Source: an uncultured Candidatus Saccharibacteria bacterium
GTDB taxonomy: Bacteria > Patescibacteriota > Minisyncoccia > Phycocordibacterales > UBA1006
Direction: 5' to 3'
NCBI GenBank assembly: GCA_964350165.1
Contig: CAYGJA010000002.1
Location: 1-62,702 of the forward strand
DNA length: 62,702 bases
In this document: piece by piece, positions 1 through 62,702 of the stretch
Layout: each line of letters opens with the position of its first letter
Position numbering within the stretch: the first letter of the stretch is position 1
Program-made: the position numbers and the translations under genes
Notes under the pieces: model-generated
Told to the model about the DNA's origin: nothing
Databases searched by the model: none
Seen by the model: only the letters and a program-made list of their open reading frames with translations

Positions 1-74
1 GTACTTTTGAATTTTTCCAAAAACACCTATTGTATCTTTGGAATAAATCTTCTTTTCCTTTCTGCTCCCTTCGG

Positions 75-94
75 CCCCCGCCCTCCCCCGCCCC
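75..94 (-). other. G-quadruplex-forming motif
   Basis: Minus strand GGGG-C-GGGGG-A-GGG-C-GGGGG: four G-tracts with 1-nt loops, intergenic. Confidence 0.6.
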
Positions 95-96
95 AC

Positions 97-123
97 AAAA
101 AAAACGATGCTCGCCAGAGCATC
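97..123 (-). terminator. Intrinsic terminator after tsaE
   Basis: GATGCTC-tggc-GAGCATC followed by G and a T8 tract on the minus strand. Confidence 0.7.
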
Positions 124-169
124 ACCCACACATCAGCTGTCTATCCAAATCCCCGGGTAGCCAGCTTTC

Positions 170-619
170 TTATTGGGACCAAAAAGTAATTATCCTATCT
201 TCGTTGGTGTCCCCGTGTTCAATGCTGATTTTGTAATCAAAGCTCTCTAGCCCCACCAGTTCGGGCCACTCTATACAAATCAGATTGGTTTTTTCTTTTT
301 TATATGTTTCGAATTGAATCTTTTCTAGTTCTGCATAAGAATCCAGGCGATAAGCATCAATATGAACAAGCTGCTGCCACACCGGATGAGTAACACCTCG
401 ATAAAATTGAGCAATCGTAAAAGTAGGACTTGTAACCGGAACCGTGTTTCCAAGCAGCTGTGCCAGTCGTTGCACCAGAGTGGTCTTCCCCACCCCCAAA
501 TCTCCAGACAGAGCAATCACCGTGGCTTCATTTTGATTTGGCTTCAATTCTGTGAACCAGCTATCAACGGCTACTTGAAATTCTTGGAGGGAGTGTGTCT
601 GCTGTGTTTTTGTATTCAT
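170..619 (-). CDS. tsaE: tRNA threonylcarbamoyladenosine biosynthesis ATPase TsaE
   Basis: LSGDLGVGKTT Walker A, VTSPTF, HIDAYRL and IEWPE motifs; start moved to ATG at 619 (MNTKTQQ). Confidence 0.93.
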   Translation of the reverse strand: MNTKTQQTHSLQEFQVAVDSWFTELKPNQNEATVIALSGDLGVGKTTLVQRLAQLLGNTVPVTSPTFTIAQFYRGVTHPVWQQLVHIDAYRLDSYAELEKIQFETYKKEKTNLICIEWPELVGLESFDYKISIEHGDTNEDRIITFWSQ

Positions 620-632
620 TGCAAAATACTGT

Positions 633-672
633 ACCACCAAAAAACCACCCGGCAAGGTGGTTTTTTGGTGGT
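633..672. terminator. Long perfect inverted repeat, bidirectional terminator-like
   Basis: ACCACCAAAAAACCACC-cggcaa-GGTGGTTTTTTGGTGGT, 17-bp perfect stem. Confidence 0.75.
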
Positions 673-674
673 TA

Positions 675-2024
675 TTATCCGAGATGTCCCTGATAGACCT
701 GATCAATCAAAGCCGGAGGGTGAGTGACTTCTGTTTGCTGTATTTCTACAGATTCAGACTCGCTCACAACCTCCTTCTCTTCATAAACAGGAATCTGGGC
801 TGGAATGGGTACGTATTTATAGACGATTTCTCGTTTGGTTTTAGACAGATAACCTTCCATCTGCAAGTAGTAGAAAATCATCCCCAATGCCAAGATAGAC
901 AAAGCAACCATAAACAAAGTAGTTCCGGTCCCCATGGCTCCAAAAGCTGAGGCCGCCAAGGCTTCCGCTCGCTCTTCTGCCAACGTGTGATAACGCGTAT
1001 CTACATCATAAGCAGTGGCTCCCTCACGGGCACCATTGTCTGGATTCTGATGAACCAAGCGCACCATAGCAATTACCGGTACGCGATCGTCGGCAAGTTC
1101 TGGAACCTGCATGGTAACAAAAATAGTTCCGATTTCATCAATTCCGATTACACCAAACTCATAAGAAATAGCATGGTCAACGGCGGAATAATCACCGCGC
1201 GTAGTGTCGAGAAAATTCAAATCAGCAGGCAATTCAACGTAAAGCACACCATCCCTTAGAGTTCGATTACTGGTGTTTTCATAATTAATTTCATACGTAA
1301 CCACATCACTGGTTTGCATAGCAGAAACTCCATTTTGGATTCCAAGCGTAACAAACGTAGAAGGCACTGGCACTAATATTTCAAAGAATTCAATAGCAAC
1401 CTCTTTGTTTTCTTCAGATACGGCTTCCCCATCGACCTCTGTGTTCTGATTATCTTTAGACGAAGTGTCGTCGGTTACAGCTGGGGTTGTTTCATTTTTC
1501 TTGGTAACAAACGAAGTAGTAACACCACACTTGGTAGCCAAAGTATTAGTGGCACAATGACGCACATAATATCGAGTATTTGGTTCTAGGTCAGTAATAT
1601 CCACCTGCACCAAACCAGCATTTATTTTATTATCGCGAGATGTGCTCGTTCCAAAAGCAACTGTTTTTCCGTATTCAAAATATGACTTTGTTACCAGGCC
1701 TTTTGGGTCTAAAAATCCAGAAAAAGTGGCAGAGTTCTTGGTAACAGCTGACACGGGAGAGGTTCCAACCAAAAAAGCCTGATTATTGGTGTTTGTTTGA
1801 TTTGTGGTCGTGGTCTGTGTCTGGGTCGCACTAGTAGTAACCACTGACGTAGTATTGTTGTCGGACTGAGCCAGGCGCTCAACCGTGTTTATTTCTCCCA
1901 AAAGCTGATCAATTTCTTTGAAAAAGTCAGTTTGAGCATGCGCAAAACCAAAAGGAATAGCTACCCCAACCAGAATTAGTGCTAAAAATAAGGTGTTTTT
2001 TATATAAACCATCTTCGTATTCAT
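675..2024 (-). CDS. Secreted/surface protein with FnIII-like and DUF11-like domains and a C-terminal membrane anchor
   Basis: Signal peptide, Thr-rich linker, LEPNTRYYVR FnIII-type strand, VVTYEINYENT DUF11-type motif, C-terminal TM; TATAAT 6 nt upstream of ATG. Confidence 0.65.
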   Translation of the reverse strand: MNTKMVYIKNTLFLALILVGVAIPFGFAHAQTDFFKEIDQLLGEINTVERLAQSDNNTTSVVTTSATQTQTTTTNQTNTNNQAFLVGTSPVSAVTKNSATFSGFLDPKGLVTKSYFEYGKTVAFGTSTSRDNKINAGLVQVDITDLEPNTRYYVRHCATNTLATKCGVTTSFVTKKNETTPAVTDDTSSKDNQNTEVDGEAVSEENKEVAIEFFEILVPVPSTFVTLGIQNGVSAMQTSDVVTYEINYENTSNRTLRDGVLYVELPADLNFLDTTRGDYSAVDHAISYEFGVIGIDEIGTIFVTMQVPELADDRVPVIAMVRLVHQNPDNGAREGATAYDVDTRYHTLAEERAEALAASAFGAMGTGTTLFMVALSILALGMIFYYLQMEGYLSKTKREIVYKYVPIPAQIPVYEEKEVVSESESVEIQQTEVTHPPALIDQVYQGHLG

Positions 2025-2121
2025 ATTTTAATTATAGCACTTATTTTATAATTAGTCAACCATCTCGTTCTCTTTTCTCTAGTACCCAACCTCATTATTT
2101 TAGTGCTATTATTGGTATATC

Positions 2122-4620
2122 GTGGCTATCCAATTTCAAGAAGAAAAACAAAACAAGCAACTTCTCATGCTTCGCAGAAAAGAAGAAGAAGAAGCTGTGC
2201 AACGCATGTCCCAAAAGACAAATATTCCTTATGTTGATCTGAATTCAATGACCATCGAGACGGATGCTCTAGCGACTATAAAAAAAGAGGTTTCCGAAAA
2301 AATAGAAGCCGCTTGTTTCAAACTCGTAGGAAAAGATCTCTATGTGGCGGTACGTAGCCCAGAAAAACCAGGCCTCCGTGAAGAACTCTTTCGCCTACAG
2401 AATGATGGTTTTGTGGTGGGGGTATATCTGGCATCTCGACGTAGTCTAGAAAAAGCCTGGGATCGTTATGCCGATATTGCTATTTCCAGCAAGAGTCGCT
2501 CTAGCTTCCTTGATATTTCTCCAGCCGCTCTCGATGAGATTTCTAAACGAACAAAAAAGAACGAGGACATTGCGGCCATGATAGAAGAAACCGAAAATAG
2601 CGAGGGGCTCAAGCGTGTCACTCAACTAATAGAAATTATGCTAGGTAGTTCTATTGCCACTGGTTCTTCTGACGTACACATCGAACCCCAAGAAGAAGAA
2701 GTACAAATTCGCTTTCGCCAAGACGGAGTACTTCGAGACATCACCAAATTAGACCACGACACCTACAAAAAAATAAATTCCCGCATCAAAATCCTATCTC
2801 GGCTCAAGTTAACCCAAGACAAGCAAGCCCAAGACGGCCGTTTTACTATCGATTACAAAGATCAAGAAATCGAAATCAGAACATCCATCGTTCCCGGTGC
2901 TTATGGAGAATCAATCGTTATGCGTATCCTAAACCCGGATATTATTTCTATTGAAATGAAATCACTAGGAATTGAACCAAAACTTTTTGAAATTTTGCGA
3001 CGAGAAGTTCACAAGCCAAATGGCCTTATTCTTACTACTGGACCAACCGGTTCTGGTAAAACCACCACCTTGTATGCCTTCCTAAAAGAAATCTACACAC
3101 CAGAAATAAAAATCCTGACCATCGAAGACCCTATCGAATACCACCTCCAAGGGATAACCCAAACCCAAGTAGAAAAAGAAAAAGGCTATACCTTTCTTAG
3201 TGGATTGCGTGGCGCCTTGCGACAAGACCCTGACGCAATCATGGTGGGAGAAATTAGAGACACCGAAACAGCGGAGATTGCCGTTAATGCGTCCCTTACC
3301 GGACACATTGTGCTTTCTACTCTGCACACCAACAACGCAGCCGGTGCTATTCCTCGCATGTTAGACCTTGGCATTAATCCCAAGGTCCTCCCCTCTGCCC
3401 TATCGGTTTCGATTGCTCAGCGCCTCGTTCGAAAACTTGTTCCAGAATGTGCCGAAGCTTACACTCCAGATCAAGCAACCCAAGACCTTATCAGAAAAAT
3501 ATTGAAACAAGCAGACCGAAACGGCAAAGACCTCGCCAGCTATGGTGTTTCTGCTGATCAAGAAATAATCCTTTATCGACCCAAAAAAGAAACTTGTGCC
3601 AAAGGTAATGGCACTGGTTACAAAGGTCGAATCGGTCTTTTTGAGGCAATTCTTCTCGATGAAGCTATCGAAAAAATAATTACCGACAACCCATCAGAGC
3701 GCGAAATCCGTCGCCTGGCTGACAAACAAGGTATTCTTTCCATGCAAGAAGACGGGGTTCTGAAAGCCTTGGCTGGGGTCACCTCTCTCGAAGAAATTCA
3801 AAAAGTAGTAGACCTTACCGAATTACTTGAAGACGAAGAGCCTAAAAAAGAAACTACCCAAAAAACTCCAGCCAAACTAGAGCCACAAAAAAACATTCCA
3901 ACCACCAAAAAGCAATCAGTTCCGGAGAAAAATCCAGCCTTTGATGATTTGCCGGGTTTTGTGATTCCTTCTGCACCAGTAGTCACAGAAGAAAAAGAAC
4001 AATCATCACCACGGGCTATACTAGATGATATGGATCTCGATGCGAAAAAGAGACAAAAAGAACTCGAAGAACGCATGGCTAATATTGAGAATTCGCTTGG
4101 GAAATTAGCCGGCCTAATGGAAAAAACAACAAATCACCTCGTATTCCAACCTCCCCTTTCTCAAGCCAGACCACTTGCCGTTCTCAGGGAGACAAGAAAA
4201 GCAGAGCGGGCTCACCAGGCAAGCCTCGCTGAACTCGGGGATCATCTAAACAACACAGGAGAAACAGATGATTCTACAGTGGCTTCAATAGCGGACAGTA
4301 TTCGAGACCTAGAACTATTGGCACTATTAGATACCATCGACAAACTAGAACAAGAACAGCGTGAACACCCTTCAAAAAATATTACCGAGCAAATAAGAAA
4401 GGCCCGAGAAACAGTAATCGAAATCATAAAAGCAAATCCACCTCAAAACCCAAAAAACAATCTAGGGTCAGCTGGACCGATTCTCAAGCAAGAGCTTGGC
4501 GTTATACTCGACCACCTTTTTGAAGTCGAACGTGACCAGATAGCAAATCCAGAAACAAGCGCCGCCGACAAGCTCCAAGCCATCAAATCACATATTGACG
4601 AAAAGCTCACTATTTCGTAG
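2122..4620 (+). CDS. pilB: Type IV pilus assembly ATPase (PilB/GspE family) with a long C-terminal extension
   Basis: SDVHIEP, TGPTGSGKTTT Walker A, IEDPIEY, LRQDPDAIMVGEIRD, TGHIVLSTLHTN. Confidence 0.88.
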   Translation: MAIQFQEEKQNKQLLMLRRKEEEEAVQRMSQKTNIPYVDLNSMTIETDALATIKKEVSEKIEAACFKLVGKDLYVAVRSPEKPGLREELFRLQNDGFVVGVYLASRRSLEKAWDRYADIAISSKSRSSFLDISPAALDEISKRTKKNEDIAAMIEETENSEGLKRVTQLIEIMLGSSIATGSSDVHIEPQEEEVQIRFRQDGVLRDITKLDHDTYKKINSRIKILSRLKLTQDKQAQDGRFTIDYKDQEIEIRTSIVPGAYGESIVMRILNPDIISIEMKSLGIEPKLFEILRREVHKPNGLILTTGPTGSGKTTTLYAFLKEIYTPEIKILTIEDPIEYHLQGITQTQVEKEKGYTFLSGLRGALRQDPDAIMVGEIRDTETAEIAVNASLTGHIVLSTLHTNNAAGAIPRMLDLGINPKVLPSALSVSIAQRLVRKLVPECAEAYTPDQATQDLIRKILKQADRNGKDLASYGVSADQEIILYRPKKETCAKGNGTGYKGRIGLFEAILLDEAIEKIITDNPSEREIRRLADKQGILSMQEDGVLKALAGVTSLEEIQKVVDLTELLEDEEPKKETTQKTPAKLEPQKNIPTTKKQSVPEKNPAFDDLPGFVIPSAPVVTEEKEQSSPRAILDDMDLDAKKRQKELEERMANIENSLGKLAGLMEKTTNHLVFQPPLSQARPLAVLRETRKAERAHQASLAELGDHLNNTGETDDSTVASIADSIRDLELLALLDTIDKLEQEQREHPSKNITEQIRKARETVIEIIKANPPQNPKNNLGSAGPILKQELGVILDHLFEVERDQIANPETSAADKLQAIKSHIDEKLTIS

Positions 4621-4661
4621 AACCGGAATTCTCTACGGCGAGCATGTTATACTCGACCCAA

Positions 4662-4679
4662 TAAAAAAGGCCTTTCGGC
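4662..4679 (-). terminator. Intrinsic terminator of the ncRNA
   Basis: GGCC-GAAA-GGCC followed by TTTTTT on the minus strand. Confidence 0.7.
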
Positions 4680-4910
4680 CAATCGGTTCCTTTCTTTGTC
4701 AGATATAAATCCCTAAGTAATCGACCTTAAACCATGCGGAAGAAGGCACGGGTAGGCAGCTGAGGAGCATTGCAGAAATCTTGTCTACAAGGACAGGCAC
4801 CACGCAGTCCTTGCTGAAAACCCAATAAGTCGGGAGACCTGATTGCTTAGAGATTTATATCTAGAAAGAAAAGGAAGACAGGGATAACACCTGCCAAAAG
4901 AACTCAATAT
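4662..4910 (-). ncRNA. Structured ncRNA, 6S RNA-like
   Basis: Own sigma70 promoter and terminator; ~30-bp closing stem (4687-4722 with 4841-4876); internal helices whose G-U pairs work only on the minus strand; no ORF of 60 aa or more. Confidence 0.6.
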
Positions 4911-4916
4911 GGAGGT

Positions 4917-4945
4917 ATCTTAGCATGACATATTTTTTTTGTCAA
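4917..4945 (-). promoter_or_regulatory. Sigma70 promoter of the ncRNA
   Basis: TTGACA-17 bp-TAAGAT with extended TG. Confidence 0.75.
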
Positions 4946-4995
4946 GTTTTTTTGTTCACCTCCCTTCTTTTTTGAGCTATACTCTCTATATAATT

Positions 4996-5985
4996 ATGTC
5001 TACAGACAACCAGAATTCAGGAAAAGGCTATTTGGACTATACTTTGCGACCTGATGTCTGGGATGATTATGTTGGTCAAGACGTAATCAAAGCAAATCTA
5101 CATATTTTATTGACCGCCGCCAAGGGGCGCAGCCATCCTCCAGAACACATTCTCCTTTATGGCCCTCCTGGACTAGGAAAAACCACTCTCGCCCACCTGG
5201 TAGCCAAGGAGCTGGATGCTCACATGAAAATAACTTCTGGTCCAGCGATTGAAAAAGTTGGTGATTTGGCTAGCATTCTCACCAATATTCAACCTGGTGA
5301 TGTTGTTTTTATTGATGAGATTCATCGTCTTAATAAAATGGTAGAAGAAATCCTGTATCCAGCCATGGAATCAGGGGTGCTCGATATTATTATCGGCAAG
5401 GGGCCTTCAGCGCGCACCATTCAATTGGAACTGCCTCCTTTTACCCTTATTGCGGCCACAACACGCATTGCCCTTTTGTCCTCCCCGCTTCGTTCGCGAT
5501 TTTCTGGTGGAGTTCATCGTCTGCAATTTTATAGTGAAGAAGAAATAGCCACTATCCTAGCTCGTTCCGCTCGCCTTCTAGATATCGCCGTACCAGATGC
5601 GTCACTAGCAATGATTGCCGAAAGAAGTCGCTACACTCCTCGTACTGCCAATTATTTTCTAAAACGAATTCGTGATTACGCCGAGGTACACAACAACGCA
5701 ATAGTAAATGACGACGTTGTTTCAAAAACACTGCAACTATTAGGGGTAGACCATTTGGGGCTTACCCATAGCGATCGGCATATTCTCGAAACCATTCAAG
5801 ACAAATTCGGCGGAGGCCCGATTGGACTCAAAACACTAGCTGCGGCCACCGGAGAAGAAGATTCTACTATCGAAGAAGTAATTGAACCCTATCTCATCCA
5901 ACGAGGCCTTTTGGAGCGTACCCCGCGCGGCCGCATCACCACCGAACACGCCCAAACACATCTTCAGAAAAATAAAAATAAATAG
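4996..5985 (+). CDS. ruvB: Holliday junction branch migration helicase RuvB
   Basis: [37 protein letters not shown]; start moved to 4996. Confidence 0.97.
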
Positions 5986-6022
5986 TTGCCAGGTTTTTCT
6001 TAAAGCGGTAACCTGTTTGCAT

Positions 6023-6553
6023 ATGTCAGGACACAATAAATGGTCAAAAATAAAGCACAAAAAAGCGCTTACTGATTCCAAAAAATCCAAGATTTTTGGA
6101 AAACTTGTGCGCCTTATTCAAGTAGAAGCCAAGAAAAGTGGCGGTGATATTGAGTCTCCAAGCCTGCGAGCGGCCATAGAAAAAGCCAGAAAAGAAAACA
6201 TGCCCAACGACAACATTGAGCGAGCCATCAAAAAAGCTTCTGAGGCAAGCGATGCCCACCCAGTAACTTTTGAAGTGTACGGCCCAGGCGGGGTTGGTAT
6301 TATTATCGAAGCCTTGACCGACAACAACAATCGCACTAGTTCAGAAATGAAACACCTACTAAGCAAGCAGGGTACTTCATTGGCTGGACCAGGTTCAGTT
6401 TCCTGGAATTTTACTCGTGACACAGAAACCTTTGAATGGAAACCTTTGCAAATGATTGACTTAGAAGACGAAGACCTGGAGAAACTCTCAATATTAGTAG
6501 AAGCCATCGAAGACCATGACGATACCCAAGACGTTTTTACCAACGCCTCTTAG
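6023..6553 (+). CDS. yebC: YebC/PmpR family protein (short form)
   Basis: [15 protein letters not shown]-terminus, [28 protein letters not shown]. Confidence 0.93.
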
Positions 6554-6556
6554 CTC

Positions 6557-7048
6557 ATGATAATTCTTGGTATTGACCCGGGTTTTGACCGAATTGGCGT
6601 AGCAATCGTCACAGAAGAAAATCGCAAAGAAACCATTCTGCACTCCGAATGTATTGTGACCAGCAGAAACCAAGAGTTTTCCGCCAGATTGGTTACTATT
6701 GCCGACCATATCCAGACAGTAATCACCACCTGGAAACCCACTGCCCTTGCCATCGAGAAGCTCTTTTTTCAGACCAACAAAACGACTGCGATGCAAGTAG
6801 CCGAAGCCCGTGGGGTTATTCTGTATATAGCAAAGAAAAATAATCTCTCTATTTTTGAAATTGGACCCGGCACTATCAAGCTTTCAGTCACCGGGAACGG
6901 TCGGGCCAATAAAAACGAAGTAATCAAAATGATTCAACTTACGACCACACTCAAACAAGCAAAGTACGATGATGAATATGACGCAGTAGCCACGGCTATC
7001 ACTGGTTTTCATATTGCTCGCAACACTATTCCCCATTCAAAAAATTAA
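6557..7048 (+). CDS. ruvC: Crossover junction endodeoxyribonuclease RuvC
   Basis: ILGIDPG, AIEKLFF, AEARGV, GNGRANK, DEYDAVA. Confidence 0.95.
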   Translation: MIILGIDPGFDRIGVAIVTEENRKETILHSECIVTSRNQEFSARLVTIADHIQTVITTWKPTALAIEKLFFQTNKTTAMQVAEARGVILYIAKKNNLSIFEIGPGTIKLSVTGNGRANKNEVIKMIQLTTTLKQAKYDDEYDAVATAITGFHIARNTIPHSKN

Positions 7049-7123
7049 AAGCTTGCATCAAGCCCGAGGTTTTGATACTAATGGTGCAGCAAAAATTATT
7101 CGTAATTTAATATTTTGCACACC

Positions 7124-7318
7124 ATGATGATGGACGAAGAATTCAACCCAGAAGACATTGATCTGTATCCAGAAGAAACAGATGATGAGGAAACAAAAAC
7201 ACCAGTTAAGAAAACCGATGACGATGATTGGTTTGATGACGAAGATGAAGATGATATCTTGACTGAAGATGACGATGATCTAGACGAAGATCTCGTGTTT
7301 GGTGAAGATCTAGAATAA
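7124..7318 (+). CDS. Small hyperacidic hypothetical protein
   Basis: 64-aa ORF, 34 D/E residues, followed by a strong terminator. Confidence 0.65.
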   Translation: MMMDEEFNPEDIDLYPEETDDEETKTPVKKTDDDDWFDDEDEDDILTEDDDDLDEDLVFGEDLE

Positions 7319-7320
7319 TG

Positions 7321-7361
7321 AGCAAACAAAAAACGAGCATCCAGCTCGTTTTTTGTTTGCT
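7321..7361. terminator. Long perfect inverted repeat, bidirectional terminator-like
   Basis: AGCAAACAAAAAACGAGC-atcca-GCTCGTTTTTTGTTTGCT, 18-bp stem. Confidence 0.78.
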
Positions 7362-7440
7362 CATTTTCCCAAAAGAACATACACTTTTCGTAGTACACTA
7401 GTACGGTATCCACTCTAATCACCACTTTTTCCACAGGTTT

Positions 7441-9942
7441 ATGCCCAACAAAAAAAACCGAACTAAACACTTACTCCTTAATGGTTTTTTAATACTTTTT
7501 GGTATTGGACTATTGAGTATTAGCGCGCTTCTTATTTGGTTTAGCGGGTTAACACTCCCCAACCTAGACACTTTTGACCAACGAAGAGTTACTACTTCCA
7601 CAAAAATATATGACCGAACTGGAGAAACTCTGCTTTTTGACTTCCACGAAGACGTAACCAGAACCGTAGTCACCGCTGACAAAATAAGCACTTACGCCAA
7701 ACAAGCAGCAGTGGCCATCGAAGACGCTCGTTTTTATCAACATAAAGGAGTAGAACCAAGAGCTATTGCCAGAGCCATCCTGACCAACATCAAAAACGGA
7801 AACCTCTTGGGTGGACAAGGGGGGTCGACCATTACCCAGCAGGTAATCAAGAACGCATTGCTTACCAGCGACAAACGAGTCTCTCGAAAACTCAAAGAAT
7901 GGGTGCTTTCGCTTCGTCTGGAACAAGAATACAACAAAGACCAGATCCTAGCCCTTTATCTCAACGAAATTCCCTATGGGGGAACAATCTATGGCATCGA
8001 AGAAGCTAGTCAGGGTTTTTTTAGAAAACCAGCACTCGACCTCACCCTAGCCGAATCGGCATACTTGGCGGCCATACCCCAAGCACCAACTCGATACTCC
8101 CCCTTTGGAAACAATACCGAAATACTCGACGCAAGAAAAAATACAGTATTACGTAACATGGAAAATCTCGGCTTTATCACCGCCGAAGAACGTGAGGCCG
8201 CTGAAGCCGAAGAAGTTACTTTTTCTGCGCCAACTTTTTCACAGAACAGCGCTCTTCATTTTGTGCAGTACGTGCGTGAATATCTAGAATCAAAATATGG
8301 CCGAGACGCAGTGCTCAACGATGGTTTGCGAGTAATCACAACTCTTGATTTTGAATTGCAACAAAAAGCAGAAGAACTTGTTTTGAGAAATGCCCTAGAA
8401 AACGAAGAAGTCTATGATGCCGAAAACCAAGGCCTCGTCGCCATCGAAGCAAAAACCGGTCAAGTAATAACCATGGTGGGTTCTCGTGATTACGAAGACA
8501 GCGCCATTGATGGTAATTTCAATATTGCCCTGGCCAAACGACAGCCTGGTTCTTCTTTTAAACCTTTTATCTATGCAACTGCTTTTTCTGAAGGATACAC
8601 CGACGAAACCATTCTGTTCGACACCAAGACGCAATTCTCAACTGCAAGTGGTTGTTCTCCAGAAAATCTAACCAGTGGTGGAGATTGCTATTCACCAAGC
8701 AACTATGACGGCAAAGAACAGGGCCCCTTAACCCTTCGCAACGCCTTAGCTCAATCAAGAAACATACCAGCTGTAAAACTTCTCTATCTGGTTGGTATTA
8801 AAGACGCCATTGCCACAGCAAGATCCGCAGGTATCACCACACTTTCTTCTGACCCCGATCAATATGGACTAACACTTGTTTTGGGAGGCGGTGAAGTCAG
8901 CTTGCTCGACATGACTTCCGCCTATACCACCTTTGCCAACGAAGGCATGCGAGTAGAACCAAAAATTATTCTTCGCGTAGAAAACCACACCGGAGAACTG
9001 CTCGAAGAATTCATTCCCAACAAAAGACAAGTACTTGATCAGGAAGCAGTCCGCACTCTTAACAGCATATTATCTGACAATACAGCCCGCAGCCCACTAT
9101 TTGGTAGTCGTTCTTTTATGTATTTTGGCGAAAACACTGATATCGCAGCCAAAACAGGTACCACCAACGACAACCGAGACGCCTGGCTTGTTGGTTACAG
9201 TAGCGAACTGGCGGTTGGGGTATGGTCAGGAAACAACGACAACAGCAAGATGACCAAGGGTTCTTCCATCTCCGGAAAAAGCTGGCGAGAATTCTTCCTG
9301 GAGGCAAATAAAAAATACCCTCCAAAAGCATTTACCAAACCCAGTCTCAATACGGCCACAAAACCCATTCTCCGCGGAGAATGGCGTGGAGGTGACACCT
9401 ACACCATAGACGTCATTAGCGGCAAGCTAGCGACCGAATACACCCCTTCTGCGGCTCGTTTCGATCTAGTAATAACCAACCCTCACTCTATTCTGCACTG
9501 GATACAGCCAGGTGACCCAACCGGGCCAGCCCCAGAAAACCCAAGCAGTGCCCAATACTTACGATGGGAATACGGCGTACAAAAATGGCTTCAAGAAAAT
9601 GAGCCAGAATTACTAACGTCCACAACCGCAATCCCCAGCGAATATGATGATGTTCATGTCCCTGGCAAGGAGCCAAAAATAGACATCTCCCATCTACAGA
9701 GCACGATTCTTCTGGCTGGAAATCCTATTACCTTGCAACCCGTTATCGATTCTCAACAGCCAGTCTCCAAAGTATCTTATTACCTCAACAACAAATTCAT
9801 TGGCAGTTCGATTAATGAACCTTTTGCCATTACTTATGTCCCCCAAGAAAACGACATCCTCACAGAAGGACCCAACACCATCAAGGCAATTCTCACTGAC
9901 GCCATCCTATACACAACAGAAAGCACGGTAGTTGTTAACTAA
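7441..9942 (+). CDS. Class A penicillin-binding protein (transglycosylase-transpeptidase) with C-terminal Ig-like domain
   Basis: AIEDARFY, GGSTITQQ, RKLKE transglycosylase motifs; SSFK, SRN and KTG transpeptidase motifs. Confidence 0.93.
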   Translation: MPNKKNRTKHLLLNGFLILFGIGLLSISALLIWFSGLTLPNLDTFDQRRVTTSTKIYDRTGETLLFDFHEDVTRTVVTADKISTYAKQAAVAIEDARFYQHKGVEPRAIARAILTNIKNGNLLGGQGGSTITQQVIKNALLTSDKRVSRKLKEWVLSLRLEQEYNKDQILALYLNEIPYGGTIYGIEEASQGFFRKPALDLTLAESAYLAAIPQAPTRYSPFGNNTEILDARKNTVLRNMENLGFITAEEREAAEAEEVTFSAPTFSQNSALHFVQYVREYLESKYGRDAVLNDGLRVITTLDFELQQKAEELVLRNALENEEVYDAENQGLVAIEAKTGQVITMVGSRDYEDSAIDGNFNIALAKRQPGSSFKPFIYATAFSEGYTDETILFDTKTQFSTASGCSPENLTSGGDCYSPSNYDGKEQGPLTLRNALAQSRNIPAVKLLYLVGIKDAIATARSAGITTLSSDPDQYGLTLVLGGGEVSLLDMTSAYTTFANEGMRVEPKIILRVENHTGELLEEFIPNKRQVLDQEAVRTLNSILSDNTARSPLFGSRSFMYFGENTDIAAKTGTTNDNRDAWLVGYSSELAVGVWSGNNDNSKMTKGSSISGKSWREFFLEANKKYPPKAFTKPSLNTATKPILRGEWRGGDTYTIDVISGKLATEYTPSAARFDLVITNPHSILHWIQPGDPTGPAPENPSSAQYLRWEYGVQKWLQENEPELLTSTTAIPSEYDDVHVPGKEPKIDISHLQSTILLAGNPITLQPVIDSQQPVSKVSYYLNNKFIGSSINEPFAITYVPQENDILTEGPNTIKAILTDAILYTTESTVVVN

Positions 9943-9946
9943 AAAA

Positions 9947-10186
9947 TCAACGAATAGCCAAAATGGTGATTCCTTTGGTTGCAAGATGTTCACACAAGCG
10001 CCTCCCATCTTGTAAAAGCCTTTTTTTAATAAGAGGCTGAGCTGCAACAAAAAGAACACCGCCCTTGAGAGAGATTGCTTTTCTCTCTAGTGAGTATTCA
10101 TATTCTTGCAATAAAAAAGCAACCACCACATCTCTCACGACAATTTCTTCAGAGAAATATTTTTTCTTTGTTTCAAAATTATTCAC
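9947..10186 (-). CDS. Small protein downstream of dnaN, DciA/DUF721-like
   Basis: Co-oriented after dnaN; 'LKGGVLFVAAQPLIKKRL' resembles the DciA beta-alpha core. Confidence 0.45.
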   Translation of the reverse strand: MNNFETKKKYFSEEIVVRDVVVAFLLQEYEYSLERKAISLKGGVLFVAAQPLIKKRLLQDGRRLCEHLATKGITILAIR

Positions 10187-10201
10187 AAAAGATTAACCGA
10201 A

Positions 10202-11305
10202 CTAACGATTCATTGGCATAACAAGGTACGTAAAGGTCTTGTCAGAGACACCACGCACGACAACTGGCTTTCTTTCACCAGCAAAAAGAATTTCTACACT
10301 GTCATCATGGATAGACTGAAAACCATCCAGTAAATAGCGGTGATTTAATCGAGCGGTTAGCTCTTGTCCCTTGAGCGCAGCCACGACACTCACACTTCCC
10401 GATCCTGTATCAGAATTAGCAGCACTGATGGTGAATTTTTTCTGCTCAGGATTAATTTCAATATCCAATTGTTGGAACTTGTCAGAAAACAAAGTAACCA
10501 ATTTAAGCTGGTCAACCAATTCTTGCTTGAGCACCACCCCCTCTGACTGAAACTCCGACGGAATAATGAGTCGATAATCAGGGAACGATCCATCCACCAA
10601 CCGCTGTGTTACTCGTGCAGTACGCCCCACAAATTCCACTAGGTTGTCCCCAACCACAACCTGAAGCACTTCGTCTTCATTTTCAAAAATACGAACCACT
10701 TCCTGAATAGAAGCAGCCGACAGTAGAAGGGGGTCAATCTCTACTCCATTTAAAACATCAGAAAAACGCTTCTCTGCCAAACGAAAGGAGTCAGTAGCCA
10801 CAAAAACCACATCCTCGTTGTCTTTATATATATAAACACTAGCAATCTCTGGCTTAATATCATTGGTGGCGGCACTGTAGGCAACTGATTTTACTCCACC
10901 AACCAGAACTTCGACCGGCAATTCCACCTTGTCTCCTTCTTCGACATGCGGAAGCGTTGGAAAGTCGTCAGCTGGATAGATCTGGATAGAAGCCTTGAGC
11001 CCTTCGGAAGAAATCTTCATCTCTCCTTCTGTGGCCAGTAGTAATATTTTGTCCACCCGCTTTACTTGCTGCAATATCTGCAACAGCAGGCCACCATCTA
11101 TGGCTACACGTCCTTGCTCGGATACTTTGGCGGATAAAGAGACCTCTACCCCTACCCCCAGATTTGTAGCCTTTAGCTGTAACTGATTCCCTTCTGTTTC
11201 CAAAAGAACCTTGGTGAGTATTGGAAGACTCAGATTTTTGCGAGAAACCTTTTCGGTATTTTGAAGGGCTTGTATTAATTTTTCTCGACTACATTCTATC
11301 TGCAT
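10202..11305 (-). CDS. dnaN: DNA polymerase III beta sliding clamp
   Basis: LPILT, ATDSFRLAE, GSFPDY, C-terminal YLVMPM; 367 aa downstream of dnaA. Confidence 0.97.
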   Translation of the reverse strand: MQIECSREKLIQALQNTEKVSRKNLSLPILTKVLLETEGNQLQLKATNLGVGVEVSLSAKVSEQGRVAIDGGLLLQILQQVKRVDKILLLATEGEMKISSEGLKASIQIYPADDFPTLPHVEEGDKVELPVEVLVGGVKSVAYSAATNDIKPEIASVYIYKDNEDVVFVATDSFRLAEKRFSDVLNGVEIDPLLLSAASIQEVVRIFENEDEVLQVVVGDNLVEFVGRTARVTQRLVDGSFPDYRLIIPSEFQSEGVVLKQELVDQLKLVTLFSDKFQQLDIEINPEQKKFTISAANSDTGSGSVSVVAALKGQELTARLNHRYLLDGFQSIHDDSVEILFAGERKPVVVRGVSDKTFTYLVMPMNR

Positions 11306-11570
11306 AACTTTTATATTATTTAATTAATTTATTTACTATTACTACTATTAGCCCTGTGGATGAAGTGGATAAACTGCTGGCGGTTTTATTTATCAAGCCG
11401 ATTTCTTTCTGGTTGGTTGGGATAAGTCCTGGGTTTTCTTGGGAGCAGTGTGGGGATAGTGTGGATGAGATTGGGTACAAAGCTGTTCGATGGGGATAAG
11501 TCCGTTCTTTTTAACAATGGACACACATATTTTGTACGGTTTATAAACATTTTTTTACGAGTTATCCCCT
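11306..11570. other. oriC (dnaA-dnaN part): AT-rich DUE, DnaA-trios, DnaA boxes
   Basis: Boxes at 11355 TGTGGATGA, 11364 AGTGGATAA, 11460 TGTGGATGA, 11491 TGGGGATAA, 11562 TTATCCCCT; trios 11334-11351; AT-rich 11306-11333; GC skew switches across this region. Confidence 0.85.
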
Positions 11571-12909
11571 AGGTTGTTAACATTGCGCGTAACTGCTCGA
11601 TGTCTTGGTTGAGATTAGGATTGTTATCGAGATCTCCTTTAATTTTTGTATAAGAATGAATCACCGTGGTGTGATCTCTTCCACCGAGCTCTTTGCCTAT
11701 CATTGGGTACGAGATATTGAAGTCTTCTCGGAGAAGATACATCACAACCTGTCGCGAGAGAACGACCTCTTTTCTTCTGGTTTTTTCATAAATCATCTCC
11801 TCTTCGATGTTGTAATAGTCGGCTATTATTTTTACAACTTCTCGAATAGATATGTTTCGCTTGGGTTTAACGTTGTTTTTGATGAGTGATTTTACTTCAC
11901 GGAGGTTGGGGGTGCGGCCTTTTACTTGAGTCTGTACCATAAGCGAATTGAGTATCCCCTCTAGTTCTCGTATGTTCCCTTGTACACTCGAGGCAATGTG
12001 GTCAAGCACGTCAGCATCAATAATAAAACCACTTTCTTGGGCTTTGGCTCGCAAGATGGCTAACTTTGATTCGAATTCTGGGCTTTGCACATCAACAATC
12101 ATTCCAGCACTAAAGCGTGATTTTAGGCGTTCTTCAAGGCCGATAATGAAGTTCGGGTGTTTGTCAGAAGAAAAGATAATTTGCTTGTTTTTGTCGTAGA
12201 GAATATTGAAGAGATGAAAGAGTTCTTCTTGGGTTTTATCTTTTCCTGACAAAAATTGAATGTCGTCCATGATCAAGACATCAAATTTGCGATATTTGTC
12301 TTTAAAGCTGTTTATTTTGTCATTACGAATGGCACTGACCAGCTCCATGGTGAAGTTCTCTGAACTAGTATAGTAGATAGTTGCTTCGGGGTGGTGTTGT
12401 TTGATGGTGTTCCCTACTGCTTGAATAAGGTGGGTTTTTCCGAGGCCGGTTGGTCCATAGATGAATAGAGGGTTGTAGATACCTGGCTTGGCAATAATTG
12501 CCTTTGAGGCCGAATAGGCTAGTTCATTAAAGGGCCCGATAATAAAGTTATCGAATTGATAACGTGGGTTCAGATTGTCTTTTTTGTTGATGAAGTGGCT
12601 ACGCAACGGCAGTTCGTGAGCCTGAGGGCTTGGTGTTCTGCGTTGCTGTCTAGATTTTCCTTTTTTGGTGACCACATATTCAACACTTCTTACTTTGTCG
12701 TTGCAATTACGCAGTGCTCGCAATATATTAGCGTGGTACTTCGTGTGTAGCCATTCTTTTACGAAATCATTAGGAACTCCCACGTAGATAGTTCCCCTAT
12801 CTTCTTTGGTGATGTGGGTGTTCTTGAACCAGGTTGTAAAGTTTGCGGGTGATACGGTTAATTCTATTTCAGCTAACGTGTCATCCCAGATTTTTTTTGT
12901 ATCTATCAT
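11569..12909 (-). CDS. dnaA: Chromosomal replication initiator DnaA
   Basis: YQFDNF, YNPLFIYGPTGLGKTHL, DVLIMDDIQF, RLKSRF, GGRDHTTV. Confidence 0.98.
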   Translation of the reverse strand: MIDTKKIWDDTLAEIELTVSPANFTTWFKNTHITKEDRGTIYVGVPNDFVKEWLHTKYHANILRALRNCNDKVRSVEYVVTKKGKSRQQRRTPSPQAHELPLRSHFINKKDNLNPRYQFDNFIIGPFNELAYSASKAIIAKPGIYNPLFIYGPTGLGKTHLIQAVGNTIKQHHPEATIYYTSSENFTMELVSAIRNDKINSFKDKYRKFDVLIMDDIQFLSGKDKTQEELFHLFNILYDKNKQIIFSSDKHPNFIIGLEERLKSRFSAGMIVDVQSPEFESKLAILRAKAQESGFIIDADVLDHIASSVQGNIRELEGILNSLMVQTQVKGRTPNLREVKSLIKNNVKPKRNISIREVVKIIADYYNIEEEMIYEKTRRKEVVLSRQVVMYLLREDFNISYPMIGKELGGRDHTTVIHSYTKIKGDLDNNPNLNQDIEQLRAMLTT

Positions 12910-12944
12910 TGCCTCCCGAGCTAACTAATCATGTAACTGGTTTG

Positions 12945-12993
12945 ATTATAATATGGGGATAACCTTGCAAAACTGTGGAAAAGATGGTGATAA
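12945..12993 (-). promoter_or_regulatory. dnaA promoter overlapped by DnaA boxes (upstream half of a bipartite origin)
   Basis: TATAAT at 12950-12945; TGGGGATAA 12954, TGTGGAAAA 12974, TGGTGATAA 12985. Confidence 0.65.
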
Positions 12994-13094
12994 CTGTGAA
13001 TCGCCCCTAAGGCAAAGACTTTCGGCAGGTAAATCCTTGCCATTTTGCAGTATTGAGGTATAGTCAACAGGCATTAAGTTATTACACTATTTGT

Positions 13095-13238
13095 ATGCCA
13101 AAGAGAACATACCAGCCAAGTAATACGAAACGAAGAAACAAGCACGGATTCCGGGCTCGTTTGGCGCACGCCATGCATATTCTTGTTCGTCGACGACGAA
13201 AAGGTCGTGCCCGCCTGGCTGTTTCAACAAAAAAATAA
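13095..13238 (+). CDS. rpmH: 50S ribosomal protein L34
   Basis: MPKRTYQPS...KHGFRAR...RRRKGRARL; divergent from dnaA. Confidence 0.95.
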
Positions 13239-13271
13239 TACAGGCTACACTAATGGTAGTTAGCCAACCGT

Positions 13272-13601
13272 ATGATTCCTAAACAAAATCGCATTTCTCG
13301 AAATAAATTCCAGAATATTCTTCGTTCTGGAAAAGTGTTGAGAGGTGTGTATGTGACGGCTCATGCGGTCCCCTCTCCCCAGCCACGACTGGGGATTGTC
13401 GTTCCTAAAAAGAAAATCAAACAAGCTAGCACGCGTAATAGAATTAGGAGGGTCCTCTATGGTCTATACCAAGATTACCTCAATCATCAGACAGAGACAG
13501 CTGTATTTTCTTTGGTGCTTCGGGTCCATGCTCAGGTTGAGAACGAGGGTCTTTTTAAAAAAGATGTAATTGCCGTGCTGGACAAACTACATGCTAACTA
13601 G
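13272..13601 (+). CDS. rnpA: RNase P protein component
   Basis: [10 protein letters not shown] and RNRIRR motifs; synteny after rpmH. Confidence 0.88.
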
Positions 13602-13821
13602 ATTGGCAACAAAAATAATCAAGCTCTATCAGTGGCTAAAAAAATATCAATCTCCCTATAAGACTTGTGTGTTTGAGCCTACTTGTTCTGCTTATGCGAT
13701 AACAGCTCTTGAGACCCATGGACTGTTTCGTGGTTTTTGGTTGGCCCTAAAAAGAATTGGTCGCTGTCACCCTTGGCAAAAAAACAAAGGCTGGGATCCT
13801 GTGCCACCAAGAAAACAATAA
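13591..13821 (+). CDS. yidD: Membrane protein insertion efficiency factor YidD
   Basis: [10 protein letters not shown]...RIGRCHPW...GWDPVP. Confidence 0.93.
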
Positions 13822-13862
13822 GAAGTCTTTCATTCTTTGGGCTTTTTGTATAAGATGAAACA

Positions 13863-14639
13863 ATGATGCAGTTCTGGAACACAATTTTTTATCAACCACT
13901 CTACAATGCCCTTATTTTTTTGGTTGATGTTCTGCCTGGAGGTAGTCTGGCTTTGGCAATTGTGGTTTTGACTATTGTGGTCAAACTCATCCTCTTCCCT
14001 CTTTCTCAGCAGGCATTGAAAAACCAAATCATCCAAAAACGCCTACAGCCTTATGTTGAAAAAATAAGAGCTCGTTTTTCCGATAAACAAGAACAGGCAG
14101 CAAAGCTGATGGAGTTCTACAAACTAAATAAAACCAACCCTTTCTCTGGTTGTCTGTTGGTCTTGGTACAACTGCCTATTATCCTCGCTCTGTACCAGAC
14201 TTTTTTGCGTGGCGTTGATGCTAATCCTGACTTGCTGTATAACTTTGTACAGGCCCCGCAAGTGCTGGGAACTGTGTATTTGGGCGGCGCTCTTGATTTG
14301 GCCGAAGCCAGTATTTTTGTAGCTGTGCTTACCGGACTAGTGCAGTTGGTTCAAGTTCAATTTTCTCCTACATTCCGAAATGATAACGAAGAAAAGAAAG
14401 AAACAAAAAGTTTGCGTGACATGGATAACCCTGATGAAATGCAAGCTGCTCTTATGAAAAAAGTACAAAAAGGTATGCGTTACTTTGTGCCGGTAATGAT
14501 TACTTTTTTTGCCACATTGGTTCCGGCGGCCGTAGCGCTTTACTGGCTCGTGAGCAACTTATTCACTATTATCCAGGAGGTTGTTGTGGTGAATAGAATC
14601 AAAACCAGTGCAGTAGTTATGCCAGAAGGATATGAATAA
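13863..14639 (+). CDS. yidC: YidC/Oxa1 membrane insertase
   Basis: LTIVVKLILFPL, NPFSGCL..LVQLPI, ALYW motifs. Confidence 0.93.
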   Translation: MMQFWNTIFYQPLYNALIFLVDVLPGGSLALAIVVLTIVVKLILFPLSQQALKNQIIQKRLQPYVEKIRARFSDKQEQAAKLMEFYKLNKTNPFSGCLLVLVQLPIILALYQTFLRGVDANPDLLYNFVQAPQVLGTVYLGGALDLAEASIFVAVLTGLVQLVQVQFSPTFRNDNEEKKETKSLRDMDNPDEMQAALMKKVQKGMRYFVPVMITFFATLVPAAVALYWLVSNLFTIIQEVVVVNRIKTSAVVMPEGYE

Positions 14640-15099
14640 GATTAAGGAAGTACAAGCACTAGCAAAAAACCTCTTCACTCTCACCGGTATTCACATTCAG
14701 GATATCCAGGTGGTTACGGACCACGAATTGCAGACAATAGTCATTGACATCAAGACCCCTGAACATGGTCTTTTTTCTTATAATTATGGCGAATTACTCA
14801 AGGCAATGAATCACCTATTGCGTCGATTAGTGGAAAAAAGCCTAGAGGGTTCCGAATCAGAAGGTCTTGGGTATGTTTTAGACGTAAACAGCGAGCAAAC
14901 AAGGCGCCTAGCAGACTTAAAGGCGCGCTTGCGTTCAGTGGTCGAATCTGTGCGAAAAGCATCCACACCGATGGAATTAGAGCCCATGAGCTCGTATGAA
15001 CGCTTGATGGTGCACACCTTTTTGTCCTACCAGCCCGACGTGCAAACCGAATCCGTCGGAGAAGGTTTCGAGCGCAGAATAATTGTAAAACCTCTTTAA
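14632..15099 (+). CDS. Jag/EloR-like KH-R3H RNA-binding protein
   Basis: LEPMSSYERLMVH R3H motif, TESVGEG..RRI; synteny after yidC. Confidence 0.8.
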   Translation: MNKIKEVQALAKNLFTLTGIHIQDIQVVTDHELQTIVIDIKTPEHGLFSYNYGELLKAMNHLLRRLVEKSLEGSESEGLGYVLDVNSEQTRRLADLKARLRSVVESVRKASTPMELEPMSSYERLMVHTFLSYQPDVQTESVGEGFERRIIVKPL

Positions 15100-15116
15100 A
15101 GAAAATCCCCCTTCCC

Positions 15117-16766
15117 CTATTCTAAACGACCGTCAATACCGTCTATTTCGAGGCTCCAAGGTCTGCCTGTGTTTTTGTCTATAAAGTAGAGATAGTTTCC
15201 TTCAAAAGGATCGTATTGTAGGCTTGTGACATCCAAATTTTGATTGTTTTCTCTGATTGGATCGTAGAGTCGAAACGACTGAGCGTCAACCGTATTGGTG
15301 TACCAGAATTGATCACTGTATGTACTCTTACCCTGAAACCATTGATCTGGTTCCCCAACGCCGAGGCCATTTATTGGAGCGGCGCAGAATACTTGCGAGC
15401 TATCAGTGCTCCAGGTACATTTGTCTGCCAACGTAGAGAAAGGTAGAGAAGTTTCTTTTTTGCTCTGTATGTTGTAAAGACGGGTTCGAGTCTGCCTGTT
15501 GCCTGTATTCGCACTATAGAGAATGTGTGTGCCGTCAGGACTCACAAGAACCAGTAGACCCAGCTTGTCTCCCAAAATCTTGTCGAACCTCCCTGTTTGG
15601 GTGTCTAGAATATAAGCATAGCCAGCTACTTCGTTTGACGGTTTTGTTTGGAGGATTACCAGATCGTTGTTTATCCAATGGCCAATCCATTCACCAAATT
15701 CTGTTGAGAGGATGGTTTTGTTTGTTTGAAAAACGGTGTGATAAGATTCTATGTGATAAGGTTCTACTGGTGTTTTTTTTCGAATGGTCAAAAGCTCAGG
15801 GCCATCGGTGTTCAAGAGCGCAGTGTCTATGTTGGCCGAAATAAAATCTCCGCTCATTAGAGAGGACCTGGTTGCGATTTCCCTATTTTTTGCTTCTTCA
15901 CAAATATTTTTAAGTTCTTGTAAGTTGAGGCTGGTGATTGTACTTGTACTACTTAAAGCGTCTGCTGTACTAGTGGAATCTTGCAATAAGTCCATGTTCT
16001 CTATAAAAGTAGTCATGGCCAGGCCGAGGCTTTCGTCAAAAACATCTCCGGGTTCAATGGTGTATCCATATAAACCAGCTAGCGCATTTTTAGTGCCGGC
16101 TATCCCGGGATGAGTGTCGCCGAATGAAAAACTTCGGTCTACAGGTATTTCACAGGTTAGCTGGTTGTTTGTTTCCGGCACCTCCCCTACAAAGGTTTCT
16201 ATGAGGCTAGATCTTCGATCGTACCTTCTGGCAACAAGAATGTCTCCATTTTGATTAAAAAAAGATTCTCCAATATCGGGTATTTGTGTAGAAGACACTT
16301 GTTCTTCTGTGACGCTTGTTCCTTGTCGGATATCATAAATATGGCCACTAGTTCTTTCGTTGATGCGTATTTTTGGTGCTCGCAATACAGCTAAGGTATC
16401 AATTGGAATCTCTCCTCTAGCTTCGTTGTATGTGACAATACTGTTTTGGGTGGGATAAAAAATATCAGTAACAATGGGGACAAAATTTGAAGTGTCCCTG
16501 TTTGATATTAAGCGGAGTCTGTTTCTAAATAATGGTTGAAATTCGTCAGGTCTTAGCGGGCCGCCACTTTGGTTACCTGGCTCCGTTGGTGTTGGCTCCG
16601 GCTCTCTTTGTGAAGGGTTCCCAAAAGGAAAAAGATTGTCTGGACTAATATTTAGTTCATCGCTAAGAAAATCTCTAAGAAAAAGAAACCAGGATAAGAC
16701 TATGGCAATAAGTATTATTATAAGAATAATGACAATCTTTTTTTTCTTTTTGTTTTTATTTTCCAT
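15117..16766 (-). CDS. Membrane-anchored beta-propeller-like protein with a putative peptidoglycan-binding insert
   Basis: N-terminal basic stretch plus TM; VSPDG and WSTDS propeller-type repeats; FSFGDTHPGI...GDVFDESLGLAMTTF resembles PG_binding_1. Confidence 0.5.
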   Translation of the reverse strand: MENKNKKKKKIVIILIIILIAIVLSWFLFLRDFLSDELNISPDNLFPFGNPSQREPEPTPTEPGNQSGGPLRPDEFQPLFRNRLRLISNRDTSNFVPIVTDIFYPTQNSIVTYNEARGEIPIDTLAVLRAPKIRINERTSGHIYDIRQGTSVTEEQVSSTQIPDIGESFFNQNGDILVARRYDRRSSLIETFVGEVPETNNQLTCEIPVDRSFSFGDTHPGIAGTKNALAGLYGYTIEPGDVFDESLGLAMTTFIENMDLLQDSTSTADALSSTSTITSLNLQELKNICEEAKNREIATRSSLMSGDFISANIDTALLNTDGPELLTIRKKTPVEPYHIESYHTVFQTNKTILSTEFGEWIGHWINNDLVILQTKPSNEVAGYAYILDTQTGRFDKILGDKLGLLVLVSPDGTHILYSANTGNRQTRTRLYNIQSKKETSLPFSTLADKCTWSTDSSQVFCAAPINGLGVGEPDQWFQGKSTYSDQFWYTNTVDAQSFRLYDPIRENNQNLDVTSLQYDPFEGNYLYFIDKNTGRPWSLEIDGIDGRLE

Positions 16767-16783
16767 AGAATAACTTGTTTGGT

Positions 16784-18988
16784 TTAGAGCTCTCCTTTGC
16801 CATCGCCTCCTTCGTTTTGATATTTACTAAAGTGCATGGCGTCTTTGGATGAATTCCATTCCCCACCCCATCCCCAACCTTCTGCTTTCCAGATATTCAC
16901 AAACCAGGCGGGCATGTCTGTCTTGAGTGTGGTTTCCTCAAAAGGGTTTGTTGACCAGTTAATATCAATAGCAACACCAAATGCATGTTTTGATATTTTT
17001 GGTGGTGTGTGTTGTGTTCCATCTGGTTTTTTGATCATTCGACAGCAGTATCCGCCTACCTGTGTAATATCGTATGACTGTCCAGCCGCCCGAAGAGCGG
17101 CGTTGATTCTGTTGATGCTTGGGGTTAGACTTTTGTGCACCTTAGTGGCACCACCGTTGCCAATAGTGACAATATCAACGGCACTTGGATCACATGCTGG
17201 TACCGAGTAGCTTTGTCCGGTGTTTTTATCAGTAAGTTGTATGTCTGGTACGTTCTGCTGTGCCCATCTAATAAAGGCGGGGTCGGTGCAACTGTTACCG
17301 TCGTTAGGAATATCTTCAGGGGATATTCCATTAAGAACAATACCCTCATCTCGTAGTTCGTACTCGAGACTCACCTGTTCTATGTTGGGGTTAATTCGAA
17401 GAAGGTCTGGGTTGATGGTGTTTAAGATAACAAAGACTCCTAGGGCTATTACTAGACCCAAAAGAGACTGAATGATTCTTTCTTTTGCATTTGATTTTTG
17501 TCCAATGACATCAGTGGTCATGTACTGAACCCCTGCAATGATTATCATAATAACTGCCAAAAGACCCACTAGGCCAATTAGAAAGGTCACCATTCTGTTT
17601 ACCCAGAAACCAATAGAAAACTGACCGGTAATTCTGTTCTCCCCCGCTTGAGAATCGGGGACGCCAATCGCCTCTAGGCCTGGAAGTGGCGCAAGAAGTT
17701 CGTAACAGTCTGGTTTTAATCTGCCGTAATCGGTTGGATCGTTTTGATTAACTGGAGGGATATAGCAAGGCGAGTTTTTGATGGAAGTTATATAGCCAGA
17801 CAAAAAAGGGTTATCTGCTATTTGGATAGGCGAAACCTTGGTGCATTCTTCGTCCAAACACTCAAAGCCTTGAGGCTTACCCTGCTCTCCCCATTCAGTG
17901 TCACATTCATCATCACAGAAATATACTATGTGACCACCTGTTTCTTGGGTGGCAGTAAAGAGTGGTGAACCCAATGTTAATCCAAATTTTTCTGGATCGG
18001 TAACTGGCCTGTTCTGGCTAAACCAATTAGCATCAGCCTGATCATTGCTAAGGAAATTTATTCTACACTGACGAATACCATTTCCTACCGCTGGCCCACA
18101 GCCTTCATCACCAAGAGTGTAAGCTGATTCATAAACAAAGACGTTAGAACTATTTCTTACAAACTCGCTTCTACCTGGGATTATTTTCAATCTAAAACGA
18201 TAAGGCAAAGGGGCGGTTCCAAACAATGGTTCGTATGTATTCTGGTACCAACCATAACCAATTTGCCCAACAGATTTGTCGCAATCTTTAAAAATAGCGC
18301 GCACTTTTACAACGGGCTGGTCGTCATCTGAGTAAAAACCTGATGACTGCATGCCTGGCGTTAAAGGGGTCTCTGCGCCGGTTTCTTTGTTTACGTTGAA
18401 TAACTGTAGATTCTTTGTCCTACAAACAACAAAATCTTCATTTTTTTCCCAAATTTGACCCCCTACTACGTTCCAGTCTGCGGTACTAATTACTTCTCCT
18501 GGTGTTAATTTGAATTTAATTTCGTCGGTGTCGTCGTCGGCTTGCAAGTTCCCGTCCGCATCAAATATCTTTGCAATACCTTCGTATTTGCAACTTACTA
18601 CGGAGGTGGGGTTAGAAGCACATCCTTTGTTGGTTATTTGAAAATTTGTTTTTAGAGTTCCATAACTATAAGGACTTACATAGTCTCTTTGAAACACTAG
18701 TTCTCCACTATTTATTTCAAAAACTTGAAACTGCATGGTGATTCCCTCGCAGTCTCCTTCAAAATGGGCGAACATCTGAACCTCGGGGAGATGGTTCGAA
18801 TTGTAGAACTGACTAGGGTGAATTGTTTCTCTATCAAAATTAACATTATAGGTCAGGGAGTCGTTACCAAAGGCGCAAGGGTCGTTTTGAGCTTGAGCCG
18901 ATCCTATAAAAGAGAAAAAAAACAAAAAAAATAGTACCAGAAAACCAAGGCTGGTGGCGTAAGATGGTTTTTTTTGTGCAAAAATCAT
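16784..18988 (-). CDS. Patescibacterial T4SS pilin (VirB2/TrbC-like) fused to an M15 peptidoglycan peptidase
   Basis: Pilin motif AVIMIIIAGVQYMT...AKERI...GLVIAL...ILNTINPDLL; C-terminal SKHAFGVAIDIN and WGGEW...DAMHF. Confidence 0.8.
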   Translation of the reverse strand: MIFAQKKPSYATSLGFLVLFFLFFFSFIGSAQAQNDPCAFGNDSLTYNVNFDRETIHPSQFYNSNHLPEVQMFAHFEGDCEGITMQFQVFEINSGELVFQRDYVSPYSYGTLKTNFQITNKGCASNPTSVVSCKYEGIAKIFDADGNLQADDDTDEIKFKLTPGEVISTADWNVVGGQIWEKNEDFVVCRTKNLQLFNVNKETGAETPLTPGMQSSGFYSDDDQPVVKVRAIFKDCDKSVGQIGYGWYQNTYEPLFGTAPLPYRFRLKIIPGRSEFVRNSSNVFVYESAYTLGDEGCGPAVGNGIRQCRINFLSNDQADANWFSQNRPVTDPEKFGLTLGSPLFTATQETGGHIVYFCDDECDTEWGEQGKPQGFECLDEECTKVSPIQIADNPFLSGYITSIKNSPCYIPPVNQNDPTDYGRLKPDCYELLAPLPGLEAIGVPDSQAGENRITGQFSIGFWVNRMVTFLIGLVGLLAVIMIIIAGVQYMTTDVIGQKSNAKERIIQSLLGLVIALGVFVILNTINPDLLRINPNIEQVSLEYELRDEGIVLNGISPEDIPNDGNSCTDPAFIRWAQQNVPDIQLTDKNTGQSYSVPACDPSAVDIVTIGNGGATKVHKSLTPSINRINAALRAAGQSYDITQVGGYCCRMIKKPDGTQHTPPKISKHAFGVAIDINWSTNPFEETTLKTDMPAWFVNIWKAEGWGWGGEWNSSKDAMHFSKYQNEGGDGKGEL

Positions 18989-18992
18989 ATCG

Positions 18993-20000
18993 TTATTGTA
19001 TCACGCGAGCTGTGGCTACTGGTGATATTTGAAAAGGTTTAGACCGATTAGAAACAGCTACGCCGATTTCGGCAACTTGCTGTCCTGTGAATTCTACTGG
19101 AAGCTCATTTGGTATTGGTGAAGATGTTTTTCCGATAGTTTTCGCATTTACGATCCAATCAAAGTTAAGAAGGCCTAAGAGTTCTCTTTTTGCAGAAAAA
19201 AAGTAGGGCTCAGCTCGTAGAACCAGGTCCTGATTGTTTGTTGCTGGCGTTAGGGTGTTGGCATTTCTAAGACCGACACCTTGTTTATACAAAACAACTT
19301 CAGGATCAACTATGTTGATGGCCACACTTGCTTCGGCTGTGGTGAGGCCGTCCCTATGAACCACTTTGAGGTCTATAATTTCTTCTCTAGTCAAGAAGTC
19401 GTTTCTAATTACCAATGGGTTTTCCCCAAAACCAGACGAATCGGGTAGATTAGTGTTGTTCTGTGTCCAATTGAATACAATTTTTTTTTCTTGAGATTGG
19501 GCGCCTTCGTTTTTTAGATTTGGAAGTCCTACTATTTTAATAAAGCTTTCGGGGGTTGGCAGGGCTTTGCCTCGATAAAAAGGAGGGGTATAGGTGTCTG
19601 CTTGCCAAAGAATATCGAGATCGGCTGGAGCAATTTGAATCCATTTTCTAAGATTGGTACCACTGTCTACTTGGATATAGGCCTCAATTGAGGTTAATTC
19701 CCCCTGAGAACCGGTTGTTGTTTGTATCTCTGTTTCTCCTGTGCCACTAAGGACTATCTCCCCATTAACAAACCAGGTAATACGCAATCTATTAACATTA
19801 ATAATATAGCTTTCTAGAGAAACCGTTATTTTTTCGTTTGTTCCCGGAGTTTTGGGGTCAATGTTCATGGAGATGTCTCGAGCTTCAATGGTCGAGCCAA
19901 AATTCTGCGCGTATGCCGAATGCAAAAAAAGAAAAGAAAACAGCGAACCAAACACTGTCATGGCTACACATAGAATGATTTTTTTTCTAGCCCTTATCAT
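18993..20000 (-). CDS. Secreted Ig-like hypothetical protein of the T4SS cluster
   Basis: Signal peptide; beta-rich with ITWFVNG and LWQADTYTPPFYRGKALP; TATAAT 6 nt before ATG. Confidence 0.6.
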   Translation of the reverse strand: MIRARKKIILCVAMTVFGSLFSFLFLHSAYAQNFGSTIEARDISMNIDPKTPGTNEKITVSLESYIINVNRLRITWFVNGEIVLSGTGETEIQTTTGSQGELTSIEAYIQVDSGTNLRKWIQIAPADLDILWQADTYTPPFYRGKALPTPESFIKIVGLPNLKNEGAQSQEKKIVFNWTQNNTNLPDSSGFGENPLVIRNDFLTREEIIDLKVVHRDGLTTAEASVAINIVDPEVVLYKQGVGLRNANTLTPATNNQDLVLRAEPYFFSAKRELLGLLNFDWIVNAKTIGKTSSPIPNELPVEFTGQQVAEIGVAVSNRSKPFQISPVATARVIQ

Positions 20001-20023
20001 GACGTTATTATAAGCCGACCTTG

Positions 20024-21871
20024 TTAGTTTACAAAATCATTTTTTGTATCCACATTTTCTCGATATTCGTCTTTTGATTTACTGATGGACATGAGCTGGG
20101 CTGGGTCAGAGGTAATAATCTGATCCTCGGTGTAGCTCGCTATTATTTTAATGGCTGCGTGCTTGAGGCCGGCAAAGAAAATCCCCTCTCCCCTGTTGGA
20201 TTCCAGTAAAAGATATTTTTCTTCCTCAGTCAGGTTAAAGACTTTTTGTAGATCGTCTATTGTGGATGGTGACTGCTTGAGAAGAATCTGAATAGAAGAG
20301 TTTGTGATAATAGGCACGCCATATTTTGACTTCATAAAGTCTCCCACGTCTTGGGTGATGGTGGCTAGCCCGAGATAGTATTTACGACCACGCTTGGCTA
20401 GGCTAAACAGGAACGAGGCAGTGTCGTCGTTTTTCATCATCCACCAAGCTTCATCTACCACCAGAAGGCGTTTGCGCAAGTCTTTGCGAACCGCAGACCA
20501 GATATAGTTGGTGATAATGTACATCGCCGCTGGTTTTAGTTCGTCCTCCATGTCGCGAATAGAAAAAACAACTAGTTTTTTATTGATACTGACGTTGCTG
20601 GGTGAGTTGATGAAACCAGCCCAAGAACCCTTGGTGTATTTCTCCAATCGAGCCGAAAGCGATTCACTGCCCTCCATGCTGTTGAGTACCATTTCAAAGT
20701 CAGACATCAGTGGCGGCTCTAGATTGCTAAAGTCTTTGTTGGGGGTGATGTCTTTAAGGGCGTAAGTTTCGGTGATGGCTCTATCTACCACAGAGTCTTC
20801 TTCTGGCGAAAGTCCACCAAGCAAGATGCGGAAAAGACCAACTAGATGAATAACATGAGAACGAAGGACGTCTTCCGGAGACTCGTCTGGCAAGGGCTGA
20901 GGTAGGTCGAAGGGATTGATGTGGTGTTCTGAAGACAGCGAAATATTAAAGTACCTCCCCCCTACTGCTTCGGCAAGGAATTCGTATTCTCTTTCTGGGT
21001 CGATGATAATAACTTCGGTGTCGAACATCATCGTGCGCAGAATTTCTAGTTTGGTGGTGTATGATTTTCCGGCGCCAGATTTTGCGAAAATAACCGAGTT
21101 GTAGTTTTCGAGAGAAAAGCGATCAAATAAAATCAAGCCATTGTTGTGGCGATTGATGCCGTACAAAATCCCCTGTTCCGAAGAAAGATCTGATGAAATA
21201 AAAGGAAAAAAAGACGACAAAGGACCAGAGTTCATTTTTATATTTACCCCTAATTCATCCCGGGCAATAGGGTTTACTGAATGAAATCCTTGGACCTGTT
21301 GATACAAGGCGGGTTTTACGTATACCAACCTTGATTCAAAAATTGTTTTGATTTCATTTTCTAGGGCGCTCAATTCTTTTTCATTGTTGGCGTAGATTGT
21401 TACATAAAGACCAACATCAAACATTTTTTCTTGAGCTTGTTGTAGCTGATTGCGAAGCTGTTCTAGGTCACGCACGGCGGTATCCAACATTGGATCACGC
21501 ACCATACCTTTTTCTTGTCGAAGATTAATCTGACTCTGGACCTCGGCTACTTTTTTTTGAAACTTACGAAGAATTTTTTCGGTTGGAATGGGGTTTATTT
21601 GAATAGAAAGGTCAAATTTTTGGTCAAGATTAATTACTGGCCCAAGCCAACCAGAAACCAGAAAGCGCGGGTAAGAAATTATAAAGTAGCTACGAGCCAA
21701 TTGGTCACCGATGGTTAGTGCCTTGGTGTCTATTTTTATAGCAGAAGGGGCTAGAATATCCTGGAGCTCTAGTTTTGCTGTTTCGTATACTTCTTGGGGT
21801 AGAACGGGCATTATTTGCGCACTCTCTGCAGAAGTATCCTTTTTTTTGAATATATTAGATAGAAAACTCAT
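20024..21871 (-). CDS. VirB4/TraE-like conjugal-transfer ATPase
   Basis: YGINRHN, IFAKSGAGKS Walker A, IIDPEREY, VVDEAW Walker B, RGRKY, TITQDV. Confidence 0.88.
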   Translation of the reverse strand: MSFLSNIFKKKDTSAESAQIMPVLPQEVYETAKLELQDILAPSAIKIDTKALTIGDQLARSYFIISYPRFLVSGWLGPVINLDQKFDLSIQINPIPTEKILRKFQKKVAEVQSQINLRQEKGMVRDPMLDTAVRDLEQLRNQLQQAQEKMFDVGLYVTIYANNEKELSALENEIKTIFESRLVYVKPALYQQVQGFHSVNPIARDELGVNIKMNSGPLSSFFPFISSDLSSEQGILYGINRHNNGLILFDRFSLENYNSVIFAKSGAGKSYTTKLEILRTMMFDTEVIIIDPEREYEFLAEAVGGRYFNISLSSEHHINPFDLPQPLPDESPEDVLRSHVIHLVGLFRILLGGLSPEEDSVVDRAITETYALKDITPNKDFSNLEPPLMSDFEMVLNSMEGSESLSARLEKYTKGSWAGFINSPSNVSINKKLVVFSIRDMEDELKPAAMYIITNYIWSAVRKDLRKRLLVVDEAWWMMKNDDTASFLFSLAKRGRKYYLGLATITQDVGDFMKSKYGVPIITNSSIQILLKQSPSTIDDLQKVFNLTEEEKYLLLESNRGEGIFFAGLKHAAIKIIASYTEDQIITSDPAQLMSISKSKDEYRENVDTKNDFVN

Positions 21872-21873
21872 AT

Positions 21874-22509
21874 TTATTTTACTTTTTCTTCAAAACGAGC
21901 CCCTCCTCCCTGTTGTTCTCCGGGGTTGTAGATCTGATAATAAACCTCGATTAATTCCTGGGTTCCTAATTGGACACCTCGTAATCCAACGCTCGCCAGT
22001 CCCTGTTGAACAATTTCCGCACGCTGTTCTAGTTGTGTTCTGGCTTCTTCAAAACGAAAAGTGTCAGTTTGGCTTGTTCCTCCCAGTTTGCTTATAAACC
22101 CAAAAACCCCCCCTTCTTTTTTGGTGATTGCAGCATCATAAGGAATAACAACAAAAAAACTCTTGCGCATGATGTTTGTTTGATCGGTGAACCAGCGAAT
22201 GAATTCGATATATTCTTTTATTTGTATTTGAAGTAATTCTTCAGGGATTTCTTTAGACCTTTTTTCTAGAGTAGCAAGATAAGGGGCGATGTTTAAATTT
22301 CTTGATTTTATAAAGAATTGAATGGGAAACTCCAAAGAATTAAGTAGCCTTTGAAATTGATTTATTAGGGCGTTCTGTTCTTCATCGGATTTCAGCTCAA
22401 AATTCACTGAAGATATCATGATAATGCTTCTTAATCCGCCGTCTTTGAGAACAACGACTCCATCGCGAACCTCATCTATCGGAATAAAGTTTTGTGTGGG
22501 AGCGCTCAT
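21874..22509 (-). CDS. VirB4 N-terminal-like (TraC-type) T4SS accessory protein
   Basis: TQNFIPIDEVRDGVVVLKDG, SVNFELKS.EEQ, FFVVIPY; between PrgI and VirB4. Confidence 0.65.
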   Translation of the reverse strand: MSAPTQNFIPIDEVRDGVVVLKDGGLRSIIMISSVNFELKSDEEQNALINQFQRLLNSLEFPIQFFIKSRNLNIAPYLATLEKRSKEIPEELLQIQIKEYIEFIRWFTDQTNIMRKSFFVVIPYDAAITKKEGGVFGFISKLGGTSQTDTFRFEEARTQLEQRAEIVQQGLASVGLRGVQLGTQELIEVYYQIYNPGEQQGGGARFEEKVK

Positions 22510-22511
22510 AT

Positions 22512-22925
22512 TTATTTTTTGCTATCGTCCAGAACATCAAGACTCCAGGATAATTCTCGTAAATTACTTTGTGGCTGTTGTTTGTGTTTTGGGGCTAATT
22601 CAATCGAGGGAGCCAATACTTCTTTTTTGATATTTTTGTTATTGTAATCTTTTTGCCATAAAAACATTTTTGCCGAAAAAAGATGCTGAACATACGCCTG
22701 CACTATTTTGATAAAGGATTGCCCATTAATTTTATGAAAAGCCAATGCCAGAGTGAGTGCAGCCGTAGGGAGGGCGAGGATAAAGGCTATGACCTGAGGG
22801 GTAAGTTGAATATAAAGATAGATAAGCCCCCCTCCCCCGGCAAGGTAGACGAATTGTTTTATGGTGAGAGGTCCAAAGAGTTTGTCTTCTACGTCAATAA
22901 ATTGAGGTACCTGAAACTGTTGCAT
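22512..22925 (-). CDS. PrgI family (VirB3-like) protein
   Basis: QFQVPQFIDVEDKLFGPLTIKQF followed by two TM helices. Confidence 0.85.
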   Translation of the reverse strand: MQQFQVPQFIDVEDKLFGPLTIKQFVYLAGGGGLIYLYIQLTPQVIAFILALPTAALTLALAFHKINGQSFIKIVQAYVQHLFSAKMFLWQKDYNNKNIKKEVLAPSIELAPKHKQQPQSNLRELSWSLDVLDDSKK

Positions 22926-22943
22926 ACAGACAGTATAGCATCG

Positions 22944-23465
22944 CTACACTGTCTCTTGGTAGGGGTCTGTTGGTTGTTTCTCTTCGGGTACAAATCCCGG
23001 CTTGTTTGGAATTCCTTTTAATACACTCTCTAGGTCCGTTTCCTCCGGCTTCTCTCCCCAGTCCACTTGATTGTTTGGCATGATGGTAATGTTTGAAGCG
23101 GCGAAGGGGTCGGTTTTTTGTTGCGTGTCTGTTTTTTGAACAGAAAGACCTTCGATTGGTTGTCTGCTTTTTACATACTCGAGCACTGGAACAAATACTT
23201 CTTTGTTTAACAATTTAATAACTTCATTATTTTTTTCTGGAAAAAGATTTTTCACTTCTTCGTTTAATTCTCGAGCAGAAGCAAGACCAACGAGAACAAA
23301 ATCAATAACCGTGCGGAGTTCGTCTAACTTGTCTAAGTGAAAATGAAAAGTTTCCTTGAGGTTAATAATCGCTTGATCAATATTGATTTGGTCCATAGCA
23401 AGGATTACTCGTTGGTCAACGTTTGCGTAGGCATCGTTTATTTCTTTGGCGGTGAATGATCTCAT
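22944..23465 (-). CDS. Hypothetical protein of the T4SS cluster
   Basis: 173-aa ORF tightly packed between PrgI and the VirB6-like gene; ends DPYQETV. Confidence 0.65.
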   Translation of the reverse strand: MRSFTAKEINDAYANVDQRVILAMDQINIDQAIINLKETFHFHLDKLDELRTVIDFVLVGLASARELNEEVKNLFPEKNNEVIKLLNKEVFVPVLEYVKSRQPIEGLSVQKTDTQQKTDPFAASNITIMPNNQVDWGEKPEETDLESVLKGIPNKPGFVPEEKQPTDPYQETV

Positions 23466-23470
23466 GACTA

Positions 23471-26299
23471 TTAACTCCTGGCAGCGTTAATTCTGGTAGT
23501 TAGGTTTGCCTGTTGGTCTAGATTTTGTGAAAGATTTGTTTGTTCGCTAGACAAAAGACTTCGTTCTCGGTTAAGTCGGTTGAGCCTGCGTCTTTGATCG
23601 GCGTCGAGAGTACCGGTTGCGCTATTTGCTACAGCTTCAGAAATAGCTCTGATTTCAACGTCAATAGCGCTGATTTTTCCACTTACAGTAGCTGTTAACT
23701 GTCTCATTCCCGCACGAACAGCATCACGCTCGGCTGGCTGGTTCAGCAATCGTTTAGCTTTTTTGAGCTGATCGGGCTGTACTGAATCTAAGGCAGCACG
23801 AAGCTGTGAAGGGGTCATATTTATCAATTGATCCTCGGTGAATGTTTGTTGTAGATGATAGTATCTCCCCAAGGTATCGTTTAGATCTTCTAGTTGAGTG
23901 CTCAGGGTTGATATGAGGTTTTGATTTCGGCTGTCTTTTGCTAGCTCGGCTTGGGTTCTGCGTGCGTATTCTTCACTGGCACTTGCTCTTGACCCCCTAG
24001 CAAAATCGTCTGTACGATTAATGGCATCTCTTTGTTCAGCAGCTAGCATGCTTCTGGTTTCAGAGTTTATCTCGGCAGAAGTCTGCATTCTTCGATAAGT
24101 AGATGCTTTGGGAAGATTATTTTGTTGTCGCTCTCTTTCCTCGTTTTCCCAATTAGCTGCAACGTCGGTTCTGTCGGTAACTGCGATGGATCCAGTATCA
24201 CTGGCTATTCCATCTGCATCAACATTCCTGAGCACCTGACCATTGTTATAGCTCGCATCAAAATCTCGTCGAAGTTCTGTTGCTAGATATGCTCGGTCTG
24301 CGTCTGTGGTGGTGGCATTATTCCAATAAGTAGACTGTTCGAGCTGTTCCTGAAGGTGTTCAAAGCGTACTTCTCGAAGACGGTCGGCGACACGTTCACC
24401 AATGATGTCTCCTGTTTGTGTAGGGTCAATTGCACCAGTATCATTATCATATCCTTTGATCTCTTTTCCTTGTTCGTAATTTTCATCAAATTCTCGACGC
24501 ATGTTCTGTAATTCCAAGAACTGGTCTTCTTGGTTGAGGTTTTTGTAATAACTTGTCGCTGTAAAGCTTGCTTCGGCAGTGGCTTTAGCTGACTCGTATT
24601 GTCTTGATGCATTAGGATCAAGTGCTCGGTTGTGTTCCTTGGCTTCTTCATCTCTTCTCCCAGCCTCGTTACCGGTCAGTAGAAGTCTTTGTTCTCGTCG
24701 TTCCAGTTGTTCTTTTCTTTTCTTTTTCCTGCCTTCGTAGCGTTCGTCATAGCTTTGGCCACCCATAAAACGAGTTCCTCCTATGGATGGCGCCGCTGTT
24801 CCGGTTAAAGCTCCCCCTGTTCGTACTGCCGACCCAAAAGACTGAGCGATCTTGTTGTCTCTAAGATCGAAATTAGATCTCGATACTCGCTCACTGGCAC
24901 CAAGGGTTCTTCTGGCTATGTTTTTACCGCCGAAGTTAAACTCCCTACCCCCTACCTTCATTTTGAGTCCGTTTCTGGCAATATTTTTGAGTTCTCCACT
25001 TTTCGAAAGAGCTCCAGCTGCTCCTCCTATTACCGTGGTTCCTGCCAAGGCAGCCCCACCAACAGCTATGCCAGCTGTAGTGGTAATTGATTTTGTCACC
25101 ACACTGGCTACCACTTCTCCAACTTTGCCCGACATTTTTTTTGCTTGAGACCTCCCCAGCACGAGGAACCCAATAACCAAAGCAAAAGGAATAGCTACGC
25201 TCATAAAAATTTGTGACAATGATGAACCGCCGGTTACGTTTGGGTTTATAGGTATTCCAATCGCCAGGAATTTGATGGTCAAATACATGAAGAATATGAA
25301 AAGCGGCGCCATAAAAGAATAGTTTATGAGAGCACCAATCCAGCTTTGGAATCCAATATAAGGTATTGCGTTTGCTTTGGGTAAGGCCAGACTCACAAAA
25401 GCAAAAGGAGAAAAAATCATAGAATAGTAAAGACCTACTATTCTGGCCAAGAAATAAACCGAAACCGAAATAAAAATATAAATAAGAAAAATATTGAAAA
25501 TAATAGAACCAACAATGGTAAGGATAAAGATATTCCCATTATCTTCTTTGTTTGAAAAATTAATACCACCGCTTTGATTTGGAGCAAGCAGTGCTTGCGG
25601 GTTGGCGAGACTGGTAAGCATTAATCCAACACTTTTGATTCCATCTGCACCAGTTAGATCTTCGTTGGCGTTTCCCCTTCCGACAAGTTCTATTTGGTTG
25701 TAGAGTGTTCGGGCCAAAATGTTTCCGGCATCAACAATTATTCTCGAAAAGAAAAGGCTAAAGTTAATAAGCAACGCCATTACTATAAGATAAATCAAGA
25801 GTTTTTTGCCATCTGCGCCACCAATACTTGCTTTAAGTACAAAAGAAAAAGCTATATAAATGAGGCCAAAAATAAAAAGTATATTGGTAATATCTCTAAC
25901 GATTTTCCAACCCTCGAGAATAAAACTCGTAGGAAGCTGATTGGCGTCTTTAATAGGTACTCCTCGATAGGTTCCGGCGTCTATTGAAAAGAATATAAAA
26001 AAATCAAGAAAACCAGCCGCCCTACCCGCCAACCAGTAGGTCGGTGTCCATACGACAAAGTAAAGAAATTGACCACCACAGCCAGTTACGGAAAAACCCT
26101 CAGCCAAGTTAAAACAAGAAGGCAGTGCATAAGTTGAAGCCAATGTTTCTTCGTTTTGTGGGTTGTAAGATTGAGCCAGAGCAGACGAAGAGGTGATCGC
26201 TATTTTTTCTTGAGACAAAGAGATAGAAAAAGGACCCAAGACAAAAGCCGCCAGAACAAGAGATAAGATGATTTTGGTGCTAATTTTTCTCAGGTGCAT
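23471..26299 (-). CDS. VirB6/TrbL-like polytopic membrane protein with a long charged C-terminus
   Basis: GWKIVRDITN, ALLINFSLFFSRIIVD, many TM helices, G/A-rich segment, then a coiled-coil-like tail. Confidence 0.65.
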   Translation of the reverse strand: MHLRKISTKIILSLVLAAFVLGPFSISLSQEKIAITSSSALAQSYNPQNEETLASTYALPSCFNLAEGFSVTGCGGQFLYFVVWTPTYWLAGRAAGFLDFFIFFSIDAGTYRGVPIKDANQLPTSFILEGWKIVRDITNILFIFGLIYIAFSFVLKASIGGADGKKLLIYLIVMALLINFSLFFSRIIVDAGNILARTLYNQIELVGRGNANEDLTGADGIKSVGLMLTSLANPQALLAPNQSGGINFSNKEDNGNIFILTIVGSIIFNIFLIYIFISVSVYFLARIVGLYYSMIFSPFAFVSLALPKANAIPYIGFQSWIGALINYSFMAPLFIFFMYLTIKFLAIGIPINPNVTGGSSLSQIFMSVAIPFALVIGFLVLGRSQAKKMSGKVGEVVASVVTKSITTTAGIAVGGAALAGTTVIGGAAGALSKSGELKNIARNGLKMKVGGREFNFGGKNIARRTLGASERVSRSNFDLRDNKIAQSFGSAVRTGGALTGTAAPSIGGTRFMGGQSYDERYEGRKKKRKEQLERREQRLLLTGNEAGRRDEEAKEHNRALDPNASRQYESAKATAEASFTATSYYKNLNQEDQFLELQNMRREFDENYEQGKEIKGYDNDTGAIDPTQTGDIIGERVADRLREVRFEHLQEQLEQSTYWNNATTTDADRAYLATELRRDFDASYNNGQVLRNVDADGIASDTGSIAVTDRTDVAANWENEERERQQNNLPKASTYRRMQTSAEINSETRSMLAAEQRDAINRTDDFARGSRASASEEYARRTQAELAKDSRNQNLISTLSTQLEDLNDTLGRYYHLQQTFTEDQLINMTPSQLRAALDSVQPDQLKKAKRLLNQPAERDAVRAGMRQLTATVSGKISAIDVEIRAISEAVANSATGTLDADQRRRLNRLNRERSLLSSEQTNLSQNLDQQANLTTRINAARS

Positions 26300-26376
26300 A
26301 TTTATTACAGTGAGCCCTGTATTGATACAATAAGTATACCCTACCCTTCCACCTGTCTAAATACAAGGGTGTTTGC

Positions 26377-26419
26377 AACACAAAAGCCCTTCGACACACA
26401 GTCGAGGGGCTTTTGTGTT
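26377..26419. terminator. Long inverted repeat, terminator
   Basis: AACACAAAAGCCCTTCGAC-acaca-GTCGAGGGGCTTTTGTGTT, 19-bp stem with one wobble. Confidence 0.75.
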
Positions 26420-26430
26420 ATTTGTTTTTA

Positions 26431-29400
26431 CTACAAGGTCGATTCCTGTTTTGGATAGTCCAGATAGGTCGAAAGATCTGACAATGTCCAATCCGCACAT
26501 CGCTGTACATCCGTCCATAGATTTCCGGCATTTCCGATGTCGTTTGTTTCTGGTGTTCCGTCGTTTCTAAGGTCTCCGGTCCACCACCTGTCTACTCCAC
26601 CACCTCCATTGTTGTCAATATCAAACAAAGAGTTGAAGTTTTTGAGAGGCTGAAACAAGATACTCCGGTGCCTACAATAGAGACGTCGTTCGGTGTGTTC
26701 TCTGTATACATCAACTGAAAACATTTTTACAGATCGTTTTTCTGGTTCTCCGTAGATATAAGGAGGATCATCAAAACTTACCTCTGCAGTATAGGGATAG
26801 GTGTAGTTGTTTCTGCGGGCTAGGTTTGGACTAACATTTGCATTTGTGTTTTCATTTGCTCCTGGATTGGTCAGTACATAGGGGTGGAATATGGCATAAG
26901 GATCATAATCTACCGCCAATCCTTCGAGAACCGCTTCGTCCGGATAAGCCGGAGAACTGTGTACCAACGTCCCACCAAAATGGTTACAGTTAATTGTTGA
27001 TCCCAAGACGTCTCTGCGGAAACTCGGATAGCTGTTGTTACACCCTTGAGGATTACGGAACAGGATGTTGTTTTCCGAAACACTCTGGCTTTGAGGGAAA
27101 ATTCCTTCTGGTTGATCTAAATACCAGTCAAATTGACCGATTCCATATCTTCCCAAGCTATAAGCATTGCTAAGTTTGCTATCACTGTTGCTGTTGGTGT
27201 TGTCGATCCTTCTAATATCTCGATTGGTTTGGAAAACCGCATCGGTATTAAGTTTGGAAATACAAAAGTGATTCTGATAATCAATTAGCAGGGTTCTGAT
27301 CTGAGCGTTGGTGTAGCCGTTTTGTTTTAGTTTTTCAAGAATATCAGTATCCAATGAACACTGGAAATCAGGCGTGGCAAACTCTACGATATTTGGTCGG
27401 GCAAAGAACTGTACAATACGAAGGGCCTCGTTGTTGTTGGAAAAGCTTCCCACGGTATCCCATAGATAACCAGTCACAGAGTCGCCACCAAATGAGGAAA
27501 TATTGGTTGCAGTTTGTAAGATATCTCGGGAAGGAGCTCCGTCTGTGTTTGCTGGTTCTGGTCTCCCTTCTCTTTCTATGGCTCTCATTACATAGGGAAC
27601 CCTAGAATCAATTCTAATATTGTCTTCAAGGATATCTTGCAGAGCACTCCAGCCAGGATTATTGCTGGTGGTGAGTGAGTTAATATTAGGAGTTACCTGG
27701 ATTTTTCCACTAGGAGTGTCGAAATCAAAAGGAAGATTGTTGATGGTCAAATGGTTTCCTGGCATGAGGTTTTCTGGAATCAATTTATCCAATTTCCACA
27801 ATGCAACGTAACAGCGATCAAGATTGTCGTAGAGATCTGCAAATAATTGTTCTGCTCGCTGTAGTTCTGCTTCGGCATTTCTTACACCAGCATCAGAACC
27901 AATATCTTCTTCTATGCTGAGATAGAGATTGATGATACGGCTAAGTTTTAGCTTGAAGGTATTATCTGCGCTGGGAACGCTAGCAATAAATGCCTGGAGT
28001 TTGCGATTGAAATCAGTAAGCTCACTGAGGTGTTGTTCGTATGTTTGGACATGAAGGACACGATTTGCTGTAGAAGTGTTTCCATCAGAGTCTGTTACTG
28101 AATACGTAATCCGATATTGGTAACCTTTTTCCATCTCTGGTTGACCCGGGCTACCTGGAATTTGTTCCGAAATAAGTGCTCCGTTGCCGGCGTATTGTGC
28201 TGGCTGAGCAACTACTTCTGGAACCGCTGGAGCAGTATAGCTTTCGCTAATATTAATAAAGACACCTGGTTGATTTGGAATAGTCGTTAAAGTGGCGGGG
28301 GTATTGAGAGCTGGGTTCCCAGGGACGATTCTGGTTACGGTTATGTTGTCGACAAGTTGACTATTGAGGTCTGCTTGGAGGGTGGCGTTTTGGCTGTCCT
28401 CTGCATCAACCACGGCTATGTTTTGCATGATGTTAAATGCATAGTCGTCTTCTTGATGAGGAACGGTGATGTTTGTTCCAGACACAATAATCCTTGGCTT
28501 ACTAAAGGCGTTCGATGTTGATCCGGACTCAGTACTTCCAAAATCTTTGAGTTCGTCTTTGGTTAGTCTGTCTTCTGAGATTTCTAGATTACCAAGATCA
28601 TTGACACCTGAACCAAAGACAAGCTCGGGATCATCTTCCCAGGTTGGTGGTTGCTTGGTTAGAATACTTGCTTCTGGTCCCAGGTCTTCTATTAGCTCTC
28701 GTACTCGTATCATGGTTGATACTGCGTTTTGTTTTTGACTTGCTTCTTCTAGGATCTGAGAACCTTGACCTACTTCTTTGATGGCAGCATCTACAATGGT
28801 GGAGAATTCGAATTGAAGCGCAAAGGGGCTGTCGGGCATGGCTTCGTTAACAAGGCTTACTTGTCGGTCGAGTTCTTCTTCTAGGTCTTTCATGAACTGT
28901 CTTTGCGCTCTACGCTTATCGGTATTGCTATTTATGTTTTGATTAACTTCTTCAAACAGTGCTCTGGTGTCGTTTCTAAAATTACTACGCAAACGTTGTT
29001 CCCAGCCAAAATCTGGACCCAGTACGCATTCTTGGTCGAGCACGAGTAAGGGTGCTCCCGCGGCCTGGAACACTTCCCCTGCTTGACGAAGAGCGTTAGC
29101 TTGACGAGAAGTGGCGTTTATTTGTTTATTAATAAGTGAAAAATCAATATCTCGATTGCCTAGTAATTGCCAGGCTTGGTCATCACCAGTAGTGAGATTG
29201 TCGGCGACTTTTCCGTAAAGATAAGAAAAGGGACCCAGTTGTGTGACTTGAGCAACCACCTCTTGGGAACGATTACGAATTTCTCCTGCAGCTGCTTGAA
29301 TACCCCCCCTGATCACAGCCGAAGCCGCTTCGGCCAAAAGCTCTCCGCCTAATTTTTGCCAAGTGTCTACTTCACCAGTGACTGCAAAAGATTTTGTAAT

Positions 29401-30681
29401 AGCACCAGCCAGTGTCTCTCCTACGGCTGCACTTGGGGAATTTGTTGTAAAGGCTTTACAAATTGACTGCGCTGTTCCATCTCTAAAAAGTTGCTGCCCT
29501 TCTCTTTCGCAGGTTTTTTCTGGGAGTATTCCTCCAGAGGTTGCTTCTGTCAAAGCCGCTTTCAGACGTCTATCAGCGGATAATGCAACCCTGTTTGCTA
29601 CGGTAAAAGCAGTTCCAATAGCATTGTTTCCTGGTAGCAATAAAGCATCCCAGCCACCATAAGGGTCAAGTGGGTCAAATCCTATCGTGGCGTCTTTTCC
29701 ATAATTTAACCACTGTTCTCCGAGGATGCTCTCGAGGGTTGTTTCGACTGTTCCGGCTAGTGTTGATCCATACTCACGAACGGTATTTTGGGCAAGCCTG
29801 GTAGCAAAAGCATTGACATCTTTGCCGGGAAGTGTTTCTGCTCGTACGGGTTTTCCGGTACCATCATTGGCGTTAAGTACGGACTGGCCAATAGGTCGAG
29901 CGTTCTCTGGATTACCTGTGTCCCAGCCGGTTGTTTGGAAAGTCAAAGCCTCGGAGTTGATAAGTGTAAAAGTAAATTCCCATTGTGTGTCTGACATGGT
30001 GCAACGTTCCTGGGATATACCAGGTTGGCAGATGGTTGTGGGCCTGTTTGGGTTCGCAGTACTTGCGCACGATCCGTCTGGCTCATAGCCGTCACAGTAA
30101 TCAGTTATTTCTTTGAAGTAGACGCCAGTAACAAAATCATCAAAGGCGGTGGCGTCTGTTTGGGGATTGCGATTATAAGCACTGGCAAGATAGTTCTGTA
30201 TCCAGACTGGTGTTTCGTATGCGGTTCCAAAAAACTCTCTTTGGCCTTTCGCTCCAGCATCATAGGAGCTTGCAGTAATCGCTTTTGTTAGCTCAGAGAG
30301 ACCTTGACGCAAGGCAGCATTGGGGGCTTCTGCAATGAATTGATCAAAAGCATTCACAAACAGCTGGTTGCCTCCCTTGAAGCCACCAGCAATCCATTGA
30401 TAGGTGGCGTTGCTGAGTTTTTGGCCTGCAATCTGTGCTGCATTAATGGCAACAGCGTCTAGTACTTCTTTTACATAGCGCTCGTAGATACTGTTAGCTG
30501 TTCTGGTTGTGCTCTCTACTGATTCTTTTGCCCTGTTCCCTGTTTCTGCCAGATTTTGCGCATCGTCAAAATCGGGTCCTGCTGCTTGAGCAAAAACCAC
30601 AATGTTTCCTGGCCAAACAAAACCACTAGTCAAAAGAAGCGTGAGTGTAAGAAGGAATTTGAAAATTGTTTTTTTATTCAT
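26431..30681 (-). CDS. Large secreted hypothetical protein with a DUF5011-like Ig domain
   Basis: 1416 aa; signal peptide; AVVDAED...YRITYSVTDSDGNTSTANRVLHV. Confidence 0.65.
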   Translation of the reverse strand: MNKKTIFKFLLTLTLLLTSGFVWPGNIVVFAQAAGPDFDDAQNLAETGNRAKESVESTTRTANSIYERYVKEVLDAVAINAAQIAGQKLSNATYQWIAGGFKGGNQLFVNAFDQFIAEAPNAALRQGLSELTKAITASSYDAGAKGQREFFGTAYETPVWIQNYLASAYNRNPQTDATAFDDFVTGVYFKEITDYCDGYEPDGSCASTANPNRPTTICQPGISQERCTMSDTQWEFTFTLINSEALTFQTTGWDTGNPENARPIGQSVLNANDGTGKPVRAETLPGKDVNAFATRLAQNTVREYGSTLAGTVETTLESILGEQWLNYGKDATIGFDPLDPYGGWDALLLPGNNAIGTAFTVANRVALSADRRLKAALTEATSGGILPEKTCEREGQQLFRDGTAQSICKAFTTNSPSAAVGETLAGAITKSFAVTGEVDTWQKLGGELLAEAASAVIRGGIQAAAGEIRNRSQEVVAQVTQLGPFSYLYGKVADNLTTGDDQAWQLLGNRDIDFSLINKQINATSRQANALRQAGEVFQAAGAPLLVLDQECVLGPDFGWEQRLRSNFRNDTRALFEEVNQNINSNTDKRRAQRQFMKDLEEELDRQVSLVNEAMPDSPFALQFEFSTIVDAAIKEVGQGSQILEEASQKQNAVSTMIRVRELIEDLGPEASILTKQPPTWEDDPELVFGSGVNDLGNLEISEDRLTKDELKDFGSTESGSTSNAFSKPRIIVSGTNITVPHQEDDYAFNIMQNIAVVDAEDSQNATLQADLNSQLVDNITVTRIVPGNPALNTPATLTTIPNQPGVFINISESYTAPAVPEVVAQPAQYAGNGALISEQIPGSPGQPEMEKGYQYRITYSVTDSDGNTSTANRVLHVQTYEQHLSELTDFNRKLQAFIASVPSADNTFKLKLSRIINLYLSIEEDIGSDAGVRNAEAELQRAEQLFADLYDNLDRCYVALWKLDKLIPENLMPGNHLTINNLPFDFDTPSGKIQVTPNINSLTTSNNPGWSALQDILEDNIRIDSRVPYVMRAIEREGRPEPANTDGAPSRDILQTATNISSFGGDSVTGYLWDTVGSFSNNNEALRIVQFFARPNIVEFATPDFQCSLDTDILEKLKQNGYTNAQIRTLLIDYQNHFCISKLNTDAVFQTNRDIRRIDNTNSNSDSKLSNAYSLGRYGIGQFDWYLDQPEGIFPQSQSVSENNILFRNPQGCNNSYPSFRRDVLGSTINCNHFGGTLVHSSPAYPDEAVLEGLAVDYDPYAIFHPYVLTNPGANENTNANVSPNLARRNNYTYPYTAEVSFDDPPYIYGEPEKRSVKMFSVDVYREHTERRLYCRHRSILFQPLKNFNSLFDIDNNGGGGVDRWWTGDLRNDGTPETNDIGNAGNLWTDVQRCADWTLSDLSTYLDYPKQESTL

Positions 30682-30687
30682 AAAAGA

Positions 30688-31656
30688 TTAGAGAGCTGTT
30701 TCTATGTTGGTAATATACCACTGCAATTCATTGGCGTAGGTAACAATATTGGCCTGATATCGAAGCAGGGCGGCATAGCCCGGCAAAGCATCTTCTTCGT
30801 AGTTTCGAATACCCGCCAGGTCTACTGCCACGCGAACAAGGGCATTCGTAAGAAGCAGGTGTTGAGATACGTAACGGCTAGGTATCTCTATACTTTCTAG
30901 TTTTCCTATCATTTCAATTACTTCGCTTAGGCTTACGTCAATGCCTTTTTTAAGGAAGGCGGCATCTCGATTGGTTGTGTAGTTTTCAAAAATAAGCAAA
31001 GGGTCTGTCTCAATAAAATTTACAGAAGTTACTTCAAGAACAAGCTCAATATAAGATTGCTCTCGATTGGGATCATATTCGTCTAATATAATAAAGTCAG
31101 TTTCGGATCGTAGTGGGTACGAATGGTTGTAGATTAAACCTTCCACATAACCATTTACTATTTCTTGTTCTAGTTCAGGGGTCAGTTCTCCTAATTTTTC
31201 AAGAATCTGAGTTTTGAGATAGACGTCCTGTGCCACCTGGTCAGTTATGGTCTGGCCACTTTCGAGGCTTTGGTTTTGTTGTAGTTGTGCTAGTTCTGCG
31301 TCACTTGCTTCGGGATACTGGGCACGCAGTCTTTGTAGTTCAAGAATCCCAAGTGTGTTTTCTGTTACCGCAAGAACAGAATCATCACCTACCCCGTCGC
31401 TGTTGGTGTCAAAGGCGAGAGGATTGGTTCCGAGCAAGAGTTCTCGCCAGTCTGGTATACCGTCTCCATCACTATCTGTTTCACTGATTTCATCTGCAGT
31501 ACGGTTGTCGAGGATTTTTGTTGAAGGAGCGGTGTTCTTTTTTTGCATAACCAAGCCCGCCAACCCCATGAGTAAAAGGAAAAGAGCTAGGACAATAATT
31601 AATAATTCTTTTTTACCAAAAGACTTGCCGGACTTTATGTTGTTAGGTTTTGCCAT
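30688..31656 (-). CDS. Membrane-anchored protein with Ca-binding DxDxDG (bacterial TSP3-like) repeats
   Basis: TM helix, then DSDGDGIPDWRE.LLGTNP...DTNSDGVGD. Confidence 0.7.
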   Translation of the reverse strand: MAKPNNIKSGKSFGKKELLIIVLALFLLLMGLAGLVMQKKNTAPSTKILDNRTADEISETDSDGDGIPDWRELLLGTNPLAFDTNSDGVGDDSVLAVTENTLGILELQRLRAQYPEASDAELAQLQQNQSLESGQTITDQVAQDVYLKTQILEKLGELTPELEQEIVNGYVEGLIYNHSYPLRSETDFIILDEYDPNREQSYIELVLEVTSVNFIETDPLLIFENYTTNRDAAFLKKGIDVSLSEVIEMIGKLESIEIPSRYVSQHLLLTNALVRVAVDLAGIRNYEEDALPGYAALLRYQANIVTYANELQWYITNIETAL

Positions 31657-31672
31657 ATGTGTCTTGATTGTA

Positions 31673-32482
31673 CTATTTTTTGAAGAACTGTGGATACTCC
31701 TGTGGATTTTTTATTGTTTTCCAGAGAGCGAGTATTTGTTTTGGGGTTAAATCTTCTGCGCGTACCGATAGAGTGTGTCCTGCTTGGGTTAATGTTTCTT
31801 GGATTTTTTCTAGTGGAAAGAAAGGTTTGAGGTTGGTGGTGAGCATTTTTCGTTTACCAGCAAAGACTTGTCGCAAAAAGACAAAAAAATCCTCGCGGTC
31901 TTTCTGGGTATGAAAAGGTTGTAAAATATGGGAAAAATGAACCACTGCCGAAGAAACCTTGGGTGGCGGGCTAAAAGAGCCTGGTTTTACGGTGCAGATT
32001 ATTTTGGGCTGACAATAGATAGATACGGCTGTGCCTAGGATTGAGTTTTTTCCGTCGCGCATCACAATACGTTCGGCTACTTCTTTTTGCATCAAAAGCA
32101 CCATTTGGATAGGTGGCTGTTCTGAATCAAGGATATGTTTGATAATGGCCCCCGTAATATAAAAAGGAATATTGCCAATAACCTTGTAATTGTTTGTTTT
32201 TGGGGTCCATTCGAGGATGTCTTGGTGTTGGAGAGATAGCTTGTTTGTTTGTATCGCTGACTGAAGTTCTGTTTGCAGGACTTCTATCATGCGTTGATCC
32301 ATTTCGATGGCTTGGATGTGCTTAGCTTTGGTTTGGACTAGTTCCCGCGTCAAAAACCCTTTACCTGGACCGATTTCGACCACTGTGTCCCCCGTCTGAA
32401 TATCCAGCGCGTCAATCATTTTGGTAACTACGGTGGTGTTGGTCAAAAAATTCTGCCCCAGGCTTTTTTTGGCGCGTATCAT
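31673..32482 (-). CDS. rsmA: 16S rRNA adenine dimethyltransferase RsmA/KsgA
   Basis: KKSLGQNFL, VEIGPGKG, GNIPFYIT, QKEVAERI, FSPPPKVSS. Confidence 0.96.
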   Translation of the reverse strand: MIRAKKSLGQNFLTNTTVVTKMIDALDIQTGDTVVEIGPGKGFLTRELVQTKAKHIQAIEMDQRMIEVLQTELQSAIQTNKLSLQHQDILEWTPKTNNYKVIGNIPFYITGAIIKHILDSEQPPIQMVLLMQKEVAERIVMRDGKNSILGTAVSIYCQPKIICTVKPGSFSPPPKVSSAVVHFSHILQPFHTQKDREDFFVFLRQVFAGKRKMLTTNLKPFFPLEKIQETLTQAGHTLSVRAEDLTPKQILALWKTIKNPQEYPQFFKK

Positions 32483-32491
32483 GTTGGTATT

Positions 32492-34414
32492 CTACCAGTC
32501 TAGGTAATTAGTTCCTTCGGAATGGTCGGTCTGGTCGTATTGTTGGTAGATAGAATCAGTTTCTACGAGATGATCAGGGATATCATGCAAGAATTCAGAA
32601 GGGCTCTGGACCACATCCTGGCCAAAAATACGCCGAATTTGGGCCCAGGACAGATAGAGCTTTTCTTTGGCGCGAGTAAAAGCAACGTAACACAGTCGGC
32701 GCTCTTCCTCCTTGTCGCGGTCGTCATTGCCACGATCGCTTGGAAATAGCCCCTGCTCCATACCGGCTACGAATACAATGGGAAACTCTAGGCCTTTGGC
32801 GGCGTGAATAGTCATCATGCGAACAGCACCATAGGTATCGTCGGTGTCCAGATTGTCTTGTTCGCCCAAGAGAGCCGCATCTTCTACCAGCTGTTGTAGC
32901 CCATCTGGGGCTGGCAAATGGTCGTACTGAGCGGCAAAACTTACTAATTCTTTGATGTTTTCAAAACGTTCTTGGTCATCCGTACTACCCTCCTGGAGAC
33001 TGGTCTGAATGCCGGTGGTGAGCAGTAATGATTGGAGAAATTCGCTAGTGGTTGCTTCGGTTGCTTGCTGTTTGAGGTTCTCGATTATTTCTGTGAAATG
33101 AGCAAAGCTCTCTTTGGCTTTTTTGGTGAGTGATTCGGGGTGACCACTCATAATGTGAGCAATAGAAGTGTTGCCGATGCCTCGTTTGGGGAAATTAACG
33201 ATTCGCTTGAGATCACCCAATGAATCCTGATTGAGAACGTAGCGTACATAACTAATCACATCTTTTACTTCTCGTCGTTCAAAGAACTTGGTGCCTAATA
33301 ATTGATACGGTACACCGGTGCGCATTAGGGCTTCTTCGATGAGGCGCGATTGGAAATTGGTGCGGTACAAAATACAAATATCGCCTGGTTTATGGCCGTT
33401 TTTAACCAAGGTGTTGATTTGGCGAGCAATCCAGCCTGCTTCGGATGGGGCGGACATGGCCTGGTAGATGGATATCTGTTCCCCGCCAGCTTTGGTGGCC
33501 CGAAGCGCTTTGTCAAAACGACTGCTGTTCTTCCTGATGATTTCGTGGGCAGCGTCGAGGATGTTTTTGCTAGAGCGGTAGTTTTGTTCCAGAATTACGA
33601 CTTTTGAGCCGGGAAAATCACGTTCGAATTGCAGGATATTGCGGATGGTGGCACCACGCCAGCTGTAAATAGTCTGGTCACTGTCCCCCACGGCACAAAT
33701 GTTCTGATTATCATTTAGAAGAAGTTTGCATAATTGGTACTGAATATCATTGGTATCTTGGTATTCATCAACGTGCACATGGCTCCAGCGTTTTTGATAT
33801 TTTTCTCGGATATCGGGGCGGTCCTTGAGGAGTTGATAGCTTTTGAGGAGAAGATCGCTAAAATCTAGGCTCTTTTGTTGGGTTTTTAGTTTTTCATAGG
33901 TGGACCACACCGGAGACATGATGTCATCAATAGCAGAGCCTTCGCCCAGAATGGCTTCGGCGTTGAGTCCCTTGCCTTTGTGAAGGCTGATGCGGTTGCG
34001 GATTTGTTTTGGGTCCCATTCTTTGGGGTTAACGCCTTCTTGTTCCATGGCTTCTTTGATTAGGGCCAGACCGTCTCCCCCATCGAGAATCGTAAAATAT
34101 TTCGGTAATCCCAATTCGTGATGGTTCTCGCGCAATATATGCACTCCCAGGGCGTGAAAAGTACTGGTAAAAGGTAGTCCATCGTCGGCGCGAAGCAGGG
34201 CCGCTAGACGTTCGCGCATCTCGGCCGCAGCCTTGTTGGTAAAGGTAATGGCGAGGATTTGATCTGGCCTGACACCACTTTCTATTAGGTGGCGAATACG
34301 ATAGGTCAAAGTGCGGGTTTTGCCGGTTCCGGCGCCAGCCACAACCAATAATGGTCCGCTGGTGTGACCGGCGGCGGCGCGCTGTTCTTCGTTTAATTCT
34401 TCCAAATACGACAC
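32492..34414 (-). CDS. pcrA: UvrD/PcrA ATP-dependent DNA helicase
   Basis: VAGAGTGKT, ITFTNKAA, VDEYQDTN, QNYRS, TIHAAKGLEF, EERRL.YVA.TRAK. Confidence 0.95.
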   Translation of the reverse strand: MSYLEELNEEQRAAAGHTSGPLLVVAGAGTGKTRTLTYRIRHLIESGVRPDQILAITFTNKAAAEMRERLAALLRADDGLPFTSTFHALGVHILRENHHELGLPKYFTILDGGDGLALIKEAMEQEGVNPKEWDPKQIRNRISLHKGKGLNAEAILGEGSAIDDIMSPVWSTYEKLKTQQKSLDFSDLLLKSYQLLKDRPDIREKYQKRWSHVHVDEYQDTNDIQYQLCKLLLNDNQNICAVGDSDQTIYSWRGATIRNILQFERDFPGSKVVILEQNYRSSKNILDAAHEIIRKNSSRFDKALRATKAGGEQISIYQAMSAPSEAGWIARQINTLVKNGHKPGDICILYRTNFQSRLIEEALMRTGVPYQLLGTKFFERREVKDVISYVRYVLNQDSLGDLKRIVNFPKRGIGNTSIAHIMSGHPESLTKKAKESFAHFTEIIENLKQQATEATTSEFLQSLLLTTGIQTSLQEGSTDDQERFENIKELVSFAAQYDHLPAPDGLQQLVEDAALLGEQDNLDTDDTYGAVRMMTIHAAKGLEFPIVFVAGMEQGLFPSDRGNDDRDKEEERRLCYVAFTRAKEKLYLSWAQIRRIFGQDVVQSPSEFLHDIPDHLVETDSIYQQYDQTDHSEGTNYLDW

Positions 34415-34463
34415 AAGGGGCAGTATACCACTACCCCTTGGGAACCGACTATTTTGTTTTTGT

Positions 34464-34763
34464 TTATTGAGGCAAGACTGCGTCAGCGTGTTCTTTTATT
34501 TTTACCAATTCTTCGCGTAGGATTTCTTGGAAATTTGGAGCTGCTTCCTGGAGCATGTTCATGAGTTCTTCTGGGGACATGTCTTCGCTGAACTTGGCTT
34601 CAAAGGCTGTTTGTTGGTCTTCTTCCATGTCGGCCAGTACTCGAGTCATGGCTCCCTGGAATACGAGTTCGCCTAGTTGGACAAGCATTTGTTCTTGTTT
34701 TTCGGCGGGAAGACTTTCGAGATTGAATAATTCGATTATTTGTTGGCGTATTGTTTGATCCAT
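34464..34763 (-). CDS. Small acidic helical protein (DUF5663-like)
   Basis: LFNLESLPAEKQEQML pattern typical of CPR DUF5663-type proteins. Confidence 0.55.
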   Translation of the reverse strand: MDQTIRQQIIELFNLESLPAEKQEQMLVQLGELVFQGAMTRVLADMEEDQQTAFEAKFSEDMSPEELMNMLQEAAPNFQEILREELVKIKEHADAVLPQ

Positions 34764-34793
34764 AAAAATTCTTGATTAGATAATAACTGTATT

Positions 34794-37700
34794 TTAACGT
34801 AACTTTTCAACTATTTCTTGGCTGGCGCGGATTTTTTTGAGTTCTTCATACAAATGAGCAAAAGTAGGGTATGTCTTTTCGGAAAGGCCCATTTTTTTGA
34901 TAATGCCTCCATAGGTTTCGGTTAAGTTAAAGAGAAGTTTTGCCTGACCTGGAGAGAACTGTTTGGCGGGGTCGGTAATTCCGGCATTTATCCTGTTTGT
35001 GAATTGGACGAGGGCACCCTCGGGATTAGTCTTTGCCATGTTTAGTGAGGTTGAATTGTCTCCTAGAAAACTAGTCGGTACTGGTTTGTGGCTGAGGTCT
35101 CCCCAGGTTTGGGCAGCGTCGGCGGGCTTGATGTCCCAGGTGGGATTTATTTTGGTGCCGTCGATAGTTACTGGTTTGCCTCGGAATGCTTTAGTCAGTT
35201 CTTTGTCGATTTGGCCTGGTATTATCTTTGTTTCTTGGTAGTACGTCTCCCCGCCGTTTGTGCCGGGATAGGTTTCTGGACCAGTCGCTTGTCCTGGTTC
35301 GGGTAAATTGTCTGTTTGGGGAGACTGGGTACCGACGAGTTCTTCCCAATTTCTATTAAAGTCGTCTTTTCTTTTGAGTTTGTCAACCTTGGTGTTAAGT
35401 AGCAGGAGTGCACCCGCCCCTCCTGCTACTGCTCCCTCTGAGGCGGCTTCGTATTTATTCGTATTTAGGTAGGCGTCCCCGGCTTTTTCTCCATCAGAAA
35501 AAGGATCTTCATCAATAGCTCCATCATCATAAATACCAAAATCAGTAGGTTCAATGACTTCGTATTTATTCGCATCTAGGTATTCGTCCTGAACAGTTGT
35601 GTTTTGTTTAGGGATATCGCCCGATTTGCCCCAGACGTATTCATCTGATTCGAAGTCTGAGTTTTCAAATTTTGCGCCGAATGCATGGTTTTCGATGTCA
35701 TCTCCGCGGATTTCTTGGATGAACATCTTCCCCTGGTCGTCTATTTGTGGCACATATTGGGTCTTACCAATAGCATCGGCAGTGAGACGGATTTGGTCTC
35801 CCCCGTCGGCATTCATGTAGCCAGTATTTTCCATAATGAATTTATAGAAGGCTGGAGTGTCTGGCTTGCCTTCGAAGCCGTTCTTGGCGGCAAATTCAGC
35901 GAATCGTTTCATTTTGTCTGGATCGGCCCGCAATACTCTGGCTACGATCTGGCTGATACCATCGCCGGGACGAACCGTGGCTAGGTTTGCTATTTTTTCT
36001 GTGGAAGAAGTAGGTTCGATTGCTGGGTCACTATCACCTGTTCCTGTCTCGCCTGCTTTTGCCTCCATTTTGGTAGGCGATCCTGAAGTCTCGGTGCCGT
36101 CTGGTTTTGCTTTGACGACTGCTTTTATGGTGGAATCTTCTTTCGTAGATGCTCCGGGGTTGGTTATTGATTCTCCACTGTCCGCCTCCACCTCCGGCGC
36201 ATTGCCATCTTCGTCCCAATACCAATCGTGCACCGCATCTGCTCCATAAGCGATACCAGTCGTTAGTGAAGACACAAGTATCTTGACCCCAGCCTTCTTT
36301 AGCTTTTGATGTCTCTGGCTGTGTTTTGCTTTGGCTACATCGGCTAGATATTTGGTGCTAATTTCGTCCATCTTATCGGCCAAAATGTCACTGGCCATTT
36401 CTTGAGCTTTTTCTCTGTGTGTTTCTGTCTGTTTTTCGATGAGTTCCTCCGTCTTGTCTTTTACTAGGCGGGCGGACGCCACTTCGCCAAGCCCAGCACT
36501 CGCACCCGAGTAGAGTGCTTTGAGTCCAAGAGCGGTAAAGCTGACGCCACCGGTGGCAACCCCGCTAATTAGAGCAAATACAAAGAAGCTAATTGTTCGT
36601 CGTTTCCAGACTGGCATTTTTTGGTATTTTTCCCATAGTTTGCCGAGTATGCTCTTTTGGTTAAAGCGTTCTTGGTCTAGGTTTTGCAGTTCGTCAACAA
36701 CAAACGTCTGGAACAATTCGGCTTTGAGAGCTTCTTCATTAGTATTGCTATTAGAATTCCTCCCTTCTTGTTGTTTTATGGCAGCTGTGCGCAGGGCCGC
36801 GTGATAGGCACCTTTTTCTTCTTGGAGCTTTTTTTGGAGCTCTTGTTTGGTTTGTTCAAAGACTGCTTTTTTCTCTCGGCTACCAAATTTTTTCCAGATA
36901 CGAGTTGCTTTTCGGTATTCACGTTCGGCGTTAACATAGTCATATCGCGCCGCAGCTACAGTTGTCTCCGGGCTTGATGATGATTCTGGGGTTTCTGGAG
37001 AAATTTCATCCTTGTATATTTTGTAAACTACACCGGTGGCTGATTGGGCAAAATATTCTCCGTTTTCTTCATAGATCCGATGTATATCGCTTCCTTTTAG
37101 CTTAAAAGTGTCTAGGCTTAAGTCGTATTGCAAATCAGCAGGCAGCCTCTCTCCTGCAGGCGTTTCGAATATCATCGTTGTCCCCGCTACAAAACCAGCT
37201 TTTGCCACTATGTTAGCTGCTTCTTCTTCGCGTTCCTCAAGAGACATTTCCAGAGAAGGCCCTTCCTCTTCGCTGGTTTTTTTGACCTTTACTTCAAATT
37301 CACCCACTCTATCAATATGCAGGATGCACTTTCCGTCTGATTCGGTTATTTGCGTCAACCTACCATTAAAGTATTCTCCTCCTAGTTTGACGTCATCAGG
37401 CAAAGTTAATTCTCCGATATTGGTCTGGTTTTCCCGTTGTTTAAATTTAATTGTTTTTCCAGCTAATAGTTCGTAGTCAGCCGCTAGTCGGCGTGATTCT
37501 ATAAGGACTTCTTTAACTTTTTGTATTTCTACCGCTAAATCATTGAGGCGCACCTGCTGGTCTCCCTTTTCTGTATCGTCCTTTATTTCTTCAGCTTCCT
37601 TGCGAGCTAGAACCAATCCTGCCTCAGCCAGGCCTTGGTCTAGGTCTTCGTAGGCACCGTCGATCTTGATGTAGCCTCTGATCTTGTTTACGTAATCATC

Positions 37701-40091
37701 AATTTTGGCAATGATTTCGGCATCGGTAGGTAGGGTCTCTCGTTGCTCTGCTGGAGGTTTCTGATCTTCTTTGTATTCAGGATACCGTTCGGCTAGGATT
37801 TTTTTTGCTTGTTTAGGAACTGCGTTCCTGCCTTTTCCCTTGTGGTCAAAGTAGAACTCGGATCCCTTCTCGGTCAAGCGTGTAGTGGAGCCGTCCCATT
37901 CTTTACCCGAAGTTTCTGCCCACTCTTTGGCCTCTTTGATTTCTTTTTCAGTCATTGACCTTTCCATTGGGCCATTTTTTTCTTCCCACCGTGCTTCTAG
38001 CTCTTTGACTATTTCAGCCAGACGTTTCTCCTTTAATTCTTCTGGAGAAAGTGGCGCAACGACGGCTTCTTTTGCTGGTTCAGAATTCAGACCGAAATCA
38101 GGCATTTTGGATAGCCCAGCTGAGTCGTAACTACTTAAATATTCCTTGTGTTCTATGAGGATCCCTTCAAATTCTTTCCGAATTTCTTTCCTTTGGTCTG
38201 GATTACTGCTAAGCTTTTTGAACAAAGCTACTATTTTAGGTTGAACAATATACTCAATTTCTTGAGCTTTTCTTGTGAGTCCAGCTTCTTTGTAAAGTCT
38301 AGCTGTCTCTAGTAATTCCTCGCCAATAGACTGAAGTCGAAGCATTAGTCGACCAGATTCTTCTCGTTCTTGTTTCGCAGCCAATTCATCTGATGTTTTC
38401 CAGGCTTTAGTTTCATTGATGTCCCACTTTGTTTCCGTGAGGTTTAATTGGGCCTCCCTGACCCACGAGCGCATGATCTGTTTTGTGTTGGAATTGGCCG
38501 CAGACTTGTCTATTGCGATAAGAATATCTTCAAATTCTTGGTTCAGTTCTTCTGCCTGTGTGGCAAGGATTTCCTTGGTATCAACCTCTGAAAGATCATC
38601 AATTTTGGCAATAATTTCTGTTATTTTGTTGTGGAAAACTTCTGCTAGGGCGAATTGTTCTACAAATTCATTCAGTAGAGACTCTGCTGCACTTAAGGAT
38701 TCAGAATCTTTTTTTTGTATCAGATTGGAAACATCTTCTAAATAGTTAAGAAGAAGAGAGTCTGATTCCCACAATAGATCAAGTCTATCTTGGAGTCGTT
38801 CTGCTTTTTGTTCAGGGGTTTCAGTATTTTCGTCTATTTTTTCAAGATTGACATCCTCGACAATTTCTGCCGTATCTGCTTTATATCTCTGTTTAAAGTA
38901 GGAGTAGACCGCGTCAAGCTCTTCCTTATTTAATTTTTCTTCAGCTGGCAGGGTGCTCCAGTTTGCCGCCATGTTTTGTAGTTCGGGGATGAAGTTTAGA
39001 ATGGCACATTTTGCTTGGAGGTTGGTTGTTTGTTTGTTCCAGTCTTTTTCGGCTTTTTCGAGGGCATAGTCAGTGGTCCATTTTTTTTCTGGGTCAGTCA
39101 GGGCGTTATCGATACTTGTAGAAATTCGCTTGAGAAGTTTTTGCTTCTTTTCGATTTTTGCGTCTCTTCCCTTGTCGATGTAATCGCGATTTGGTTTTTC
39201 TAGGGTTTTGGTTTTTTCAACCTGTCCTTCATCGGCGGGTGTTCCTGTTTCTAAACTACTCAGCAAATCGAATTCTATAGCAACCTCACTGCTTACTAAA
39301 TCTTCTGGTTGGGGGCCCTCGTCTGTCGGTACTGGATCCGATACTTCTTCCGAGGGGTCTTCTACTGTTACATGTTTGGCCCCACCAGCATCAGTTGTGA
39401 CCGGTGTTCCCATGTCAACCATGCGTGTTGGACGTTTTGTTTTGGCATTCTTGGGAATGTTAAGGGCGGTTTGCTTGTTAGGGGTTTTCGTAGAGACTAC
39501 TTTGATATTTCCGATATTCCTTATCAAGTTTTGCTTTCCTTTGGTGAAATTAAAAGTGCCTCCATTGGATTGCACTTTTTTAAATAGATCAATGAATTTT
39601 TGTAGCTCTTCGGCAATCTCCATTTGAGCAAAATTATCAGGAATTTTGCTAGTTAGTGTGTTTACGGCTTCTAGAATGGCCTCAACATTGTCCGAGGCGT
39701 TGTTTACAGCATCAATCACTGATTGTATGTTTGGATGGATGGATGCTTCAGTTTTTGTTTCTGTTAGTGGGGCTACTGCTCCTAGCTCCACCTCGGGAAT
39801 ATTGATAACAGCTGAAGTTTCTTCGGATGACAGAGTGAGGATGTCTTGTTTTGTGTCTATAAGAGCTGCCCGAATCATCGGAGGGGTGATGTTTCTCCCT
39901 TCTAGCAAGGCTTGGAGAGCTTGGAAGGTGTTATTTCCTTGGATAAGTGTTTTTATTTCTTTAATAACAACATCAAAATCTTGCTCATTAGTTAGAAGCT
40001 TGTCTATTTGTGCAACCACCTCAGCGAGTTCGGAGGGTGTTGAGATTTTTTCTAATGGTTTAATCTTCTGTGTGGTTTCTTCTGTTGGCAT
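34794..40091 (-). CDS. Giant hypothetical protein with a hydrophobic hairpin and a LysM-like motif
   Basis: 1765-aa ORF; long E/K-rich helical N-terminus; hydrophobic ISFFVFALISGVATGGVSFTALG; ATVRPGDGISQIV. Confidence 0.7.
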   Translation of the reverse strand: MPTEETTQKIKPLEKISTPSELAEVVAQIDKLLTNEQDFDVVIKEIKTLIQGNNTFQALQALLEGRNITPPMIRAALIDTKQDILTLSSEETSAVINIPEVELGAVAPLTETKTEASIHPNIQSVIDAVNNASDNVEAILEAVNTLTSKIPDNFAQMEIAEELQKFIDLFKKVQSNGGTFNFTKGKQNLIRNIGNIKVVSTKTPNKQTALNIPKNAKTKRPTRMVDMGTPVTTDAGGAKHVTVEDPSEEVSDPVPTDEGPQPEDLVSSEVAIEFDLLSSLETGTPADEGQVEKTKTLEKPNRDYIDKGRDAKIEKKQKLLKRISTSIDNALTDPEKKWTTDYALEKAEKDWNKQTTNLQAKCAILNFIPELQNMAANWSTLPAEEKLNKEELDAVYSYFKQRYKADTAEIVEDVNLEKIDENTETPEQKAERLQDRLDLLWESDSLLLNYLEDVSNLIQKKDSESLSAAESLLNEFVEQFALAEVFHNKITEIIAKIDDLSEVDTKEILATQAEELNQEFEDILIAIDKSAANSNTKQIMRSWVREAQLNLTETKWDINETKAWKTSDELAAKQEREESGRLMLRLQSIGEELLETARLYKEAGLTRKAQEIEYIVQPKIVALFKKLSSNPDQRKEIRKEFEGILIEHKEYLSSYDSAGLSKMPDFGLNSEPAKEAVVAPLSPEELKEKRLAEIVKELEARWEEKNGPMERSMTEKEIKEAKEWAETSGKEWDGSTTRLTEKGSEFYFDHKGKGRNAVPKQAKKILAERYPEYKEDQKPPAEQRETLPTDAEIIAKIDDYVNKIRGYIKIDGAYEDLDQGLAEAGLVLARKEAEEIKDDTEKGDQQVRLNDLAVEIQKVKEVLIESRRLAADYELLAGKTIKFKQRENQTNIGELTLPDDVKLGGEYFNGRLTQITESDGKCILHIDRVGEFEVKVKKTSEEEGPSLEMSLEEREEEAANIVAKAGFVAGTTMIFETPAGERLPADLQYDLSLDTFKLKGSDIHRIYEENGEYFAQSATGVVYKIYKDEISPETPESSSSPETTVAAARYDYVNAEREYRKATRIWKKFGSREKKAVFEQTKQELQKKLQEEKGAYHAALRTAAIKQQEGRNSNSNTNEEALKAELFQTFVVDELQNLDQERFNQKSILGKLWEKYQKMPVWKRRTISFFVFALISGVATGGVSFTALGLKALYSGASAGLGEVASARLVKDKTEELIEKQTETHREKAQEMASDILADKMDEISTKYLADVAKAKHSQRHQKLKKAGVKILVSSLTTGIAYGADAVHDWYWDEDGNAPEVEADSGESITNPGASTKEDSTIKAVVKAKPDGTETSGSPTKMEAKAGETGTGDSDPAIEPTSSTEKIANLATVRPGDGISQIVARVLRADPDKMKRFAEFAAKNGFEGKPDTPAFYKFIMENTGYMNADGGDQIRLTADAIGKTQYVPQIDDQGKMFIQEIRGDDIENHAFGAKFENSDFESDEYVWGKSGDIPKQNTTVQDEYLDANKYEVIEPTDFGIYDDGAIDEDPFSDGEKAGDAYLNTNKYEAASEGAVAGGAGALLLLNTKVDKLKRKDDFNRNWEELVGTQSPQTDNLPEPGQATGPETYPGTNGGETYYQETKIIPGQIDKELTKAFRGKPVTIDGTKINPTWDIKPADAAQTWGDLSHKPVPTSFLGDNSTSLNMAKTNPEGALVQFTNRINAGITDPAKQFSPGQAKLLFNLTETYGGIIKKMGLSEKTYPTFAHLYEELKKIRASQEIVEKLR

Positions 40092-40119
40092 AAATATTGC
40101 TACCCTTGGGTGGTGATAA

Positions 40120-40317
40120 CTAATAAAGACTCTCTATCTCTGTTCGCAACTGTTGGACGTGAGCTGTGTTGTCTTTTTCTAACAAAGTGGCTTTTTGTTG
40201 TTGTTGAATTAGGTTTTTGTTTTCTTGATAATGTCGAACAATACTCTCTGCCAAACGAGTAATGATGTACTCTTGTTGTTTGGGAGGTAATTTTGCCAAG
40301 GCATCTCGAAGCGACAT
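40120..40317 (-). CDS. Small hypothetical protein
   Basis: 65-aa ORF filling the gap; TATACT 6 nt upstream of the ATG at 40317. Confidence 0.55.
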   Translation of the reverse strand: MSLRDALAKLPPKQQEYIITRLAESIVRHYQENKNLIQQQQKATLLEKDNTAHVQQLRTEIESLY

Positions 40318-40335
40318 GATAATAGTATAGCAAGT

Positions 40336-42105
40336 TTATTGTTCAGTATCGCCGTAGCCAAAGAGGTTTGGTAATTTGTATTTTTCGTAAATATTCCGCT
40401 GTTGTCCTTCTGGAAACGTTTTGGGATTCACCATCCCTAGAATTTCGAGTAGATTTCTGGGGTGGACTAATTCTGCACCTTGTTGGTCAAGGGTCGAGGC
40501 GTTGCAACCGATATAATGGTCCCCAGAAGTGAAAAGCTTTCCAGATTGTTGCAAAGTGCTAAAGGGTCCGGCCCAGCTGGATTGGTTTTTGGTTAAATAA
40601 TCAAGTAACTTTTTGGTAGGTGCGGGCTGGTTTTGTTTATTTGTTATTACTGGAGAAAGCAAGCTAAAGCCAGAATAGGATTGATTAGAATTGTCTGAGC
40701 TAGGTTTTGAATAGAATTGAATTTGGGAATGAATTGGAAAGCTTGGGGTTCCAATCAAGTCTTCCATCACAGAAGGAAAATACTGAAGAAGTATTTTTCT
40801 CTTGTCTGGGTCTTGTATTTTTGCCTGTAGATTCCCGGGAATAAAGATAGCTGTGTTTTGTAATAATGGGTGAGTGGACTCGATGATTGCTTCACCAAGG
40901 CCTGGATGCTGACCCAGTGCTTCTGTTTGGTGAATATAGGTATATAAGGAAATCGGAATTTGGCGCTGTCTGTTTCTGGTGGTTTGTGCTATTGAGCCTA
41001 GCTCTTGTTTTACAAAAGGATCACTGGTGAGAGTGGCTTGTTTTTGAAATAAAGAAAGGAATGGATTGGTTTTTTTTAGAGTGTTCTTTTTCTGGGTTTC
41101 TTGTTTTGGAATCTGATTGTCTCGCAACCAGTCTTCGCTAAAGTCTGGAAGTGTCTCTTCTGTCGATAATCCCAAGAAATTTCGGCAAAATTTTGGATCG
41201 GCCGCCATTTGATACAGGGTGTTGGGCATTTTTTGAGCGTTGAGTAGCCACGACTCGAGGGGTTTTTCCCAAGATTCTTTTAGGTTTTTTAAAAAGCCAG
41301 ACTCTTCTTGTTTTGCAAGAATGTTTAGTGCTTCTTGAGGAATTAGTCGTATTCTGTGTTCGACGAGTTTGGAAAAAAGAAGGGATAGTCTAGCTATTTG
41401 GAGTAGTTGGGGAAGTTTTTCCTGAAGTCCCTGAAGCGCCGGGGGTGTATTGCTATCAAGCAGGCCTGACTGGAGAAGGAGCTGAATTAATTGCGTGGTG
41501 TGATTTCCGTTGTATGTTTCGAGGCCATCTGTGTTTTTGGTCGGTGGATAGATAGTTGTTTCTCCCCCTCTTGTGTCTAAAAGAACGGAAACCTGCTCCC
41601 CTTTTTCGTTTGTTGGAAGTGTTTTTGAGAAAATAACCTTTGGATAATCCTGCTGTCTCTCTATTGAATCATTATAATCTGTGCCTAGTTCTAGTATGGC
41701 GGGGCGATGTATGATTCCAGCTGTTTTGAGGGCCCTTATCAGGGCGCTTAACTCTCGGTTTTTTTCTTGGAGAACAACATGGAAAGATGTTTCCGAATCA
41801 AACATGGTTTCGGCTAGTTTTGTTGCACCAGGCAGTGTGGTCGGTTTTTGTTCCCCAATCCCCTCCTTTTTTTTAGTTATTGGAGTGCTTCCCGGAAATA
41901 CAAAATCAATCTTGCCACTTGGCATTTCGAACCAGACACATTGGTTGCCAGCAGGGGTTGTTTCTTGATAGATAACAACGGCGTTTATGTCCCCCAGTAA
42001 TTCATGGTTGATGGTGATGCTTTCGCCACGTTCAAAATTAGTCACAAATGTTTCGGGACTTTCGGGTTTGGTCGGAATTTTTTCACGGGATTTGACTTCT
42101 TCCAT
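40336..42105 (-). CDS. Hypothetical protein
   Basis: 589-aa ORF; TAGAAT 8 nt upstream of start. Confidence 0.65.
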   Translation of the reverse strand: MEEVKSREKIPTKPESPETFVTNFERGESITINHELLGDINAVVIYQETTPAGNQCVWFEMPSGKIDFVFPGSTPITKKKEGIGEQKPTTLPGATKLAETMFDSETSFHVVLQEKNRELSALIRALKTAGIIHRPAILELGTDYNDSIERQQDYPKVIFSKTLPTNEKGEQVSVLLDTRGGETTIYPPTKNTDGLETYNGNHTTQLIQLLLQSGLLDSNTPPALQGLQEKLPQLLQIARLSLLFSKLVEHRIRLIPQEALNILAKQEESGFLKNLKESWEKPLESWLLNAQKMPNTLYQMAADPKFCRNFLGLSTEETLPDFSEDWLRDNQIPKQETQKKNTLKKTNPFLSLFQKQATLTSDPFVKQELGSIAQTTRNRQRQIPISLYTYIHQTEALGQHPGLGEAIIESTHPLLQNTAIFIPGNLQAKIQDPDKRKILLQYFPSVMEDLIGTPSFPIHSQIQFYSKPSSDNSNQSYSGFSLLSPVITNKQNQPAPTKKLLDYLTKNQSSWAGPFSTLQQSGKLFTSGDHYIGCNASTLDQQGAELVHPRNLLEILGMVNPKTFPEGQQRNIYEKYKLPNLFGYGDTEQ

Positions 42106-42255
42106 CTGTGCTTATTCTAGCCCGATTACACGTCAGGCGCTTGACTTCTGTGTACAGATAATAATTTGACATCCACAGGTTTTTTGTGGTTTTTTGTATT
42201 AGCTATTGCGAATTTGTAGCCCATTGCTACCATTTGTATCACGTAAGGATACTCC

Positions 42256-43452
42256 TTGCGCATTTGGCTTATTGCAAACAATCCACAAGAAGTTCCGGGA
42301 CATAAGCGCTCGAAACCGACACATCAAGGAAAAACAATCTCCACTATTGCTGGAAGCTTTTCTTTTATCGTAGCTGGGATGGTGGCTTATGCTATCACGC
42401 TTGCTTGGCTCCCTACTGCGGTGGCGGCTCCGGACGTAAATGCAGATCAGACCAATGCGCAGACAACTCAATTGCTTTCTTATGAGGGCGGTGCCTCTCT
42501 GGTGGCGTCGGCTTCTTTTTTGGAAATGGTGGTGGTAGATAACGCTATTCAGCCTGATTTGGGTATTTATACCCTAAATGACAGTGGTTTTGTCGAGGAT
42601 GCTCCCGAAATCAACCTTCCACCAGCACAAAAAGCAAACAACGAAGTACTTATTCACGTCGTGGCACCGGGAGAAACCTTGTCAGGAATTGCTGATCAGT
42701 ATGGTTTGAAGTTGGATACTATTTTGTGGGCCAATGACCTTACCTCAAAAAGTACTCTGAGAGCTGGAAAAGAACTGCGAATCCTGCCAGTAGACGGTGT
42801 TGAGCACAAGGTTGCTAGTGGTGATACTTTGTCGGGGATTGCTACTCGGTACAAGGCCAGTGCTGATGAAATCTCTTCTTTTAATACAATTGACCCGAGC
42901 AAGCTTTCGGTGGGAAAAACATTGATTATTCCAGGGGGTACCGGTGTGATTACTGCTCCTAGGATTGCGGCTCGAGCGGTTGGTGTTTCTGCGACAGGAA
43001 GCAAAAACGTAGTGGCTGGCCAGATGATCGATGGAATAATGATGCCAACGACTGGAATCGTCACTCAGGGTTACGGCCAGACTAGTTTTGCGGTGCGTAG
43101 TGGTTATTACACCAACAACCACCATGGCGGTGTGGATATTGGAAACTCACTTAACACACCTATTTATTCAGCTCATGACGGTACGGTTACTTTTGTCGGT
43201 ACTCAGAATGGATATGGAAAAGTAATTTATATCAAGGGTAAGGACGCTAAGGGGCGGACAGTGTTCACGCGTTATGGGCACCTCAATTCCTACAGTGTAA
43301 CCAAGAATCAGGTGGTAAAAGCCGGTGAACAGATTGGAAAAATGGGGGCTACTGGTCGAGCTACCGGAGTACACCTTCATTTCGAAATCAGGAGCGCAGA
43401 TGGTACACAGTTTGTGGGACATGAGTTCTACCAGCAACACTTGAATTACTAA
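42256..43452 (+). CDS. LysM x2 plus M23 metallopeptidase
   Basis: HVVAPGETLSGIA and HKVASGDTLSGIA LysM repeats; HGGVD and HLHFE M23 motifs; start uncertain. Confidence 0.9.
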   Translation: MRIWLIANNPQEVPGHKRSKPTHQGKTISTIAGSFSFIVAGMVAYAITLAWLPTAVAAPDVNADQTNAQTTQLLSYEGGASLVASASFLEMVVVDNAIQPDLGIYTLNDSGFVEDAPEINLPPAQKANNEVLIHVVAPGETLSGIADQYGLKLDTILWANDLTSKSTLRAGKELRILPVDGVEHKVASGDTLSGIATRYKASADEISSFNTIDPSKLSVGKTLIIPGGTGVITAPRIAARAVGVSATGSKNVVAGQMIDGIMMPTTGIVTQGYGQTSFAVRSGYYTNNHHGGVDIGNSLNTPIYSAHDGTVTFVGTQNGYGKVIYIKGKDAKGRTVFTRYGHLNSYSVTKNQVVKAGEQIGKMGATGRATGVHLHFEIRSADGTQFVGHEFYQQHLNY

Positions 43453-43456
43453 AAAA

Positions 43457-44995
43457 TTAACTATTGGTGTGATAAGGCGTCGTAGCGGCGTCTTTTTTGT
43501 TGCGATAACTAAGAGCTTCCAGCATGTGTTCGGTTGTGATGTGTCGTTCGTCGGATAGATCGGCTATGGTTTGGGCTACTTTGATTACTCGATGATAGCT
43601 CCTGGGTGATAGCCGAAGTCGACCAGCGTGCGTTTGAAGGAGGCTCAGTGCCTCTGGGACGATGGATAGTTGGTCGATGTGTTTGGCTTGGAGTTCGTTG
43701 TTTGTGCTTGGCCAATCTTGACCTCGTTCTTGTTTTCTTTGGGATTGATTTTTTCTACCAAGCATTACTTGTTTTTGAATTGTTTTTGAACTTTCTCCTG
43801 CGGGTGAGGTATCAGAAAGGCTTTGGTAATCAACGTGTTCTACGGCTGACCACAAATCAATGCGGTCCATAATGGGACCAGATAATTTGCGTTCCAAACG
43901 ACGAATATCTGTCGGGGTGGCGTTGGGGTCTGGCGGGTTCATGGCAGCCAAAAGAATAATGTTGGCAGGAAACGAAGCCTTGCCTTGAGCGCGCGCAATG
44001 TGCACCACCCTGTCTTCTAGTGGTTGACGCAAGCCTTCGAGCACGCGTCGATCGAATTCTGGAAATTCATCCATAAACAGTACTCCGTGATGGGCCATGG
44101 TAATAGAGCCAGGTTTGGGATGGGCTCCCCCACCGAGAATAGCGGTGTGGCTACTGGTGTGGTGGGGACTTTCAAAAGGACGCTGGCGCACAAGGTCGGA
44201 TATTTGGTGACCAGACAAGCTGTGAATAGAGGTGACAATAAGAGATTCTTCGTCGGTAAGTTCTGGCAAAATACCGGCAAAAGCCTTGGCTAGCATGCTT
44301 TTGCCGGTGCCGGGCGGACCATACATGAGAAGGTTGTGTCCGCCTGCAGCTGCAATCTGCAAAGCACGCTTGGTATCTGCCTGGCCTTTTATTTCTGAAA
44401 AACAAATAGAATGGTTTGTTTTTGTGGGTTTGGGTGGTTGGCTCGTGCTTGCAAGCGGTTGTGTTTTGGGATTTCTTATAAAATCAATAACCTCGATCAA
44501 AGTGTTGGCCCCCAGAGCAGTAATATTGGGCAATAATTGGGCTTCGGCAAGGTTTGCTTGAGGAACAATAATTGTCGAAAAACCAGCTTTTTGGGCTGCA
44601 AGAGCAAGGATAATGACCCCCGGGATTGGGCGCAGTTCGCCGTTGAGAGAAAGCTCCCCAACAAAAACCACCCCATCAGCTGATTGGGGTGGTAATTCAC
44701 CTTTGGCTATCAGGTATCCAATTGCAATCGCTAGGTCAAAATAGACACCTTGTTTTTTGGTGTTGGCTGGCGCCAAGGAGACAATGGTTTTTTCGTTGTG
44801 ATGTTTGGGGCTAGAGACATTGGCGTGTTTGAGGGCGGACCCTACCCTGTCTCGAGATTCTTCTACCGCTTTGTCTGCCAGGCCCACAATGGAAAAAGCG
44901 TGGAGACCCCGGCTGATGTCTATTTCGACCGTGATGATTTCGCCGGCTAGGTTTTGTGGTTGGGCACTATGAACACGAGCAAATTGATTGGTCAC
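43457..44995 (-). CDS. comM: ComM/YifB Mg-chelatase-like ATPase
   Basis: IVGLADKAVEESRDRV, GPPGTGKSMLA, PFESPHHTSS, LFMDEFPEF; GTG start at 44995, 7 nt after TATACT. Confidence 0.9.
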   Translation of the reverse strand: MTNQFARVHSAQPQNLAGEIITVEIDISRGLHAFSIVGLADKAVEESRDRVGSALKHANVSSPKHHNEKTIVSLAPANTKKQGVYFDLAIAIGYLIAKGELPPQSADGVVFVGELSLNGELRPIPGVIILALAAQKAGFSTIIVPQANLAEAQLLPNITALGANTLIEVIDFIRNPKTQPLASTSQPPKPTKTNHSICFSEIKGQADTKRALQIAAAGGHNLLMYGPPGTGKSMLAKAFAGILPELTDEESLIVTSIHSLSGHQISDLVRQRPFESPHHTSSHTAILGGGAHPKPGSITMAHHGVLFMDEFPEFDRRVLEGLRQPLEDRVVHIARAQGKASFPANIILLAAMNPPDPNATPTDIRRLERKLSGPIMDRIDLWSAVEHVDYQSLSDTSPAGESSKTIQKQVMLGRKNQSQRKQERGQDWPSTNNELQAKHIDQLSIVPEALSLLQTHAGRLRLSPRSYHRVIKVAQTIADLSDERHITTEHMLEALSYRNKKDAATTPYHTNS

Positions 44996-45017
44996 TGTTT
45001 GCAGTATACCGAATTTG

Positions 45018-45392
45018 TTAGGCTTCTTTTGTGTTTTCCATGTTGGCAATGTTGGTAGTGGCGGTTGGATCTGCTTCGAGGCGTTCGCGTTCGATTGGTT
45101 CTCCGCTCACAACACAGATGCCGTAATCGCCTGATTCGATTCTGTTTAGAGCGTCTTTTATGTTGCCATAGCGCGATTCGATTACGTTTAGAACAGCAAT
45201 GTCTTCTTGGAAAGATTCGATGCGATCGGCGATCTCGTCAAATTCTGGAGTTTCTTGGTCCATAGGTTCTGGTACCACAATCCAGTCGCCGGCGTCATTG
45301 AGCTGTCGTCCCATCGAAGAGAGCTGTTTGGTAATATCGGCCAATTCGACTTCTAATTTGTTTTTGAAATGCTGTAGATCTGTTTCGTTCAT
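45018..45392 (-). CDS. DksA/TraR family protein, degenerate zinc finger
   Basis: Coiled coil with DEIAD tip; ALNRIESGDYGIC...ERLEADP; only one of four Cys retained. Confidence 0.8.
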   Translation of the reverse strand: MNETDLQHFKNKLEVELADITKQLSSMGRQLNDAGDWIVVPEPMDQETPEFDEIADRIESFQEDIAVLNVIESRYGNIKDALNRIESGDYGICVVSGEPIERERLEADPTATTNIANMENTKEA

Positions 45393-45431
45393 ATGGACAT
45401 AGTTTACCAAGTATTCAAAGGAAACAGTAGT

Positions 45432-46442
45432 CTACTGCCTTGCCAAGCGGTCGATGATTTCGTTCAGGGTTTCAGGACTGCTGGTTATTACCACATAAGC
45501 ACCGTTAATGATGGTGTAAAAGAAAACGCGCTCTTCTGGTCCTGGTGACCGAGTGGTAATGACTTCTTCGGTATAGGTAATAACTGGCTCTGGTAGGGGT
45601 GCTGGTTCTAATTCTGGTTCAGTGTCTGTCGCTGTGGTTGTGGTGGTCAGATCTAGAGAAGAAGACGCAATTACAACAGTCGGCGCTGGTTGAATGATTG
45701 GTATTCGAATGATTTCTTGTTCTTCTATAACTGTTCCTTTATAGAGGCTTCGTACAGGAATATTGTTGATGAGTTCGTCTTTGAATTCGGTGCGAATTGA
45801 TGCCTCGGAAGGAAGGTTAAAGGGTACCAGCATATCTTGGTAGAGGGTTTTTTCCCAAAAACTCATTCCCTCTTGTAGGCCGGCAAAATTTCTGGCTTGG
45901 AGCACGAGGAAGGGTTTGGTGATGCCTTTGGTGGTGTGATACCCCAACACAAAATCAGGCTGAGCCGAAGTAGTGACCAGCAAAGGGGTTTCTGGCCAAA
46001 AAATAGCCGCCGTTTCGCGCAGATTCATAATGGTGCCATTTTCTGGAACAATGCGTACGACACTGGGACTGATGTAGGTCTGGGTCGCCATGACGGCTAG
46101 ATTTGTTTGGGCTTCGGTGGGATCAACGGCGTGCAATTGGAGGTTGTAATCTACTGGAAAGAGGCTAGGTAGTTTGGGGCCATTTTCTAATGGTGGTGGT
46201 GTTAGGAGGCTGTCGGTAAAAACCACAGCCCCTACTCCCCCAACCACCAATACAATAGCCGCTATCAGCCAGATAATGGACATTTTTTTGCGACGCTCGA
46301 GAGTTTTTTCTCGTCTTCGTTCTTCGTTTTGTTCTTGGATAACCGAACGAAGAACCCCGTTTTGGTATTGGGTTTCTATGACTTGGAGATCGCGATAGAA
46401 CGTACGCAGTCCCTCACTTTTTTTCTGCTGTTCTTCGTCCAT
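45432..46442 (-). CDS. Membrane-anchored hypothetical protein
   Basis: 336-aa ORF with an N-proximal TM and a P/T/E-rich insert. Confidence 0.65.
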   Translation of the reverse strand: MDEEQQKKSEGLRTFYRDLQVIETQYQNGVLRSVIQEQNEERRREKTLERRKKMSIIWLIAAIVLVVGGVGAVVFTDSLLTPPPLENGPKLPSLFPVDYNLQLHAVDPTEAQTNLAVMATQTYISPSVVRIVPENGTIMNLRETAAIFWPETPLLVTTSAQPDFVLGYHTTKGITKPFLVLQARNFAGLQEGMSFWEKTLYQDMLVPFNLPSEASIRTEFKDELINNIPVRSLYKGTVIEEQEIIRIPIIQPAPTVVIASSSLDLTTTTTATDTEPELEPAPLPEPVITYTEEVITTRSPGPEERVFFYTIINGAYVVITSSPETLNEIIDRLARQ

Positions 46443-46503
46443 ATCTTCTATGGTACGAGTTTTTTGAGCTTTCTCCTAGCTGGACTTGGTGGAGAAAGGC
46501 CTC

Positions 46504-47058
46504 TTACTTTTTTGCAGCAGAGGTGTGACGCTTGATTGGGCGCTTTTTGTTGCCACCCAAAAGGAAACGGCGCGGATCTTCGGAGAGATCAGTAAAGTCA
46601 TCGACTGCTTCAACCAGCATGCTCGAAGTGGATTTGCGGAACGACATGGCTTCTACCTGGAGACCAGAGTGAATTTTGAGATACTGCACCAGGGGCACAA
46701 AGTCTCCGTCACCACTGATAATAACTACGGCGTCTAGCTTTGGGGCCATGGTGATGGCGTCAACAGCCATGCCAACATCCCAGTCGGCTTTTTTGGCTCC
46801 ACCGAGAAATATCTGAATATCTTTGGTTTTGGTTTCGATGCCGACTTTGGCCAGGGCTTCAAAAAAGTTCTGTTCGGTGCCGTCCTCGGTGCTAATAACA
46901 TAGGCCAAAGCTCGAATAAGCTGTCTTCCGCCGACGGCTTCGTCGAGGATATTGCCAAAATTAACGTGTTTGCCAAACAGATTCTTGGCGCTGTGATACA
47001 AATTCTGCGTATCGATAAACACAGCAACGCGCTGTGATGAATGTTTTACTATAGACAT
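46504..47058 (-). CDS. NYN domain (LabA/DUF88) protein
   Basis: FIDTQNL, KADWDVGMAVDA, SGDGDF, VDDFTDL. Confidence 0.9.
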   Translation of the reverse strand: MSIVKHSSQRVAVFIDTQNLYHSAKNLFGKHVNFGNILDEAVGGRQLIRALAYVISTEDGTEQNFFEALAKVGIETKTKDIQIFLGGAKKADWDVGMAVDAITMAPKLDAVVIISGDGDFVPLVQYLKIHSGLQVEAMSFRKSTSSMLVEAVDDFTDLSEDPRRFLLGGNKKRPIKRHTSAAKK

Positions 47059-47146
47059 ATAAAAAAATAAGGGAATTACAATATAAAAACGATGCCAGCC
47101 ATACGGCCTGTCATTGCTGACTAACAGTATAGCAAATTACTCTAAA

Positions 47147-47176
47147 CAATAATTCGCACCTAGGTGCGAATTATTG
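47147..47176. terminator. Perfect 30-bp palindrome, rpsO terminator
   Basis: CAATAATTCGCACCT|AGGTGCGAATTATTG directly after the rpsO stop. Confidence 0.7.
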
Positions 47177-47455
47177 CTAGGCTTCTTTGGTTTTGAGACC
47201 GAGGTCCTTGGTGACCTTTTCGTAGAGTTTTCGGTCAGATTCCATAAGGGTCAAAAGCAACTTGCGACGTCTGGTCACCATCCCCATTAGTCCACGTCGA
47301 GAATGTTTATCTTTTTTGTGGGTTTGGAGATGAGAGGCAAGTTCGTCGATTTGTTGAGAAAGCAAGGCAATAGTTACGGGCAATGAACCAGTGTCCACGT
47401 CGCTTTTCCCGTGCTTTTTAATCGTCTTTGCTTTTGCTGCTTTTGTAATTGGCAT
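47177..47455 (-). CDS. rpsO: 30S ribosomal protein S15
   Basis: DTGS, HLQTHKKDKHSRRGL..MV.RRRKLL. Confidence 0.96.
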   Translation of the reverse strand: MPITKAAKAKTIKKHGKSDVDTGSLPVTIALLSQQIDELASHLQTHKKDKHSRRGLMGMVTRRRKLLLTLMESDRKLYEKVTKDLGLKTKEA

Positions 47456-47539
47456 GGGCCAAAGTTATCATGTTTTTTGTTTTGATGCAAGCAACAAAAA
47501 GCTTTTTCCTTGTAACTACTCCGGTATACTGTTTGTATC

Positions 47540-48481
47540 ATGTCTTCTGATGCTCGCGCGCTCAAAACCGAATTTTTGGAATACCTGGAAATCGAAAAAG
47601 GGCTTTCGTTGCGCACGGTCGAGAACTACGACCGTTATCTAGAACGTTTTTTTGATGAAATGAATATCACCAAGATTTCCAAGATTACCGACGAATCAGT
47701 ACGCAAATTCCGCTTGTACCTCAATCGCCAGCCCGGAGCCAAAGCCAAAGGGCAAATAGCCGGCACGCTCAAGAAAAAGACCCAGAACTATCACCTGATT
47801 GCTCTGCGGGTATTCCTCAAATACCTAATCAAGCGCGGCTATGAGGTCCTGGCCCCTGACCGTATCGAACTGGCCAAAGTCTCGGACCGGAGCCTGGATT
47901 TGATTACCAGCCAGGAACTCAATCGCCTGATGTCTGTGTCAGACACGGGCAAATTGGTCGGAGCCCGTAATCAGGCTATGCTCGAAATGCTGTTTTCGAC
48001 CGGTCTGCGTGTGTCGGAACTGTGCAGCCTCAACCGAGACCTCGATCTGGACCAGGATGAATTGACCGTGCGCGGCAAGGGTGACAAGGTGCGCTTGGTT
48101 TTCCTCTCTCCTGATGCCAAAAAGGCAGTCAAGAATTATCTGGCCAAAAGAAAAGACCTAGAACAGGCCTTGTTTGTCCCGGTTGGTCCCCGGGCAGAAT
48201 CAGATATCGAACGCGGCAACCAGGTCCGCCTGACTCCCCGCTCGATAGAACGTATTATCAAAAAAATGGCCATCGAGGCCGGAATAACCAAAAAAGTCAC
48301 CCCGCATGTTATTCGGCACAGTTTTGCTACTGATTTGTTATCTAATGGGGCCGACATGCGTGCGGTGCAGACCTTGCTGGGCCATGCCAACATCACAACC
48401 ACGCAGGTGTATACCCATGTGACCGACCGTAGATTGAAAGAAGTCCACCAGATGTTCCACGGGAAACGAAAAAAGGAGTGA
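47540..48481 (+). CDS. XerC/XerD-family tyrosine recombinase
   Basis: SAM-like N-terminus; TGLRVSEL, GKGDK, HVIRHSFAT, LGH, TQVYTH catalytic set. Confidence 0.9.
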   Translation: MSSDARALKTEFLEYLEIEKGLSLRTVENYDRYLERFFDEMNITKISKITDESVRKFRLYLNRQPGAKAKGQIAGTLKKKTQNYHLIALRVFLKYLIKRGYEVLAPDRIELAKVSDRSLDLITSQELNRLMSVSDTGKLVGARNQAMLEMLFSTGLRVSELCSLNRDLDLDQDELTVRGKGDKVRLVFLSPDAKKAVKNYLAKRKDLEQALFVPVGPRAESDIERGNQVRLTPRSIERIIKKMAIEAGITKKVTPHVIRHSFATDLLSNGADMRAVQTLLGHANITTTQVYTHVTDRRLKEVHQMFHGKRKKE

Positions 48482-48530
48482 GTCAGCTCGTTTTCTGAAT
48501 ACCTGTATTGTGTGTTATTTTTAGGCAGTA

Positions 48531-49307
48531 GTGAAGATTTTTTCTTGGAATGTCAATGGAATACGAGCAATCGAGCGTAAAGGCGCCTGGGCCAATGTCC
48601 TGGCCGAGGACCCAGATGTTATTTGTTTGCAAGAAATAAAGGCCGAAAAAGAGCAGTTGTCGGATGATTTGCAATCCCCTGCTGGTTATGTAGGATTCTT
48701 TCATTCCTCCCAGGAGCGGCGCGGCTATGCTGGGACAGCGATATATTCCAAATGGGAACCCGAGGAGGTTATTTATGGATTGCCGGGTAATCAGGAGCTG
48801 GATCGCCATGGGCGCACCCTGACGGCGGTATTCGCTGATGTGGTGGTGGTGACGGGCTATTTTCCCAATGGCAAGAGCAAAACCTCGAATTTGGACTACA
48901 AACGCGCCTACTATGCCGAATTCCTACGCCACGTAGAGTCCCTGCGGGCCCAGCACGGCGCGGTAGTGATCTGTGGCGACCTCAATGTCGCTCATACCGA
49001 AATAGACCTCGCCAGGCCAAAGGAAAACGCGAATACCATTGGTTTCCTCCCCGAAGAACGCGCCTGGATAGATGGTTATCTAGCTGCCGGTTGGTCGGAT
49101 GTGTGGCGGCTGAATAACCCTGATGTAACCGATGTTTATACGTATTGGGACCAAAAGACCGGCGCCAGGGATAGGAATGTTGGTTGGCGGATTGATTATT
49201 TCCTGGCTACTCCCCCGGCCGTGGCACGTGTAACCAATATCGAGCCGTTGGTGGACTTTATAGGGTCGGATCACTGCCCGCTGGTGCTTGAATTGGCCGA
49301 GGAGTAG
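48531..49307 (+). CDS. xth: Exodeoxyribonuclease III
   Basis: SWNVNG, LQEIK, YFPNG, GDLNVAH, GWRIDY, SDHCP. Confidence 0.95.
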   Translation: MKIFSWNVNGIRAIERKGAWANVLAEDPDVICLQEIKAEKEQLSDDLQSPAGYVGFFHSSQERRGYAGTAIYSKWEPEEVIYGLPGNQELDRHGRTLTAVFADVVVVTGYFPNGKSKTSNLDYKRAYYAEFLRHVESLRAQHGAVVICGDLNVAHTEIDLARPKENANTIGFLPEERAWIDGYLAAGWSDVWRLNNPDVTDVYTYWDQKTGARDRNVGWRIDYFLATPPAVARVTNIEPLVDFIGSDHCPLVLELAEE

Positions 49308-49309
49308 AG

Positions 49310-49338
49310 TTGACAAGACAGTTAAATAGTGCTATAAT
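49310..49338 (+). promoter_or_regulatory. Consensus sigma70 promoter
   Basis: TTGACA-17 bp-TATAAT with extended TG. Confidence 0.85.
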
Positions 49339-49479
49339 GCACCCAGAAAGTACCTTCCTAATCTATTCTTCAATTACGGAGGTTTTTCTTTTGCGTTGGA
49401 ATTTGGTACTGCTTTTTGTCTGAGCTTGGCTCGGACCTGGGGCTGTATCAAATTCCATCAATCTTATTAAAGAAGCAAA

Positions 49480-50574
49480 ATGAAAAATCTCCGATTTAAA
49501 ATCGCGAGTGTGATGTTGATGCTGGCCCTCTTTTGCGGCCTCCAGCTGAACGCTCAGGACACTGCTTTTGTGTCCAAAACCTTTACTCTACAGCAGCTGC
49601 CCGGCGCTTCGCCAATGCAGGCAATGCTGGATGACTCCCTTTTGGGTTACTACCCGGCAGATGCCAATCGTCGCCTCGCTGAGTTTGTGACTGATCAGCC
49701 TTCAGGCTCCATCTATCGCACACCCCAAGCCGATTGGCTTGATGACGGCCTCTATCCAGCCGGAACTACTGGTGAGACCGAGGTTGTGCTGCGTGTTCCC
49801 CGTGAAGCTTTTACCTTCCAAAAGGACACAGTTAAAGCTGAGGTGGCTGCATTACCTACTCTCTCTACCGACTCAGGTATTTCACCCTGGTGGCTACTCC
49901 TACTTCTCCCTCTACTTCTCCTGTTGATTCCGGTGATGCGCCGTCGTCGGGAACGTTCTGTGCGTACTTTGACTAACGAGGAACCTTACTGGCGGGGCAC
50001 GCCGCAAGGTGGATCAATCAATGACCAGGAGGCGGCCATGAGGTACGCTCAAAATCGAGATCTTTTGAATCGTCGGCCCAGTTCTGCTCGCCGTGTTTAC
50101 ATTCAGGGTAATCCTGTTGTCGGCACTGGTGGTCGCGAAAGACTGATTGCCGAGACGGCTCGCTATAACGTACAGGGCTGGGAAGTAGTCTGGGATGGTA
50201 ATTTTTTCATGCCTCGCAAGAATGAGGTGTATATTGGTATTTGTGCCAATATTATCGACAATCCGACCACTCGGATTGTCGGTGGACAATATTATCTGAC
50301 GGAGCAACCTATCTTTGTGCCTGGCCAAACCATCAACGATATTGGCATACTGGTTGCAAACAAGTTGAGTGAGATGGCTCAGGCGGTAGACGATCTCATA
50401 CTTGACTTAGAGATAATAAAAAAAGTCGTAGATTTGCCAGAATTCCAAAAAACGCCATCATTTGATGGCAGAAGGAATTACTGGTTAGCGGCTGTTGCGG
50501 ACGCTTTGGCTACCCACTTAGAACCAGCACAGATTGTGTTGGCCTCAAAGAAGGCAAAAAAACGTCAAAATTGA
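49480..50574 (+). CDS. Orphan bitopic membrane protein
   Basis: Signal peptide ending LNAQ; central SPWWLLLLLPLLLLLIPVMRRRR TM; own promoter and terminator. Confidence 0.65.
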   Translation: MKNLRFKIASVMLMLALFCGLQLNAQDTAFVSKTFTLQQLPGASPMQAMLDDSLLGYYPADANRRLAEFVTDQPSGSIYRTPQADWLDDGLYPAGTTGETEVVLRVPREAFTFQKDTVKAEVAALPTLSTDSGISPWWLLLLLPLLLLLIPVMRRRRERSVRTLTNEEPYWRGTPQGGSINDQEAAMRYAQNRDLLNRRPSSARRVYIQGNPVVGTGGRERLIAETARYNVQGWEVVWDGNFFMPRKNEVYIGICANIIDNPTTRIVGGQYYLTEQPIFVPGQTINDIGILVANKLSEMAQAVDDLILDLEIIKKVVDLPEFQKTPSFDGRRNYWLAAVADALATHLEPAQIVLASKKAKKRQN

Positions 50575-50590
50575 TGAAGTGTCATCAAAC

Positions 50591-50624
50591 ACAGAGGAAG
50601 ATTATTCTCTCCTCTGTTTTTTTA
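50591..50624 (+). terminator. Intrinsic terminator
   Basis: ACAGAGGA...TCCTCTGT followed by a T-tract. Confidence 0.65.
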
Positions 50625-52091
50625 TTTTACATGGCGGTTTTGGCGGATTTTTTTGACTTCGGCCTGGTCGGCTGATTCTCCCGTCTCTTTTCCCTGTTCG
50701 CCCAGCTTTTGTAGCTCTTCTCTAGGTAGTTCGGCTAGTTCTAGGGCGCGTTTCACGAGAAACTCCTCGGTGTTTTTGGCAGGATCGTCCAGGACTTCCT
50801 CGAGCAAGGCGTGCAATATCCACCCCATTTCCCTGCCAGGCGTCAGGTGTAACTCCTTTATCATATAATCCCCGTTGATTTTGAGCATTTTGACGCTGAT
50901 GGGGTCACGCAGGGCTTCTTCGATCATGGCTTCATATTTGCGTAGTCGATACGGGTCTTCCTTGGGCCTCCCCATGCCAATTCGGTCACAATAGCGGACG
51001 TGCATTAAGTCCCAAATCCTTTCCTCCCCTACGTTCGTAATAATTCGGCGAACAGCAGACAAGGTTATTAATTCCGGATCCGAGAAAAACATATGATAAC
51101 GGACAAGCGTCCAGACGTCATCTAGTGTCTTTTTGGGATAACGGAGTCTTTTAAAAATGTCTTTTACTATTCTGGCTCCTACGACTTCGTGTCCGTAAAA
51201 GGTATAGTCCTTTGTCTTTTTATCAAAACGTCTAGTAGCAGGCTTGCCAATGTCGTGGAATAGGGCCGCAAGTCGCACGTGTAACGGATAGTCCTTGTCT
51301 GCGCCGTGTTGCAGCGAATTGATGAGGTGCGTGTACACATCAAAAATATGGCTTTTGTTTTGTTCCACGTATAACGAATCCAGCAGTTCTGGTGCCACGT
51401 GTACCAACAATTCAGTCAATCGAAGCAATTCGATGCCGTCTTTGGGGTTTTTGGACATGATTATCTTGTTGAATTCGTCCCGAATGCGCTCCTGGGATAC
51501 TTGGGCCAGATGTTTCGCATGTAACATGATGGCTCGTTCGGTGACTGGTTCCAAGGTAAAGCCGAGCTGTACCGAAAAACGCACTGCTCGCAGCAGGCGC
51601 AAGGCGTCCTCGCCAAAACGTTCGTTGGGATCTCCTACTGTCCTTATGATTTTGTCCTCAATGTCTTTTTGTCCTTCGTAAAGGTCAATCAGTCTATCGG
51701 ACATAGGGTCATAGGCCATGGCGTTAACGGTAAAATCGCGTCTTTTTAGGTCTTCTTCGATTGTTTTGGAGAACTTCACCTGGTCTGGGTGGCGGCCATC
51801 GGTATAGCTGGATTCGGAGCGATAGGTGGTGACTTCGATCGTGCGGACCGGTGATTCCAGGGGTTCTTCCTCGAATACCACGGCTACCGTACCAAAGGTG
51901 TTCTCGTAGACGGCTTTGGGAAACAGCGGAATCATTTGCTCCGGAGTGGCGTTGGTGGTGATGTCCCAGTCTTTGGGCTCTACGTTCAGCAACAGGTCTC
52001 GGACTGATCCACCTACGACAAAAGCCTCGTAGCCAGCTGTCTGTAGCACGTGTAACACGGATATTACGTTTTTGGGGATGCTGGTTTGCAT
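50622..52091 (-). CDS. cca: CCA tRNA nucleotidyltransferase with HD domain
   Basis: VGGSVRD, DWDITT, EDLKRRDFTVNAMA, EDALRLLRAVRF, FHDIGKP. Confidence 0.9.
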   Translation of the reverse strand: MQTSIPKNVISVLHVLQTAGYEAFVVGGSVRDLLLNVEPKDWDITTNATPEQMIPLFPKAVYENTFGTVAVVFEEEPLESPVRTIEVTTYRSESSYTDGRHPDQVKFSKTIEEDLKRRDFTVNAMAYDPMSDRLIDLYEGQKDIEDKIIRTVGDPNERFGEDALRLLRAVRFSVQLGFTLEPVTERAIMLHAKHLAQVSQERIRDEFNKIIMSKNPKDGIELLRLTELLVHVAPELLDSLYVEQNKSHIFDVYTHLINSLQHGADKDYPLHVRLAALFHDIGKPATRRFDKKTKDYTFYGHEVVGARIVKDIFKRLRYPKKTLDDVWTLVRYHMFFSDPELITLSAVRRIITNVGEERIWDLMHVRYCDRIGMGRPKEDPYRLRKYEAMIEEALRDPISVKMLKINGDYMIKELHLTPGREMGWILHALLEEVLDDPAKNTEEFLVKRALELAELPREELQKLGEQGKETGESADQAEVKKIRQNRHVK

Positions 52092-52229
52092 TTAGATTCC
52101 GTACAAGCAATTAAAACACAAAACTCTTTAGAAAAAATACGAATCAAGTTCTCTGCTCCCCAGAACCTAGGAAGCAATGGTTCTGGGTCCGCAAGCTTTT
52201 TTATAAAGAGTTTTGTTTAGGTGTTGTGT

Positions 52230-52300
52230 GCTCCCGCCAGGACTCGAACCTGGAACGACGGTTCCGAAGACCGTAATGATATCCATTTCACCACAAGAGC
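52230..52300 (-). tRNA. tRNA-Arg(TCG)
   Basis: GCTCTTG...ACGGT-CT-TCG-GA-ACCGT...GGTTCGAGTCC...CGGGAGC-A; CCA not encoded. Confidence 0.92.
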
Positions 52301-52379
52301 GTGCCCCAAGTATACTTAAAAAGGGCATTTCGGCAACTTGCCGATGGTGGTTAGTTGGTCTATAATTGCTGCACACCGA

Positions 52380-52450
52380 GCGGGTATAGTTAAGTGGTAG
52401 AATACGTCCTTGCCAAGGATGAGACGGGAGTTCGATTCTCCCTACCCGCA
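52380..52450 (+). tRNA. tRNA-Gly(GCC)
   Basis: GCGGGTA...CGTCC-TT-GCC-AA-GGATG...GTTCGATTC...TACCCGC-A. Confidence 0.93.
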
Positions 52451-52460
52451 CTTGTTATGG

Positions 52461-52496
52461 CATTAGGTCCAGAAGCGCTAGCTTTTGGGCCTTTTG
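52461..52496 (+). terminator. tRNA-Gly(GCC) terminator; homologous to 54503-54538
   Basis: AGGTCCAGAAGC-GCTA-GCTTTTGGGCCT-TTTG. Confidence 0.7.
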
Positions 52497-52605
52497 TTTG
52501 GGAGACGATCCTCTTTGCGAGGTTGTTTCTATCTTTACAAGACACACCTTCTATTGCCTGTTAGTAAATAAAAGTCAGGGACAATTTTTGCTAAAAACGA
52601 CGTCC

Positions 52606-52679
52606 TTTTCCACTTTATCCCCCTAGTTATCCCCCATTTGGCGTATAACTGGGGATAACTCTGTGGACGAACGGGATAA
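52606..52679. promoter_or_regulatory. Distal DnaA-box cluster
   Basis: TTTTCCACT 52606, TTATCCCCC 52615 and 52627, TGGGGATAA 52650, TGTGGACGA 52662, ACGGGATAA 52671. Confidence 0.6.
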
Positions 52680-52759
52680 AAGACAGTTTTTTGACTTATA
52701 AACAAGACTTTTGTCTTTTATCTCGCCATGAGCTGGTTGTGCGCTATACTGGTATTCAG

Positions 52760-53140
52760 ATGAAACGCTTTACTTCTCCCACACAAAAGACGGGTGAAAT
52801 TGGCGAAACCGTAGCCGTGCGGTTTTTAGAGAAAAAAGGATTTCAGATCGTAGAAAGGAACTACACAGTGCGTGGTGGTGAGGTGGATATTGTTGCACGT
52901 GAAAACAATCAGTACTTTTTCTGTGAAGTCAAAGCTGTTAATGTTTCACGGCAACGTGAAACATGGCCAGTCTGGCAAAACTTTACCCCGGCCAAATTGC
53001 GACGCTTGCAACAAACCGCTCAGTTATACGCAAAGCAGCGCGGACTTGTTCTAGATCAAATTTCCCTGATGGGAATCACTGTCTATCTGGATCAAGAAAC
53101 ACGTCGCGCCAAATGCGAATTGGTGCCGCTGGTGGGGTAG
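52760..53140 (+). CDS. yraN: YraN (UPF0102) family protein
   Basis: GEIGETVA..FL, IVERNY, GEVDIVA, FCEVK; TATACT 9 nt before the ATG at 52760. Confidence 0.85.
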   Translation: MKRFTSPTQKTGEIGETVAVRFLEKKGFQIVERNYTVRGGEVDIVARENNQYFFCEVKAVNVSRQRETWPVWQNFTPAKLRRLQQTAQLYAKQRGLVLDQISLMGITVYLDQETRRAKCELVPLVG

Positions 53141-53212
53141 TGGAACTTCTTTTTAGGCAGTGTGGGACTAGTTGTTTTTCGTAGGTAAACTTGGTACTAT
53201 CAGACGTGTTAT

Positions 53213-53285
53213 CGGGACGTGGTGTAACGGCTAACATGCTCCGTTTGGGACGGAGTGACTCCGGGTTCGAATCCCGGCGTCCCGA
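53213..53285 (+). tRNA. tRNA-Pro(TGG)
   Basis: CGGGACG...CTCCG-TT-TGG-GA-CGGAG...GGTTCGAATCC...CGTCCCG-A. Confidence 0.93.
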
Positions 53286-53340
53286 CAAAGTTAAGATCTC
53301 TTGGGTTGGTTAATATTGGTCGGTAATCTATAATCTTTGT

Positions 53341-53532
53341 ATGAAGAAGCTACTTATTGTTGGGGTTGTTCTGGCTGCGGTGGGGATCATGTTCTGGATG
53401 GTTCCTCAGGAAGATTCTCCTCGAGAAGATATGACGGCTGGAGTGGGTTTTTTTAACGCGGCGAATTCTGGCGGGGTAGTGAGTAGGCCAGAAACAAAAG
53501 AGGTGTCGACTACGCCGCTTCAGATAAATTAA
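53341..53532 (+). CDS. Small membrane-anchored hypothetical protein
   Basis: N-terminal hydrophobic helix; TATAAT 6 nt before ATG. Confidence 0.5.
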   Translation: MKKLLIVGVVLAAVGIMFWMVPQEDSPREDMTAGVGFFNAANSGGVVSRPETKEVSTTPLQIN

Positions 53533-53541
53533 ATCGATAGT

Positions 53542-54468
53542 ATGATTACCATTTTTCATCGTGCAAAACGGAATAAAGATCTCGAGTTCCGAAAGATAGA
53601 AACCATGCAACCGGGTACTTGGGTGCATGTCGAAAGCCCTACGGCCGATGAGTTGCAGCGACTAGTGGACGAAGCCGGGCTTGATATGGGTATGCTTGCT
53701 GACGCCACCGATCCGTACGAGGTACCGCGAGTAGAAAAAGAAGGGAGGTCAGTGTACATGTTCACCCGGGTGCCCATCAAAGAGGGAAGTGACGTGGAAA
53801 CGGTGCCAGTAACCGTGGTGGTTACGCCGGCAATAATTGTCACCATCTCACAGCGCAAGCTAGACCTTTGGAAGCCATTTGTGACTACGGGTATTGATTT
53901 TTTAACCACGCAACGCACGACGCTTTTCTTTTTGTTTTTTCGAGAAATCAACAAAGAATACCAGAAGTTTTTGACCGGTATTCGCAAAGAAATCCAGCGC
54001 ACCTCGGTCAACCTGGAGCGTATTGCCAACGACGACATCGTGCGGTTCGTGCGGTTCGAGCGGACGTTGAACGAATTCATTAACGCCCTGGTGCCGACTA
54101 ACAATGCCATGAATACTATCCTAGAAGGGAAGCTGTTTCGCTTGTACGAAGACGATAGCGAATTGATCGAGGACTTGTCACTGTCTAATGGGCAGTTGAT
54201 TGCGGCTTGTTCTAATAATCTGAAAACCATTGGGAATGTTCGCAATGCCTATTCGACAATCATGACTAATAATCTGAACCAGACTATCAAGCTGCTAACG
54301 GCCTTGACGATTGTTCTCACCGTGCCAACCATGATCGCGAGTTTTTTTGGAATGAATGTACAGCTGCCTTTTGGGAACACCAACGGAGCAGCTTTTTGGG
54401 TGATCATTGGTACGTCAGCAGCAGCAGCTATTGCTTTTCTGGTCTTTTTCGTGAAAGACAAACGATAA
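53542..54468 (+). CDS. corA: CorA family Mg2+ transporter
   Basis: C-terminal two TM helices with the FFGMN signature. Confidence 0.92.
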   Translation: MITIFHRAKRNKDLEFRKIETMQPGTWVHVESPTADELQRLVDEAGLDMGMLADATDPYEVPRVEKEGRSVYMFTRVPIKEGSDVETVPVTVVVTPAIIVTISQRKLDLWKPFVTTGIDFLTTQRTTLFFLFFREINKEYQKFLTGIRKEIQRTSVNLERIANDDIVRFVRFERTLNEFINALVPTNNAMNTILEGKLFRLYEDDSELIEDLSLSNGQLIAACSNNLKTIGNVRNAYSTIMTNNLNQTIKLLTALTIVLTVPTMIASFFGMNVQLPFGNTNGAAFWVIIGTSAAAAIAFLVFFVKDKR

Positions 54469-54502
54469 GCTACTCTCACTGTCGTCATTTTTCACATATA
54501 AC

Positions 54503-54538
54503 AAAAGGTCCAGAAGCTGTCGCTCCTGGACCTAATGT
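54503..54538 (-). terminator. tRNA-Gly(TCC) terminator; homologous to 52461-52496
   Basis: AGGTCCAGGAGC-GACA-GCTTCTGGACCT-TTTG on the minus strand. Confidence 0.7.
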
Positions 54539-54544
54539 CATATG

Positions 54545-54615
54545 TGCGGGCGGGGAGAATCGAACTCCCATCTTCTGCTTGGAAGGCAGACATTCTACCA
54601 CTAAACTACGCCCGC
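54545..54615 (-). tRNA. tRNA-Gly(TCC)
   Basis: GCGGGCG...TCTGC-CT-TCC-AA-GCAGA...GTTCGATTC...CGCCCGC-A. Confidence 0.93.
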
Positions 54616-54718
54616 AAGTACTGCCATCATAGCAGTCTCGACTATTTTTTTCAATACTATTTGACCCGCGTAAAAGGCCGCACTATGGCGGCCCCTTACG
54701 TGGAATGATGTGTGAAGG

Positions 54719-54991
54719 TTATTTTACGGCGTCCTTCAGAGCCTTGCCAGCTTTGAATTTTGGTACATTCATGGCTTTTACCTCGACAGCTTCGCCTGTG
54801 CGTGGGTTACGCGCAGTACGAGCGGCTCGACGGTTGACTGTGAATTTACCAAAGCCAGCGATATCAACGTCTTCCCCTTTTGCAAGGGTGTCTGCGATTG
54901 CGTCCCAGAACATCTGGACAACACGTTCAGCTTGCGCTTTGGTGGTGTCTAGTTCGTCTTGGAGCATTGCAGCTAGATCTGCTTTTTTCAT
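54719..54991 (-). CDS. hup: HU family DNA-binding protein
   Basis: MKKADL, GFGKF, ARTARNPRTGE, PKFKAGKALKDAV. Confidence 0.95.
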   Translation of the reverse strand: MKKADLAAMLQDELDTTKAQAERVVQMFWDAIADTLAKGEDVDIAGFGKFTVNRRAARTARNPRTGEAVEVKAMNVPKFKAGKALKDAVK

Positions 54992-55126
54992 GTGTGAGTC
55001 CGAACGGTAGGTGAGTACCGACCGGTGAGCTAGACTCATAATGTTTGACGAGACTTCTTCGTGCTAGGCACGGTGAAGAACGTCTAAAAGTATTATATAG
55101 CAACGTTCCAGGCATACCAAGTCAAT

Positions 55127-56650
55127 TTAGCGTGCAAACTCGATAACTCGACTTTCGCGAATCACTGTTACTTTGATCTCACCAGGATATTTGAGGTCGG
55201 TCTGAATCTTGTCGGCCAAGTTTCTGGCTAGGTTTTTTGACTCCAAATCTGACAATGCAGTAGGGGAGACAAAAACGCGAATTTCTCGGCCAGCTTGGAG
55301 GGCATAGGTTTTTTCTACTCCCGCAAAAGTATTGGCTACGTTTTCTAATTCTTCGAGGCGCTTGAGGTAATTCTCGACACTATCACGGCGAGCACCAGGA
55401 CGGCCACCAGATATATTGTCGGCGGCTTGAACCAGCACCGCTTCGATGGAGGCATGAGGCCAGTCATCATGGTGAGATTTCATGGCATCAATAATTCTTG
55501 GGTCAGCACCAAATTTTTCCAGAATACGCATGCCGATTTTGACGTGGCCACCAGGCATTTCGTGATCGAGGGCTTTACCGATGTCGTGCACGAGGGCGCC
55601 TGTTTTGGCGACAGCAACATTGGCTCCGATTTCTTCGGCGAGCATGCCGGCTATGTGGGCCATTTCGATAGAATGTTGCAAGACATTCTGTCCGTAACTG
55701 GTACGAAAATGAAGCCTACCTAGAATGGCTATGATGCGAGGATCCAAGTCAATAATCCCTAATTCGTAGACCGCCTCTTCGCCTTTGGTTTTTATGATTT
55801 TATTAATTTCATGCTTGGCTTCTTCGACAAATTCTTCTATTTTTGCGGGTTGGATGCGACCATCCAAAAGTAAGTTTTCGAGAGCTAGGCGAGCGATTTG
55901 GCGCCTAATAGGGTCAAAGGAGGAGATGACGATTGCTCCAGGAGTATCGTCAACAATCAGTTCCACACCAGACTCTCGTTCAAAGGCGCGAATATTGCGA
56001 CCTTCTTTTCCGATAATTTTCCCCTTCATTTCTTCACTAGAAATAGATACCGAGGTGGTGGTGAGGTCTTGGGCAGTGGAGGCGGCATATCGTTGCACTA
56101 CGGTTGCCAGGATGTCTTTGGCGCGCTCCTCGAGAGCTGATTGATTGGTTTGTTCTAGTTTTTGGATGCTCTGCAAAAGATCCAATTCGGCTTGTTTTTC
56201 TATTTTTGTCAAAAGCTCTTGTTTGGCTTGCTCTGGTGTGTAGCCACTAACAGAGCTGAGTTTTTCTAGAATAGTGCTTTCTTTTTCGATGATCTTTTTT
56301 TTAATTTCTTCGAGAGCGGAACGAAAGTCTTGGTTCTGTTTTTCTTTTTGTTCAAGCTCTTTTAGTTTTGTTTCCAAGGAAATTTCTTTTTTGGACAAGC
56401 GTTGTTCTGCTTGTTGTAGGGTAGTGCGAAGCTCTTTGGCTTCTGCTTTATTTTCCTGCAGAAGTTGCTCTGCTTTTGCTTCGGCTTCTTTTACGATTGA
56501 TCTCGCTTGTTGTTCGGCTTCTTCTATTTTTTGTTCTATCTGCTGTTCAGCGGTTTTTTTGTTGGTAAGTGCCATGGCCATGCGAAACACATAACCAGCA
56601 ACGCCACCGATGGTAACCAAAAGGAGTACCAATAAAAATTGTTCGGTCAT
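55127..56650 (-). CDS. rny: Ribonuclease Y
   Basis: TM plus coiled coil, KGKIIGKEGRNIR KH domain, LVHDIGK HD domain, GGRPGARR. Confidence 0.96.
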   Translation of the reverse strand: MTEQFLLVLLLVTIGGVAGYVFRMAMALTNKKTAEQQIEQKIEEAEQQARSIVKEAEAKAEQLLQENKAEAKELRTTLQQAEQRLSKKEISLETKLKELEQKEKQNQDFRSALEEIKKKIIEKESTILEKLSSVSGYTPEQAKQELLTKIEKQAELDLLQSIQKLEQTNQSALEERAKDILATVVQRYAASTAQDLTTTSVSISSEEMKGKIIGKEGRNIRAFERESGVELIVDDTPGAIVISSFDPIRRQIARLALENLLLDGRIQPAKIEEFVEEAKHEINKIIKTKGEEAVYELGIIDLDPRIIAILGRLHFRTSYGQNVLQHSIEMAHIAGMLAEEIGANVAVAKTGALVHDIGKALDHEMPGGHVKIGMRILEKFGADPRIIDAMKSHHDDWPHASIEAVLVQAADNISGGRPGARRDSVENYLKRLEELENVANTFAGVEKTYALQAGREIRVFVSPTALSDLESKNLARNLADKIQTDLKYPGEIKVTVIRESRVIEFAR

Positions 56651-56881
56651 AGTAGTATTCAGATTTGCTCTACCAACAACTAGTGGCCAACCGAATAGGG
56701 TGGCACAGAAAAATCATATGTTCTTTTGAGGATGCAAAACATGAGGAAGGTTCGGAGAAAAGAAGTCAGGAAAGAGCATTTCCGAAGGACAAGCTGGTAA
56801 ATAACGAGAGCTCTGAATGGTTTCTCGATCGGGATATTGTCAGTTTATCAGGCTGAAGTGTTTTCTCAAAGGGGGCCCTGA

Positions 56882-57469
56882 TTATTTGGAAGAGTTGTTG
56901 ATCATGATTTTGTCAACAATTCCATATGCCAGAGCTTCGTCTGCGTCCATCCAATAGTCGCGATCCATGTCTGTCATTATTTTGCTCAGGTCTTGGTTAC
57001 AATTATCAGCAAGCATCTGTGCTAGTTTGTTGCGGGTCTTGATGATTTGTTTTGCTGTAATTTCAATATCACTGGCTTGTCCCTGAGCACCGCCTAGCGG
57101 TTGATGAATCATGACCTCGGCGTTAGGTAGCACAAAACGCTTACCCTTGGCTCCGTGTGATAGAATCATTGCTCCCATGGAGGCAGCCATTCCGACACAT
57201 ACTGTAGAAATATCGGGTTTGACGTGATTCATGGTGTCAATAATGGCCATACCCGCATGAACATGTCCGCCAGGGGAGTTCACATACAGAAAAATGTCTT
57301 TCTTGGGGTCAGAAGATTCTAAAAAGAGTAATTGAGCAACGATCAGGTTGGCTGTATGGTCGTTGACGTCTTCACCCAGGAAAATAATGCGCTCTTTGAG
57401 TAGGCGAGAATAGATATCATAGGCGCGTTCTCCATTTTGTGTCTTTTCGATTACGGTTGGAATAAGCAT
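56882..57469 (-). CDS. clpP: ATP-dependent Clp protease proteolytic subunit
   Basis: [35 protein letters not shown]. Confidence 0.97.
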
Positions 57470-57498
57470 AGATGAGATAGGCTAGTTGATAGGTGATT

Positions 57499-58602
57499 TT
57501 ATTTTATACCATCCAAGAAAGAAAATACCGCCTGGTTTTGCATGACTTCGGCTACGTAAGCTTGGATGCTTTGCTTAGAAGCGTTGGGGTTATCTTTGTA
57601 CATTTCCATGAGGGTATCGACTTCTTTGTGGAAAAGCTCTTCGTCTGGCTTGATATCTTCGTCACGAGCGATTGTTTCGATGATAAGTCTGGTTTTGGCT
57701 CGTTTTTCAGCCGCTTCACGCATGTCTTCACGTACCTCTCCTTCGGATTTTTTGATACTTTCTAGATAGTCTTTGAATTCTAGTCCGCTCATCGCAATGT
57801 CGTGTTGCAACTGAGCCATAGCACGGTCTATTTCATAATTCGTTAAGAGTTCAGGCATATCTATGGTTGATGTTTCGAGCACAGTATCAATAATTTCCAT
57901 GTGTCGTTCTTCTTGAGCTCGTTTTTCTTTTTCTTCGCCCAGATTTTCCTTTAGTTTTTTAGTGAAATCTTCCACGCTAGCAAAGTCACCCATGGCCTGT
58001 ACGTAGTCAAGAGTTAATTCTGGAAGTTCATCGTCGGTGATTTCTTCTAGTTTGGTGGGTACGAATTGTTCACCTTTTTCTTTAGCTTCTTTGGCTTTTT
58101 CTTCATCGCGTCGGGCTTGGGCGCGGAATTTTCGTAATTGGGTGATGGCTTCGGTTACTTCGTCGTCAGTGACAGTAACCGCTCTTTCTTTGGTGTTGGC
58201 CTCTTTGGCGATTTTTTTATAATCACCTAGGATTATCTCAGGAAGTACGGCCGTGGTGATGTTGAATTCTAGAGGATTACCAGCAGCAAGTTTAGTAATG
58301 TTTACCTGGGGGCGACCAATAGCCTGGATATTGTGCTCTGTGAGTACGGCTGGGTACCATTCTGCCAGAGCCATTTGAGCCATTTCGTCCAGAATTGCCA
58401 TGGCGCCAACTTCTTTTTCCACGATGGCCTCAGGAATGTTTCCCGATCGAAAACCGTCTACTTTTATCTTTTTCGAAAAAGTTTTGAGAGCAGCTGGTCG
58501 ATGTTTTTCAAGTGCCTCTGCGGTTATTTCTCCGGTAATGGTGACTTGGCTGTTTTCTTGCTTAGTAATGGTTGGTTGATTGGTTTGTTTTTTGTCCGTC
58601 AT
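57499..58602 (-). CDS. tig: Trigger factor (lacking most of the PPIase domain)
   Basis: VDGFRSGNIP ribosome-binding signature; 367 aa; upstream of clpP. Confidence 0.88.
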   Translation of the reverse strand: MTDKKQTNQPTITKQENSQVTITGEITAEALEKHRPAALKTFSKKIKVDGFRSGNIPEAIVEKEVGAMAILDEMAQMALAEWYPAVLTEHNIQAIGRPQVNITKLAAGNPLEFNITTAVLPEIILGDYKKIAKEANTKERAVTVTDDEVTEAITQLRKFRAQARRDEEKAKEAKEKGEQFVPTKLEEITDDELPELTLDYVQAMGDFASVEDFTKKLKENLGEEKEKRAQEERHMEIIDTVLETSTIDMPELLTNYEIDRAMAQLQHDIAMSGLEFKDYLESIKKSEGEVREDMREAAEKRAKTRLIIETIARDEDIKPDEELFHKEVDTLMEMYKDNPNASKQSIQAYVAEVMQNQAVFSFLDGIK

Positions 58603-58641
58603 AGTGGGTGCAGTGTACCAGGCTGGTGATGCCAGTCAACA

Positions 58642-58667
58642 AAAAACCCGCCAAAAGGCGGGTTTTT
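58642..58667. terminator. Bidirectional terminator-like hairpin
   Basis: AAAAACCCGCC-aaaa-GGCGGGTTTTT. Confidence 0.72.
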
Positions 58668-58691
58668 GCGTAGGTTTATAGGAGAAAAACT

Positions 58692-59159
58692 CTAGAAATT
58701 AATATCTTCTAGGATTTTGTCGATTTCTGCGAATTCTTGCTCGAATTCATCGATATTGAGTTGTTCCAATTCGGCGTTAACGTCATTAAGCTCAGCCGCA
58801 ATGTCAGACTCGCTGTTGAGGTTTCGATTGGATGCTTGCTGTTGACCAAAGGCTCCGCTTTGTTGCTCGGTGGTGGTGGTGGCCTGTTGACCATCTACTA
58901 CTGGTGAAGTGCTCGCTCCTTGCTTGGAAAGCATAAAGAAGATAGCACCAGCGGCAATGACAAGCACGATAACAACGACAAGGATAATAATGGCTGCGTT
59001 AGATTTTTTGGCAGGTGCATCAGAGAACATTGGTGCGTTTTGCATGTTGGACATCTGAGGAGCTTGTCCAACTGGAGGCATTCCACCGACTGGTGGTTGG
59101 CCAACATTTGGGTTCGGTGTGTTGGGACTATTGGGTTGTTGTGGATTTTGGAATTCCAT
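58692..59159 (-). CDS. TM-anchored small protein with an acidic C-terminal helix
   Basis: P/Q-rich N-terminus, TM helix, SESDIAAELNDV tail. Confidence 0.65.
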   Translation of the reverse strand: MEFQNPQQPNSPNTPNPNVGQPPVGGMPPVGQAPQMSNMQNAPMFSDAPAKKSNAAIIILVVVIVLVIAAGAIFFMLSKQGASTSPVVDGQQATTTTEQQSGAFGQQQASNRNLNSESDIAAELNDVNAELEQLNIDEFEQEFAEIDKILEDINF

Positions 59160-59184
59160 AATAACGAATGATAGTTAGTAATTT

Positions 59185-60183
59185 TTATTGAGCGCCTTGG
59201 CGTCCAGTTGGGGTAAAGCTAGGATTACCATCGCGTGGGTCATAGGTATCTTGGGTCTTTTGGTAGAACTCAAGCGCCTTTAGAACGTCATAGATAAGTG
59301 CTCGAACAGATTGGCGCACGTTAATAAAGGTTCCTTCGAGGATTGATAGTTCGGTGCGAAGCTTGTCAACCTGGACCTGAACAGCCTTGCTCATGCTTTC
59401 TGGGTCGGTAAATTCACACTCGCTATCGGTGGCGGTGCCATTATCTCGTCCACAATCGACATATTGGTCAATCTGGAGAACGGCTCCGGCTGCAAAAGCC
59501 TCGTCACGTAATTTTCGATAATCAGTTTGGAATGGACCAGTAATCCAGACCTGGTTGGTAGTGTGATTAGTATATCCTGTGCCAACAGTGGTTGGCGCCA
59601 CAGATGAAGGGCCACCAATCCACTCAATCTGAGCTATAAAGTGAGTAGAAGCAGACATGGGTTGATTTGAGGACGGCTGTAAACCATCAATAAGTTCAAC
59701 TCCACTGGCTGGAATTTCGTAGACAATACAGCCGGTTTGGTTGCCGGTACCGTCAAAACAATTAAGGAAGTTTTCGTATTTTTGGACAACGTCAAAAGCA
59801 ACCAACCCTTCTATTCCTGTTGCTTGGGCGGTGGCTGCGTCTACTGCCAAGGCAATATCCAGGTCTCGCAAAACCGTGACAACATTAGTTAGCCGGTCTG
59901 AGATGTTGGTAAAGAGACGCCAAAAAGGAAAAAGAGTAGCCTGAATATCTTGGGAGCTAGCGTTTACCTGAGCCAAAAGTCGGCCCTCATAATCAACTTC
60001 GAGTCGGTCGTCGATTTCCTGAAGACGCTTGGCGTCACGATCTAGGATTTCCACGTTGCGAGCGTTGTTGCGGTTAAGGATTTCTTGGGCGCGAGTAGTA
60101 GCTGACGATTGAGCCGTTGCCTGATAGAGTGGCAAGAACCCAATTGCAACCAACAGCGCCGCTGCAATGTATTTATATTTCAT
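59185..60183 (-). CDS. Secreted hypothetical protein, paralog of 60277-61590
   Basis: Signal peptide; shared motif blocks with the neighbouring ORF. Confidence 0.7.
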   Translation of the reverse strand: MKYKYIAAALLVAIGFLPLYQATAQSSATTRAQEILNRNNARNVEILDRDAKRLQEIDDRLEVDYEGRLLAQVNASSQDIQATLFPFWRLFTNISDRLTNVVTVLRDLDIALAVDAATAQATGIEGLVAFDVVQKYENFLNCFDGTGNQTGCIVYEIPASGVELIDGLQPSSNQPMSASTHFIAQIEWIGGPSSVAPTTVGTGYTNHTTNQVWITGPFQTDYRKLRDEAFAAGAVLQIDQYVDCGRDNGTATDSECEFTDPESMSKAVQVQVDKLRTELSILEGTFINVRQSVRALIYDVLKALEFYQKTQDTYDPRDGNPSFTPTGRQGAQ

Positions 60184-60276
60184 AACAATAAACCTACGTT
60201 GTTAAATCTAATAGTAGACACGAAAAGTATACCACTTTGGCGATAAGGCCCAAATATAAAGTGGGCCCCGTGTGGA

Positions 60277-61590
60277 CTATTGAGTTTTGGCGTGGTACTC
60301 CAGAGCCTCGAGAATATCGTAATTAAGAGCGCGATAAGCTTGGCGGATGATTTCTAATGAAATCCTCATGTCGTTAACTTGTTTTTTGAAGCCTTGAATT
60401 TGCAAATCTACGGCAAAGCGAAAGGGGGAATTATCAACGAATTCACAAACAAGCGGTGAACAATAGTCAATTGAAGGATAGGGTGGCGCTACCCAGGGAG
60501 GAAGTTGGTCGATTGTTTCGGATAGTTTTTCGTATTCTGGGAAGGGGGTGATGTTGAAAGAAGAGATAGGAGGATTAAGGTTAAGAATATCATTGAGCAA
60601 ATCCGTGAGAATGTTGATTGCTTGTTGTGGAAGAAGAATGAGCAGATTGCAAGGAGTGCTAATGGTGACGTCCAGCGGTAAGGCTAGCACATCTTCTATT
60701 TCTAGGGGGGTGTTTGGATTTTGCATTAGGTAATAATTGGGAAAATAGCGAGCCGGAACATTATTCAAGCATTGACTAGCATAACCTGTGACAATCTGGG
60801 TGCTTTGGGGTCCGTAATTAGGAAGAATTACCGGGTTACCATCACTATCGAAAATAATTCGCGCACTGCCATCTGGCAAAAATGGCGGCGGTAAAAAGGG
60901 CAAAAGGGTGATTGGTGGGCTCCAGCCACCATTCCCATCACGACCAAAGCCAATATTAAATCCTCCCGGAATAGAGGCCATGCCGTCGCTAAAGTTTTCC
61001 CAGGCAACACTGAGGAGGCGAGGGGAGAAAATTACTGGCAAACCGTTGTCGGTATTGGTACCGGCTACTCCACTGGCGGGTACGTCGTAGAGCAAACAGC
61101 GGCCGGAGTTTTGGTTGAGCCAGCCTGATCCAAAGTTATTGCCATTGGGGTAGTGCCTTCCGTCGAGACAATTCTGGGCGTTGTAGAATTTGTCCTGAAC
61201 ATCAAAAGGGACAACTCCGTCGGGTAGGTTGCCGGCTGGAGAAGAAAGGGCAATGCCACGACTGCGCATGACATTGTAAATCAGGTTGTACATGCGCATT
61301 TCTACGTTGGCCAGACGGCGAACAACTGGCAAAAAAGCAGCGTAGAGGTCTATGGAATAAGCGTCTATCTGAGGGATAACTCGGGTATAGTAGTGTTCAC
61401 GAAAGCGTTCATTGATTTCTTTCATGCGAGCCAGCTCTCGAGCAGTTGTTTCGACCGTGCGGGCGTTCTGGCGTTCGGTTTTGATAGCAGCTGCATCGGC
61501 CGCGGTCCTGTTTTGGGCCTGAGCAAAAGCAGGCAAAAAAGTAACTGCTAATAGTGTCAGAACAAGAAAGCATGATAATTGTTTTTTCAT
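60277..61590 (-). CDS. Secreted hypothetical protein, paralog of 59185-60183
   Basis: Signal peptide (AQA); shared motif blocks; TACAAT 7 nt before ATG. Confidence 0.7.
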   Translation of the reverse strand: MKKQLSCFLVLTLLAVTFLPAFAQAQNRTAADAAAIKTERQNARTVETTARELARMKEINERFREHYYTRVIPQIDAYSIDLYAAFLPVVRRLANVEMRMYNLIYNVMRSRGIALSSPAGNLPDGVVPFDVQDKFYNAQNCLDGRHYPNGNNFGSGWLNQNSGRCLLYDVPASGVAGTNTDNGLPVIFSPRLLSVAWENFSDGMASIPGGFNIGFGRDGNGGWSPPITLLPFLPPPFLPDGSARIIFDSDGNPVILPNYGPQSTQIVTGYASQCLNNVPARYFPNYYLMQNPNTPLEIEDVLALPLDVTISTPCNLLILLPQQAINILTDLLNDILNLNPPISSFNITPFPEYEKLSETIDQLPPWVAPPYPSIDYCSPLVCEFVDNSPFRFAVDLQIQGFKKQVNDMRISLEIIRQAYRALNYDILEALEYHAKTQ

Positions 61591-61618
61591 TATGTTGATT
61601 GTACCAAAACTTTTGCAT

Positions 61619-61650
61619 ACAAAAACCCAGCCGAATGGCTGGGTTTTTGT
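61619..61650. terminator. Bidirectional terminator-like hairpin
   Basis: ACAAAAACCCAGCC-gaat-GGCTGGGTTTTTGT, 14-bp perfect stem. Confidence 0.75.
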
Positions 61651-61671
61651 TGAGACAATTAGAACCGGTTA

Positions 61672-61980
61672 TTATTGGTTCAGTTCGGCTTCGAGGGCCT
61701 GTAGTTCTGCATCGAGCTGGCTTAGATCTGCAGCTGCATCAAGGTCTGCCTCAATGTCTACGACTTCGGTAGAGGTGCTGAGGGCGGCTTCGTTGGTAGC
61801 GGTTTCGTTTGCAACTTCGCTTTCGGTTGGAAGCATATCGATGTTCTCTACTAGAGCGTCATCGGCCTGGTTGACGTTCTCTTTTTGTGACAAGAGCACA
61901 CCTCCGACGAGGAGAATAATTATGACGACAATTGCGCCAATAATAGCTCCGGTTGATTTTCCTTCTTGATTTGGTTTCAT
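61672..61980 (-). CDS. TM-anchored small protein with an acidic C-terminal helix
   Basis: TM helix, then STSTEVVDIEADLD...LEAELNQ. Confidence 0.65.
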   Translation of the reverse strand: MKPNQEGKSTGAIIGAIVVIIILLVGGVLLSQKENVNQADDALVENIDMLPTESEVANETATNEAALSTSTEVVDIEADLDAAADLSQLDAELQALEAELNQ

Positions 61981-62013
61981 GTTTTTTACAAATGAGTAAG
62001 GTTAGTAATTTAG

Positions 62014-62700
62014 TTATTCGGTCTCTACTTCAGCTTCGGTGGTCGTTGCCACTGATGTGCGGACTTCTTTGATAGCCTTGATGGCTGTGCGGATAGAAGA
62101 ACCAGCACTTTTTAGGTTTTCATGTGCGGAACGCATAAGTTCGCGCAAGTTTTCCTTTTGGTTGTTGAGTTCTTCGGCAAAAGTATCACTGCTTACATCA
62201 AATTCTGACCAGGTGCTAACAAGTGCTTTGATGGCTGTAATGTCGGTTTCTGCAGATACCAAAAAAGTAGATGCATTGTCTAGTTCGATTTGGGCGACGG
62301 ACATGTCCTCTCCTTTTGCGGTCATGTTATCAATGGCTGTTTGAGTTCGTCCTTCGATTTGGGTGATTTTTCGGACGCCGCTTTCGAGACGGAGCACAAT
62401 GTTGTTGGACAATCTTGCGACTACGTCACCTCGTTTTTTGCGTACGATTTCTTGTCGTTCTTCTCGTTTTTCTTCCATGTCATCACGCATTTCTTCGCGA
62501 TCTTCTTTCATCTCATCACGCATTTCGGAGCGAGCTTCGCTGTCGGTTTCGCTATAAAGCTCGGCACGTTTTTCTTCCATGTTTTCCTGATGACTTTCTC
62601 TTGTTTCTTTCATCTCGTCACGGATTTCGGTCATGGCTTCACGAGTATCTTCTCGTTTTTCTTCCATGTCATCACGCATTTCTTCGCGATCTTCTTTCAT
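62014..62700 (-). CDS. Charged coiled-coil/helical-bundle protein, 5' end outside window
   Basis: E/R/M-rich repeats followed by amphipathic helices; ORF open at the window edge. Confidence 0.65.
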   Translation of the reverse strand: MKEDREEMRDDMEEKREDTREAMTEIRDEMKETRESHQENMEEKRAELYSETDSEARSEMRDEMKEDREEMRDDMEEKREERQEIVRKKRGDVVARLSNNIVLRLESGVRKITQIEGRTQTAIDNMTAKGEDMSVAQIELDNASTFLVSAETDITAIKALVSTWSEFDVSSDTFAEELNNQKENLRELMRSAHENLKSAGSSIRTAIKAIKEVRTSVATTTEAEVETE

Positions 62701-62702
62701 CT
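62461..62702. repeat. 53-bp perfect direct repeat (62461-62513 and 62650-62702), period 189 nt
   Basis: ttctcgtttttcttccatgtcatcacgcatttcttcgcgatcttctttcatct occurs twice; encodes MKEDREEMRDDMEEKRE. Confidence 0.9.

Follow-up and report, generated by a model that had tools for sequence, protein, structure and literature searches.

A predicted structured RNA gene in the gap between pilB and ruvB of the Paceibacteria

Analysis of a 62,702-nucleotide stretch of Patescibacteria DNA (hereafter the window) and of its relatives confirms, at the level of sequence comparison, that the gap between pilB and ruvB holds a real, separately transcribed structured-RNA gene with a predicted transcript, and that nearly all of the ultra-small Paceibacteria appear to keep it there. 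The RNA matches no described RNA family and is a new class-wide structured RNA. We consider it probable that the gene stands alone and encodes a stable structured RNA which acts in trans, belongs to an undescribed family restricted to the Paceibacteria (Patescibacteria/CPR) and has a decoy or scaffold role in a ribonucleoprotein.

The CPR/Patescibacteria represent a large share of bacterial diversity with minimal genomes, and their RNA level is almost unstudied. A strongly promoted, single-copy structured RNA that more than 90% of genomes retain, and that spans well over a hundred families within a single class, very probably matters to the biology of these cells. The RNA is in no RNA database, and a new covariance model would improve the annotation of thousands of assemblies. 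It also offers a handle for pull-downs of partner proteins, for quantification in metatranscriptomes and for structure work.

The gene, its neighbours and the predicted fold

The window lies on contig C2 of a genome of 816,893 bp (99.7% complete), a size within the usual range for Patescibacteria. The features of the locus are collected in Table 1. Both neighbours are encoded on the strand opposite to the RNA, and no gene was found downstream on the RNA's own strand. Beyond ruvB the window continues with yebC and then ruvC; ruvA is encoded elsewhere. The promoters of the RNA gene and of ruvB stand back to back, their -35 elements separated by about 10 bp, and any transcript reading through from pilB to ruvB would be fully complementary to the RNA. 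In the pilB-like ATPase, the T2SSE domain ends at about residue 560 of 832 and is followed by a C-terminal extension of about 270 residues without a Pfam match; relatives of the protein align only as far as residue 560.

A preliminary description of this DNA had proposed the promoter and the terminator, and both are confirmed. The promoter scan placed the former at the top of the region, with 10 of 12 matches in addition to its extended -10 element, and transcription is predicted to start near position 4910. The terminator was read directly in the sequence; it is missing from the list returned by the terminator scan because its stem comprises only four pairs.

Table 1. Features of the RNA gene and its surroundings, in positions of the window unless another contig is given
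Feature	Position	Strand	Remarks
RNA gene including promoter and terminator	4945-4662	minus	gap between pilB and ruvB
pilB-like type II/IV secretion ATPase, 832 aa	2122-4620	plus	PF00437, E = 5.6e-114; convergent with RNA gene
ruvB	4996-5985	plus	RuvB_N, E = 2.4e-70; divergent from RNA gene
Promoter	4917-4945	minus	-35 TTGACA 4945-4940; 17-nt spacer; TG 4925-4924; -10 TAAGAT 4922-4917
5' leader	4877-4910	minus	small hairpin GGCAGG..CCTGTC at 4895-4877
P1, 5' arm	4841-4876	minus	holds conserved box AUAAAUCUCUAAGCAA, ~4859-4844
P2, short variable hairpin	4827-4840	minus	AGGUC-UCCC-GACUU
P3, long arm	4750-4823	minus	GGGU/ACCC, CAGC/GCUG, AGGA (4811-4808)/UCCU (4766-4763)
P5 hairpin	4725-4746	minus	CCUU...AAGG; adjoins P1 3' arm
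P1, 3' arm	4687-4722	minus	GAUUACUUAGGGAUUUAUAUCUGACAAAGAAAGGAA; pairs with 4876-4841
Intrinsic terminator	4663-4680	minus	GGCC-GAAA-GGCC-UUUUUU; read directly in sequence
Core matched by covariance model R1	4696-4868	minus	87.8 bits; opposite strand 36.2 bits
Part of the locus in genome G749	C3, L260 19335-19530	minus

The RNA is predicted to be some 170-250 bases long, with a core of about 165 nt. In the window the predicted transcript of 251 nt has a folding energy of -83 kcal/mol (z = -4.7 relative to shuffles). The plus strand of the same region folds as well (z = -6.3), and folding energy alone therefore cannot assign the strand. The closing helix of the preliminary description stands as P1, which ranges from 27 bp, its length in the model, to about 36 bp in the window genome, and the GGGT/ACCC and CAGC/GCTG helices of that description fit the P3 arm of the family. 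Beyond AGGA/UCCU, P3 continues with a 1x2 internal loop, a G-U-rich helix containing UGG/CUG, and a variable tip, which is longer in the window genome than is usual for the family. Two details were not upheld. The supposed unpaired bubble after the closing helix is occupied by the hairpins P2 and P5, and the local hairpin GCAAGGAC/GTCCTTGT, together with a GTAGA/TCTGC helix, represents window-specific alternatives to the family fold, in which AGGA pairs with the distal UCCU.

Distribution, strand and conserved structure

The window genome carries a single copy, the only other matches being the two arms of its own helix. Weak BLAST matches in related genomes have the closing helix AUAAAUCUCUAAGCAA ... 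UUGCUUAGAGAUUUAU in common, enclosing about 105-120 nt, and in the first relatives a TTGACA-17-TGnTAnnnT promoter was read by eye upstream of it. Among public genomes, at least 119 Patescibacteria assemblies match the two-arm pattern, and the assemblies with the element are labelled Paceibacterota, Nomurabacteria, Taylorbacteria, Zambryskibacteria or Minisyncoccia. At the 124 loci that nhmmer oriented unambiguously, ruvB lies directly upstream and divergent in 119, and pilB downstream and convergent in 102.

A covariance model, R1, was built from alignment A2, with the structure checked by hand. Within the same order, R1 matches 274 of 301 genomes (249 of 271 high-quality ones; 167 of 190 genera), with one locus in each. 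In a phylum-wide sample of 401 genomes, matches fall almost only within this order. This near-restriction is a limit of the sensitivity of the model: R1 is tuned to one order, and diverged copies in other orders were found by synteny. Sensitivity across the phylum is thus that of R1 combined with synteny-guided local searches. In the other orders of the class, 29 ruvB loci were taken, of which 26 are adjoined by pilB, and in every one of these 26 gaps the strand that does not encode the two genes holds a promoter and a long-stem RNA. On a small class set, composed of 25 searched gaps and two further class loci from the phylum-wide sample, R1 recovered 24 of the 27 with E values from 1e-29 to 1e-5.

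Outside the class the picture is negative. Of 29 ruvB loci taken from the phylum's other classes, none has pilB as a neighbour and none is matched by R1, and neither R1 nor nhmmer finds a match in G355, a complete genome of 699,981 bp from another class. Hence, under the inferred class and order names, the RNA family appears to be class-wide in the Paceibacteria and, as far as is detectable, confined there. The sole strong out-of-class match is in G631, a genome assigned to another class, where a 2.6-kb contig (C42) carries pilB, ruvB and an RNA of the order's type in the usual synteny. The family-mates of G631 have no such RNA at ruvB, and the contig is probably mis-binned.

The preliminary description had assigned the gene to the minus strand on the strength of G-U pairs and the promoter, and this assignment holds throughout the family. 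On the RNA strand, the paired columns contain 763 G-U or U-G cells against 142 A-C or C-A cells, about five to one. Promoters scoring at least 10 of 13 occur on the RNA strand at 108 of 122 loci; the corresponding numbers are 15 of 122 for the opposite strand and 7 of 122 for shuffles. As the G-U bias and the promoter asymmetry are two independent tests, the strand is settled. The extended -10 TG is present at 110 of 121 family loci. At the other end of the gene, P1 is followed by a perfect terminator hairpin with a U-run at 30 of the 121 loci; at 54 of the 121, the end of P1 carries a U-run of at least five. Across the family, 21 to 140 nt separate the -10 element from the conserved P1 box, and the leader that joins promoter and P1 measures about 0 to 110 nt, its sequence being variable too. 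With a leader of such variable length, the mature 5' end of the RNA may be produced by processing.

The covariation that the preliminary description had suggested looking for among homologues from pilB-ruvB gaps is present at both taxonomic levels. Two alignments were used, one of 100 order-level members aligned to the model (A4) and one of 18 members from other orders of the class (A7). Both were fitted to the model and favour it, and their pairing figures are to be read accordingly. In A4, standard pairs fill 90.8% of cells, as against 77.0% in column shuffles and 40-51% when the 3' partners are slid; both sides change at 41 of 54 pairs, and none of 500 shuffles reaches any observed measure. 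In A7, the corresponding figures are 89.4% of cells against 65.9% in column shuffles, with both-side changes at 47 of 54 pairs. MAFFT and RNAalifold, applied to the first nine sequences independently of the model, recovered P1, P3 and P5 with 22 compensatory pairs.

The helices differ in how they are conserved. P1 covaries in its outer pairs; its inner 16 bp hardly vary within the order and covary across the class, where the compensatory variants CUGUAGGCAA/UUGCCUACAG and CUCCAGACAA/UUGUCUGGAG occur. P2 forms a hairpin of at least 4 bp in 77 of 100 members, and a few lack it; it is conserved neither in sequence nor in length, its segment measuring 13-23 nt with a mean of -3.1 kcal/mol. P5 shows compensatory changes at all nine modelled pairs, with 90-94% of cells paired. 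The most strongly conserved features lie in P3, namely the GG/CC pairs of the AGGA/UCCU helix, followed by the 1x2 internal loop (C opposite UA) and a trio of U-G, G-U and G-C pairs (UGG/CUG). This trio and the GG/CC pairs are invariant or nearly so class-wide and are flanked by covarying pairs; in other orders the UGG/CUG module is frequently capped by a UUCG hairpin. The linkers at the junction are only 0-5 nt long, and the RNA is therefore a four-way junction, formed by a long P1, a weak P2, a long P3 and a stable P5. No convincing additional long-range pairs or pseudoknots were found among the unpaired columns of A4. On the evidence of these alignments, the four-way fold, the P3 module and the P1 box are shown to be under strong purifying and compensatory selection class-wide.

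One genome separates the RNA from its usual surroundings. G749, a 100% complete genome of the same class, has no ruvA or ruvB by tblastn, and its pilB copies sit on other contigs. Its RNA gene is nevertheless intact, with a TTGACA-17-TACAAT promoter and the same P1/P2/P3/P5 fold (z = -8.25), and now lies upstream of an ORF of no assigned function, followed by yebC and ruvC. The position of ruvB in G749 is held by a 291-aa ORF without a Pfam match, with yebC-ruvC kept; the locus lies on C3 (L260 19335-19530, minus strand, and L271 1-2510). The RNA has thus outlasted the loss of both usual neighbours, which speaks for a function exerted in trans and independently of these genes, and against a role that requires RuvAB or is purely cis. 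Together with its position on the opposite strand and its own terminator, this case (the only RuvAB-less one, n = 1) shows that the RNA gene is independent of its neighbours.

Possible roles and partners of the RNA

We infer that the RNA is abundant and stable and acts by binding protein. Its invariant elements, a sequence-specific duplex and a helix-embedded internal loop accompanied by tandem G-U pairs, are typical features of protein recognition; furthermore, there is no conserved single-stranded seed for target pairing, and the leader and helix tips vary freely. A catalytic role, or another role that does not involve protein binding, may also be envisaged. In the mechanism that we propose, a near-consensus promoter of the sigma-70 type would drive transcription of the RNA away from ruvB, ending at the RNA's own terminator facing pilB. 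The transcript would fold into the P1/P2/P3/P5 four-way junction, with the junction-proximal half of P1 conserved in sequence. The P3 module (GG/CC, 1x2 loop, tandem U-G/G-U, G-C) and the P1 box would then provide a docking surface for protein, and the RNA, present in abundance, would act as a decoy or scaffold within a ribonucleoprotein of housekeeping or global-regulatory function. Foremost among candidate partners would be the RNA polymerase holoenzyme, approached by 6S-type logic though without membership of the 6S family.

As regards the nature of this ribonucleoprotein, the RNA may form the core of a new class-wide housekeeping particle in which a dedicated protein, other than RNA polymerase, Ro, Ffh or RuvAB, reads the P3 module and the P1 box. 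We put this forward tentatively, as a serious possibility. If true, it would add a new functional RNA class, with a standing like that of 6S, Y or SRP RNA, in a lineage devoid of SRP.

The second possibility, which we regard as rather doubtful, is that the RNA is a functional analogue of 6S RNA, binding an RNA polymerase of the sigma-70 type as a mimic of the open promoter. 6S RNA consists of a closing stem and a terminal stem-loop with, between them, a large central bubble that is mostly single-stranded; it imitates an open promoter and binds the sigma-70 holoenzyme, and its bubble templates a product RNA of 14-20 nt (PMC3847290). In the analogue, P1 would take the place of the downstream duplex and P3 that of the upstream duplex, and P2 would melt and template a short product RNA. 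The resemblance to 6S RNA (SsrS; RF00013) is considerable in outline: both are stand-alone, single-copy RNAs of about 150-200 nt with their own promoter and terminator, whose two ends pair into a long closing helix opposite a long arm. The proportions of the present RNA are also 6S-like, with the closing stem and long terminal arm around a core of the size given above and a strong promoter. The role of 6S itself seems to be unfilled, as RF00013 scores above its cut-off in none of 26 related genomes, with positive controls. Moreover, P2 is marginal in energy and absent in some members, so that the 5' side is weak enough to open and the RNA may have a 6S-like function.

The differences from 6S RNA lie mainly in the centre of the molecule. 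In 6S RNA this is a large open bubble, whereas here it is a closed four-way junction with a covarying 3' hairpin. Given that all nine pairs of P5 covary, the centre of the RNA is not an open bubble, and a tight junction with such short strands and a stable 3' side is ill-suited to mimicry of an open promoter. In addition, there is no covariance-model similarity, and the conserved sequence modules have no 6S counterpart. All 4227 Rfam 15 models gave only junk matches to the window region (4000-5600, E<=10) and to 20 family members (E<=5), and at these same thresholds the 6S models gave none at all. G355, from another CPR class, has no 6S in its full Rfam inventory and no R1-type RNA, and therefore the absence of 6S is not peculiar to the RNA-bearing lineage. 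This genome offers no case of a complementary distribution, with 6S occurring in the absence of the present RNA. Membership of the 6S family is not supported. The preliminary description had left a choice between a divergent 6S RNA and a new class of non-coding RNA and had proposed an Rfam search that included RF00013; it is the new class that stands, as a strand-specific, covarying, single-copy RNA outside every Rfam 15 family, and the 6S half of the proposal is not supported, in view of the missing model match and the closed junction. Should the functional analogy be true all the same, the RNA would be a new structural solution to polymerase mimicry; if it is not, the RNA defines a new ribonucleoprotein. 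Our search of the literature on 6S RNA or non-coding RNA in CPR found nothing relevant.

The only RF00013 signal among the 26 relatives is sub-threshold (23.1 bits, E = 0.0025) and was seen in G038 at C2:6811-6883 (L132). This locus is unrelated to the pilB-ruvB RNA, which G038 also carries, at C32:15562-15718.

A parallel may be drawn, as an analogy only, with Ms1 RNA of mycobacteria, a 6S-like RNA of about 300 nt that binds core RNA polymerase. It too is lineage-specific, multi-branched and abundant, and occupies a 6S-like niche where canonical 6S is lacking. It differs from the present RNA in its length and its phylum and shares no sequence or model similarity with it.

The near-absolute synteny with ruvB and pilB could reflect a local, cis-acting role rather than descent. 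Transcription of the RNA gene, or pairing of the RNA with a read-through pilB-ruvB mRNA, would in that case control pilB, ruvB or both, and the fold would serve mainly for stability. The invariant position between the two genes, the closely spaced back-to-back promoters and the full complementarity of any read-through transcript are all consistent with such a regulator. We nonetheless consider it improbable: covariation maintains a specific four-way fold with invariant non-helical features, far beyond the needs of an antisense RNA, the G-U pairs reveal selection on the RNA of the RNA-gene strand, and in G749 the RNA is kept at a site that neither ruvB nor pilB adjoins.

More improbable still is a link to RuvAB, in which the four-way junction would mimic a Holliday junction and titrate or load RuvA, RuvB or RuvC, or else serve the adjacent repair genes. 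The four-helix architecture brings this to mind, as do the ruvB-yebC-ruvC order downstream and the head-to-head arrangement with ruvB, which holds in 26 of 29 class-level loci as well as in the order-level majority (119 of 124). Against it, G749 keeps an intact, promoter-driven copy without ruvA or ruvB; the junction has unpaired linkers and its helices are A-form RNA; ruvA lies elsewhere in the genome; and gene order in tiny genomes is widely kept by descent.

Finally, the preliminary description had mentioned a MITE and a folded small-peptide mRNA, and the window genome does have a long inverted repeat and a 23-codon ORF here, but it is hardly conceivable that the locus is a mobile inverted-repeat element, a DNA-level palindrome or a peptide mRNA rather than an RNA gene: it is a single locus in the window genome and one per genome in the order, with synteny fixed over hundreds of genomes, the G-U excess and the promoter are strand-specific, and the ATG is unconserved, its column reading GCT, ATT, TCT, GTT and so on, with at most a few rare members sharing ATG, which is not among the seven commonest codons that cover 85 of 100 aligned members.

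Comparison with known RNAs and other observations

Several established RNAs were considered and set aside. The GAGGAC..UUCUGG segment resembles CR-I of RNase P RNA; the genuine RNase P RNA, however, is at C2:208765-209125, and the segment pairs locally. A cis-regulatory leader or riboswitch does not agree with a strand opposite to both neighbours, an own terminator and the lack of a downstream gene on the same strand. The RNA shows no similarity to 5S rRNA or to any piece of rRNA, and the genome has a 5S candidate at another place. The tmRNA of the genome is likewise found elsewhere (C3:109311-109717); its predicted tag, AKKNNSRVAVKSPFFSAGDFAFAPVVA, is unusually long.

SRP RNA was considered as none is detectable, the models RF00169 and RF01854 having no match in 26 genomes, and was rejected as Ffh and FtsY are missing too. 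In the window genome, tblastn with E. coli Ffh gave a best E of 0.056, and no ORF contains a DTAGR motif. A PF00448 domain is lacking in 119 of 121 genomes of the class, with all 14 control genomes positive. Ffh is also absent from two further complete CPR genomes, G749 and G355, the latter of another class. We found no report of SRP loss in CPR in the literature.

The bacterial Y RNAs (YrlA/YrlB, with Rsr/Ro60) share with the present RNA a long terminal stem with a conserved protein-binding segment and a branched, cloverleaf-like upper module. Unlike them, it has no T-loop or D-loop signatures and no match to the Y-RNA models of Rfam; a Y RNA was rejected as 25 of 26 related genomes, among them the window genome, have no TROVE protein (Ro60; PF05731). 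A likeness in kind exists to the large or medium-sized orphan structured RNAs of Rfam that comparative genomics brought to light (raiA, OLE, ROOL, GOLLD, HEARO), which are lineage-restricted, strongly covarying, highly conserved and were of unknown function at discovery. No model of these matches, and the present RNA is smaller, occupies one syntenic site and occurs in Paceibacteria only.

Other structured RNAs were encountered in the course of these searches. A different Paceibacteria genome has, about 1.3 kb from its RNA gene, a match to the type-P1 twister ribozyme at L137:2972-3050 (minus strand) that comes close to the RF03160 threshold (50.5 bits, gathering score 67.2, E = 2.5e-8); L138:154-231 gives a weaker match. 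In G355, contig C1 carries group I introns at L234 8930-9218 and L246 12981-13261, one inside the 23S rRNA gene and one elsewhere, and the RNase P RNA match of this genome spans 651 nt, which implies large insertions.

Follow-up and report, generated by a model that had tools for sequence, protein, structure and literature searches.

An origin-proximal type IV secretion locus with no recognised relaxase, probably a vertically inherited cell-envelope machine of Paceibacteria

The window analysed here, 62,702 nucleotides of contig CAYGJA010000002.1 from an uncultured member of the Patescibacteriota (GenBank assembly GCA_964350165.1), carries beside the chromosomal origin a type IV secretion (T4SS) block of ten minus-strand open reading frames at positions 15117-31656, all of them intact. 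We consider it highly probable that this block is the T4SS of the Patescibacteria clade, a system derived from monoderm conjugation machinery of the MPF-FATA type, fixed in the chromosome next to oriC and inherited vertically as a core machine of the cell envelope. Its parts list comprises VirB3/PrgI, a split VirB4, a putative extended VirB6-like protein and a pilin-M15 fusion, together with five conserved proteins that are exported or accessory. The placement of these ten genes between jag and rsmA-pcrA, proposed in a sequence-only reading of the same DNA, is borne out by the ORFs and by domain calls in the flanks. The features are, in window coordinates:

10202-15099, origin region: dnaN (minus strand), dnaA (minus), rnpA (plus), yidC (plus) and jag (plus)
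15117-16766, minus strand, beta-propeller protein, 549 aa, with an N-terminal TM helix and a propeller predicted to be extracellular (AlphaFold2, Foldseek)
16784-18988, minus strand, 734-aa fusion protein (PF18895 T4SS_pilin, PF13539 Peptidase_M15_4)
18993-20000, minus strand, Ig-like secreted protein, 335 aa, about three Ig-like beta-sandwich repeats
20024-21871, minus strand, VirB4 ATPase of monoderm MPF-FATA type, 615 aa (NF045971 conju_CD1110, PF19044)
21874-22509, minus strand, TrsD-like protein, 211 aa, the VirB4 N-terminal domain as a separate gene (NF045975, NF041427)
22512-22925, minus strand, PrgI/VirB3-like small membrane protein, 137 aa (PF12666)
22944-23465, minus strand, "slot D" protein, 173 aa, without a TM segment, with a linker rich in Pro and a DPYREP motif conserved at the C-terminus
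23471-26299, minus strand, extended VirB6-like polytopic membrane protein, 942 aa (TM scan, orthologue matches)
26333-26419, minus strand, predicted intrinsic terminator hairpin (26419-26377), then a promoter-like site (26361-26333), both called from consensus only
26431-30681, minus strand, secreted "slot B" subunit, 1416 aa: N-domain at 28723-30681, C-terminal 763 aa at 26434-28722
30688-31656, minus strand, TSP3 protein, 322 aa, with an N-terminal TM segment; first block gene after rsmA (PF18884)
31673-34414, minus strand, rsmA/ksgA and pcrA/uvrD, co-oriented with the T4SS genes at a spacing of 9-16 nt; same neighbours in relatives

The dnaA/oriC region lies 2-4 kb from the block, and the GC skew switches sign near 12 kb, beside dnaA. 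The propeller gene, which is the last of the block, is convergent with jag. Within the block the sole intergenic gap of more than 23 nt is the 131 nt upstream of the VirB6-like gene, where the terminator hairpin stands 3' of the 1416-aa gene and the promoter-like site precedes the VirB6-like gene; these two predicted elements suggest that the block comprises two transcription units. The composition of the block is native, with a GC of 0.427 vs 0.444 and a tetranucleotide distance at the 90th percentile, and each accessory family is present as one copy in the genome.

The gene order pcrA-rsmA-[T4SS]-jag-yidC-rnpA-dnaA-dnaN recurs at full-length loci of about 45 related genomes within the Paceibacteria (Parcubacteria), and the housekeeping flanks are identical in dozens of species across one order. 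A single copy of VirB4 is found in 58 of 61 relatives (25 families), at 65-74% identity, and its mean pairwise identity of 76% exceeds those of DnaA (58%) and DnaN (44%). VirB4 also co-varies with DnaA (Mantel rho 0.74, p 0.001). Among 80 related loci, the TrsD-like protein is present in 75, PrgI in 74, the 335-aa Ig-like protein in 73, the VirB6-like protein in 62 and the propeller protein in 60, and the locus is under strong purifying selection. The conserved gene order, together with a single-copy VirB4 that co-varies with DnaA, indicates at the level of sequence that the locus is a vertically inherited core machine and not an integrated conjugative element.

The opposing explanation, in which the block is such an element or its decaying remnant, now without the relaxase, coupling protein and integrase that it once had, is close to refuted, and we give it almost no credence. 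It can draw on the descent of all core parts from conjugation machinery and on a tyrosine recombinase at 47540-48481, which contradicts the earlier statement that the window holds no integrase; this recombinase, however, is Xer-like, the genome encodes no other, and it lies 16 kb from the block. An insertion site that stays constant across an order, a VirB4 better conserved than DnaA, ORFs that are all intact with their ATPase motifs present, and native composition all speak against a mobile element. Around the block, no flanking direct repeats above chance length are seen (only chance-level repeats of 14-24 nt) and no tRNA genes lie nearby, in agreement with the reported absence of att repeats. 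The proposal of a domesticated apparatus, rather than one for plasmid conjugation, is well supported by the fixed site, the near-universal VirB4, its co-variation with DnaA, the native composition and the lack of a relaxase.

With regard to this last point, six Pfam relaxase families outside MOBC and MOBB (PF03432, PF01076, PF08751, PF02486, PF03389 and PF07514) gave no match anywhere in the 99.67%-complete genome, in searches whose positive controls matched, so that the relaxase absence first noted for the window extends genome-wide for these families. A relaxase or oriT linked to the mating-pore genes was likewise not found. The accompanying claim that VirD4 is missing holds within the window but fails for the genome as a whole, since three T4CP-like ATPases of the VirD4/TraG family are encoded elsewhere (C4:17749-19098, C4:15323-17713 and C2:124167-126959). 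These proteins score above the thresholds of the Pfam families PF10412 and PF12696 and have homologues in 61 of 61 relatives, two of the three being kept in all 61. They are soluble, all three being without an N-terminal TM segment, and their genes lie outside the T4SS locus. A 319-aa membrane protein encoded upstream of the 449-aa T4CP-like gene was considered as its missing TM domain and ruled out, as it is an MscS channel.

These ATPases bear on the possibility that the same machine carries DNA to or from the host by way of a soluble VirD4/TraG-like ATPase and an unrecognised relaxase or none, in the manner of the archaeal Ced or the gonococcal and ComB-type T4SSs. We regard this as unlikely, while allowing it some weight. 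The scores and the retention of the T4CP-like proteins are in line with DNA as cargo, as are the weak matches of VirB4 to CedB and CedD and the fact that nucleotide synthesis is beyond these organisms, which is established knowledge restated in PMC12857230. However, the T4CP-like proteins have neither a membrane anchor nor linkage to the locus, the relaxase searches were empty, and in Southlakia epibionticum the t4cp homologue is non-essential, unlike the T4SS genes, which are essential (PMC12102498).

The motor at the centre of the proposed core machine is recognisable by homology. VirB4 scores 366.6 bits against NF045971 (cut-off 325, E 2.5e-109), as expected from its earlier assignment to the VirB4 ATPases, and both its Walker A (GAGKS266) and Walker B (DEAW473) motifs are intact. 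The TrsD-like protein matches NF045975 (E 2.2e-12) and NF041427 TrsD (E 4e-6), aligns with model positions 1-100 of NF045971, and has a median identity of 52% across the loci holding one. A frameshift or read-through as the origin of the split VirB4 is ruled out, as the TrsD-like gene ends in a TAA 2 nt ahead of the virB4 ATG, the two genes are read in different frames, and 75 of 80 loci have the same split. PrgI matches PF12666 with an E of 1.6e-9 (38.6 bits vs a cut-off of 27).

The 942-aa protein itself has no Pfam match, and PF04610 (TrbL/VirB6) is matched by 3 of 24 orthologues, with a best E of 1.1e-6. The TM scan places a signal peptide ahead of five TM helices (residues 133-382), after which comes an Arg-rich, coiled-coil-like tail of about 560 aa that is probably cytoplasmic; a PDB search with this tail returned coiled-coil-type matches only. 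This layout resembles that of the extended VirB6 proteins, such as F TraG and Rickettsiales RvhB6, which have at least five TM helices and a large hydrophilic C-proximal domain (PMC12857230), although similarity between the tails is undetectable in sequence. No VirB8-like subunit emerged when profiles of the 335-aa, 549-aa and slot D families were searched against the PDB, and the AlphaFold2 model of the propeller protein is not NTF2-like.

The nearest mobile counterparts are the MPF-FATA systems of Firmicutes, such as the C. difficile CTn-type CD1110 family, pCF10 Prg/Pcf and pGO1 Trs. VirB4, PrgI and TrsD are homologous between these and the present locus, the 942-aa protein is a putative counterpart of their VirB6-like polytopic protein, and a membrane-tethered peptidoglycan hydrolase in the VirB1/PrgK role is found there as here. 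The Firmicutes systems, however, are mobile elements with a relaxase, an oriT, a membrane-anchored T4CP, a VirB8-like PrgL/TraM and surface adhesins, and they are without VirB2-like pilins, whereas the present locus has a pilin hairpin and is without a relaxase, a linked T4CP or a detectable VirB8.

This hairpin, a VirB2-like two-TM pilin element (17417-17605), is found in the 734-aa fusion protein. There it stands between a Cys-rich ectodomain (17609-18892), which follows a signal peptide, and an M15 domain (16826-17002). The M15 domain is a D-Ala-D-Ala-type metallopeptidase whose Zn ligands H668, D675 and H719 are present. Across 75 related ORFs the hairpin is the only conserved part of the protein, and in other lineages its fusion partners are M15, VanY, NlpC/P60, YkuD, M23 or SLT domains. 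Five more PF18895 matches occur in a separate pilin array on contig C3. That the pilin hairpin bears different wall-active enzymes by lineage, as judged from domain matches, is an addition of the present analysis, and a minor one.

The remaining proteins of the block are exported or positionally conserved. The TSP3 protein contains thrombospondin type-3 Ca-binding repeats (PF18884, 25.2 bits vs a cut-off of 25), it has a TM segment (residues 18-36) and occupies the same place in the block in relatives, and a D-rich motif, DTDxDGLxDWEExLWGTDPxNxDTDGDG, is invariant in 25 orthologues. The 1416-aa slot B protein has a signal peptide and a sub-threshold Ig match (PF16403, 24.3 bits vs 27). A tblastn search with this protein found nothing in 80 related loci, and on this search and a separate word-based one it could be taken for a genome-specific orphan. 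This is ruled out by a profile search and full HMMER, which show a conserved N-domain and few long-form relatives. An HMM built from the relatives' slot B proteins matches residues 1-653 (E 2.8e-19), and the N-domain is a member of a family of 380-840 aa that evolves fast and occupies the same position in relatives; its AlphaFold2 model is poor (pLDDT 48.6). The C-terminal extension of 763 aa, which includes an Ig-like repeat, is confined to a small clade: among 1.84 billion representatives only 5 long-form relatives were found, the remaining matches spanning a repeat of about 40 aa, and the long form occupies the same locus in relatives L102 and L103. Read from these comparisons, the 1416-aa protein is a clade-restricted long form of a fast-evolving conserved subunit, which is again a minor addition.

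The slot D protein clusters with 59 of 61 proteins at its position and so represents a conserved positional family, for which no Pfam or PDB relatives were found; a relationship to the nearby DUF5663 gene was ruled out (hhalign probability 0.3%). The 335-aa protein has a signal peptide or TM segment at residues 8-26, repeated W-containing motifs in its alignment, and weak Ig-like matches within its family (BiPBP_C in 7 of 22, Ig_3 in 4 of 22). For the propeller protein, which has an invariant Cys pair, the AlphaFold2 model (pLDDT 77.3, pTM 0.70) finds TolB, WD40 and oligogalacturonate-lyase propellers in Foldseek, and the peptidoglycan binding once ascribed to it found no support. PDB profile searches with the accessory families gave noise only. 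"Uncharacterised", as the sequence-only reading had it, is a fair word for the large subunits, but they are conserved positional families and not oddities of the present genome.

The predominance of such proteins raises the alternative of a purely adhesive or pilus-assembling organelle, in which the work of VirB4 would be limited to extracting and assembling hairpin proteins for the display of enzymes and adhesins, with no substrate passing through a channel. Exported surface proteins make up most of the block genes, the hairpin has large ectodomains and wall enzymes as fusion partners both here and in the C3 array, and neither VirB8 nor a linked T4CP was found, all of which such an organelle would accommodate. 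We nevertheless find it decidedly improbable, in view of the putative VirB6-like channel subunit, kept with its long tail in 62 of 80 loci, and of the T4CP-like ATPases universally kept among relatives.

A core envelope machine that acts in transport could operate as follows, with function extrapolated from Saccharimonadia to Paceibacteria. Judging from the roles of homologues and from S. epibionticum, PrgI, TrsD, VirB4 and the VirB6-like protein would form an ATP-driven membrane translocon. The M15 domain, held by the pilin hairpin, would open the peptidoglycan locally, and the hairpin proteins, together with the five-gene pilin array on C3, may assemble or nucleate a conduit resembling a pilus. 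Host-specific contact could fall to the exported proteins that evolve fast (slot B/1416 aa, Ig-like, propeller and TSP3), and the machine would move protein or other cargo, not a plasmid, between epibiont and host. Attachment, wall breaching and the transfer of effectors or DNA, as suggested from the sequence alone, are compatible with this parts list and had already been proposed (PMC10633639, PMC12102498, PMC12857230).

Indeed, the machine was already described in papers of 2023-2025, and few details of the present copy are new. The same system, with its gene set, its absence of a relaxase and its dnaA/dnaN/rnpA/ksgA neighbourhood, was reported by Quinonero-Coronel et al. (2025, Microb Genom 11:001409, PMC12102498). 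The Paceibacteria arrangement given there is like ours in its MPF-FATA-related VirB4 and in the adjacent TrsD, PrgI/VirB3 and VirB2-like pilin genes, and its adjacent VirB6-like gene has a putative counterpart in ours; it likewise lacks a relaxase, has T4CP homologues far from virB4, and has dnaA, dnaN, rnpA and ksgA (rsmA) as neighbours. We see no difference in kind, but that article does not discuss the fusions of the hairpin with wall hydrolases, nor the slot B, slot D, Ig-like, propeller and TSP3 families. For S. epibionticum, T4SS genes proved essential to growth as an epibiont (Wang et al. 2023, Cell 186:4803, PMC10633639). The cluster of its strain ML1 (SEML1_0006-0019) is likewise origin-proximal and resembles Gram-positive systems; pilin and peptidoglycan hydrolase genes lie beside virB4, and the cluster has no recognisable relaxase. 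That organism belongs to a different class, Saccharimonadia, and its six-gene pilin array sits inside the cluster, whereas the single in-cluster pilin of the present locus is an enzyme fusion and its array is on contig C3. The idea of a pilus or conduit has also been put forward (PMC12857230).

Beyond these precedents, we tentatively propose for Paceibacteria, as a conjecture more doubtful than probable, that the VirB2-like hairpin goes beyond the part of a pilus subunit and is a modular export-and-display anchor with swappable payloads, which the T4SS would assemble at the site of host contact. These payloads would be Cys-rich ectodomains that evolve fast, N-terminal to the hairpin, and wall enzymes C-terminal to it (M15, VanY, NlpC/P60, YkuD, M23 or SLT). 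They would then set the host range together with the hypervariable slot B protein, which has its rare 1416-aa long form here. If this is true, the locus would be a host-specificity cassette around an invariant motor.

The T4SS of the ultra-small Patescibacteria is among the few machines that experiments have tied to epibiotic life in this very large uncultivated lineage. The present copy adds no new principle. What the order-wide view of Paceibacteria offers is an invariant motor, five conserved and fast-evolving exported partners, two hypervariable positions and hairpin enzymes that vary by lineage, and it indicates which subunits matter for tests of host recognition and wall breaching.

Ten open reading frames fill 15117–31656 on the minus strand, as the sequence-only reading had listed them, with intergenic gaps of 2–23 nt except for one of 131 nt. 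The genome amounts to 816,893 bp in 15 contigs and is 99.67% complete by score, with the window lying at C2:1-62702 (contig CAYGJA010000002.1). In order of transcription, the genes of this type IV secretion system (T4SS) block are as follows.

30688–31656, minus: transmembrane (TM) protein with thrombospondin type-3 (TSP3) Ca-binding repeats, 322 aa, first transcribed
26431–30681, minus: secreted protein, 1416 aa (positional family "slot B")
23471–26299, minus: VirB6-like protein with signal peptide, five TM helices and a ~560-aa Arg-rich tail, 942 aa
22944–23465, minus: soluble protein, 173 aa (positional family "slot D")
22512–22925, minus: PrgI/VirB3, 137 aa (PF12666, E 1.6e-9)
21874–22509, minus: TrsD-like protein aligning to the N-terminus of VirB4 models, 211 aa
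20024–21871, minus: VirB4, 615 aa, Walker A GAGKS and Walker B DEAW
18993–20000, minus: secreted protein, 335 aa, weak Ig-like signals across its family
16784–18988, minus: Cys-rich ectodomain, T4SS_pilin two-TM hairpin and Peptidase_M15_4 domain with H/D/H zinc ligands, 734 aa
15117–16766, minus: TM helix and β-propeller, 549 aa

The ATPase matches VirB4 as proposed, scoring 366.6 bits against NF045971 ("CD1110 family") for a cut-off of 325. A frameshift was considered for the TrsD/VirB4 split and rejected, as these are two genes in different frames. The propeller protein (AlphaFold2 pLDDT 77) gives TolB/WD40-type matches in Foldseek, and the peptidoglycan binding ascribed to it found no support. 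The expected housekeeping genes flank the block, with dnaN-dnaA and rnpA-yidC-jag on one side and rsmA-pcrA on the other. A 19-bp hairpin with a U-tract, a strong predicted terminator, lies directly 3′ of the 1416-aa gene and is followed by a promoter-like site, TTTAGA-17-TATACT, ahead of the VirB6-like gene; together these elements (26333–26419, minus) suggest that the block may form two transcription units. GC skew switches sign at about 12 kb. The minus-strand run at 15117–46442, T4SS included, is on the C>G strand to the right of this switch and is therefore transcribed head-on to the fork leaving oriC; related loci keep the same T4SS orientation relative to dnaA. Also encoded in this origin-proximal window are a type IV pilus motor, namely a PilB-type T2SSE ATPase that contains an MshEN domain (2122–4620, plus), and a LysM-M23 peptidase (42256–43452, plus). 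Just upstream of pcrA, at 34464–40091 (minus), are a DUF5663 gene and one for a 1765-aa protein that lacks Pfam matches, neither with a counterpart in the 80 related loci, which reach only ±10 kb from virB4.

A block of conjugation-type genes could represent an integrative and conjugative element (ICE). One claim against this required correction, since the window does hold an integrase-family gene, a 313-aa tyrosine recombinase with Phage_integrase and SAM_1 domains (47540–48481, plus), though it is Xer-like. The genome has no other tyrosine recombinase; this one, 16 kb away from the block, most probably represents the lone Xer enzyme and is unlinked to the T4SS. The reported absence of att repeats stands: the best flanking direct repeats are imperfect, 14–24 nt long and of chance quality, and no tRNA genes are found near the block. 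Its base composition is native (GC 0.427 vs 0.444; tetranucleotide usage at the 90th percentile of random genome chunks). VirB4 occurs in 58 of 61 relatives drawn from 25 families of the same order, almost always in single copy and with 65–74% identity. A scan of GTDB species genomes yielded the 80 related loci (L022–L101), titled Paceibacterota/Parcubacteria (Kaiser-, Taylor-, Zambryski- and Nomurabacteria). In the ~45 of sufficient length, the genes run pcrA-rsmA-(TSP3)-slot B-VirB6-like-slot D-PrgI-TrsD-VirB4-Ig-like-pilin protein-propeller, with convergent jag-yidC-rnpA and then dnaA-dnaN beyond the propeller gene. Across the same 48 genomes from this set, mean pairwise identity is 76% for VirB4, 58% for DnaA and 44% for DnaN, and VirB4 distances track DnaA distances (Mantel rho 0.74, p 0.001) at least as well as those of DnaN do. 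The block is thus a core locus, vertically inherited under strong purifying selection, and not an ICE. Rearrangements are seen in the genus whose VirB4 is closest in identity (L022–L024), with virB4 preceded by the Ig-like, pilin and propeller genes, and in one relative genome (G011), where virB4-PrgI-TrsD is inverted relative to those three genes.

For the six relaxase families searched with Pfam (Relaxase, Mob_Pre, TrwC, Rep_trans, MobA_MobL and TraI_2), the lack of a relaxase extends to the whole genome, with zero matches against positive results in control genomes. The stated absence of a coupling protein (T4CP) is correct for the window but not for the organism, which encodes three VirD4/TraG-family ATPases elsewhere.

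C4:17749-19098: 449 aa
C4:15323-17713: 796 aa, treble-clef zinc finger and ~350-aa disordered tail, adjoining the 449-aa gene
C2:124167-126959: 930 aa

Each of them scores above the Pfam cut-off for TrwB_AAD_bind, two also do so for TraG-D_C, and none has an N-terminal membrane anchor. Homologues occur in 61/61 relatives, usually two per genome. These retained, soluble T4CP-like ATPases leave room for a role in DNA or effector recruitment.

The large accessory proteins are not peculiar to this genome, where every accessory family is single-copy. Orthologues of the 942-, 549- and 335-aa proteins and of the pilin hairpin occur in 54–74 of the 80 loci, and the TSP3 and 173-aa proteins belong to weakly conserved positional families. 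TrbL/VirB6 is matched by 3 of 24 orthologues of the 942-aa protein, whose build fits the extended VirB6 type (PMC12857230). No VirB8-like subunit was recognized when the 335-aa, 549-aa and slot D families were searched by profile against the PDB. The 1416-aa protein has no tblastn match in the 80 loci; a profile of the 380–840-aa proteins at the same position aligns to its first 653 residues (E 2.8e-19). Among 1.84 billion representative proteins, just five long-form relatives share the other 763 residues; the gene order is the same around two of these, one locus also having a 919-aa pilin-M15 protein. A ~40-aa Ig-like repeat that is widespread among large surface proteins lies within the 763 residues. 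The Ig call on the 1416-aa protein falls short of the threshold.

Among 75 open reading frames related to the 734-aa protein, conservation is limited to the hairpin (residues ~405–545); no match to the ectodomain or the M15 tail turns up in any of the 80 loci. This hairpin recurs in public proteins, fused to M15_4, VanY, NlpC/P60, YkuD, M23, SLT or extensin-like domains depending on the lineage. The peptidoglycan enzyme is a swappable part on a constant membrane hairpin, and such fusions are absent from a 2025 survey (PMC12102498). Five further T4SS_pilin-hairpin genes (97–706 aa) form a tandem array at C3:14565-18806 (minus), the largest product having InlB-type B-repeats ahead of the hairpin.

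That survey describes a monophyletic Patescibacteria VirB4 clade adjoining MPF-FATA, with TrsD, PrgI, VirB6 and VirB2-like genes close to virB4, relaxases almost entirely lacking, T4CP homologues mostly distant from virB4, and, in Paceibacteria, a neighborhood of dnaA, dnaN, rnpA, ksgA and rpmH (PMC12102498). In Southlakia epibionticum, T4SS genes are essential for epibiotic growth (PMC10633639), and a T4SS machine with a pilus has been proposed as an epibiont-host conduit (PMC12857230). The sequence-only reading agrees with these accounts point for point; the locus is real, mainly read correctly and already known. From its parts list, the block most likely assembles a T4SS, whose cargo, passing in or out, could be protein, DNA or small molecules. 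PrgI, TrsD, VirB4 and the VirB6-like protein would form an energized membrane channel, the hairpin-tethered M15 peptidase would open the wall, the hairpin proteins would form or seed a pilus-like structure, and fast-evolving exported proteins would make contact with the host. To the known system the present data make small additions, namely the families defined by position, the long form of the slot B protein and the swappable enzyme on the pilin hairpin.

Follow-up and report, generated by a model that had tools for sequence, protein, structure and literature searches.

A VirB2-type pilin hairpin joined to a predicted M15C peptidase in the type IV secretion locus of a Patescibacterium

In the window analyzed here (the whole 62,702-nt stretch of DNA), an open reading frame on the minus strand at 16784..18988 encodes a 734-aa protein in which a hairpin of the VirB2 pilin type is joined to a large exported N-terminal region and to a C-terminal M15 zinc peptidase domain; the identical call is made in an independent public assembly. 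The fusion is not a one-off. It occupies the conserved position of the pilin gene in a Paceibacteria-type type IV secretion system (T4SS) locus, and both ends of the protein are exchanged in a cassette-like manner. We consider it probable that the fusion is a pilin-slot protein that tethers the T4SS's own VirB1-like wall-cutting activity to a pilin module.

According to this reading, the protein would be the pilin-slot product of a chromosomal, oriC-proximal T4SS of an ultra-small Patescibacterium of the Paceibacteria type, its membrane-seated VirB2-like hairpin bearing two add-ons on the outer face, a disulfide-rich Ig-like stack on the N-terminal side and the M15C peptidase on the C-terminal side. 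The M15C head would provide the VirB1/PrgK-like opening of the wall that is otherwise absent from the T4SS and, since the enzyme forms one chain with the module that is treated as a pilin by the T4SS, cutting would occur where the machine is built. Recombination at the hairpin borders LAPLPGL and ILNTINP would swap both add-ons, with the result that the enzyme differs among close relatives and is missing from some.

Architecture of the 734-aa protein

The preliminary description had proposed the order signal peptide, cysteine-rich beta region, pilin hairpin and M15 domain, and this order is borne out by hydropathy, Pfam and the AlphaFold2 (AF2) model. The motifs that it quoted, GGYCCR (aa 645-650), SKHAFGVAID (666-675) and DAMHF (716-720), lie as claimed. 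The features of the gene are as follows.

16784..18988, (-): whole gene; signal peptide, Ig-like N-region, VirB2-type hairpin and M15C peptidase
18887..18988, (-): signal peptide, aa 1-34; hydrophobic at 8-34 and ending in AQA ahead of Q, by hydropathy
17699..18886, (-): N-terminal exported region, aa 35-430; tandem beta-sandwiches with 14 Cys
17675..17707, (-): pre-hairpin motif CYELLAPLPGL, aa 428-438; conserved
17399..17614, (-): VirB2-type pilin hairpin, aa 459-530; TM1, short K/R loop (QKSNAKER) and TM2
17408..17428, (-): ILNTINP junction heptad, aa 521-527; outer end of TM2
17294..17398, (-): linker, aa 531-565; AF2 confidence low at 537-545
16787..17293, (-): C-terminal M15C (LAS-type) zinc peptidase domain, aa 566-734; Pfam and PDB sequence matches, pLDDT >90
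16829..17056, (-): catalytic block, aa 645-720; R650, H668, D675 (H-x6-D), D716 and H719

Hydropathy identifies three hydrophobic segments (8-34, 459-496 and 503-530), and a similar start with a signal peptide is seen in every homologue. Given the order signal peptide, TM1, short loop with three K/R residues, TM2, both large domains are predicted to lie outside the membrane; the M15 domain is thus not placed in the cytoplasm, the location that the preliminary description had named as speaking against a wall hydrolase. All 18 cysteines fall in the exported parts, 14 before the hairpin and four after it. The AF2 model (mean pLDDT 76.6) has beta-strands at ~50-380, two long helices (459-491, 495-525) and a C-domain whose pLDDT exceeds 90. 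The same layout recurs in 55 database homologues and in 76 proteins from the genomes of other species, and so the architecture is not a product of chance.

The proposed two-helix T4SS-pilin motif is recognized by Pfam T4SS_pilin (PF18895) at 462-524, with an E-value of 1.5e-6 and a score of 28.6 bits that exceeds the cut-off of 26.6 by a small margin. The NCBIfam Mbov_0395 pilin-like model also matches the hairpin (1e-6), below its own cut-off. PF18895 is matched at E<=1e-3 by 48 of the 55 database homologues and 74 of the 76 from other genomes, nine of the latter also matching TrbC/VirB2 (PF04956). Hydropathy and the AF2 model agree with a VirB2/TrbC-type layout, in which a signal peptide is followed by two hydrophobic helices and a short positively charged loop between them, and the gene is encoded together with VirB4-type, VirB3-like and putative VirB6-type genes. 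Small pilins of this type are ~70-130 aa when mature, whereas the protein described here has ~425 aa before the hairpin and ~205 aa after it; these ~630 residues of add-ons are far beyond what known VirB2 pilins carry, and by our own estimate from published F-pilus geometry, dense packing of the protein into a filament looks sterically implausible.

The hairpin is conserved among relatives and closes in the near-invariant heptad ILNTINP, a loose pattern of which is found in ~50 of 58 database homologues, most of these having the exact residues. In some species a plain pilin of 124-199 aa occupies the same slot and ends just past ILNTINPxLL, with no hydrolase gene inserted; plain small pilins of this hairpin type start at a CYELLAPLPGL-like motif directly after the signal peptide. 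Other pilins are encoded in the genome itself, among them one of 706 aa, to which the 734-aa protein has no significant BLASTP match, and one of 276 aa, to which the N-domain gives a weak match only (E 0.003). The motifs TLGDxxC and YFCDxxCD..WG are common to the 276-aa pilin and the 734-aa protein, a hint that their Cys-rich modules may be related.

The zinc M15 domain is likewise confirmed, being matched by Pfam Peptidase_M15_4 at 663-721 (E 7e-15; 55.8 bits against a cut-off of 25) in the only such domain of the genome. Its best PDB sequence matches are the phage L-Ala-D-Glu peptidase Ply500 (2vo9; 5.6e-6) and LysB4 (6akv). Residues H668, D675, D716 and H719 align with the H, D, D and H of Ply500 that we take to be its zinc ligands and catalytic Asp, so that the H-x6-D and its partner His, the catalytic Asp (DxxH) and a substrate-binding Arg (R650) are all present; the five residues are kept in 15 fused homologues of the M15_4 type, one of which is without the Arg. 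A Foldseek search with the whole model listed no LAS match because Ig-like repeats dominate it, and the fold assignment therefore rests on sequence, the C-domain itself being modeled at high confidence. The domain most likely cuts stem peptides of peptidoglycan.

The N-terminal region, whose strands at aa 70-230 are modeled at pLDDT ~90, is very lineage-restricted, with only eight matches among 1.84 billion representative proteins. Comparison across relatives, which the preliminary description had suggested as a check for hypervariability, found this region to be extremely variable. Foldseek of the full-length AF2 model against the PDB gave no significant match (best E 5e-3), and the structures listed were generic tandem Ig, FnIII or macroglobulin (MG) domains, none at E<1e-3; they support no specific assignment as an adhesin or lectin.

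The secretion locus and its exchangeable cassettes

The slot has the order virB4, Ig-protein (u335), 734-aa pilin, peptidoglycan-binding propeller (u549), jag, yidC, dnaA, and it is kept in ~70 of 79 related species genomes. In ~15 relatives the order u549, big pilin, u335, virB4, trsD, prgI lies beside jag/yidC/dnaA. Among 79 species-level loci, gathered with a hairpin-only alignment, u335 (scored as within 4 kb) is found in 73, u549 in 69 and virB4 in 69. The neighbors in the window are as follows.

15117..16766, (-): u549, downstream partner, 549 aa; TM anchor, PG_binding_1-type domain and beta-propeller-like C-region
18993..20000, (-): u335, upstream partner, 335 aa; N-terminal TM anchor and three tandem Ig/FnIII-like domains
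20024..21871, (-): VirB4-type ATPase C-part, 615 aa; NCBIfam conju_CD1110 (2.5e-109) and Pfam P-loop_TraG
21874..22509, (-): TrsD / VirB4-N-like protein, 211 aa
22512..22925, (-): PrgI / VirB3-like protein, 137 aa; Pfam PrgI (1.6e-9)
23471..26299, (-): polytopic membrane protein, 942 aa; at least six hydrophobic segments within the N-terminal 390 aa and a large hydrophilic C-part

The end of u335 is separated from the start of the pilin gene by a gap of 4 nt. A u335 profile found no match among PDB sequences, and the protein was rejected as a candidate for the missing VirB8, its AF2 model consisting of three Ig/FnIII-like domains and not of a VirB8/NTF2 fold. Run against the PDB, the u549 profile matched CtpB (9e-10), 1lbu (2.5e-9), phiKZ gp144 and, weakly, TolB (0.045). 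The 942-aa polytopic protein, which has no Pfam match and is conserved beside the locus in relatives, is by its architecture a candidate analogue of extended VirB6. Promoter and terminator scans of the locus did no better than shuffles. The genome makes its own wall, encoding PBP1A at 7441-9942, and no NlpC/P60 or SLT domain scores above cut-off elsewhere in it. The preliminary description had set the fusion against conjugative systems that use a separate VirB1 hydrolase, and the T4SS cluster is indeed without one, the predicted hydrolase being carried on the 734-aa pilin protein.

Syntenic orthologues of the protein end in M15, VanY, NlpC/P60, SLT or unrecognized domains. The same slot carries an M15_4 head in locus L019, NlpC/P60 heads in L020, L022, L023, L025 and L027, VanY heads in L021 and L024, and SLT-type heads in L029-L032 and L038; the C-domains of some other syntenic orthologues are recognized by no library. 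One class of C-domain, with the signature ITEAFPP..CHYNGTC.D..EHFSVY, has no Pfam match even at E up to 5 and an insignificant hhalign alignment to the M15_4 class, and a profile search of the PDB found weak matches to the Sonic-hedgehog N-domain only (E 0.02), which hints that the class may be a divergent LAS peptidase.

The borders of exchange are visible between the congeners G023 and G015. These are 94% identical in VirB4, 86% in YidC, 77% in u335 and 71% in u549; the big pilin is 35% identical overall, with ~30% in the N-domain, ~80% in the hairpin and unrelated C-domains. Similarity of the DNA stops at the start of the pilin gene, is back only across the hairpin and returns again in u549, and that of the proteins ends a few residues past ILNTINP. 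The exchange of enzymes could be neutral rather than adaptive.

Relation to known systems

Almost all of the phylum Patescibacteria possess the T4SS, whose genes lie beside oriC and proved essential in the only species in which this was tested, and its function has been called "completely unknown" (PMC11665869). VirB1 is not recognizable in most Patescibacteria that have VirB2-like pilins (PMC12102498). Fusions of the type described here would supply the missing wall cutting of the T4SS, tied physically to the pilin module, and they offer a concrete handle on how this system passes cell walls; the soluble enzyme domain, the conserved hairpin and the two hypervariable exported modules, which may report on the partner cell, are points of entry. 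Should these modules be turned toward the host, the swapping of cassettes would be the trace of an arms race between host and epibiont across much of microbial dark matter. No published description of a pilin-hydrolase fusion was found.

The VirB2-like pilins of Patescibacteria, including the essential array of Southlakia epibionticum, resemble the protein in having a signal peptide, a hairpin recognized by the same HMM (PF18895) and virB4/prgI neighbors near oriC; they are, however, ~100-250 aa long and have been treated as plain pilins, and hairpin-enzyme fusions are not mentioned in the papers concerned (Wang et al. 2023, PMC10633639; Quinonero-Coronel et al. 2025, PMC12102498). The 734-aa protein differs from them in having ~400 aa before and ~200 aa after the hairpin, an enzyme included. 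A further parallel may be SEML1_0007 of S. epibionticum ML1, an essential gene of 1113 aa directly 3' of virB4 that is annotated only as hypothetical; its product has a Hedgehog/DD-peptidase (LAS) domain of ~160 aa at the C-terminus (Table S2 of PMC10633639). Compared by position and annotation, it shares large size, location relative to virB4 and a C-terminal LAS domain, and is probably of the same design.

PrgK (pCF10), TraG (pIP501), CwlT (ICEBs1) and TcpG (pCW3) of monoderm systems and VirB1 of diderm ones are operon-encoded wall-degrading enzymes held at the membrane, as is predicted for the fusion. The fusion differs in that an M15C zinc peptidase is mounted on a pilin-type hairpin rather than on a single N-terminal helix, and in that the type of enzyme varies between close relatives. 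As a predicted peptidoglycan hydrolase encoded inside a T4SS operon, it would be a functional analogue of the VirB1 class; it is not a member of that sequence family, because M15 here replaces SLT (GH23) or CHAP/NlpC-P60, and classical SLT or NlpC/P60 domains are present in syntenic orthologues. The endolysins Ply500 and LysB4 (M15C) are its best matches of solved structure, from which the protein is distinguished by the lack of an endolysin-type cell-wall-binding domain, by its tethering to a membrane hairpin and by its chromosomal location in a T4SS locus.

Two conceptual precedents exist for the design. In the modular type IV pilins PilB and PilC of Streptococcus sanguinis, a functional module is grafted onto a pilin; these belong to the T4P superfamily and not to VirB2, and the Foldseek match of the 734-aa model to PilC is not significant (E 0.045). 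In polymorphic proteins of the CdiA/Rhs type, C-terminal cassettes are exchanged past a conserved junction motif, and they differ in that no immunity gene is present at the locus described here.

Alternative explanations of the fusion

Within the favored reading, two fates of the protein can be envisaged. It may become a minor or an initiating subunit of the filament or channel of the T4SS, with the enzyme traveling along; there is also an appreciable chance that it stays in a membrane pool at the base of the machine, where it would open only its own cell's wall.

A bolder explanation, which we regard as tentative, makes the protein a true, enzyme-armed subunit of the filament with a probable place at its tip, whose N-domain would recognize the host and whose peptidase would drill host peptidoglycan so that the T4SS conduit could reach the host membrane. 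The occupation of the same slot by a plain pilin in other species is in keeping with this, the genome's small pilins could make a shaft, and both exported ends are very fast-evolving and swapped between congeners, as expected of parts that face a variable partner; the rarity of the N-domain, with its eight relatives, fits as well. In the Saccharibacterium M. amalyticus, a tube ~9 nm wide and ~70 nm long has been seen by cryo-ET to rise from the inner membrane, with a density called "barbed" at its tip, and a conduit of 8.6 nm leads into the host; the structure is not attributed to the T4SS in that study (PMC11880426). Against this explanation, the fold matches of the N-domain are generic, and in the membrane-embedded form a linker of only ~35 residues would reach only the cell's own wall. 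Since M15, NlpC/P60 and SLT enzymes cut bonds common to self and host walls, the choice of enzyme does not identify the target. The proposal of the preliminary description, by which a filament would carry the enzyme into the wall of the host, is plausible.

The short distance from TM2 to the enzyme also suits a simpler explanation, likewise doubtful in our judgment, in which the hairpin is a two-helix anchor of pilin ancestry that works outside the pilin pathway and the protein, like PrgK, TraG or CwlT, opens its own cell's wall during T4SS assembly. The hydrolases of monoderm T4SSs are membrane-anchored and operon-encoded (PMC12102498), the neighboring u549 has a peptidoglycan-binding domain, and the genome, with its PBP1A, makes a wall to be opened. 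A plain anchor, however, needs no near-invariant hairpin residues and border motifs, yet these are kept across hundreds of species, and the bare-hairpin proteins that occupy this slot in some species show an independent role for the hairpin. Housekeeping of the cell's own wall also leaves unexplained the extreme divergence of the N-domain and the predicted change of bond specificity between congeners.

A more elaborate form of the host-directed proposal, which we think unlikely, is an enzyme-armed lance in which small pilins would form the shaft and a slot pilin with Ig-like and hydrolase heads would cap or start the filament, corresponding to the barbed tip of M. amalyticus. The cap would recognize the host surface and cut its peptidoglycan to give the conduit, and recombination at the hairpin borders would repeatedly adapt the heads to the surface of the host and the chemistry of its wall.

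The coincidence of LAPLPGL and ILNTINP with the exact start and end of plain pilins of the hairpin type raises the prospect of a processed precursor, with both motifs as cleavage sites, yielding a small pilin, an adhesin-like fragment and a free peptidase. In known VirB2, TrbC and TraA pilins, both termini are trimmed. We nevertheless judge such processing improbable: no protease gene is recognized in the locus by Pfam or NCBIfam, and the border motifs may equally be helix caps or recombination junctions.

More improbable still is a polymorphic antibacterial toxin, in which a conserved carrier would deliver an exchangeable peptidoglycan-degrading C-terminal toxin against competitors or prey in the manner of CdiA/Rhs proteins or of T4SS/T6SS amidase effectors. 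A variable C-terminal domain does follow directly on a conserved junction motif, and the variety of wall-degrading heads is wide; but the gene downstream is always the conserved u549, with no co-varying immunity gene after the cassette, the protein is inserted in the membrane by two helices and not secreted, and some species have no head in the slot at all.

Finally, a wall remodeling enzyme for growth or daughter-cell separation, unrelated to the T4SS and adjoining its genes only through genome compactness, might be entertained from the very few recognizable wall hydrolases in the genome, which make general needs possible, and from the housekeeping genes that also adjoin the locus, but it has very little to commend it given that the hairpin is of T4SS-pilin type, that virB4 is linked in 69 of 79 species loci and that housekeeping enzymes are not normally swapped for unrelated folds between congeners.

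Architecture and predicted topology of the pilin-M15 protein

The minus-strand ORF at 16784..18988 encodes 734 residues and is a real, intact and conserved gene; the same 734-aa product has been called in an independent public assembly, with precomputed Pfam T4SS_pilin and Peptidase_M15_4 matches. Hydropathy delineates three hydrophobic segments:

aa 8-34, signal peptide ending AQA, followed by Q
aa 459-496, TM1
aa 503-530, TM2

Pfam places T4SS_pilin (PF18895) at aa 462-524 (E 1.5e-6, 28.6 bits against a cut-off of 26.6) and Peptidase_M15_4 at aa 663-721 (E 7e-15, 55.8 bits against a cut-off of 25), and the NCBIfam model for the Mycoplasma ICE 'Mbov_0395 pilin-like' protein matches below threshold. 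An AlphaFold2 model with 55 homologues as input (mean pLDDT 76.6) has beta-strands across approximately aa 50-380 (pLDDT near 90 from 70 to 230), a pair of long helices (459-491, 495-525) and a confidently modeled C-domain. Hydropathy, Pfam and AlphaFold2 together bear out in every particular the preliminary description of a signal peptide, an N-terminal domain, a pilin motif and an M15 domain, and the M15 motifs that it quoted lie at aa 645-650, 666-675 and 716-720.

The N-region is predicted to be exported, with TM1 running out-to-in, the basic loop (QYMTTDVIGQKSNAKER, three K/R) in the cytoplasm and TM2 running in-to-out, which is the canonical topology of VirB2. With the signal peptide cleaved and the two helices so oriented, the M15 domain would lie outside the membrane, as the preliminary description had supposed, rather than in the cytoplasm. 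That both large domains are rich in cysteine (18 residues in total, 14 ahead of the hairpin and four behind) fits an extracytoplasmic location.

Among all PDB sequences, the C-domain best matches the L-alanyl-D-glutamate peptidase domain of the Listeria phage endolysin Ply500 (2vo9, E 5.6e-6), followed by LysB4 (6akv). In the alignment, H668, D675 and H719 pair with H, D and H of Ply500, its zinc ligands, and D716 aligns with the catalytic Asp in the DxxH motif of that enzyme. R650, H668, D675, D716 and H719 are retained in the 15 homologues with an M15_4 head (the C-terminal domain after the hairpin), save that the Arg is missing in one. Since these residues are retained, the domain looks catalytically competent, and judged by its nearest relatives, of Ply500/LysB4 type, it would cut a stem-peptide bond.

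The pilin slot of the T4SS locus

The window contains dnaN, dnaA, rnpA, yidC and jag, and a T4SS block follows directly on the minus strand. From the jag side it reads:

15117-16766 (-), u549, the downstream partner gene, 549 aa: TM anchor, PG_binding_1-type domain and a C-region weakly TolB-propeller-like
16784-18988 (-), pilin-M15 gene, its start codon 4 nt past the u335 stop
17408-17428 (-), within the pilin-M15 gene: ILNTINP heptad at the outer end of TM2
18993-20000 (-), u335, the upstream partner gene, 335 aa: membrane anchor and three tandem Ig/FnIII-like domains (AF2, pLDDT 80.9)
20024-22509 (-), split VirB4: 615-aa ATPase C-part and 211-aa TrsD/VirB4-N-like gene, 2 nt between
beyond these (-): PrgI/VirB3, a 173-aa protein, a 942-aa polytopic protein and two large surface-type proteins

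Patescibacterial T4SSs, their place near oriC and their VirB2-like pilin arrays have been described previously (PMC12102498; PMC12857230; PMC10633639), and the system in the window, from an 817-kb genome that is 99.7% complete, is the chromosomal, oriC-proximal, relaxase-less T4SS of Patescibacteria (PMC12102498). The relatives of this genome are labeled Paceibacterota, Nomurabacteria, Campbellbacteria or Patescibacteria. The split of VirB4 is retained in relatives.

As a single sequence u549 has no Pfam match; a profile of its orthologues matches the PG_binding_1-type domains of CtpB (9e-10), 1lbu and phiKZ gp144 in the PDB, and TolB weakly. Two Cys and a PD.W motif are among the residues that never vary in it. 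The best fold matches of the u335 model are MDGA1 Ig domains, SiiE BIg domains and fibronectin FnIII; on this model u335 is ruled out as VirB8, being Ig/FnIII-like rather than of VirB8/NTF2 fold, and the search for the 'missing VirB8' in such systems is no further on. At 26333-26420 (-), between the 1416-aa and 942-aa genes, a strong DNA hairpin (19-bp stem with nine GC pairs, the 3' arm rich in T) precedes a promoter-like TTTAGA-17-TATACT. The block may be divided here into two transcription units, of which the second would begin with the 942-aa gene, take in the pilin-M15 gene and end with u549. Upstream of the block, a 1765-aa ORF (34794-40091 (-)) and a 589-aa ORF (40336-42105 (-)) match nothing in Pfam at E<=0.01.

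Of the 41 genomes belonging to the same family or order, 38 contain a match to the pilin-M15 protein, alignable only over approximately aa 400-545 save in one genome. About 15 of these share the order u549 - big pilin - u335 - virB4 - trsD - prgI beside jag/yidC/dnaA. When a hairpin-only alignment was scanned against one genome per species, it yielded 234 relatives; within 4 kb of the best 79 of these 234 loci lie u335 (73), u549 (69), virB4 (69) and jag (59). The hairpin itself (aa 459-530) is strongly conserved and is framed by (C)YxLLAPLPGL ahead and the ILNTINP heptad behind. A loose heptad pattern, mostly exact ILNTINP, occurs in about 50 of 58 database homologues; the heptad is almost invariant across fusions with unrelated heads and stands at the very C-terminus of same-subtype bare pilins. 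It might cap a helix, serve as a site of processing or mark a recombination junction.

The slot between u549 and u335 can also hold a bare pilin of 124-199 aa (signal peptide, LLxPLxG motif, hairpin, ILNTINPxLL, then end); this is so in further families within the order and in several of the species in the wider set. Other species have intermediates that extend by 60-114 aa at the C-terminus. At none of these loci was a hydrolase gene found inserted nearby. The bare forms speak against a borrowed anchor and indicate that the hairpin has its own role in this T4SS, the heads being optional additions.

Exchange of the exported ends

All 55 of 55 database homologues share one plan of signal peptide, N-region (variable, 90-640 aa), hairpin (about 68 aa) and C-region (usually 165-420 aa). 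The heads differ, both in this set and in 76 proteins from species genomes.

Table. C-region domains by Pfam: database homologues (n=55); species genomes (n=76)
M15_4: 15; 3
VanY: 7; 15
NlpC/P60: 3; 9
YkuD: 3; 5
SLT_2: -; 5
SLT: 1; 2
M23: 1; -
Amidase_5: 1; 2
Amidase_2: -; 1
Peptidase_M15: -; 1
Phage lysozyme: -; 1

In the syntenic slot itself, M15_4 (locus L019), NlpC/P60 (L020, L022, L023, L025, L027), VanY (L021, L024) and SLT-type heads (L029-L032, L038) occur, along with unrecognized heads at six loci. One recurrent head that Pfam does not recognize, 'ITEAFPP..H.S.CHYNGTC.D ... (E/D)HFSVY' (proteins P0003, P0004, P0006, P0020 and P0024; L028:9302-11773(-); L044:407-1294(-)), carries an H-x6-D ... 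(E/D)H pattern and weakly matches Sonic-hedgehog N-domains in a profile search (E 0.02), and may represent a divergent LAS-type peptidase family specific to these fusions.

On the VirB4 tree of 14 genomes, at least six changes of head type are needed. Between two congeners (genomes G023 and G015), identity is 94% for VirB4, 86.5% for YidC, 83.6% for Jag, 77.5% for u335, 70.8% for u549 and 35% for the slot protein overall; within the latter it is about 30% in the N-region and about 80% in the hairpin, and the C-domains are unrelated (M15_4 versus NlpC/P60). The protein alignment stops just past LNT(V/I)NPDLLDLDP. DNA similarity (76%) spans virB4 and u335, breaks off at the start of the fusion gene, is seen again only across the hairpin (310 nt, 73%), and picks up once more in u549. 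The N-region of the window's protein has only eight relatives in 1.84 billion representative proteins, which, together with the divergence between congeners, agrees with the hypervariability anticipated for this domain. Those relatives bear M15_4, NlpC/P60 or unrecognized heads, indicating that N and C modules assort independently.

Probable wall-cutting activity and its possible site of action

The only M15_4 domain of the genome is that of the pilin-M15 gene. Across the whole genome there is no NlpC/P60 match and no SLT match above threshold (one sub-threshold match lies elsewhere), and no hydrolase or protease match was found by Pfam or NCBIfam in other proteins of the T4SS locus. The best-supported reading is a T4SS pilin module tethering a wall-cutting activity: the locus's own pilin would bear the machine's hydrolase on the outer side of the membrane, as a functional analogue of VirB1, PrgK, TraG and CwlT outside their sequence families.

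Should the protein remain in the membrane, its linker of about 35 residues would let the enzyme reach only the wall of its own cell. Should it enter a filament, published VirB2-type pilus structures would place both termini on the outer surface. From F-pilus geometry, a homopolymer with 70-kDa decorations would, as a rough estimate, form a brush about 20 nm wide, making sparse or terminal incorporation among small pilins more plausible. Very fast divergence of both exported ends, exchange between congeners and bare-pilin variants tilt the balance slightly toward an outward-facing role directed at a partner. Cryo-ET of M. amalyticus revealed a barbed-tipped tube, about 9 nm in width, as well as a conduit that enters the host (PMC11880426), which would be compatible with such a role, although that study makes no link to T4SS pilins. 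The preliminary interpretation, a pilus-incorporated hydrolase perforating the host wall with a host-recognizing N-terminus, is supported in part: the predicted external M15 domain, the T4SS linkage and the variable N-region speak for it.

In Southlakia epibionticum ML1, the gene directly downstream of virB4, SEML1_0007, is essential and encodes 1113 aa, annotated as hypothetical and ending in a Hedgehog/DD-peptidase domain (Wang et al. Table S2, PMC10633639); it is probably of the same design. A literature search found no mention of fusion between a pilin hairpin and a wall hydrolase, or of cassette exchange thereof. The components are of known kinds (VirB2-like pilin, T4SS wall hydrolase), and the system is not categorically new; its interest is solid because it bears on the missing VirB1 and offers a testable way into a T4SS that proved essential in the only species examined so far and whose function has been called 'completely unknown' (PMC11665869).

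Nearly all Patescibacteria genomes in the sample (298/301) contain PF18895, as a rule in several copies, in frames mostly of 95-250 aa among the matches listed. A second pilin locus on another contig of the same genome (G000 C3:14670-18806 = L036 8565-12806, minus strand) comprises five tandem T4SS_pilin genes (97, 146, 128, 276 and 706 aa), the last with three InlB-B-repeat-like (Flg_new_2) domains ahead of the hairpin. The Cys motifs 'TLGDxxC' and 'YFCDxxCD..WG' are common to the 276-aa pilin and the pilin-M15 N-region. Other Patescibacteria classes have extended pilins of their own, on differing hairpin subtypes: pilin with SLT and Amidase_2, pilin with SLT and a GDSL esterase, pilin with approximately 1100 aa including a CARDB domain, and N-extended pilins. 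In another Patescibacteria family, tandem paralogues (locus L127, G129:C33, 826-2646(-) and 3922-6030(-)) share an identical N-terminal pilin hairpin, followed by SLT and Amidase_2 in one and SLT and GDSL esterase in the other; the hairpin subtype is different, and the principle is that of the pilin-M15 fusion.

Follow-up and report, generated by a model that had tools for sequence, protein, structure and literature searches.

Much of bacterial diversity belongs to the Patescibacteria, which for the most part live attached to cells of other organisms, and to our knowledge almost none of their surface proteins has an assigned role. The locus analyzed here, in an ultra-small member of the Paceibacteria (Patescibacteria) with a genome of 817 kb, raises the question of why genes for secreted helical proteins and for small membrane proteins with acidic tails repeatedly lie side by side, and whether their products could form a surface system. 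The preliminary description of the window, that is, of the whole stretch of 62,702 nucleotides that was analyzed, had proposed an array of paralogous helical scaffolds, each displaying a variable loop and held by a membrane-tethered acidic helix, for host recognition or phage evasion.

Layout of the locus and the pairing of large and small genes

Five ORFs, G1 to G5, were found on the (-) strand at coordinates in agreement with the preliminary ones (table 1). The intrinsic terminators after G2 (dG -24 kcal/mol, z -7.8) and after G5 (dG -19.1 kcal/mol, z -4.5), neither of which was equaled in folding by any of 200 shuffled sequences, close two units, G1-G2 and G3-G4-G5; no strong terminator was found after G3, unlike after G2 and G5, and a promoter-like site for tig (TTGACT-16-TGGTACACT) follows the second terminator. 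The position of the -10-like box upstream of G3 predicts a nearly leaderless transcript. The pattern of the G4 box, TG.TATA.T, was invariant in all seven species aligned, with G or A as third and C or A as eighth base, and this box is the sole match of its pattern in 18 kb.

Table 1. Coordinates of the genes, transcription signals and divergent segment in the window
Feature	Position	Strand	Description
G1	62014..62702	(-)	Last 228 aa of an acidic helical protein that is secreted; start outside the window
G2	61672..61980	(-)	102-aa single-pass membrane protein; canonical partner gene of G1
G3	60277..61590	(-)	437-aa secreted protein; longer paralog
G4	59185..60183	(-)	332-aa secreted protein; shorter paralog
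G5	58692..59159	(-)	155-aa single-pass membrane protein; divergent duplicate of the G2 family
Intrinsic terminator after G2	61621..61649	(-)	14-bp stem and U-tract
Intrinsic terminator after G5	58641..58667	(-)	From sequence and folding
Extended -10-like box TGGTACAAT	61598..61606	(-)	7 nt upstream of the G3 start; read from the sequence
Extended -10 box TGGTATACT	60226..60234	(-)	Upstream of G4
Divergent G4 segment	59203..60079	(-)	From codon 36 until 6 codons short of the stop; unmatched at the nucleotide level in the closest relative

The pair formed by G1 and a small acidic-tail protein carries no name, and we defined it by two genes lying directly one after the other on one strand, the first for a secreted protein that matches the profile of the G1 helical domain and the second for a small TM protein that matches the profile of the small family; in the window, profile searches matched G1 at 1.7e-35, G2 at 3.5e-26 and G5 at 1.7e-32. 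The gap between G1 and G2 measures 33 nt. The slot between the NusA and PPase genes and tig holds, in some 40 other Paceibacteria, a G1-like gene and one small TM/acidic-tail gene, and nothing else. The two are immediate neighbors, with the G1-family gene first, in 35 of 37 Paceibacteria loci as well as in all four genomes examined in other classes. Within the class, the G1 family, labeled in the sources only as “hypothetical protein,” was present in 96 of the 251 genomes and 74 of the 190 genera; its distribution across the phylum is thinner (32 of 201 genomes). The pairing of large and small genes is real and old, and the large-plus-small module first proposed stands. The arrangement G1-G2/G3-G4-G5, by contrast with this wide distribution, was limited to one genus: G3 and G4 were seen solely in the fixed order G1-G2-G3-G4-G5-tig, in nine species-level lineages, and were absent from all 54 other genomes of the same taxonomic family. 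The proposed array does not extend beyond these two paralogs, since the genome holds no further copies and the ORF at the window edge, G1, comes from a different family.

The genes around the locus (nusA, ppa, tig, clpP, and rny) are housekeeping genes, and a pair found phylum-wide among them would suit a housekeeping envelope architecture, in which G1 with its small protein and G3 to G5, as derivatives of these limited to the genus, would be wall, S-layer or division parts lacking any role toward host or phage. Flanking genes of this kind fit a basic envelope role and a host-facing role equally, a point against the explanation favored below. The restriction of G3, G4, and G5 to one genus would be unusual in a core structural part.

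The edge ORF is indeed incomplete in the window, and a search past the edge, as had been recommended, placed the G1 start with its signal peptide at C2:62954, across a 100-N scaffold gap that falls inside an 11-aa (33-nt) acidic repeat of the EMRDDMEEKRE type. In the family alignment this repeat region was the least conserved part of G1, whereas conservation lies in a separate helical domain of ~150 aa, behind which comes a tail rich in Thr. The similarity to the helices of G3 and G4 noticed earlier amounts at most to a remote relationship: hhalign gave a probability of 82–84% (E about 1e-5; reversed controls 1–3%) over only ~45 columns, a smaller alignment gave 32%, and G1 may thus be a distant relative, from a family of its own.

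The amphipathic acidic/basic character of the G1 repeat also brings up a lipid- or membrane-binding module, in which G1, through these repeats, would bind or shuttle host lipids in the manner of an exchangeable apolipoprotein, with G3 and G4 as accessory proteins for lipid or membrane contact. Exchangeable apolipoproteins (PF01442) share with G1 charged amphipathic helical repeats of an 11-residue period; weak Apolipoprotein A1/A4/E matches were found in 6 of 25 G1-family members (best E 6.7e-6), and Patescibacteria generally lack lipid synthesis. However, these matches are typical of charged coiled-coil composition and lie far under the Pfam gathering threshold (14.5 bits for the window fragment vs. 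90 bits), so that this identity was rejected for G1. Together with the poor conservation of the repeats, the separate domain and tail that set G1 apart from apolipoproteins, and the lack of any link between G3 or G4 and lipids, this makes a lipid-binding module highly improbable.

The single design attributed to the two small proteins was borne out. Iterated profile searches linked G2 and G5 reciprocally (8.6e-21 and 7.7e-22), and both fit one family alignment in which a KSxGxIIG...TM segment precedes an acidic C-terminal amphipathic helix; judged by these alignments, they are one small-protein family, visible by profile searches only, as the two show no pairwise BLASTP similarity. In G2, the N-terminus is short, the TM segment spans residues 12–32 and the C-terminus forms an acidic amphipathic helix (...DIEADLDAAADLSQLDAELQALEAELNQ); in G5, the N-terminus is cytoplasmic and rich in P/Q, the TM segment spans residues 57–75 and the C-terminal helix is likewise acidic (...ELNDVNAELEQLNIDEFEQEFAEIDKILEDINF). 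Conservation in the family is confined to the last 30–40 residues, the acidic helix forming the very C-terminus, beyond a spacer of 30–60 aa. The G2-type and G5-type helices each bear their own signature, kept in all species, which fits partner-specific docking peptides.

In size (100–155 aa) and in topology, with one TM segment, the N-terminus inside and a C-terminal amphipathic helix outside, G2 and G5 resemble FtsB/FtsL/DivIC and the phage Rz i-spanins, and their C-terminal helix probably pairs with a partner. They differ in that the helix is almost purely acidic and follows an unstructured spacer, that the candidate partner is a secreted helical protein, and that no lysis or division genes lie alongside. 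Identity with FtsB/FtsL/DivIC was rejected, as no DivIC or FtsL Pfam match was found in G2, G5, or their relatives and the helix occupies the extreme C-terminus, not the place next to the TM segment where those proteins have their leucine zipper. An Rz i-spanin identity of G5 was likewise discarded, its PHROG matches being weak (E 0.007–0.14) and its neighbors being tig, clpP, and G4, without lysis genes.

The secreted paralogs G3 and G4

As first described, G3 and G4 share ordered blocks, every quoted motif of which was present, and their alignments identify them as true paralogs: BLASTP gave 34% identity over 167 aa in the N-terminal part (E 7e-25) and 38% over 56 aa in the C-terminal part (E 3e-10), and profile–profile comparison of the two ortholog sets gave a probability of 100% (E 5e-43) over 319 columns. 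The four conserved cysteines (C141, C165, C377, and C382 in G3 numbering) were invariant in 17 of 17 family sequences, and two more are conserved in G3 orthologs, giving six in G3 and four in G4. The central inserts had been called unrelated and of different length; their lengths do differ greatly (~85 aa in G4 vs. ~196 aa in G3), but they are not wholly unrelated, since they are spanned by the profile alignment and the residues G183, G269, and Y270 do not vary.

In G3, a signal peptide is followed by a helix at residues 19–110, the Cys block, the Pro-rich conserved center (with the motifs GGWSPP..LPPPFLPDG, QIVTGYASQC..VPARYFP, and NxxPFPEY) and a helix at 388–436; G4 has a signal peptide, a helix at 17–107, the Cys block, the variable center, a helix at 261–311, and a conserved tail, YDPRDGNPSFTPTGRQGAQ. 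This helix-head-helix picture rests mainly on secondary structure, because the structure models are of low to moderate confidence (pLDDT 56 and 69). The family, also unnamed, is defined here by a signal peptide, a long N-helix, a Cys block of the form FDV..K..N...C..G / C.[VL]Y..PA, the motif CEF[TV]D, a C-terminal helix with RQ..RA...D[VI]..A, and a position between two small genes upstream of tig; all of these were found in the window, and the synteny is kept across the nine lineages.

Both proteins carry Sec signal peptides, and these, along with the paired conserved cysteines and the genes for VKOR and for three DsbA-like proteins in the genome, indicate that G3 and G4 are almost certainly extracytoplasmic, in line with the secretion assumed from the outset; the cysteines would form disulfides, and the proteins are predicted to lie at the surface. 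Real relatives number about ten among 1.8 billion representative proteins. No above-threshold match to G3 or G4 was obtained in Pfam, NCBIfam, PHROGs, or PDB sequences, and their models gave no Foldseek match in PDB or BFVD (none in PDB with E below 0.6, for either model). By these searches they are undescribed proteins, as the preliminary description had held.

As neighboring secreted helical paralogs of 330–440 aa with a nonhelical head between long helices, G3 and G4 resemble the multicomponent alpha-helical pore-forming toxins or effectors (ClyA, Hbl/Nhe, YaxAB). On such a reading, soluble helical subunits, namely G3, G4, and possibly G1, would come together on a host membrane, and the small proteins would either have no connection with them or serve in immunity or as chaperones; a moderately hydrophobic stretch in the G3 head (Kyte–Doolittle 1.2–1.7) and the probably epibiotic life of the organism on other cells, general in Patescibacteria, agree with it. 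Yet this stretch holds charged residues, is weak in some orthologs and forms no clear hydrophobic beta-tongue or hairpin. Membership of the ClyA/Hbl/Nhe family was rejected by sequence profile, with no HBL or ClyA Pfam match for G3, G4, or any of the 17 family members even at E 0.1–1. In fold, the two models, at pLDDT 56 and 69, gave no Foldseek match with E below 0.6 to any PDB structure, those toxins included. The conserved, putatively disulfide-bonded cysteines and the conserved membrane-anchored partner, both of which set G3 and G4 apart from these toxins, better suit a cell-bound complex, and we regard a toxin as very unlikely.

A capture of G3/G4 by the chromosome from a phage tail or receptor-binding protein is the least probable origin that we considered. 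There is a weak match between the family profile and a helical segment of ~58 aa repeated in large phage tail proteins (Prophage_tail with CBM_4_9), with the common motif N[IV]RQSV[RK].L..D and whole-protein E-values of 1.6e-8 to 4.8e-4; the single repeats, however, score only 8–12 bits each, the significance arising by summation over repeats. Neither a PHROG match nor a BFVD fold match speaks for this origin, and the chromosomal synteny is strict, no phage genes being found in the vicinity.

Variability and exchange of G4

The variable loop originally ascribed to both large proteins holds for G4 and not for G3. Among orthologs, the G3 center was 50% identical vs. 53–55% for the helices, that is, conserved like the scaffold, an observation that the preliminary description itself had named as counting against its reading, whereas the G4 center showed 35% identity and 26% gaps over lengths of 85–144 aa. 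Between the window genome and the relative L005, NusA and PPase were 96–97% identical and G2, G3, and G5 75–81%, compared with 52% for G4, in which the first 35 residues were identical and identity fell to 30–40% thereafter. At the nucleotide level, the match was lost 104 nt into G4 and regained 18 nt before its stop, and the flanks of the divergent segment aligned at 71–80% with the closest relative. The G4 tree conflicted with the G3 and G5 trees (AU tests, p 1e-4 and 6e-4, for groups picked after the trees had been seen), and two G4 head types are common to species across boundaries. These alignments and trees identify the divergent segment as the unit of allele exchange, the whole mature G4 being exchanged between lineages. 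Allele swapping between species is frequent in exposed surface proteins. In L005 the mature G4 was replaced and G5 is native, so any G5–G4 interface would have to sit in parts kept between allele types.

The housekeeping architecture introduced above would ascribe the divergence of G4 to relaxed constraint with occasional recombination. The ordinary purifying selection on the G3 center, the net acidic character of all five proteins and the C-terminal tails of G1 relatives, rich in Thr/Ser as is typical of wall-spanning or glycosylated regions, are in its favor. The divergence is nonetheless sharply gene-bounded and, with two head types across species, resembles allele exchange under selection rather than drift; moreover, G4 retains its four cysteines, helices, tail, and conserved private promoter. 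We accordingly rate a purely housekeeping role as rather unlikely.

The closest parallels in design are flagellin-type proteins, streptococcal M-like proteins, and Borrelia Vsp/Vlp-type antigens, which like G4 combine conserved N- and C-terminal helices with a variable, indel-rich center and show alleles across species boundaries and gene-bounded divergence. None matches G3/G4 in sequence or fold. G4 differs from these variable helical-stalk proteins in its Sec signal peptide, as opposed to flagellar export, in having no LPXTG or lipobox anchor, in the conserved disulfide cysteines of its head, and in being always paired with a small bitopic protein. A flagellin or hook-associated identity of G3/G4 was rejected, given the absence of a Pfam match and the classical signal peptides; flagellin chains aligned with the low-confidence model only at Foldseek E 2–5 (TM about 0.15).

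A proposed surface system and its meaning

The explanation that we favor, and to which we give an even chance, is that the region arose in one lineage by expansion of an old envelope gene pair of the Patescibacteria, whose small proteins would tether their large partners and in which G4 would be an exposed, exchangeable subunit. In the ancestral pair, the gene for an acidic, mostly helical protein exported by Sec (G1) would have preceded that for a small bitopic membrane protein, the conserved end of which would be a very acidic amphipathic helix on the cell exterior. In one genus, the module would have been duplicated, the small gene giving rise to G2, kept with G1, and to G5, with the two paralogous, putatively disulfide-containing helix-head-helix ectoproteins G3 and G4 between them. 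The acidic helix of each small protein would tether its large partner or partners to the outer membrane face, the putative pairs being G2 with G1 and G5 with G4, perhaps also with G3. Simple charge attraction does not explain such binding, since all five proteins are acidic and the N-helices of G3/G4 are not basic. The putative role of G3 is that of a conserved subunit, structural or co-receptor, and G4 would be an exposed, fast-evolving one, with a mature part exchangeable between species, as expected of a protein that contacts host cells or is targeted by phages. Both the binding of small to large proteins and a role in host or phage contact are our inference. A more specific form of this explanation, possible but doubtful, is a Patescibacteria-wide two-part display system, in which an acidic-helix docking peptide captures a secreted helical protein; here, G5 would anchor a disulfide-bonded G3–G4 heterocomplex with an exchangeable G4 specificity head under its own promoter, for host attachment or escape from phages using it as receptor.

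The locus reveals an unannotated gene pair for a secreted protein and its putative anchor, conserved far past one genus, and, in the derivative of this pair peculiar to the genus, a component, G4, that resembles an exposed specificity determinant in its fast-evolving head, interspecies allele exchange, and private promoter. Should the anchor-and-cargo reading prove wrong, the pair would merely be another orphan envelope protein pair. If it is true, it would describe a basic way for Patescibacteria to fix proteins on their surface, and G4 would become a candidate for contact with host or phage, in a lineage without a genetic system.

Organization of the locus and its transcription signals

The five genes lie on the minus strand and are transcribed in the order G1, G2, G3, G4, G5, of which G1, G3, and G4 encode large secreted helical proteins and G2 and G5 encode small transmembrane (TM) proteins with an acidic tail. 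They are bordered by ppa (PPase) and nusA 5′ of G1 and by tig (trigger factor), clpP, rny, and hup 3′ of G5, in a genome of 817 kb that is 99.7% complete and in which the window forms the initial 62.7 kb of a 212-kb contig. The relatives of Tig were at most 44% identical and all came from Paceibacteria/Parcubacteria-type Patescibacteria MAGs. The true start of G1, with the signal peptide MKPTTIILAAILLMGTPAFAQD, is found at contig position 62954, and a 100-N scaffold gap falls within the gene at the window end. Because this gap interrupts a tandem repeat of 33 nt (11 aa, acidic, EMRDDMEEKRE-like), the repeat count and the length of G1 are not fixed by the assembly.

Reading and folding of the intergenic regions revealed terminator-like stems 3′ of G2 and G5, together with a weak hairpin 3′ of G3 that lacks a U-tract (z −1.9); a generic promoter/terminator scanner returned promoter counts at chance level and missed both strong terminators. 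The extended −10 box upstream of G4, TGGTATACT, was the sole match in 18 kb, and its core (TG.TATA.T) was invariant in 7/7 aligned species, the spacer around it not being conserved. The G4 leader of ~40 nt was near-identical in the window and in L005, a contig of the closest relative. For G3, the extended −10 box TGGTACAAT stands 7 nt before the start codon, which suggests that its mRNA is leaderless or nearly so, and TTGACT-16-TGGTACACT precedes tig with 9 nt to the start. From these signals, the transcription units are likely G1–G2 and G3(–G4–G5), with an internal promoter for G4–G5. These likely units amount to two large+small modules, in agreement with the preliminary description.

Coordinates of the genes, signals, and related features in the window and in contigs of relatives (L numbers)
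Feature	Sequence	Position (nt)	Strand	Details
G1	window	62014 to beyond the window	minus	
G2	window	61672-61980	minus	102 aa
G3	window	60277-61590	minus	437 aa
G4	window	59185-60183	minus	332 aa
G5	window	58692-59159	minus	155 aa
G1 tandem repeat	window	62449-62702		
Scaffold gap in G1	contig	62703-62802		
Terminator-like stem 3′ of G2	window	61621-61649		14-bp stem + U-tract; dG −24 kcal/mol, z −7.8
Similar terminator 3′ of G5	window	58641-58667		dG −19, z −4.5
Extended −10 box upstream of G4	window	60226-60234		
Region of the G3 −10 box	window	61591-61606		
Region of the signal upstream of tig	window	58603-58639		
G4 C-terminal tail	window	59185-59250		
ClpP	window	56882-57469		
G1-like gene, other class	L101	1887-3113		
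G1-like gene, other class	L102	1969-3207		
G1-like gene, other class	L103	1859-3064		
G1-like gene, other class	L104	1921-3237		
Split ORF, G3	L096	6592-7886		302 + 120 aa
Split ORF, G4	L010	4259-5286		61 + 281 aa
Split ORF, tig	L008	1942-3042		198 + 130 aa

Families of the large and small proteins

What the preliminary description had observed was upheld with corrections, and the paralogy of G3 and G4 was confirmed by BLASTP over the N-terminal 167 aa (E 7e-25, 34% identity) and the C-terminal 56 aa (E 3e-10) as well as by profile–profile comparison of the two sets of orthologs, which covered the whole length (319 columns, E 5e-43). Both proteins carry N-terminal signal peptides, and four cysteines were invariant in 17/17 sequences of the family, with two additional ones kept among the G3 orthologs. 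Extracytoplasmic disulfides are plausible, since the genome encodes a VKOR and three DsbA-like proteins. The G4 orthologs, with either type of head (the segment between the terminal helices), share a non-helical C-terminal tail, YDP..G...[FY].P..RQG..., which is cut short in L092. A search of the genome for the G4-type tail (YDP..G...P..RQG) found it neither in G3 nor in any other ORF, and it could act as a processing, sorting, or docking motif. No extra G3/G4 copies were found in the genome.

The AF2 models of G4 (5 sequences; pLDDT 56) and G3 (17 sequences; pLDDT 69, pTM 0.58), with which Foldseek retrieved nothing meaningful from the PDB or BFVD, placed helices at residues 17–107 and 261–311 of G4 around a low-confidence centre, and at 19–110 and 388–436 of G3, where the latter helix and the segment 100–145 were confident and the centre was mixed. 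As the N-terminal helix spans ~90 residues and the C-terminal one ~50, pairing of the two would leave ~40 residues of the former without an intramolecular partner, a stretch on which a different chain might dock.

Pairwise comparison detected no similarity between G2 and G5; iterated profile searches from either protein reached the orthologs of the other (8.6e-21 and 7.7e-22), and the small-family profile matched precisely these two genes in the genome. Their common architecture begins with a cytoplasmic N-terminus that varies and is often rich in P/Q/N, continues with a TM segment of the form K-S-x-G-x-I-I-G...TM and a low-complexity spacer, and ends with an amphipathic helix whose net charge across 40 residues is −11 to −17. 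The signatures of this helix, DIEADLD....DLS.LDAELEALEAEL in the G2 type and EL.D[VI]N.E...L.I[DE].F.E....EID.IL.DIN in the G5 type, were kept in all species.

Searches of Pfam, NCBIfam, PHROGs, and PDB sequences with the five proteins and the family alignments gave nothing above threshold, and a search of the literature turned up nothing relevant to these proteins. Variable surface proteins of the flagellin, M-like, and Vsp-like kinds also combine conserved helices with a variable middle, but resemble them in neither sequence, fold, nor export; ClyA/Hbl/Nhe toxins follow the same pattern of tandem helical paralogs, but the searches detected no profile or fold match. FtsB/FtsL/DivIC and Rz resemble G2/G5 in general topology alone, and the likeness of apolipoprotein repeats to those of G1 was weak and below threshold. 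Judged by these comparisons, the proteins form orphan families without a described relative, although of a familiar general kind, that of lineage-specific envelope or surface proteins of which one evolves fast. A helical unit of ~58 aa was also observed in 3–5 repeats in the Prophage_tail/CBM_4_9 proteins P0013–P0017 (1010–2447 aa). This phage repeat and the C-terminal helix of G4 share N[IV]RQSV[RK].L..D and a flanking pattern at 8–12 bits per repeat; because the significance is the sum of such matches, the link to phage tails is unproven and is better regarded as a lead than as a relationship.

Divergence of the G4 centre and probable exchange of the G4 allele

The preliminary description envisaged an undescribed surface system in which a helical scaffold displays a variable loop; this interpretation was partly supported, in that the large+small modules and the orphan families stood, and the variable insert held for G4 and failed for G3. 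Across nine orthologs, the G4 centre (85–144 aa) exhibited 35% identity and 26% gapped positions, with 51–53% identity in the helices. The G3 centre (196 aa; 188–201 aa among orthologs) is not variable: it exhibited 50% identity across eight orthologs, against 53–55% in the flanking helices, and contains long invariant motifs.

Comparison of the window genome with L005 gave amino-acid identities of 96% for NusA, 97% for PPase, 88% for RNase Y, 86% for Tig, 81% for G5, 76% for G2, 75% for G3, and 52% for G4, the last being no better than that of G4 with distant relatives. The nucleotide alignment ends 104 nt into G4 and restarts 18 nt before its stop, and residues 1–35 of the protein are identical, beyond which identity falls to 30–40%; the G4 flanks are 71–84% identical in nucleotides, distances at which synonymous sites are saturated. 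In windowed comparisons, the head of the G4 encoded here resembled that of L010 (68–85%), and the head in L005 resembled that of L009 (58–82%). The window genome and L005 were sisters in the G3 (100/100) and G5 (96/96) trees, whereas the G4 tree grouped L005 with the other clade, with terminal branches about twice those of G3 or G5. In AU tests, for which the groups were named only after the trees were seen, the G4 data rejected the window–L005 pairing (p 1e-4) and the G3 data rejected the grouping of the G4 tree (p 6e-4). These results are most simply read as a foreign allele having taken the place of mature G4 in the L005 lineage. Recombination may have been anchored in the conserved region of the signal peptide and in that of the G4 end/G5; G5 did not accompany the exchanged allele.

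A separate observation concerns ClpP, which in the window was 69–74% identical to that of all relatives, L005 included (70%), the ClpP sequences of L005, L094, and L095 being 82–90% identical to one another. This suggests that clpP is a second neighbourhood gene with a discordant history, through replacement or a different paralog.

Distribution of the gene pairs and a possible docking arrangement

Between ppa and tig, ~40 further Paceibacteria have only two genes, both on the same strand: one of the G1 family, encoding a secreted helical protein of 215–310 aa without cysteines, and one of the small family, located directly 3′ of it in 35/37 loci. The G1 family was present in 96/251 genomes and 74/190 genera of the class and, in a sample spanning the phylum, in 32/201 genomes. 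A G1-like gene with a small-family gene directly 3′ of it also occurs in four genomes from other classes; their G1-like proteins (400–440 aa) have an additional Gly-rich, beta-type C-terminal domain of ~120 aa (...GNGxIKG...GGxxxIxD...), and the small TM partners end in an acidic peptide, ...LD....IDL.[LF]. Neither these G1-like nor these small proteins belong to a Pfam family, and the G1 and small families as a whole have no Pfam, NCBIfam, or source name beyond "hypothetical protein". The idea of natural fusions of anchor and cargo found no support: the other classes keep both genes separate, though adjacent.

G3 and G4 are far rarer. HMMER over 1.8 billion representative proteins yielded 15 matches, ~10 of them real and five phage coiled-coil proteins; the remaining 54 genomes of its taxonomic family that were searched gave no match, and a pattern scan of the genome contigs for relatives found nothing. 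Every contig bearing G3/G4 (the window, L005–7, L008/9, L010, L092, L093, L094, L095/96, and L097) keeps the order G1-G2-G3-G4-G5-tig, which, compared with the two-gene slot of the relatives, indicates that in this genus the small gene was duplicated and two new large genes came to lie between the copies. Profile–profile comparison of G3/G4 with the G1 family aligned 43–45 columns where the N-terminal helix ends (82–84% probability, E ~1e-5), reversed-sequence controls reaching 1–3%. This match is short and reached only 32% with a smaller alignment, so that an origin of G3 and G4 in a duplicated G1 is no more than a possibility. Among the metagenomic relatives, split ORFs were seen once each for G3, G4, and tig, and may reflect assembly or sequencing error or a real disruption in some populations.

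We regard the secretion signals, conserved cysteines, large+small adjacency, duplication, and G4 variability and exchange as established, and propose an arrangement in which the N-terminus of each small protein would be intracellular and the acidic amphipathic helix at its C-terminus would lie outside, docking a secreted helical partner on the outer face of the membrane. G2 would dock G1, and G5 would dock G4 and possibly also G3, with G4 as the exposed component under selection. Partner specificity is favoured because the G2-type and G5-type helices each keep their own signature; the acidity of all five proteins and the arrival of the exchanged G4 allele without its G5 count against simple docking. 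The idea that the acidic helices and the N-terminal helices of G3/G4 carry complementary charges was not supported, the latter not being basic. The broader lead is an unannotated, phylum-wide pair consisting of a secreted helical protein and a predicted acidic-tail anchor.
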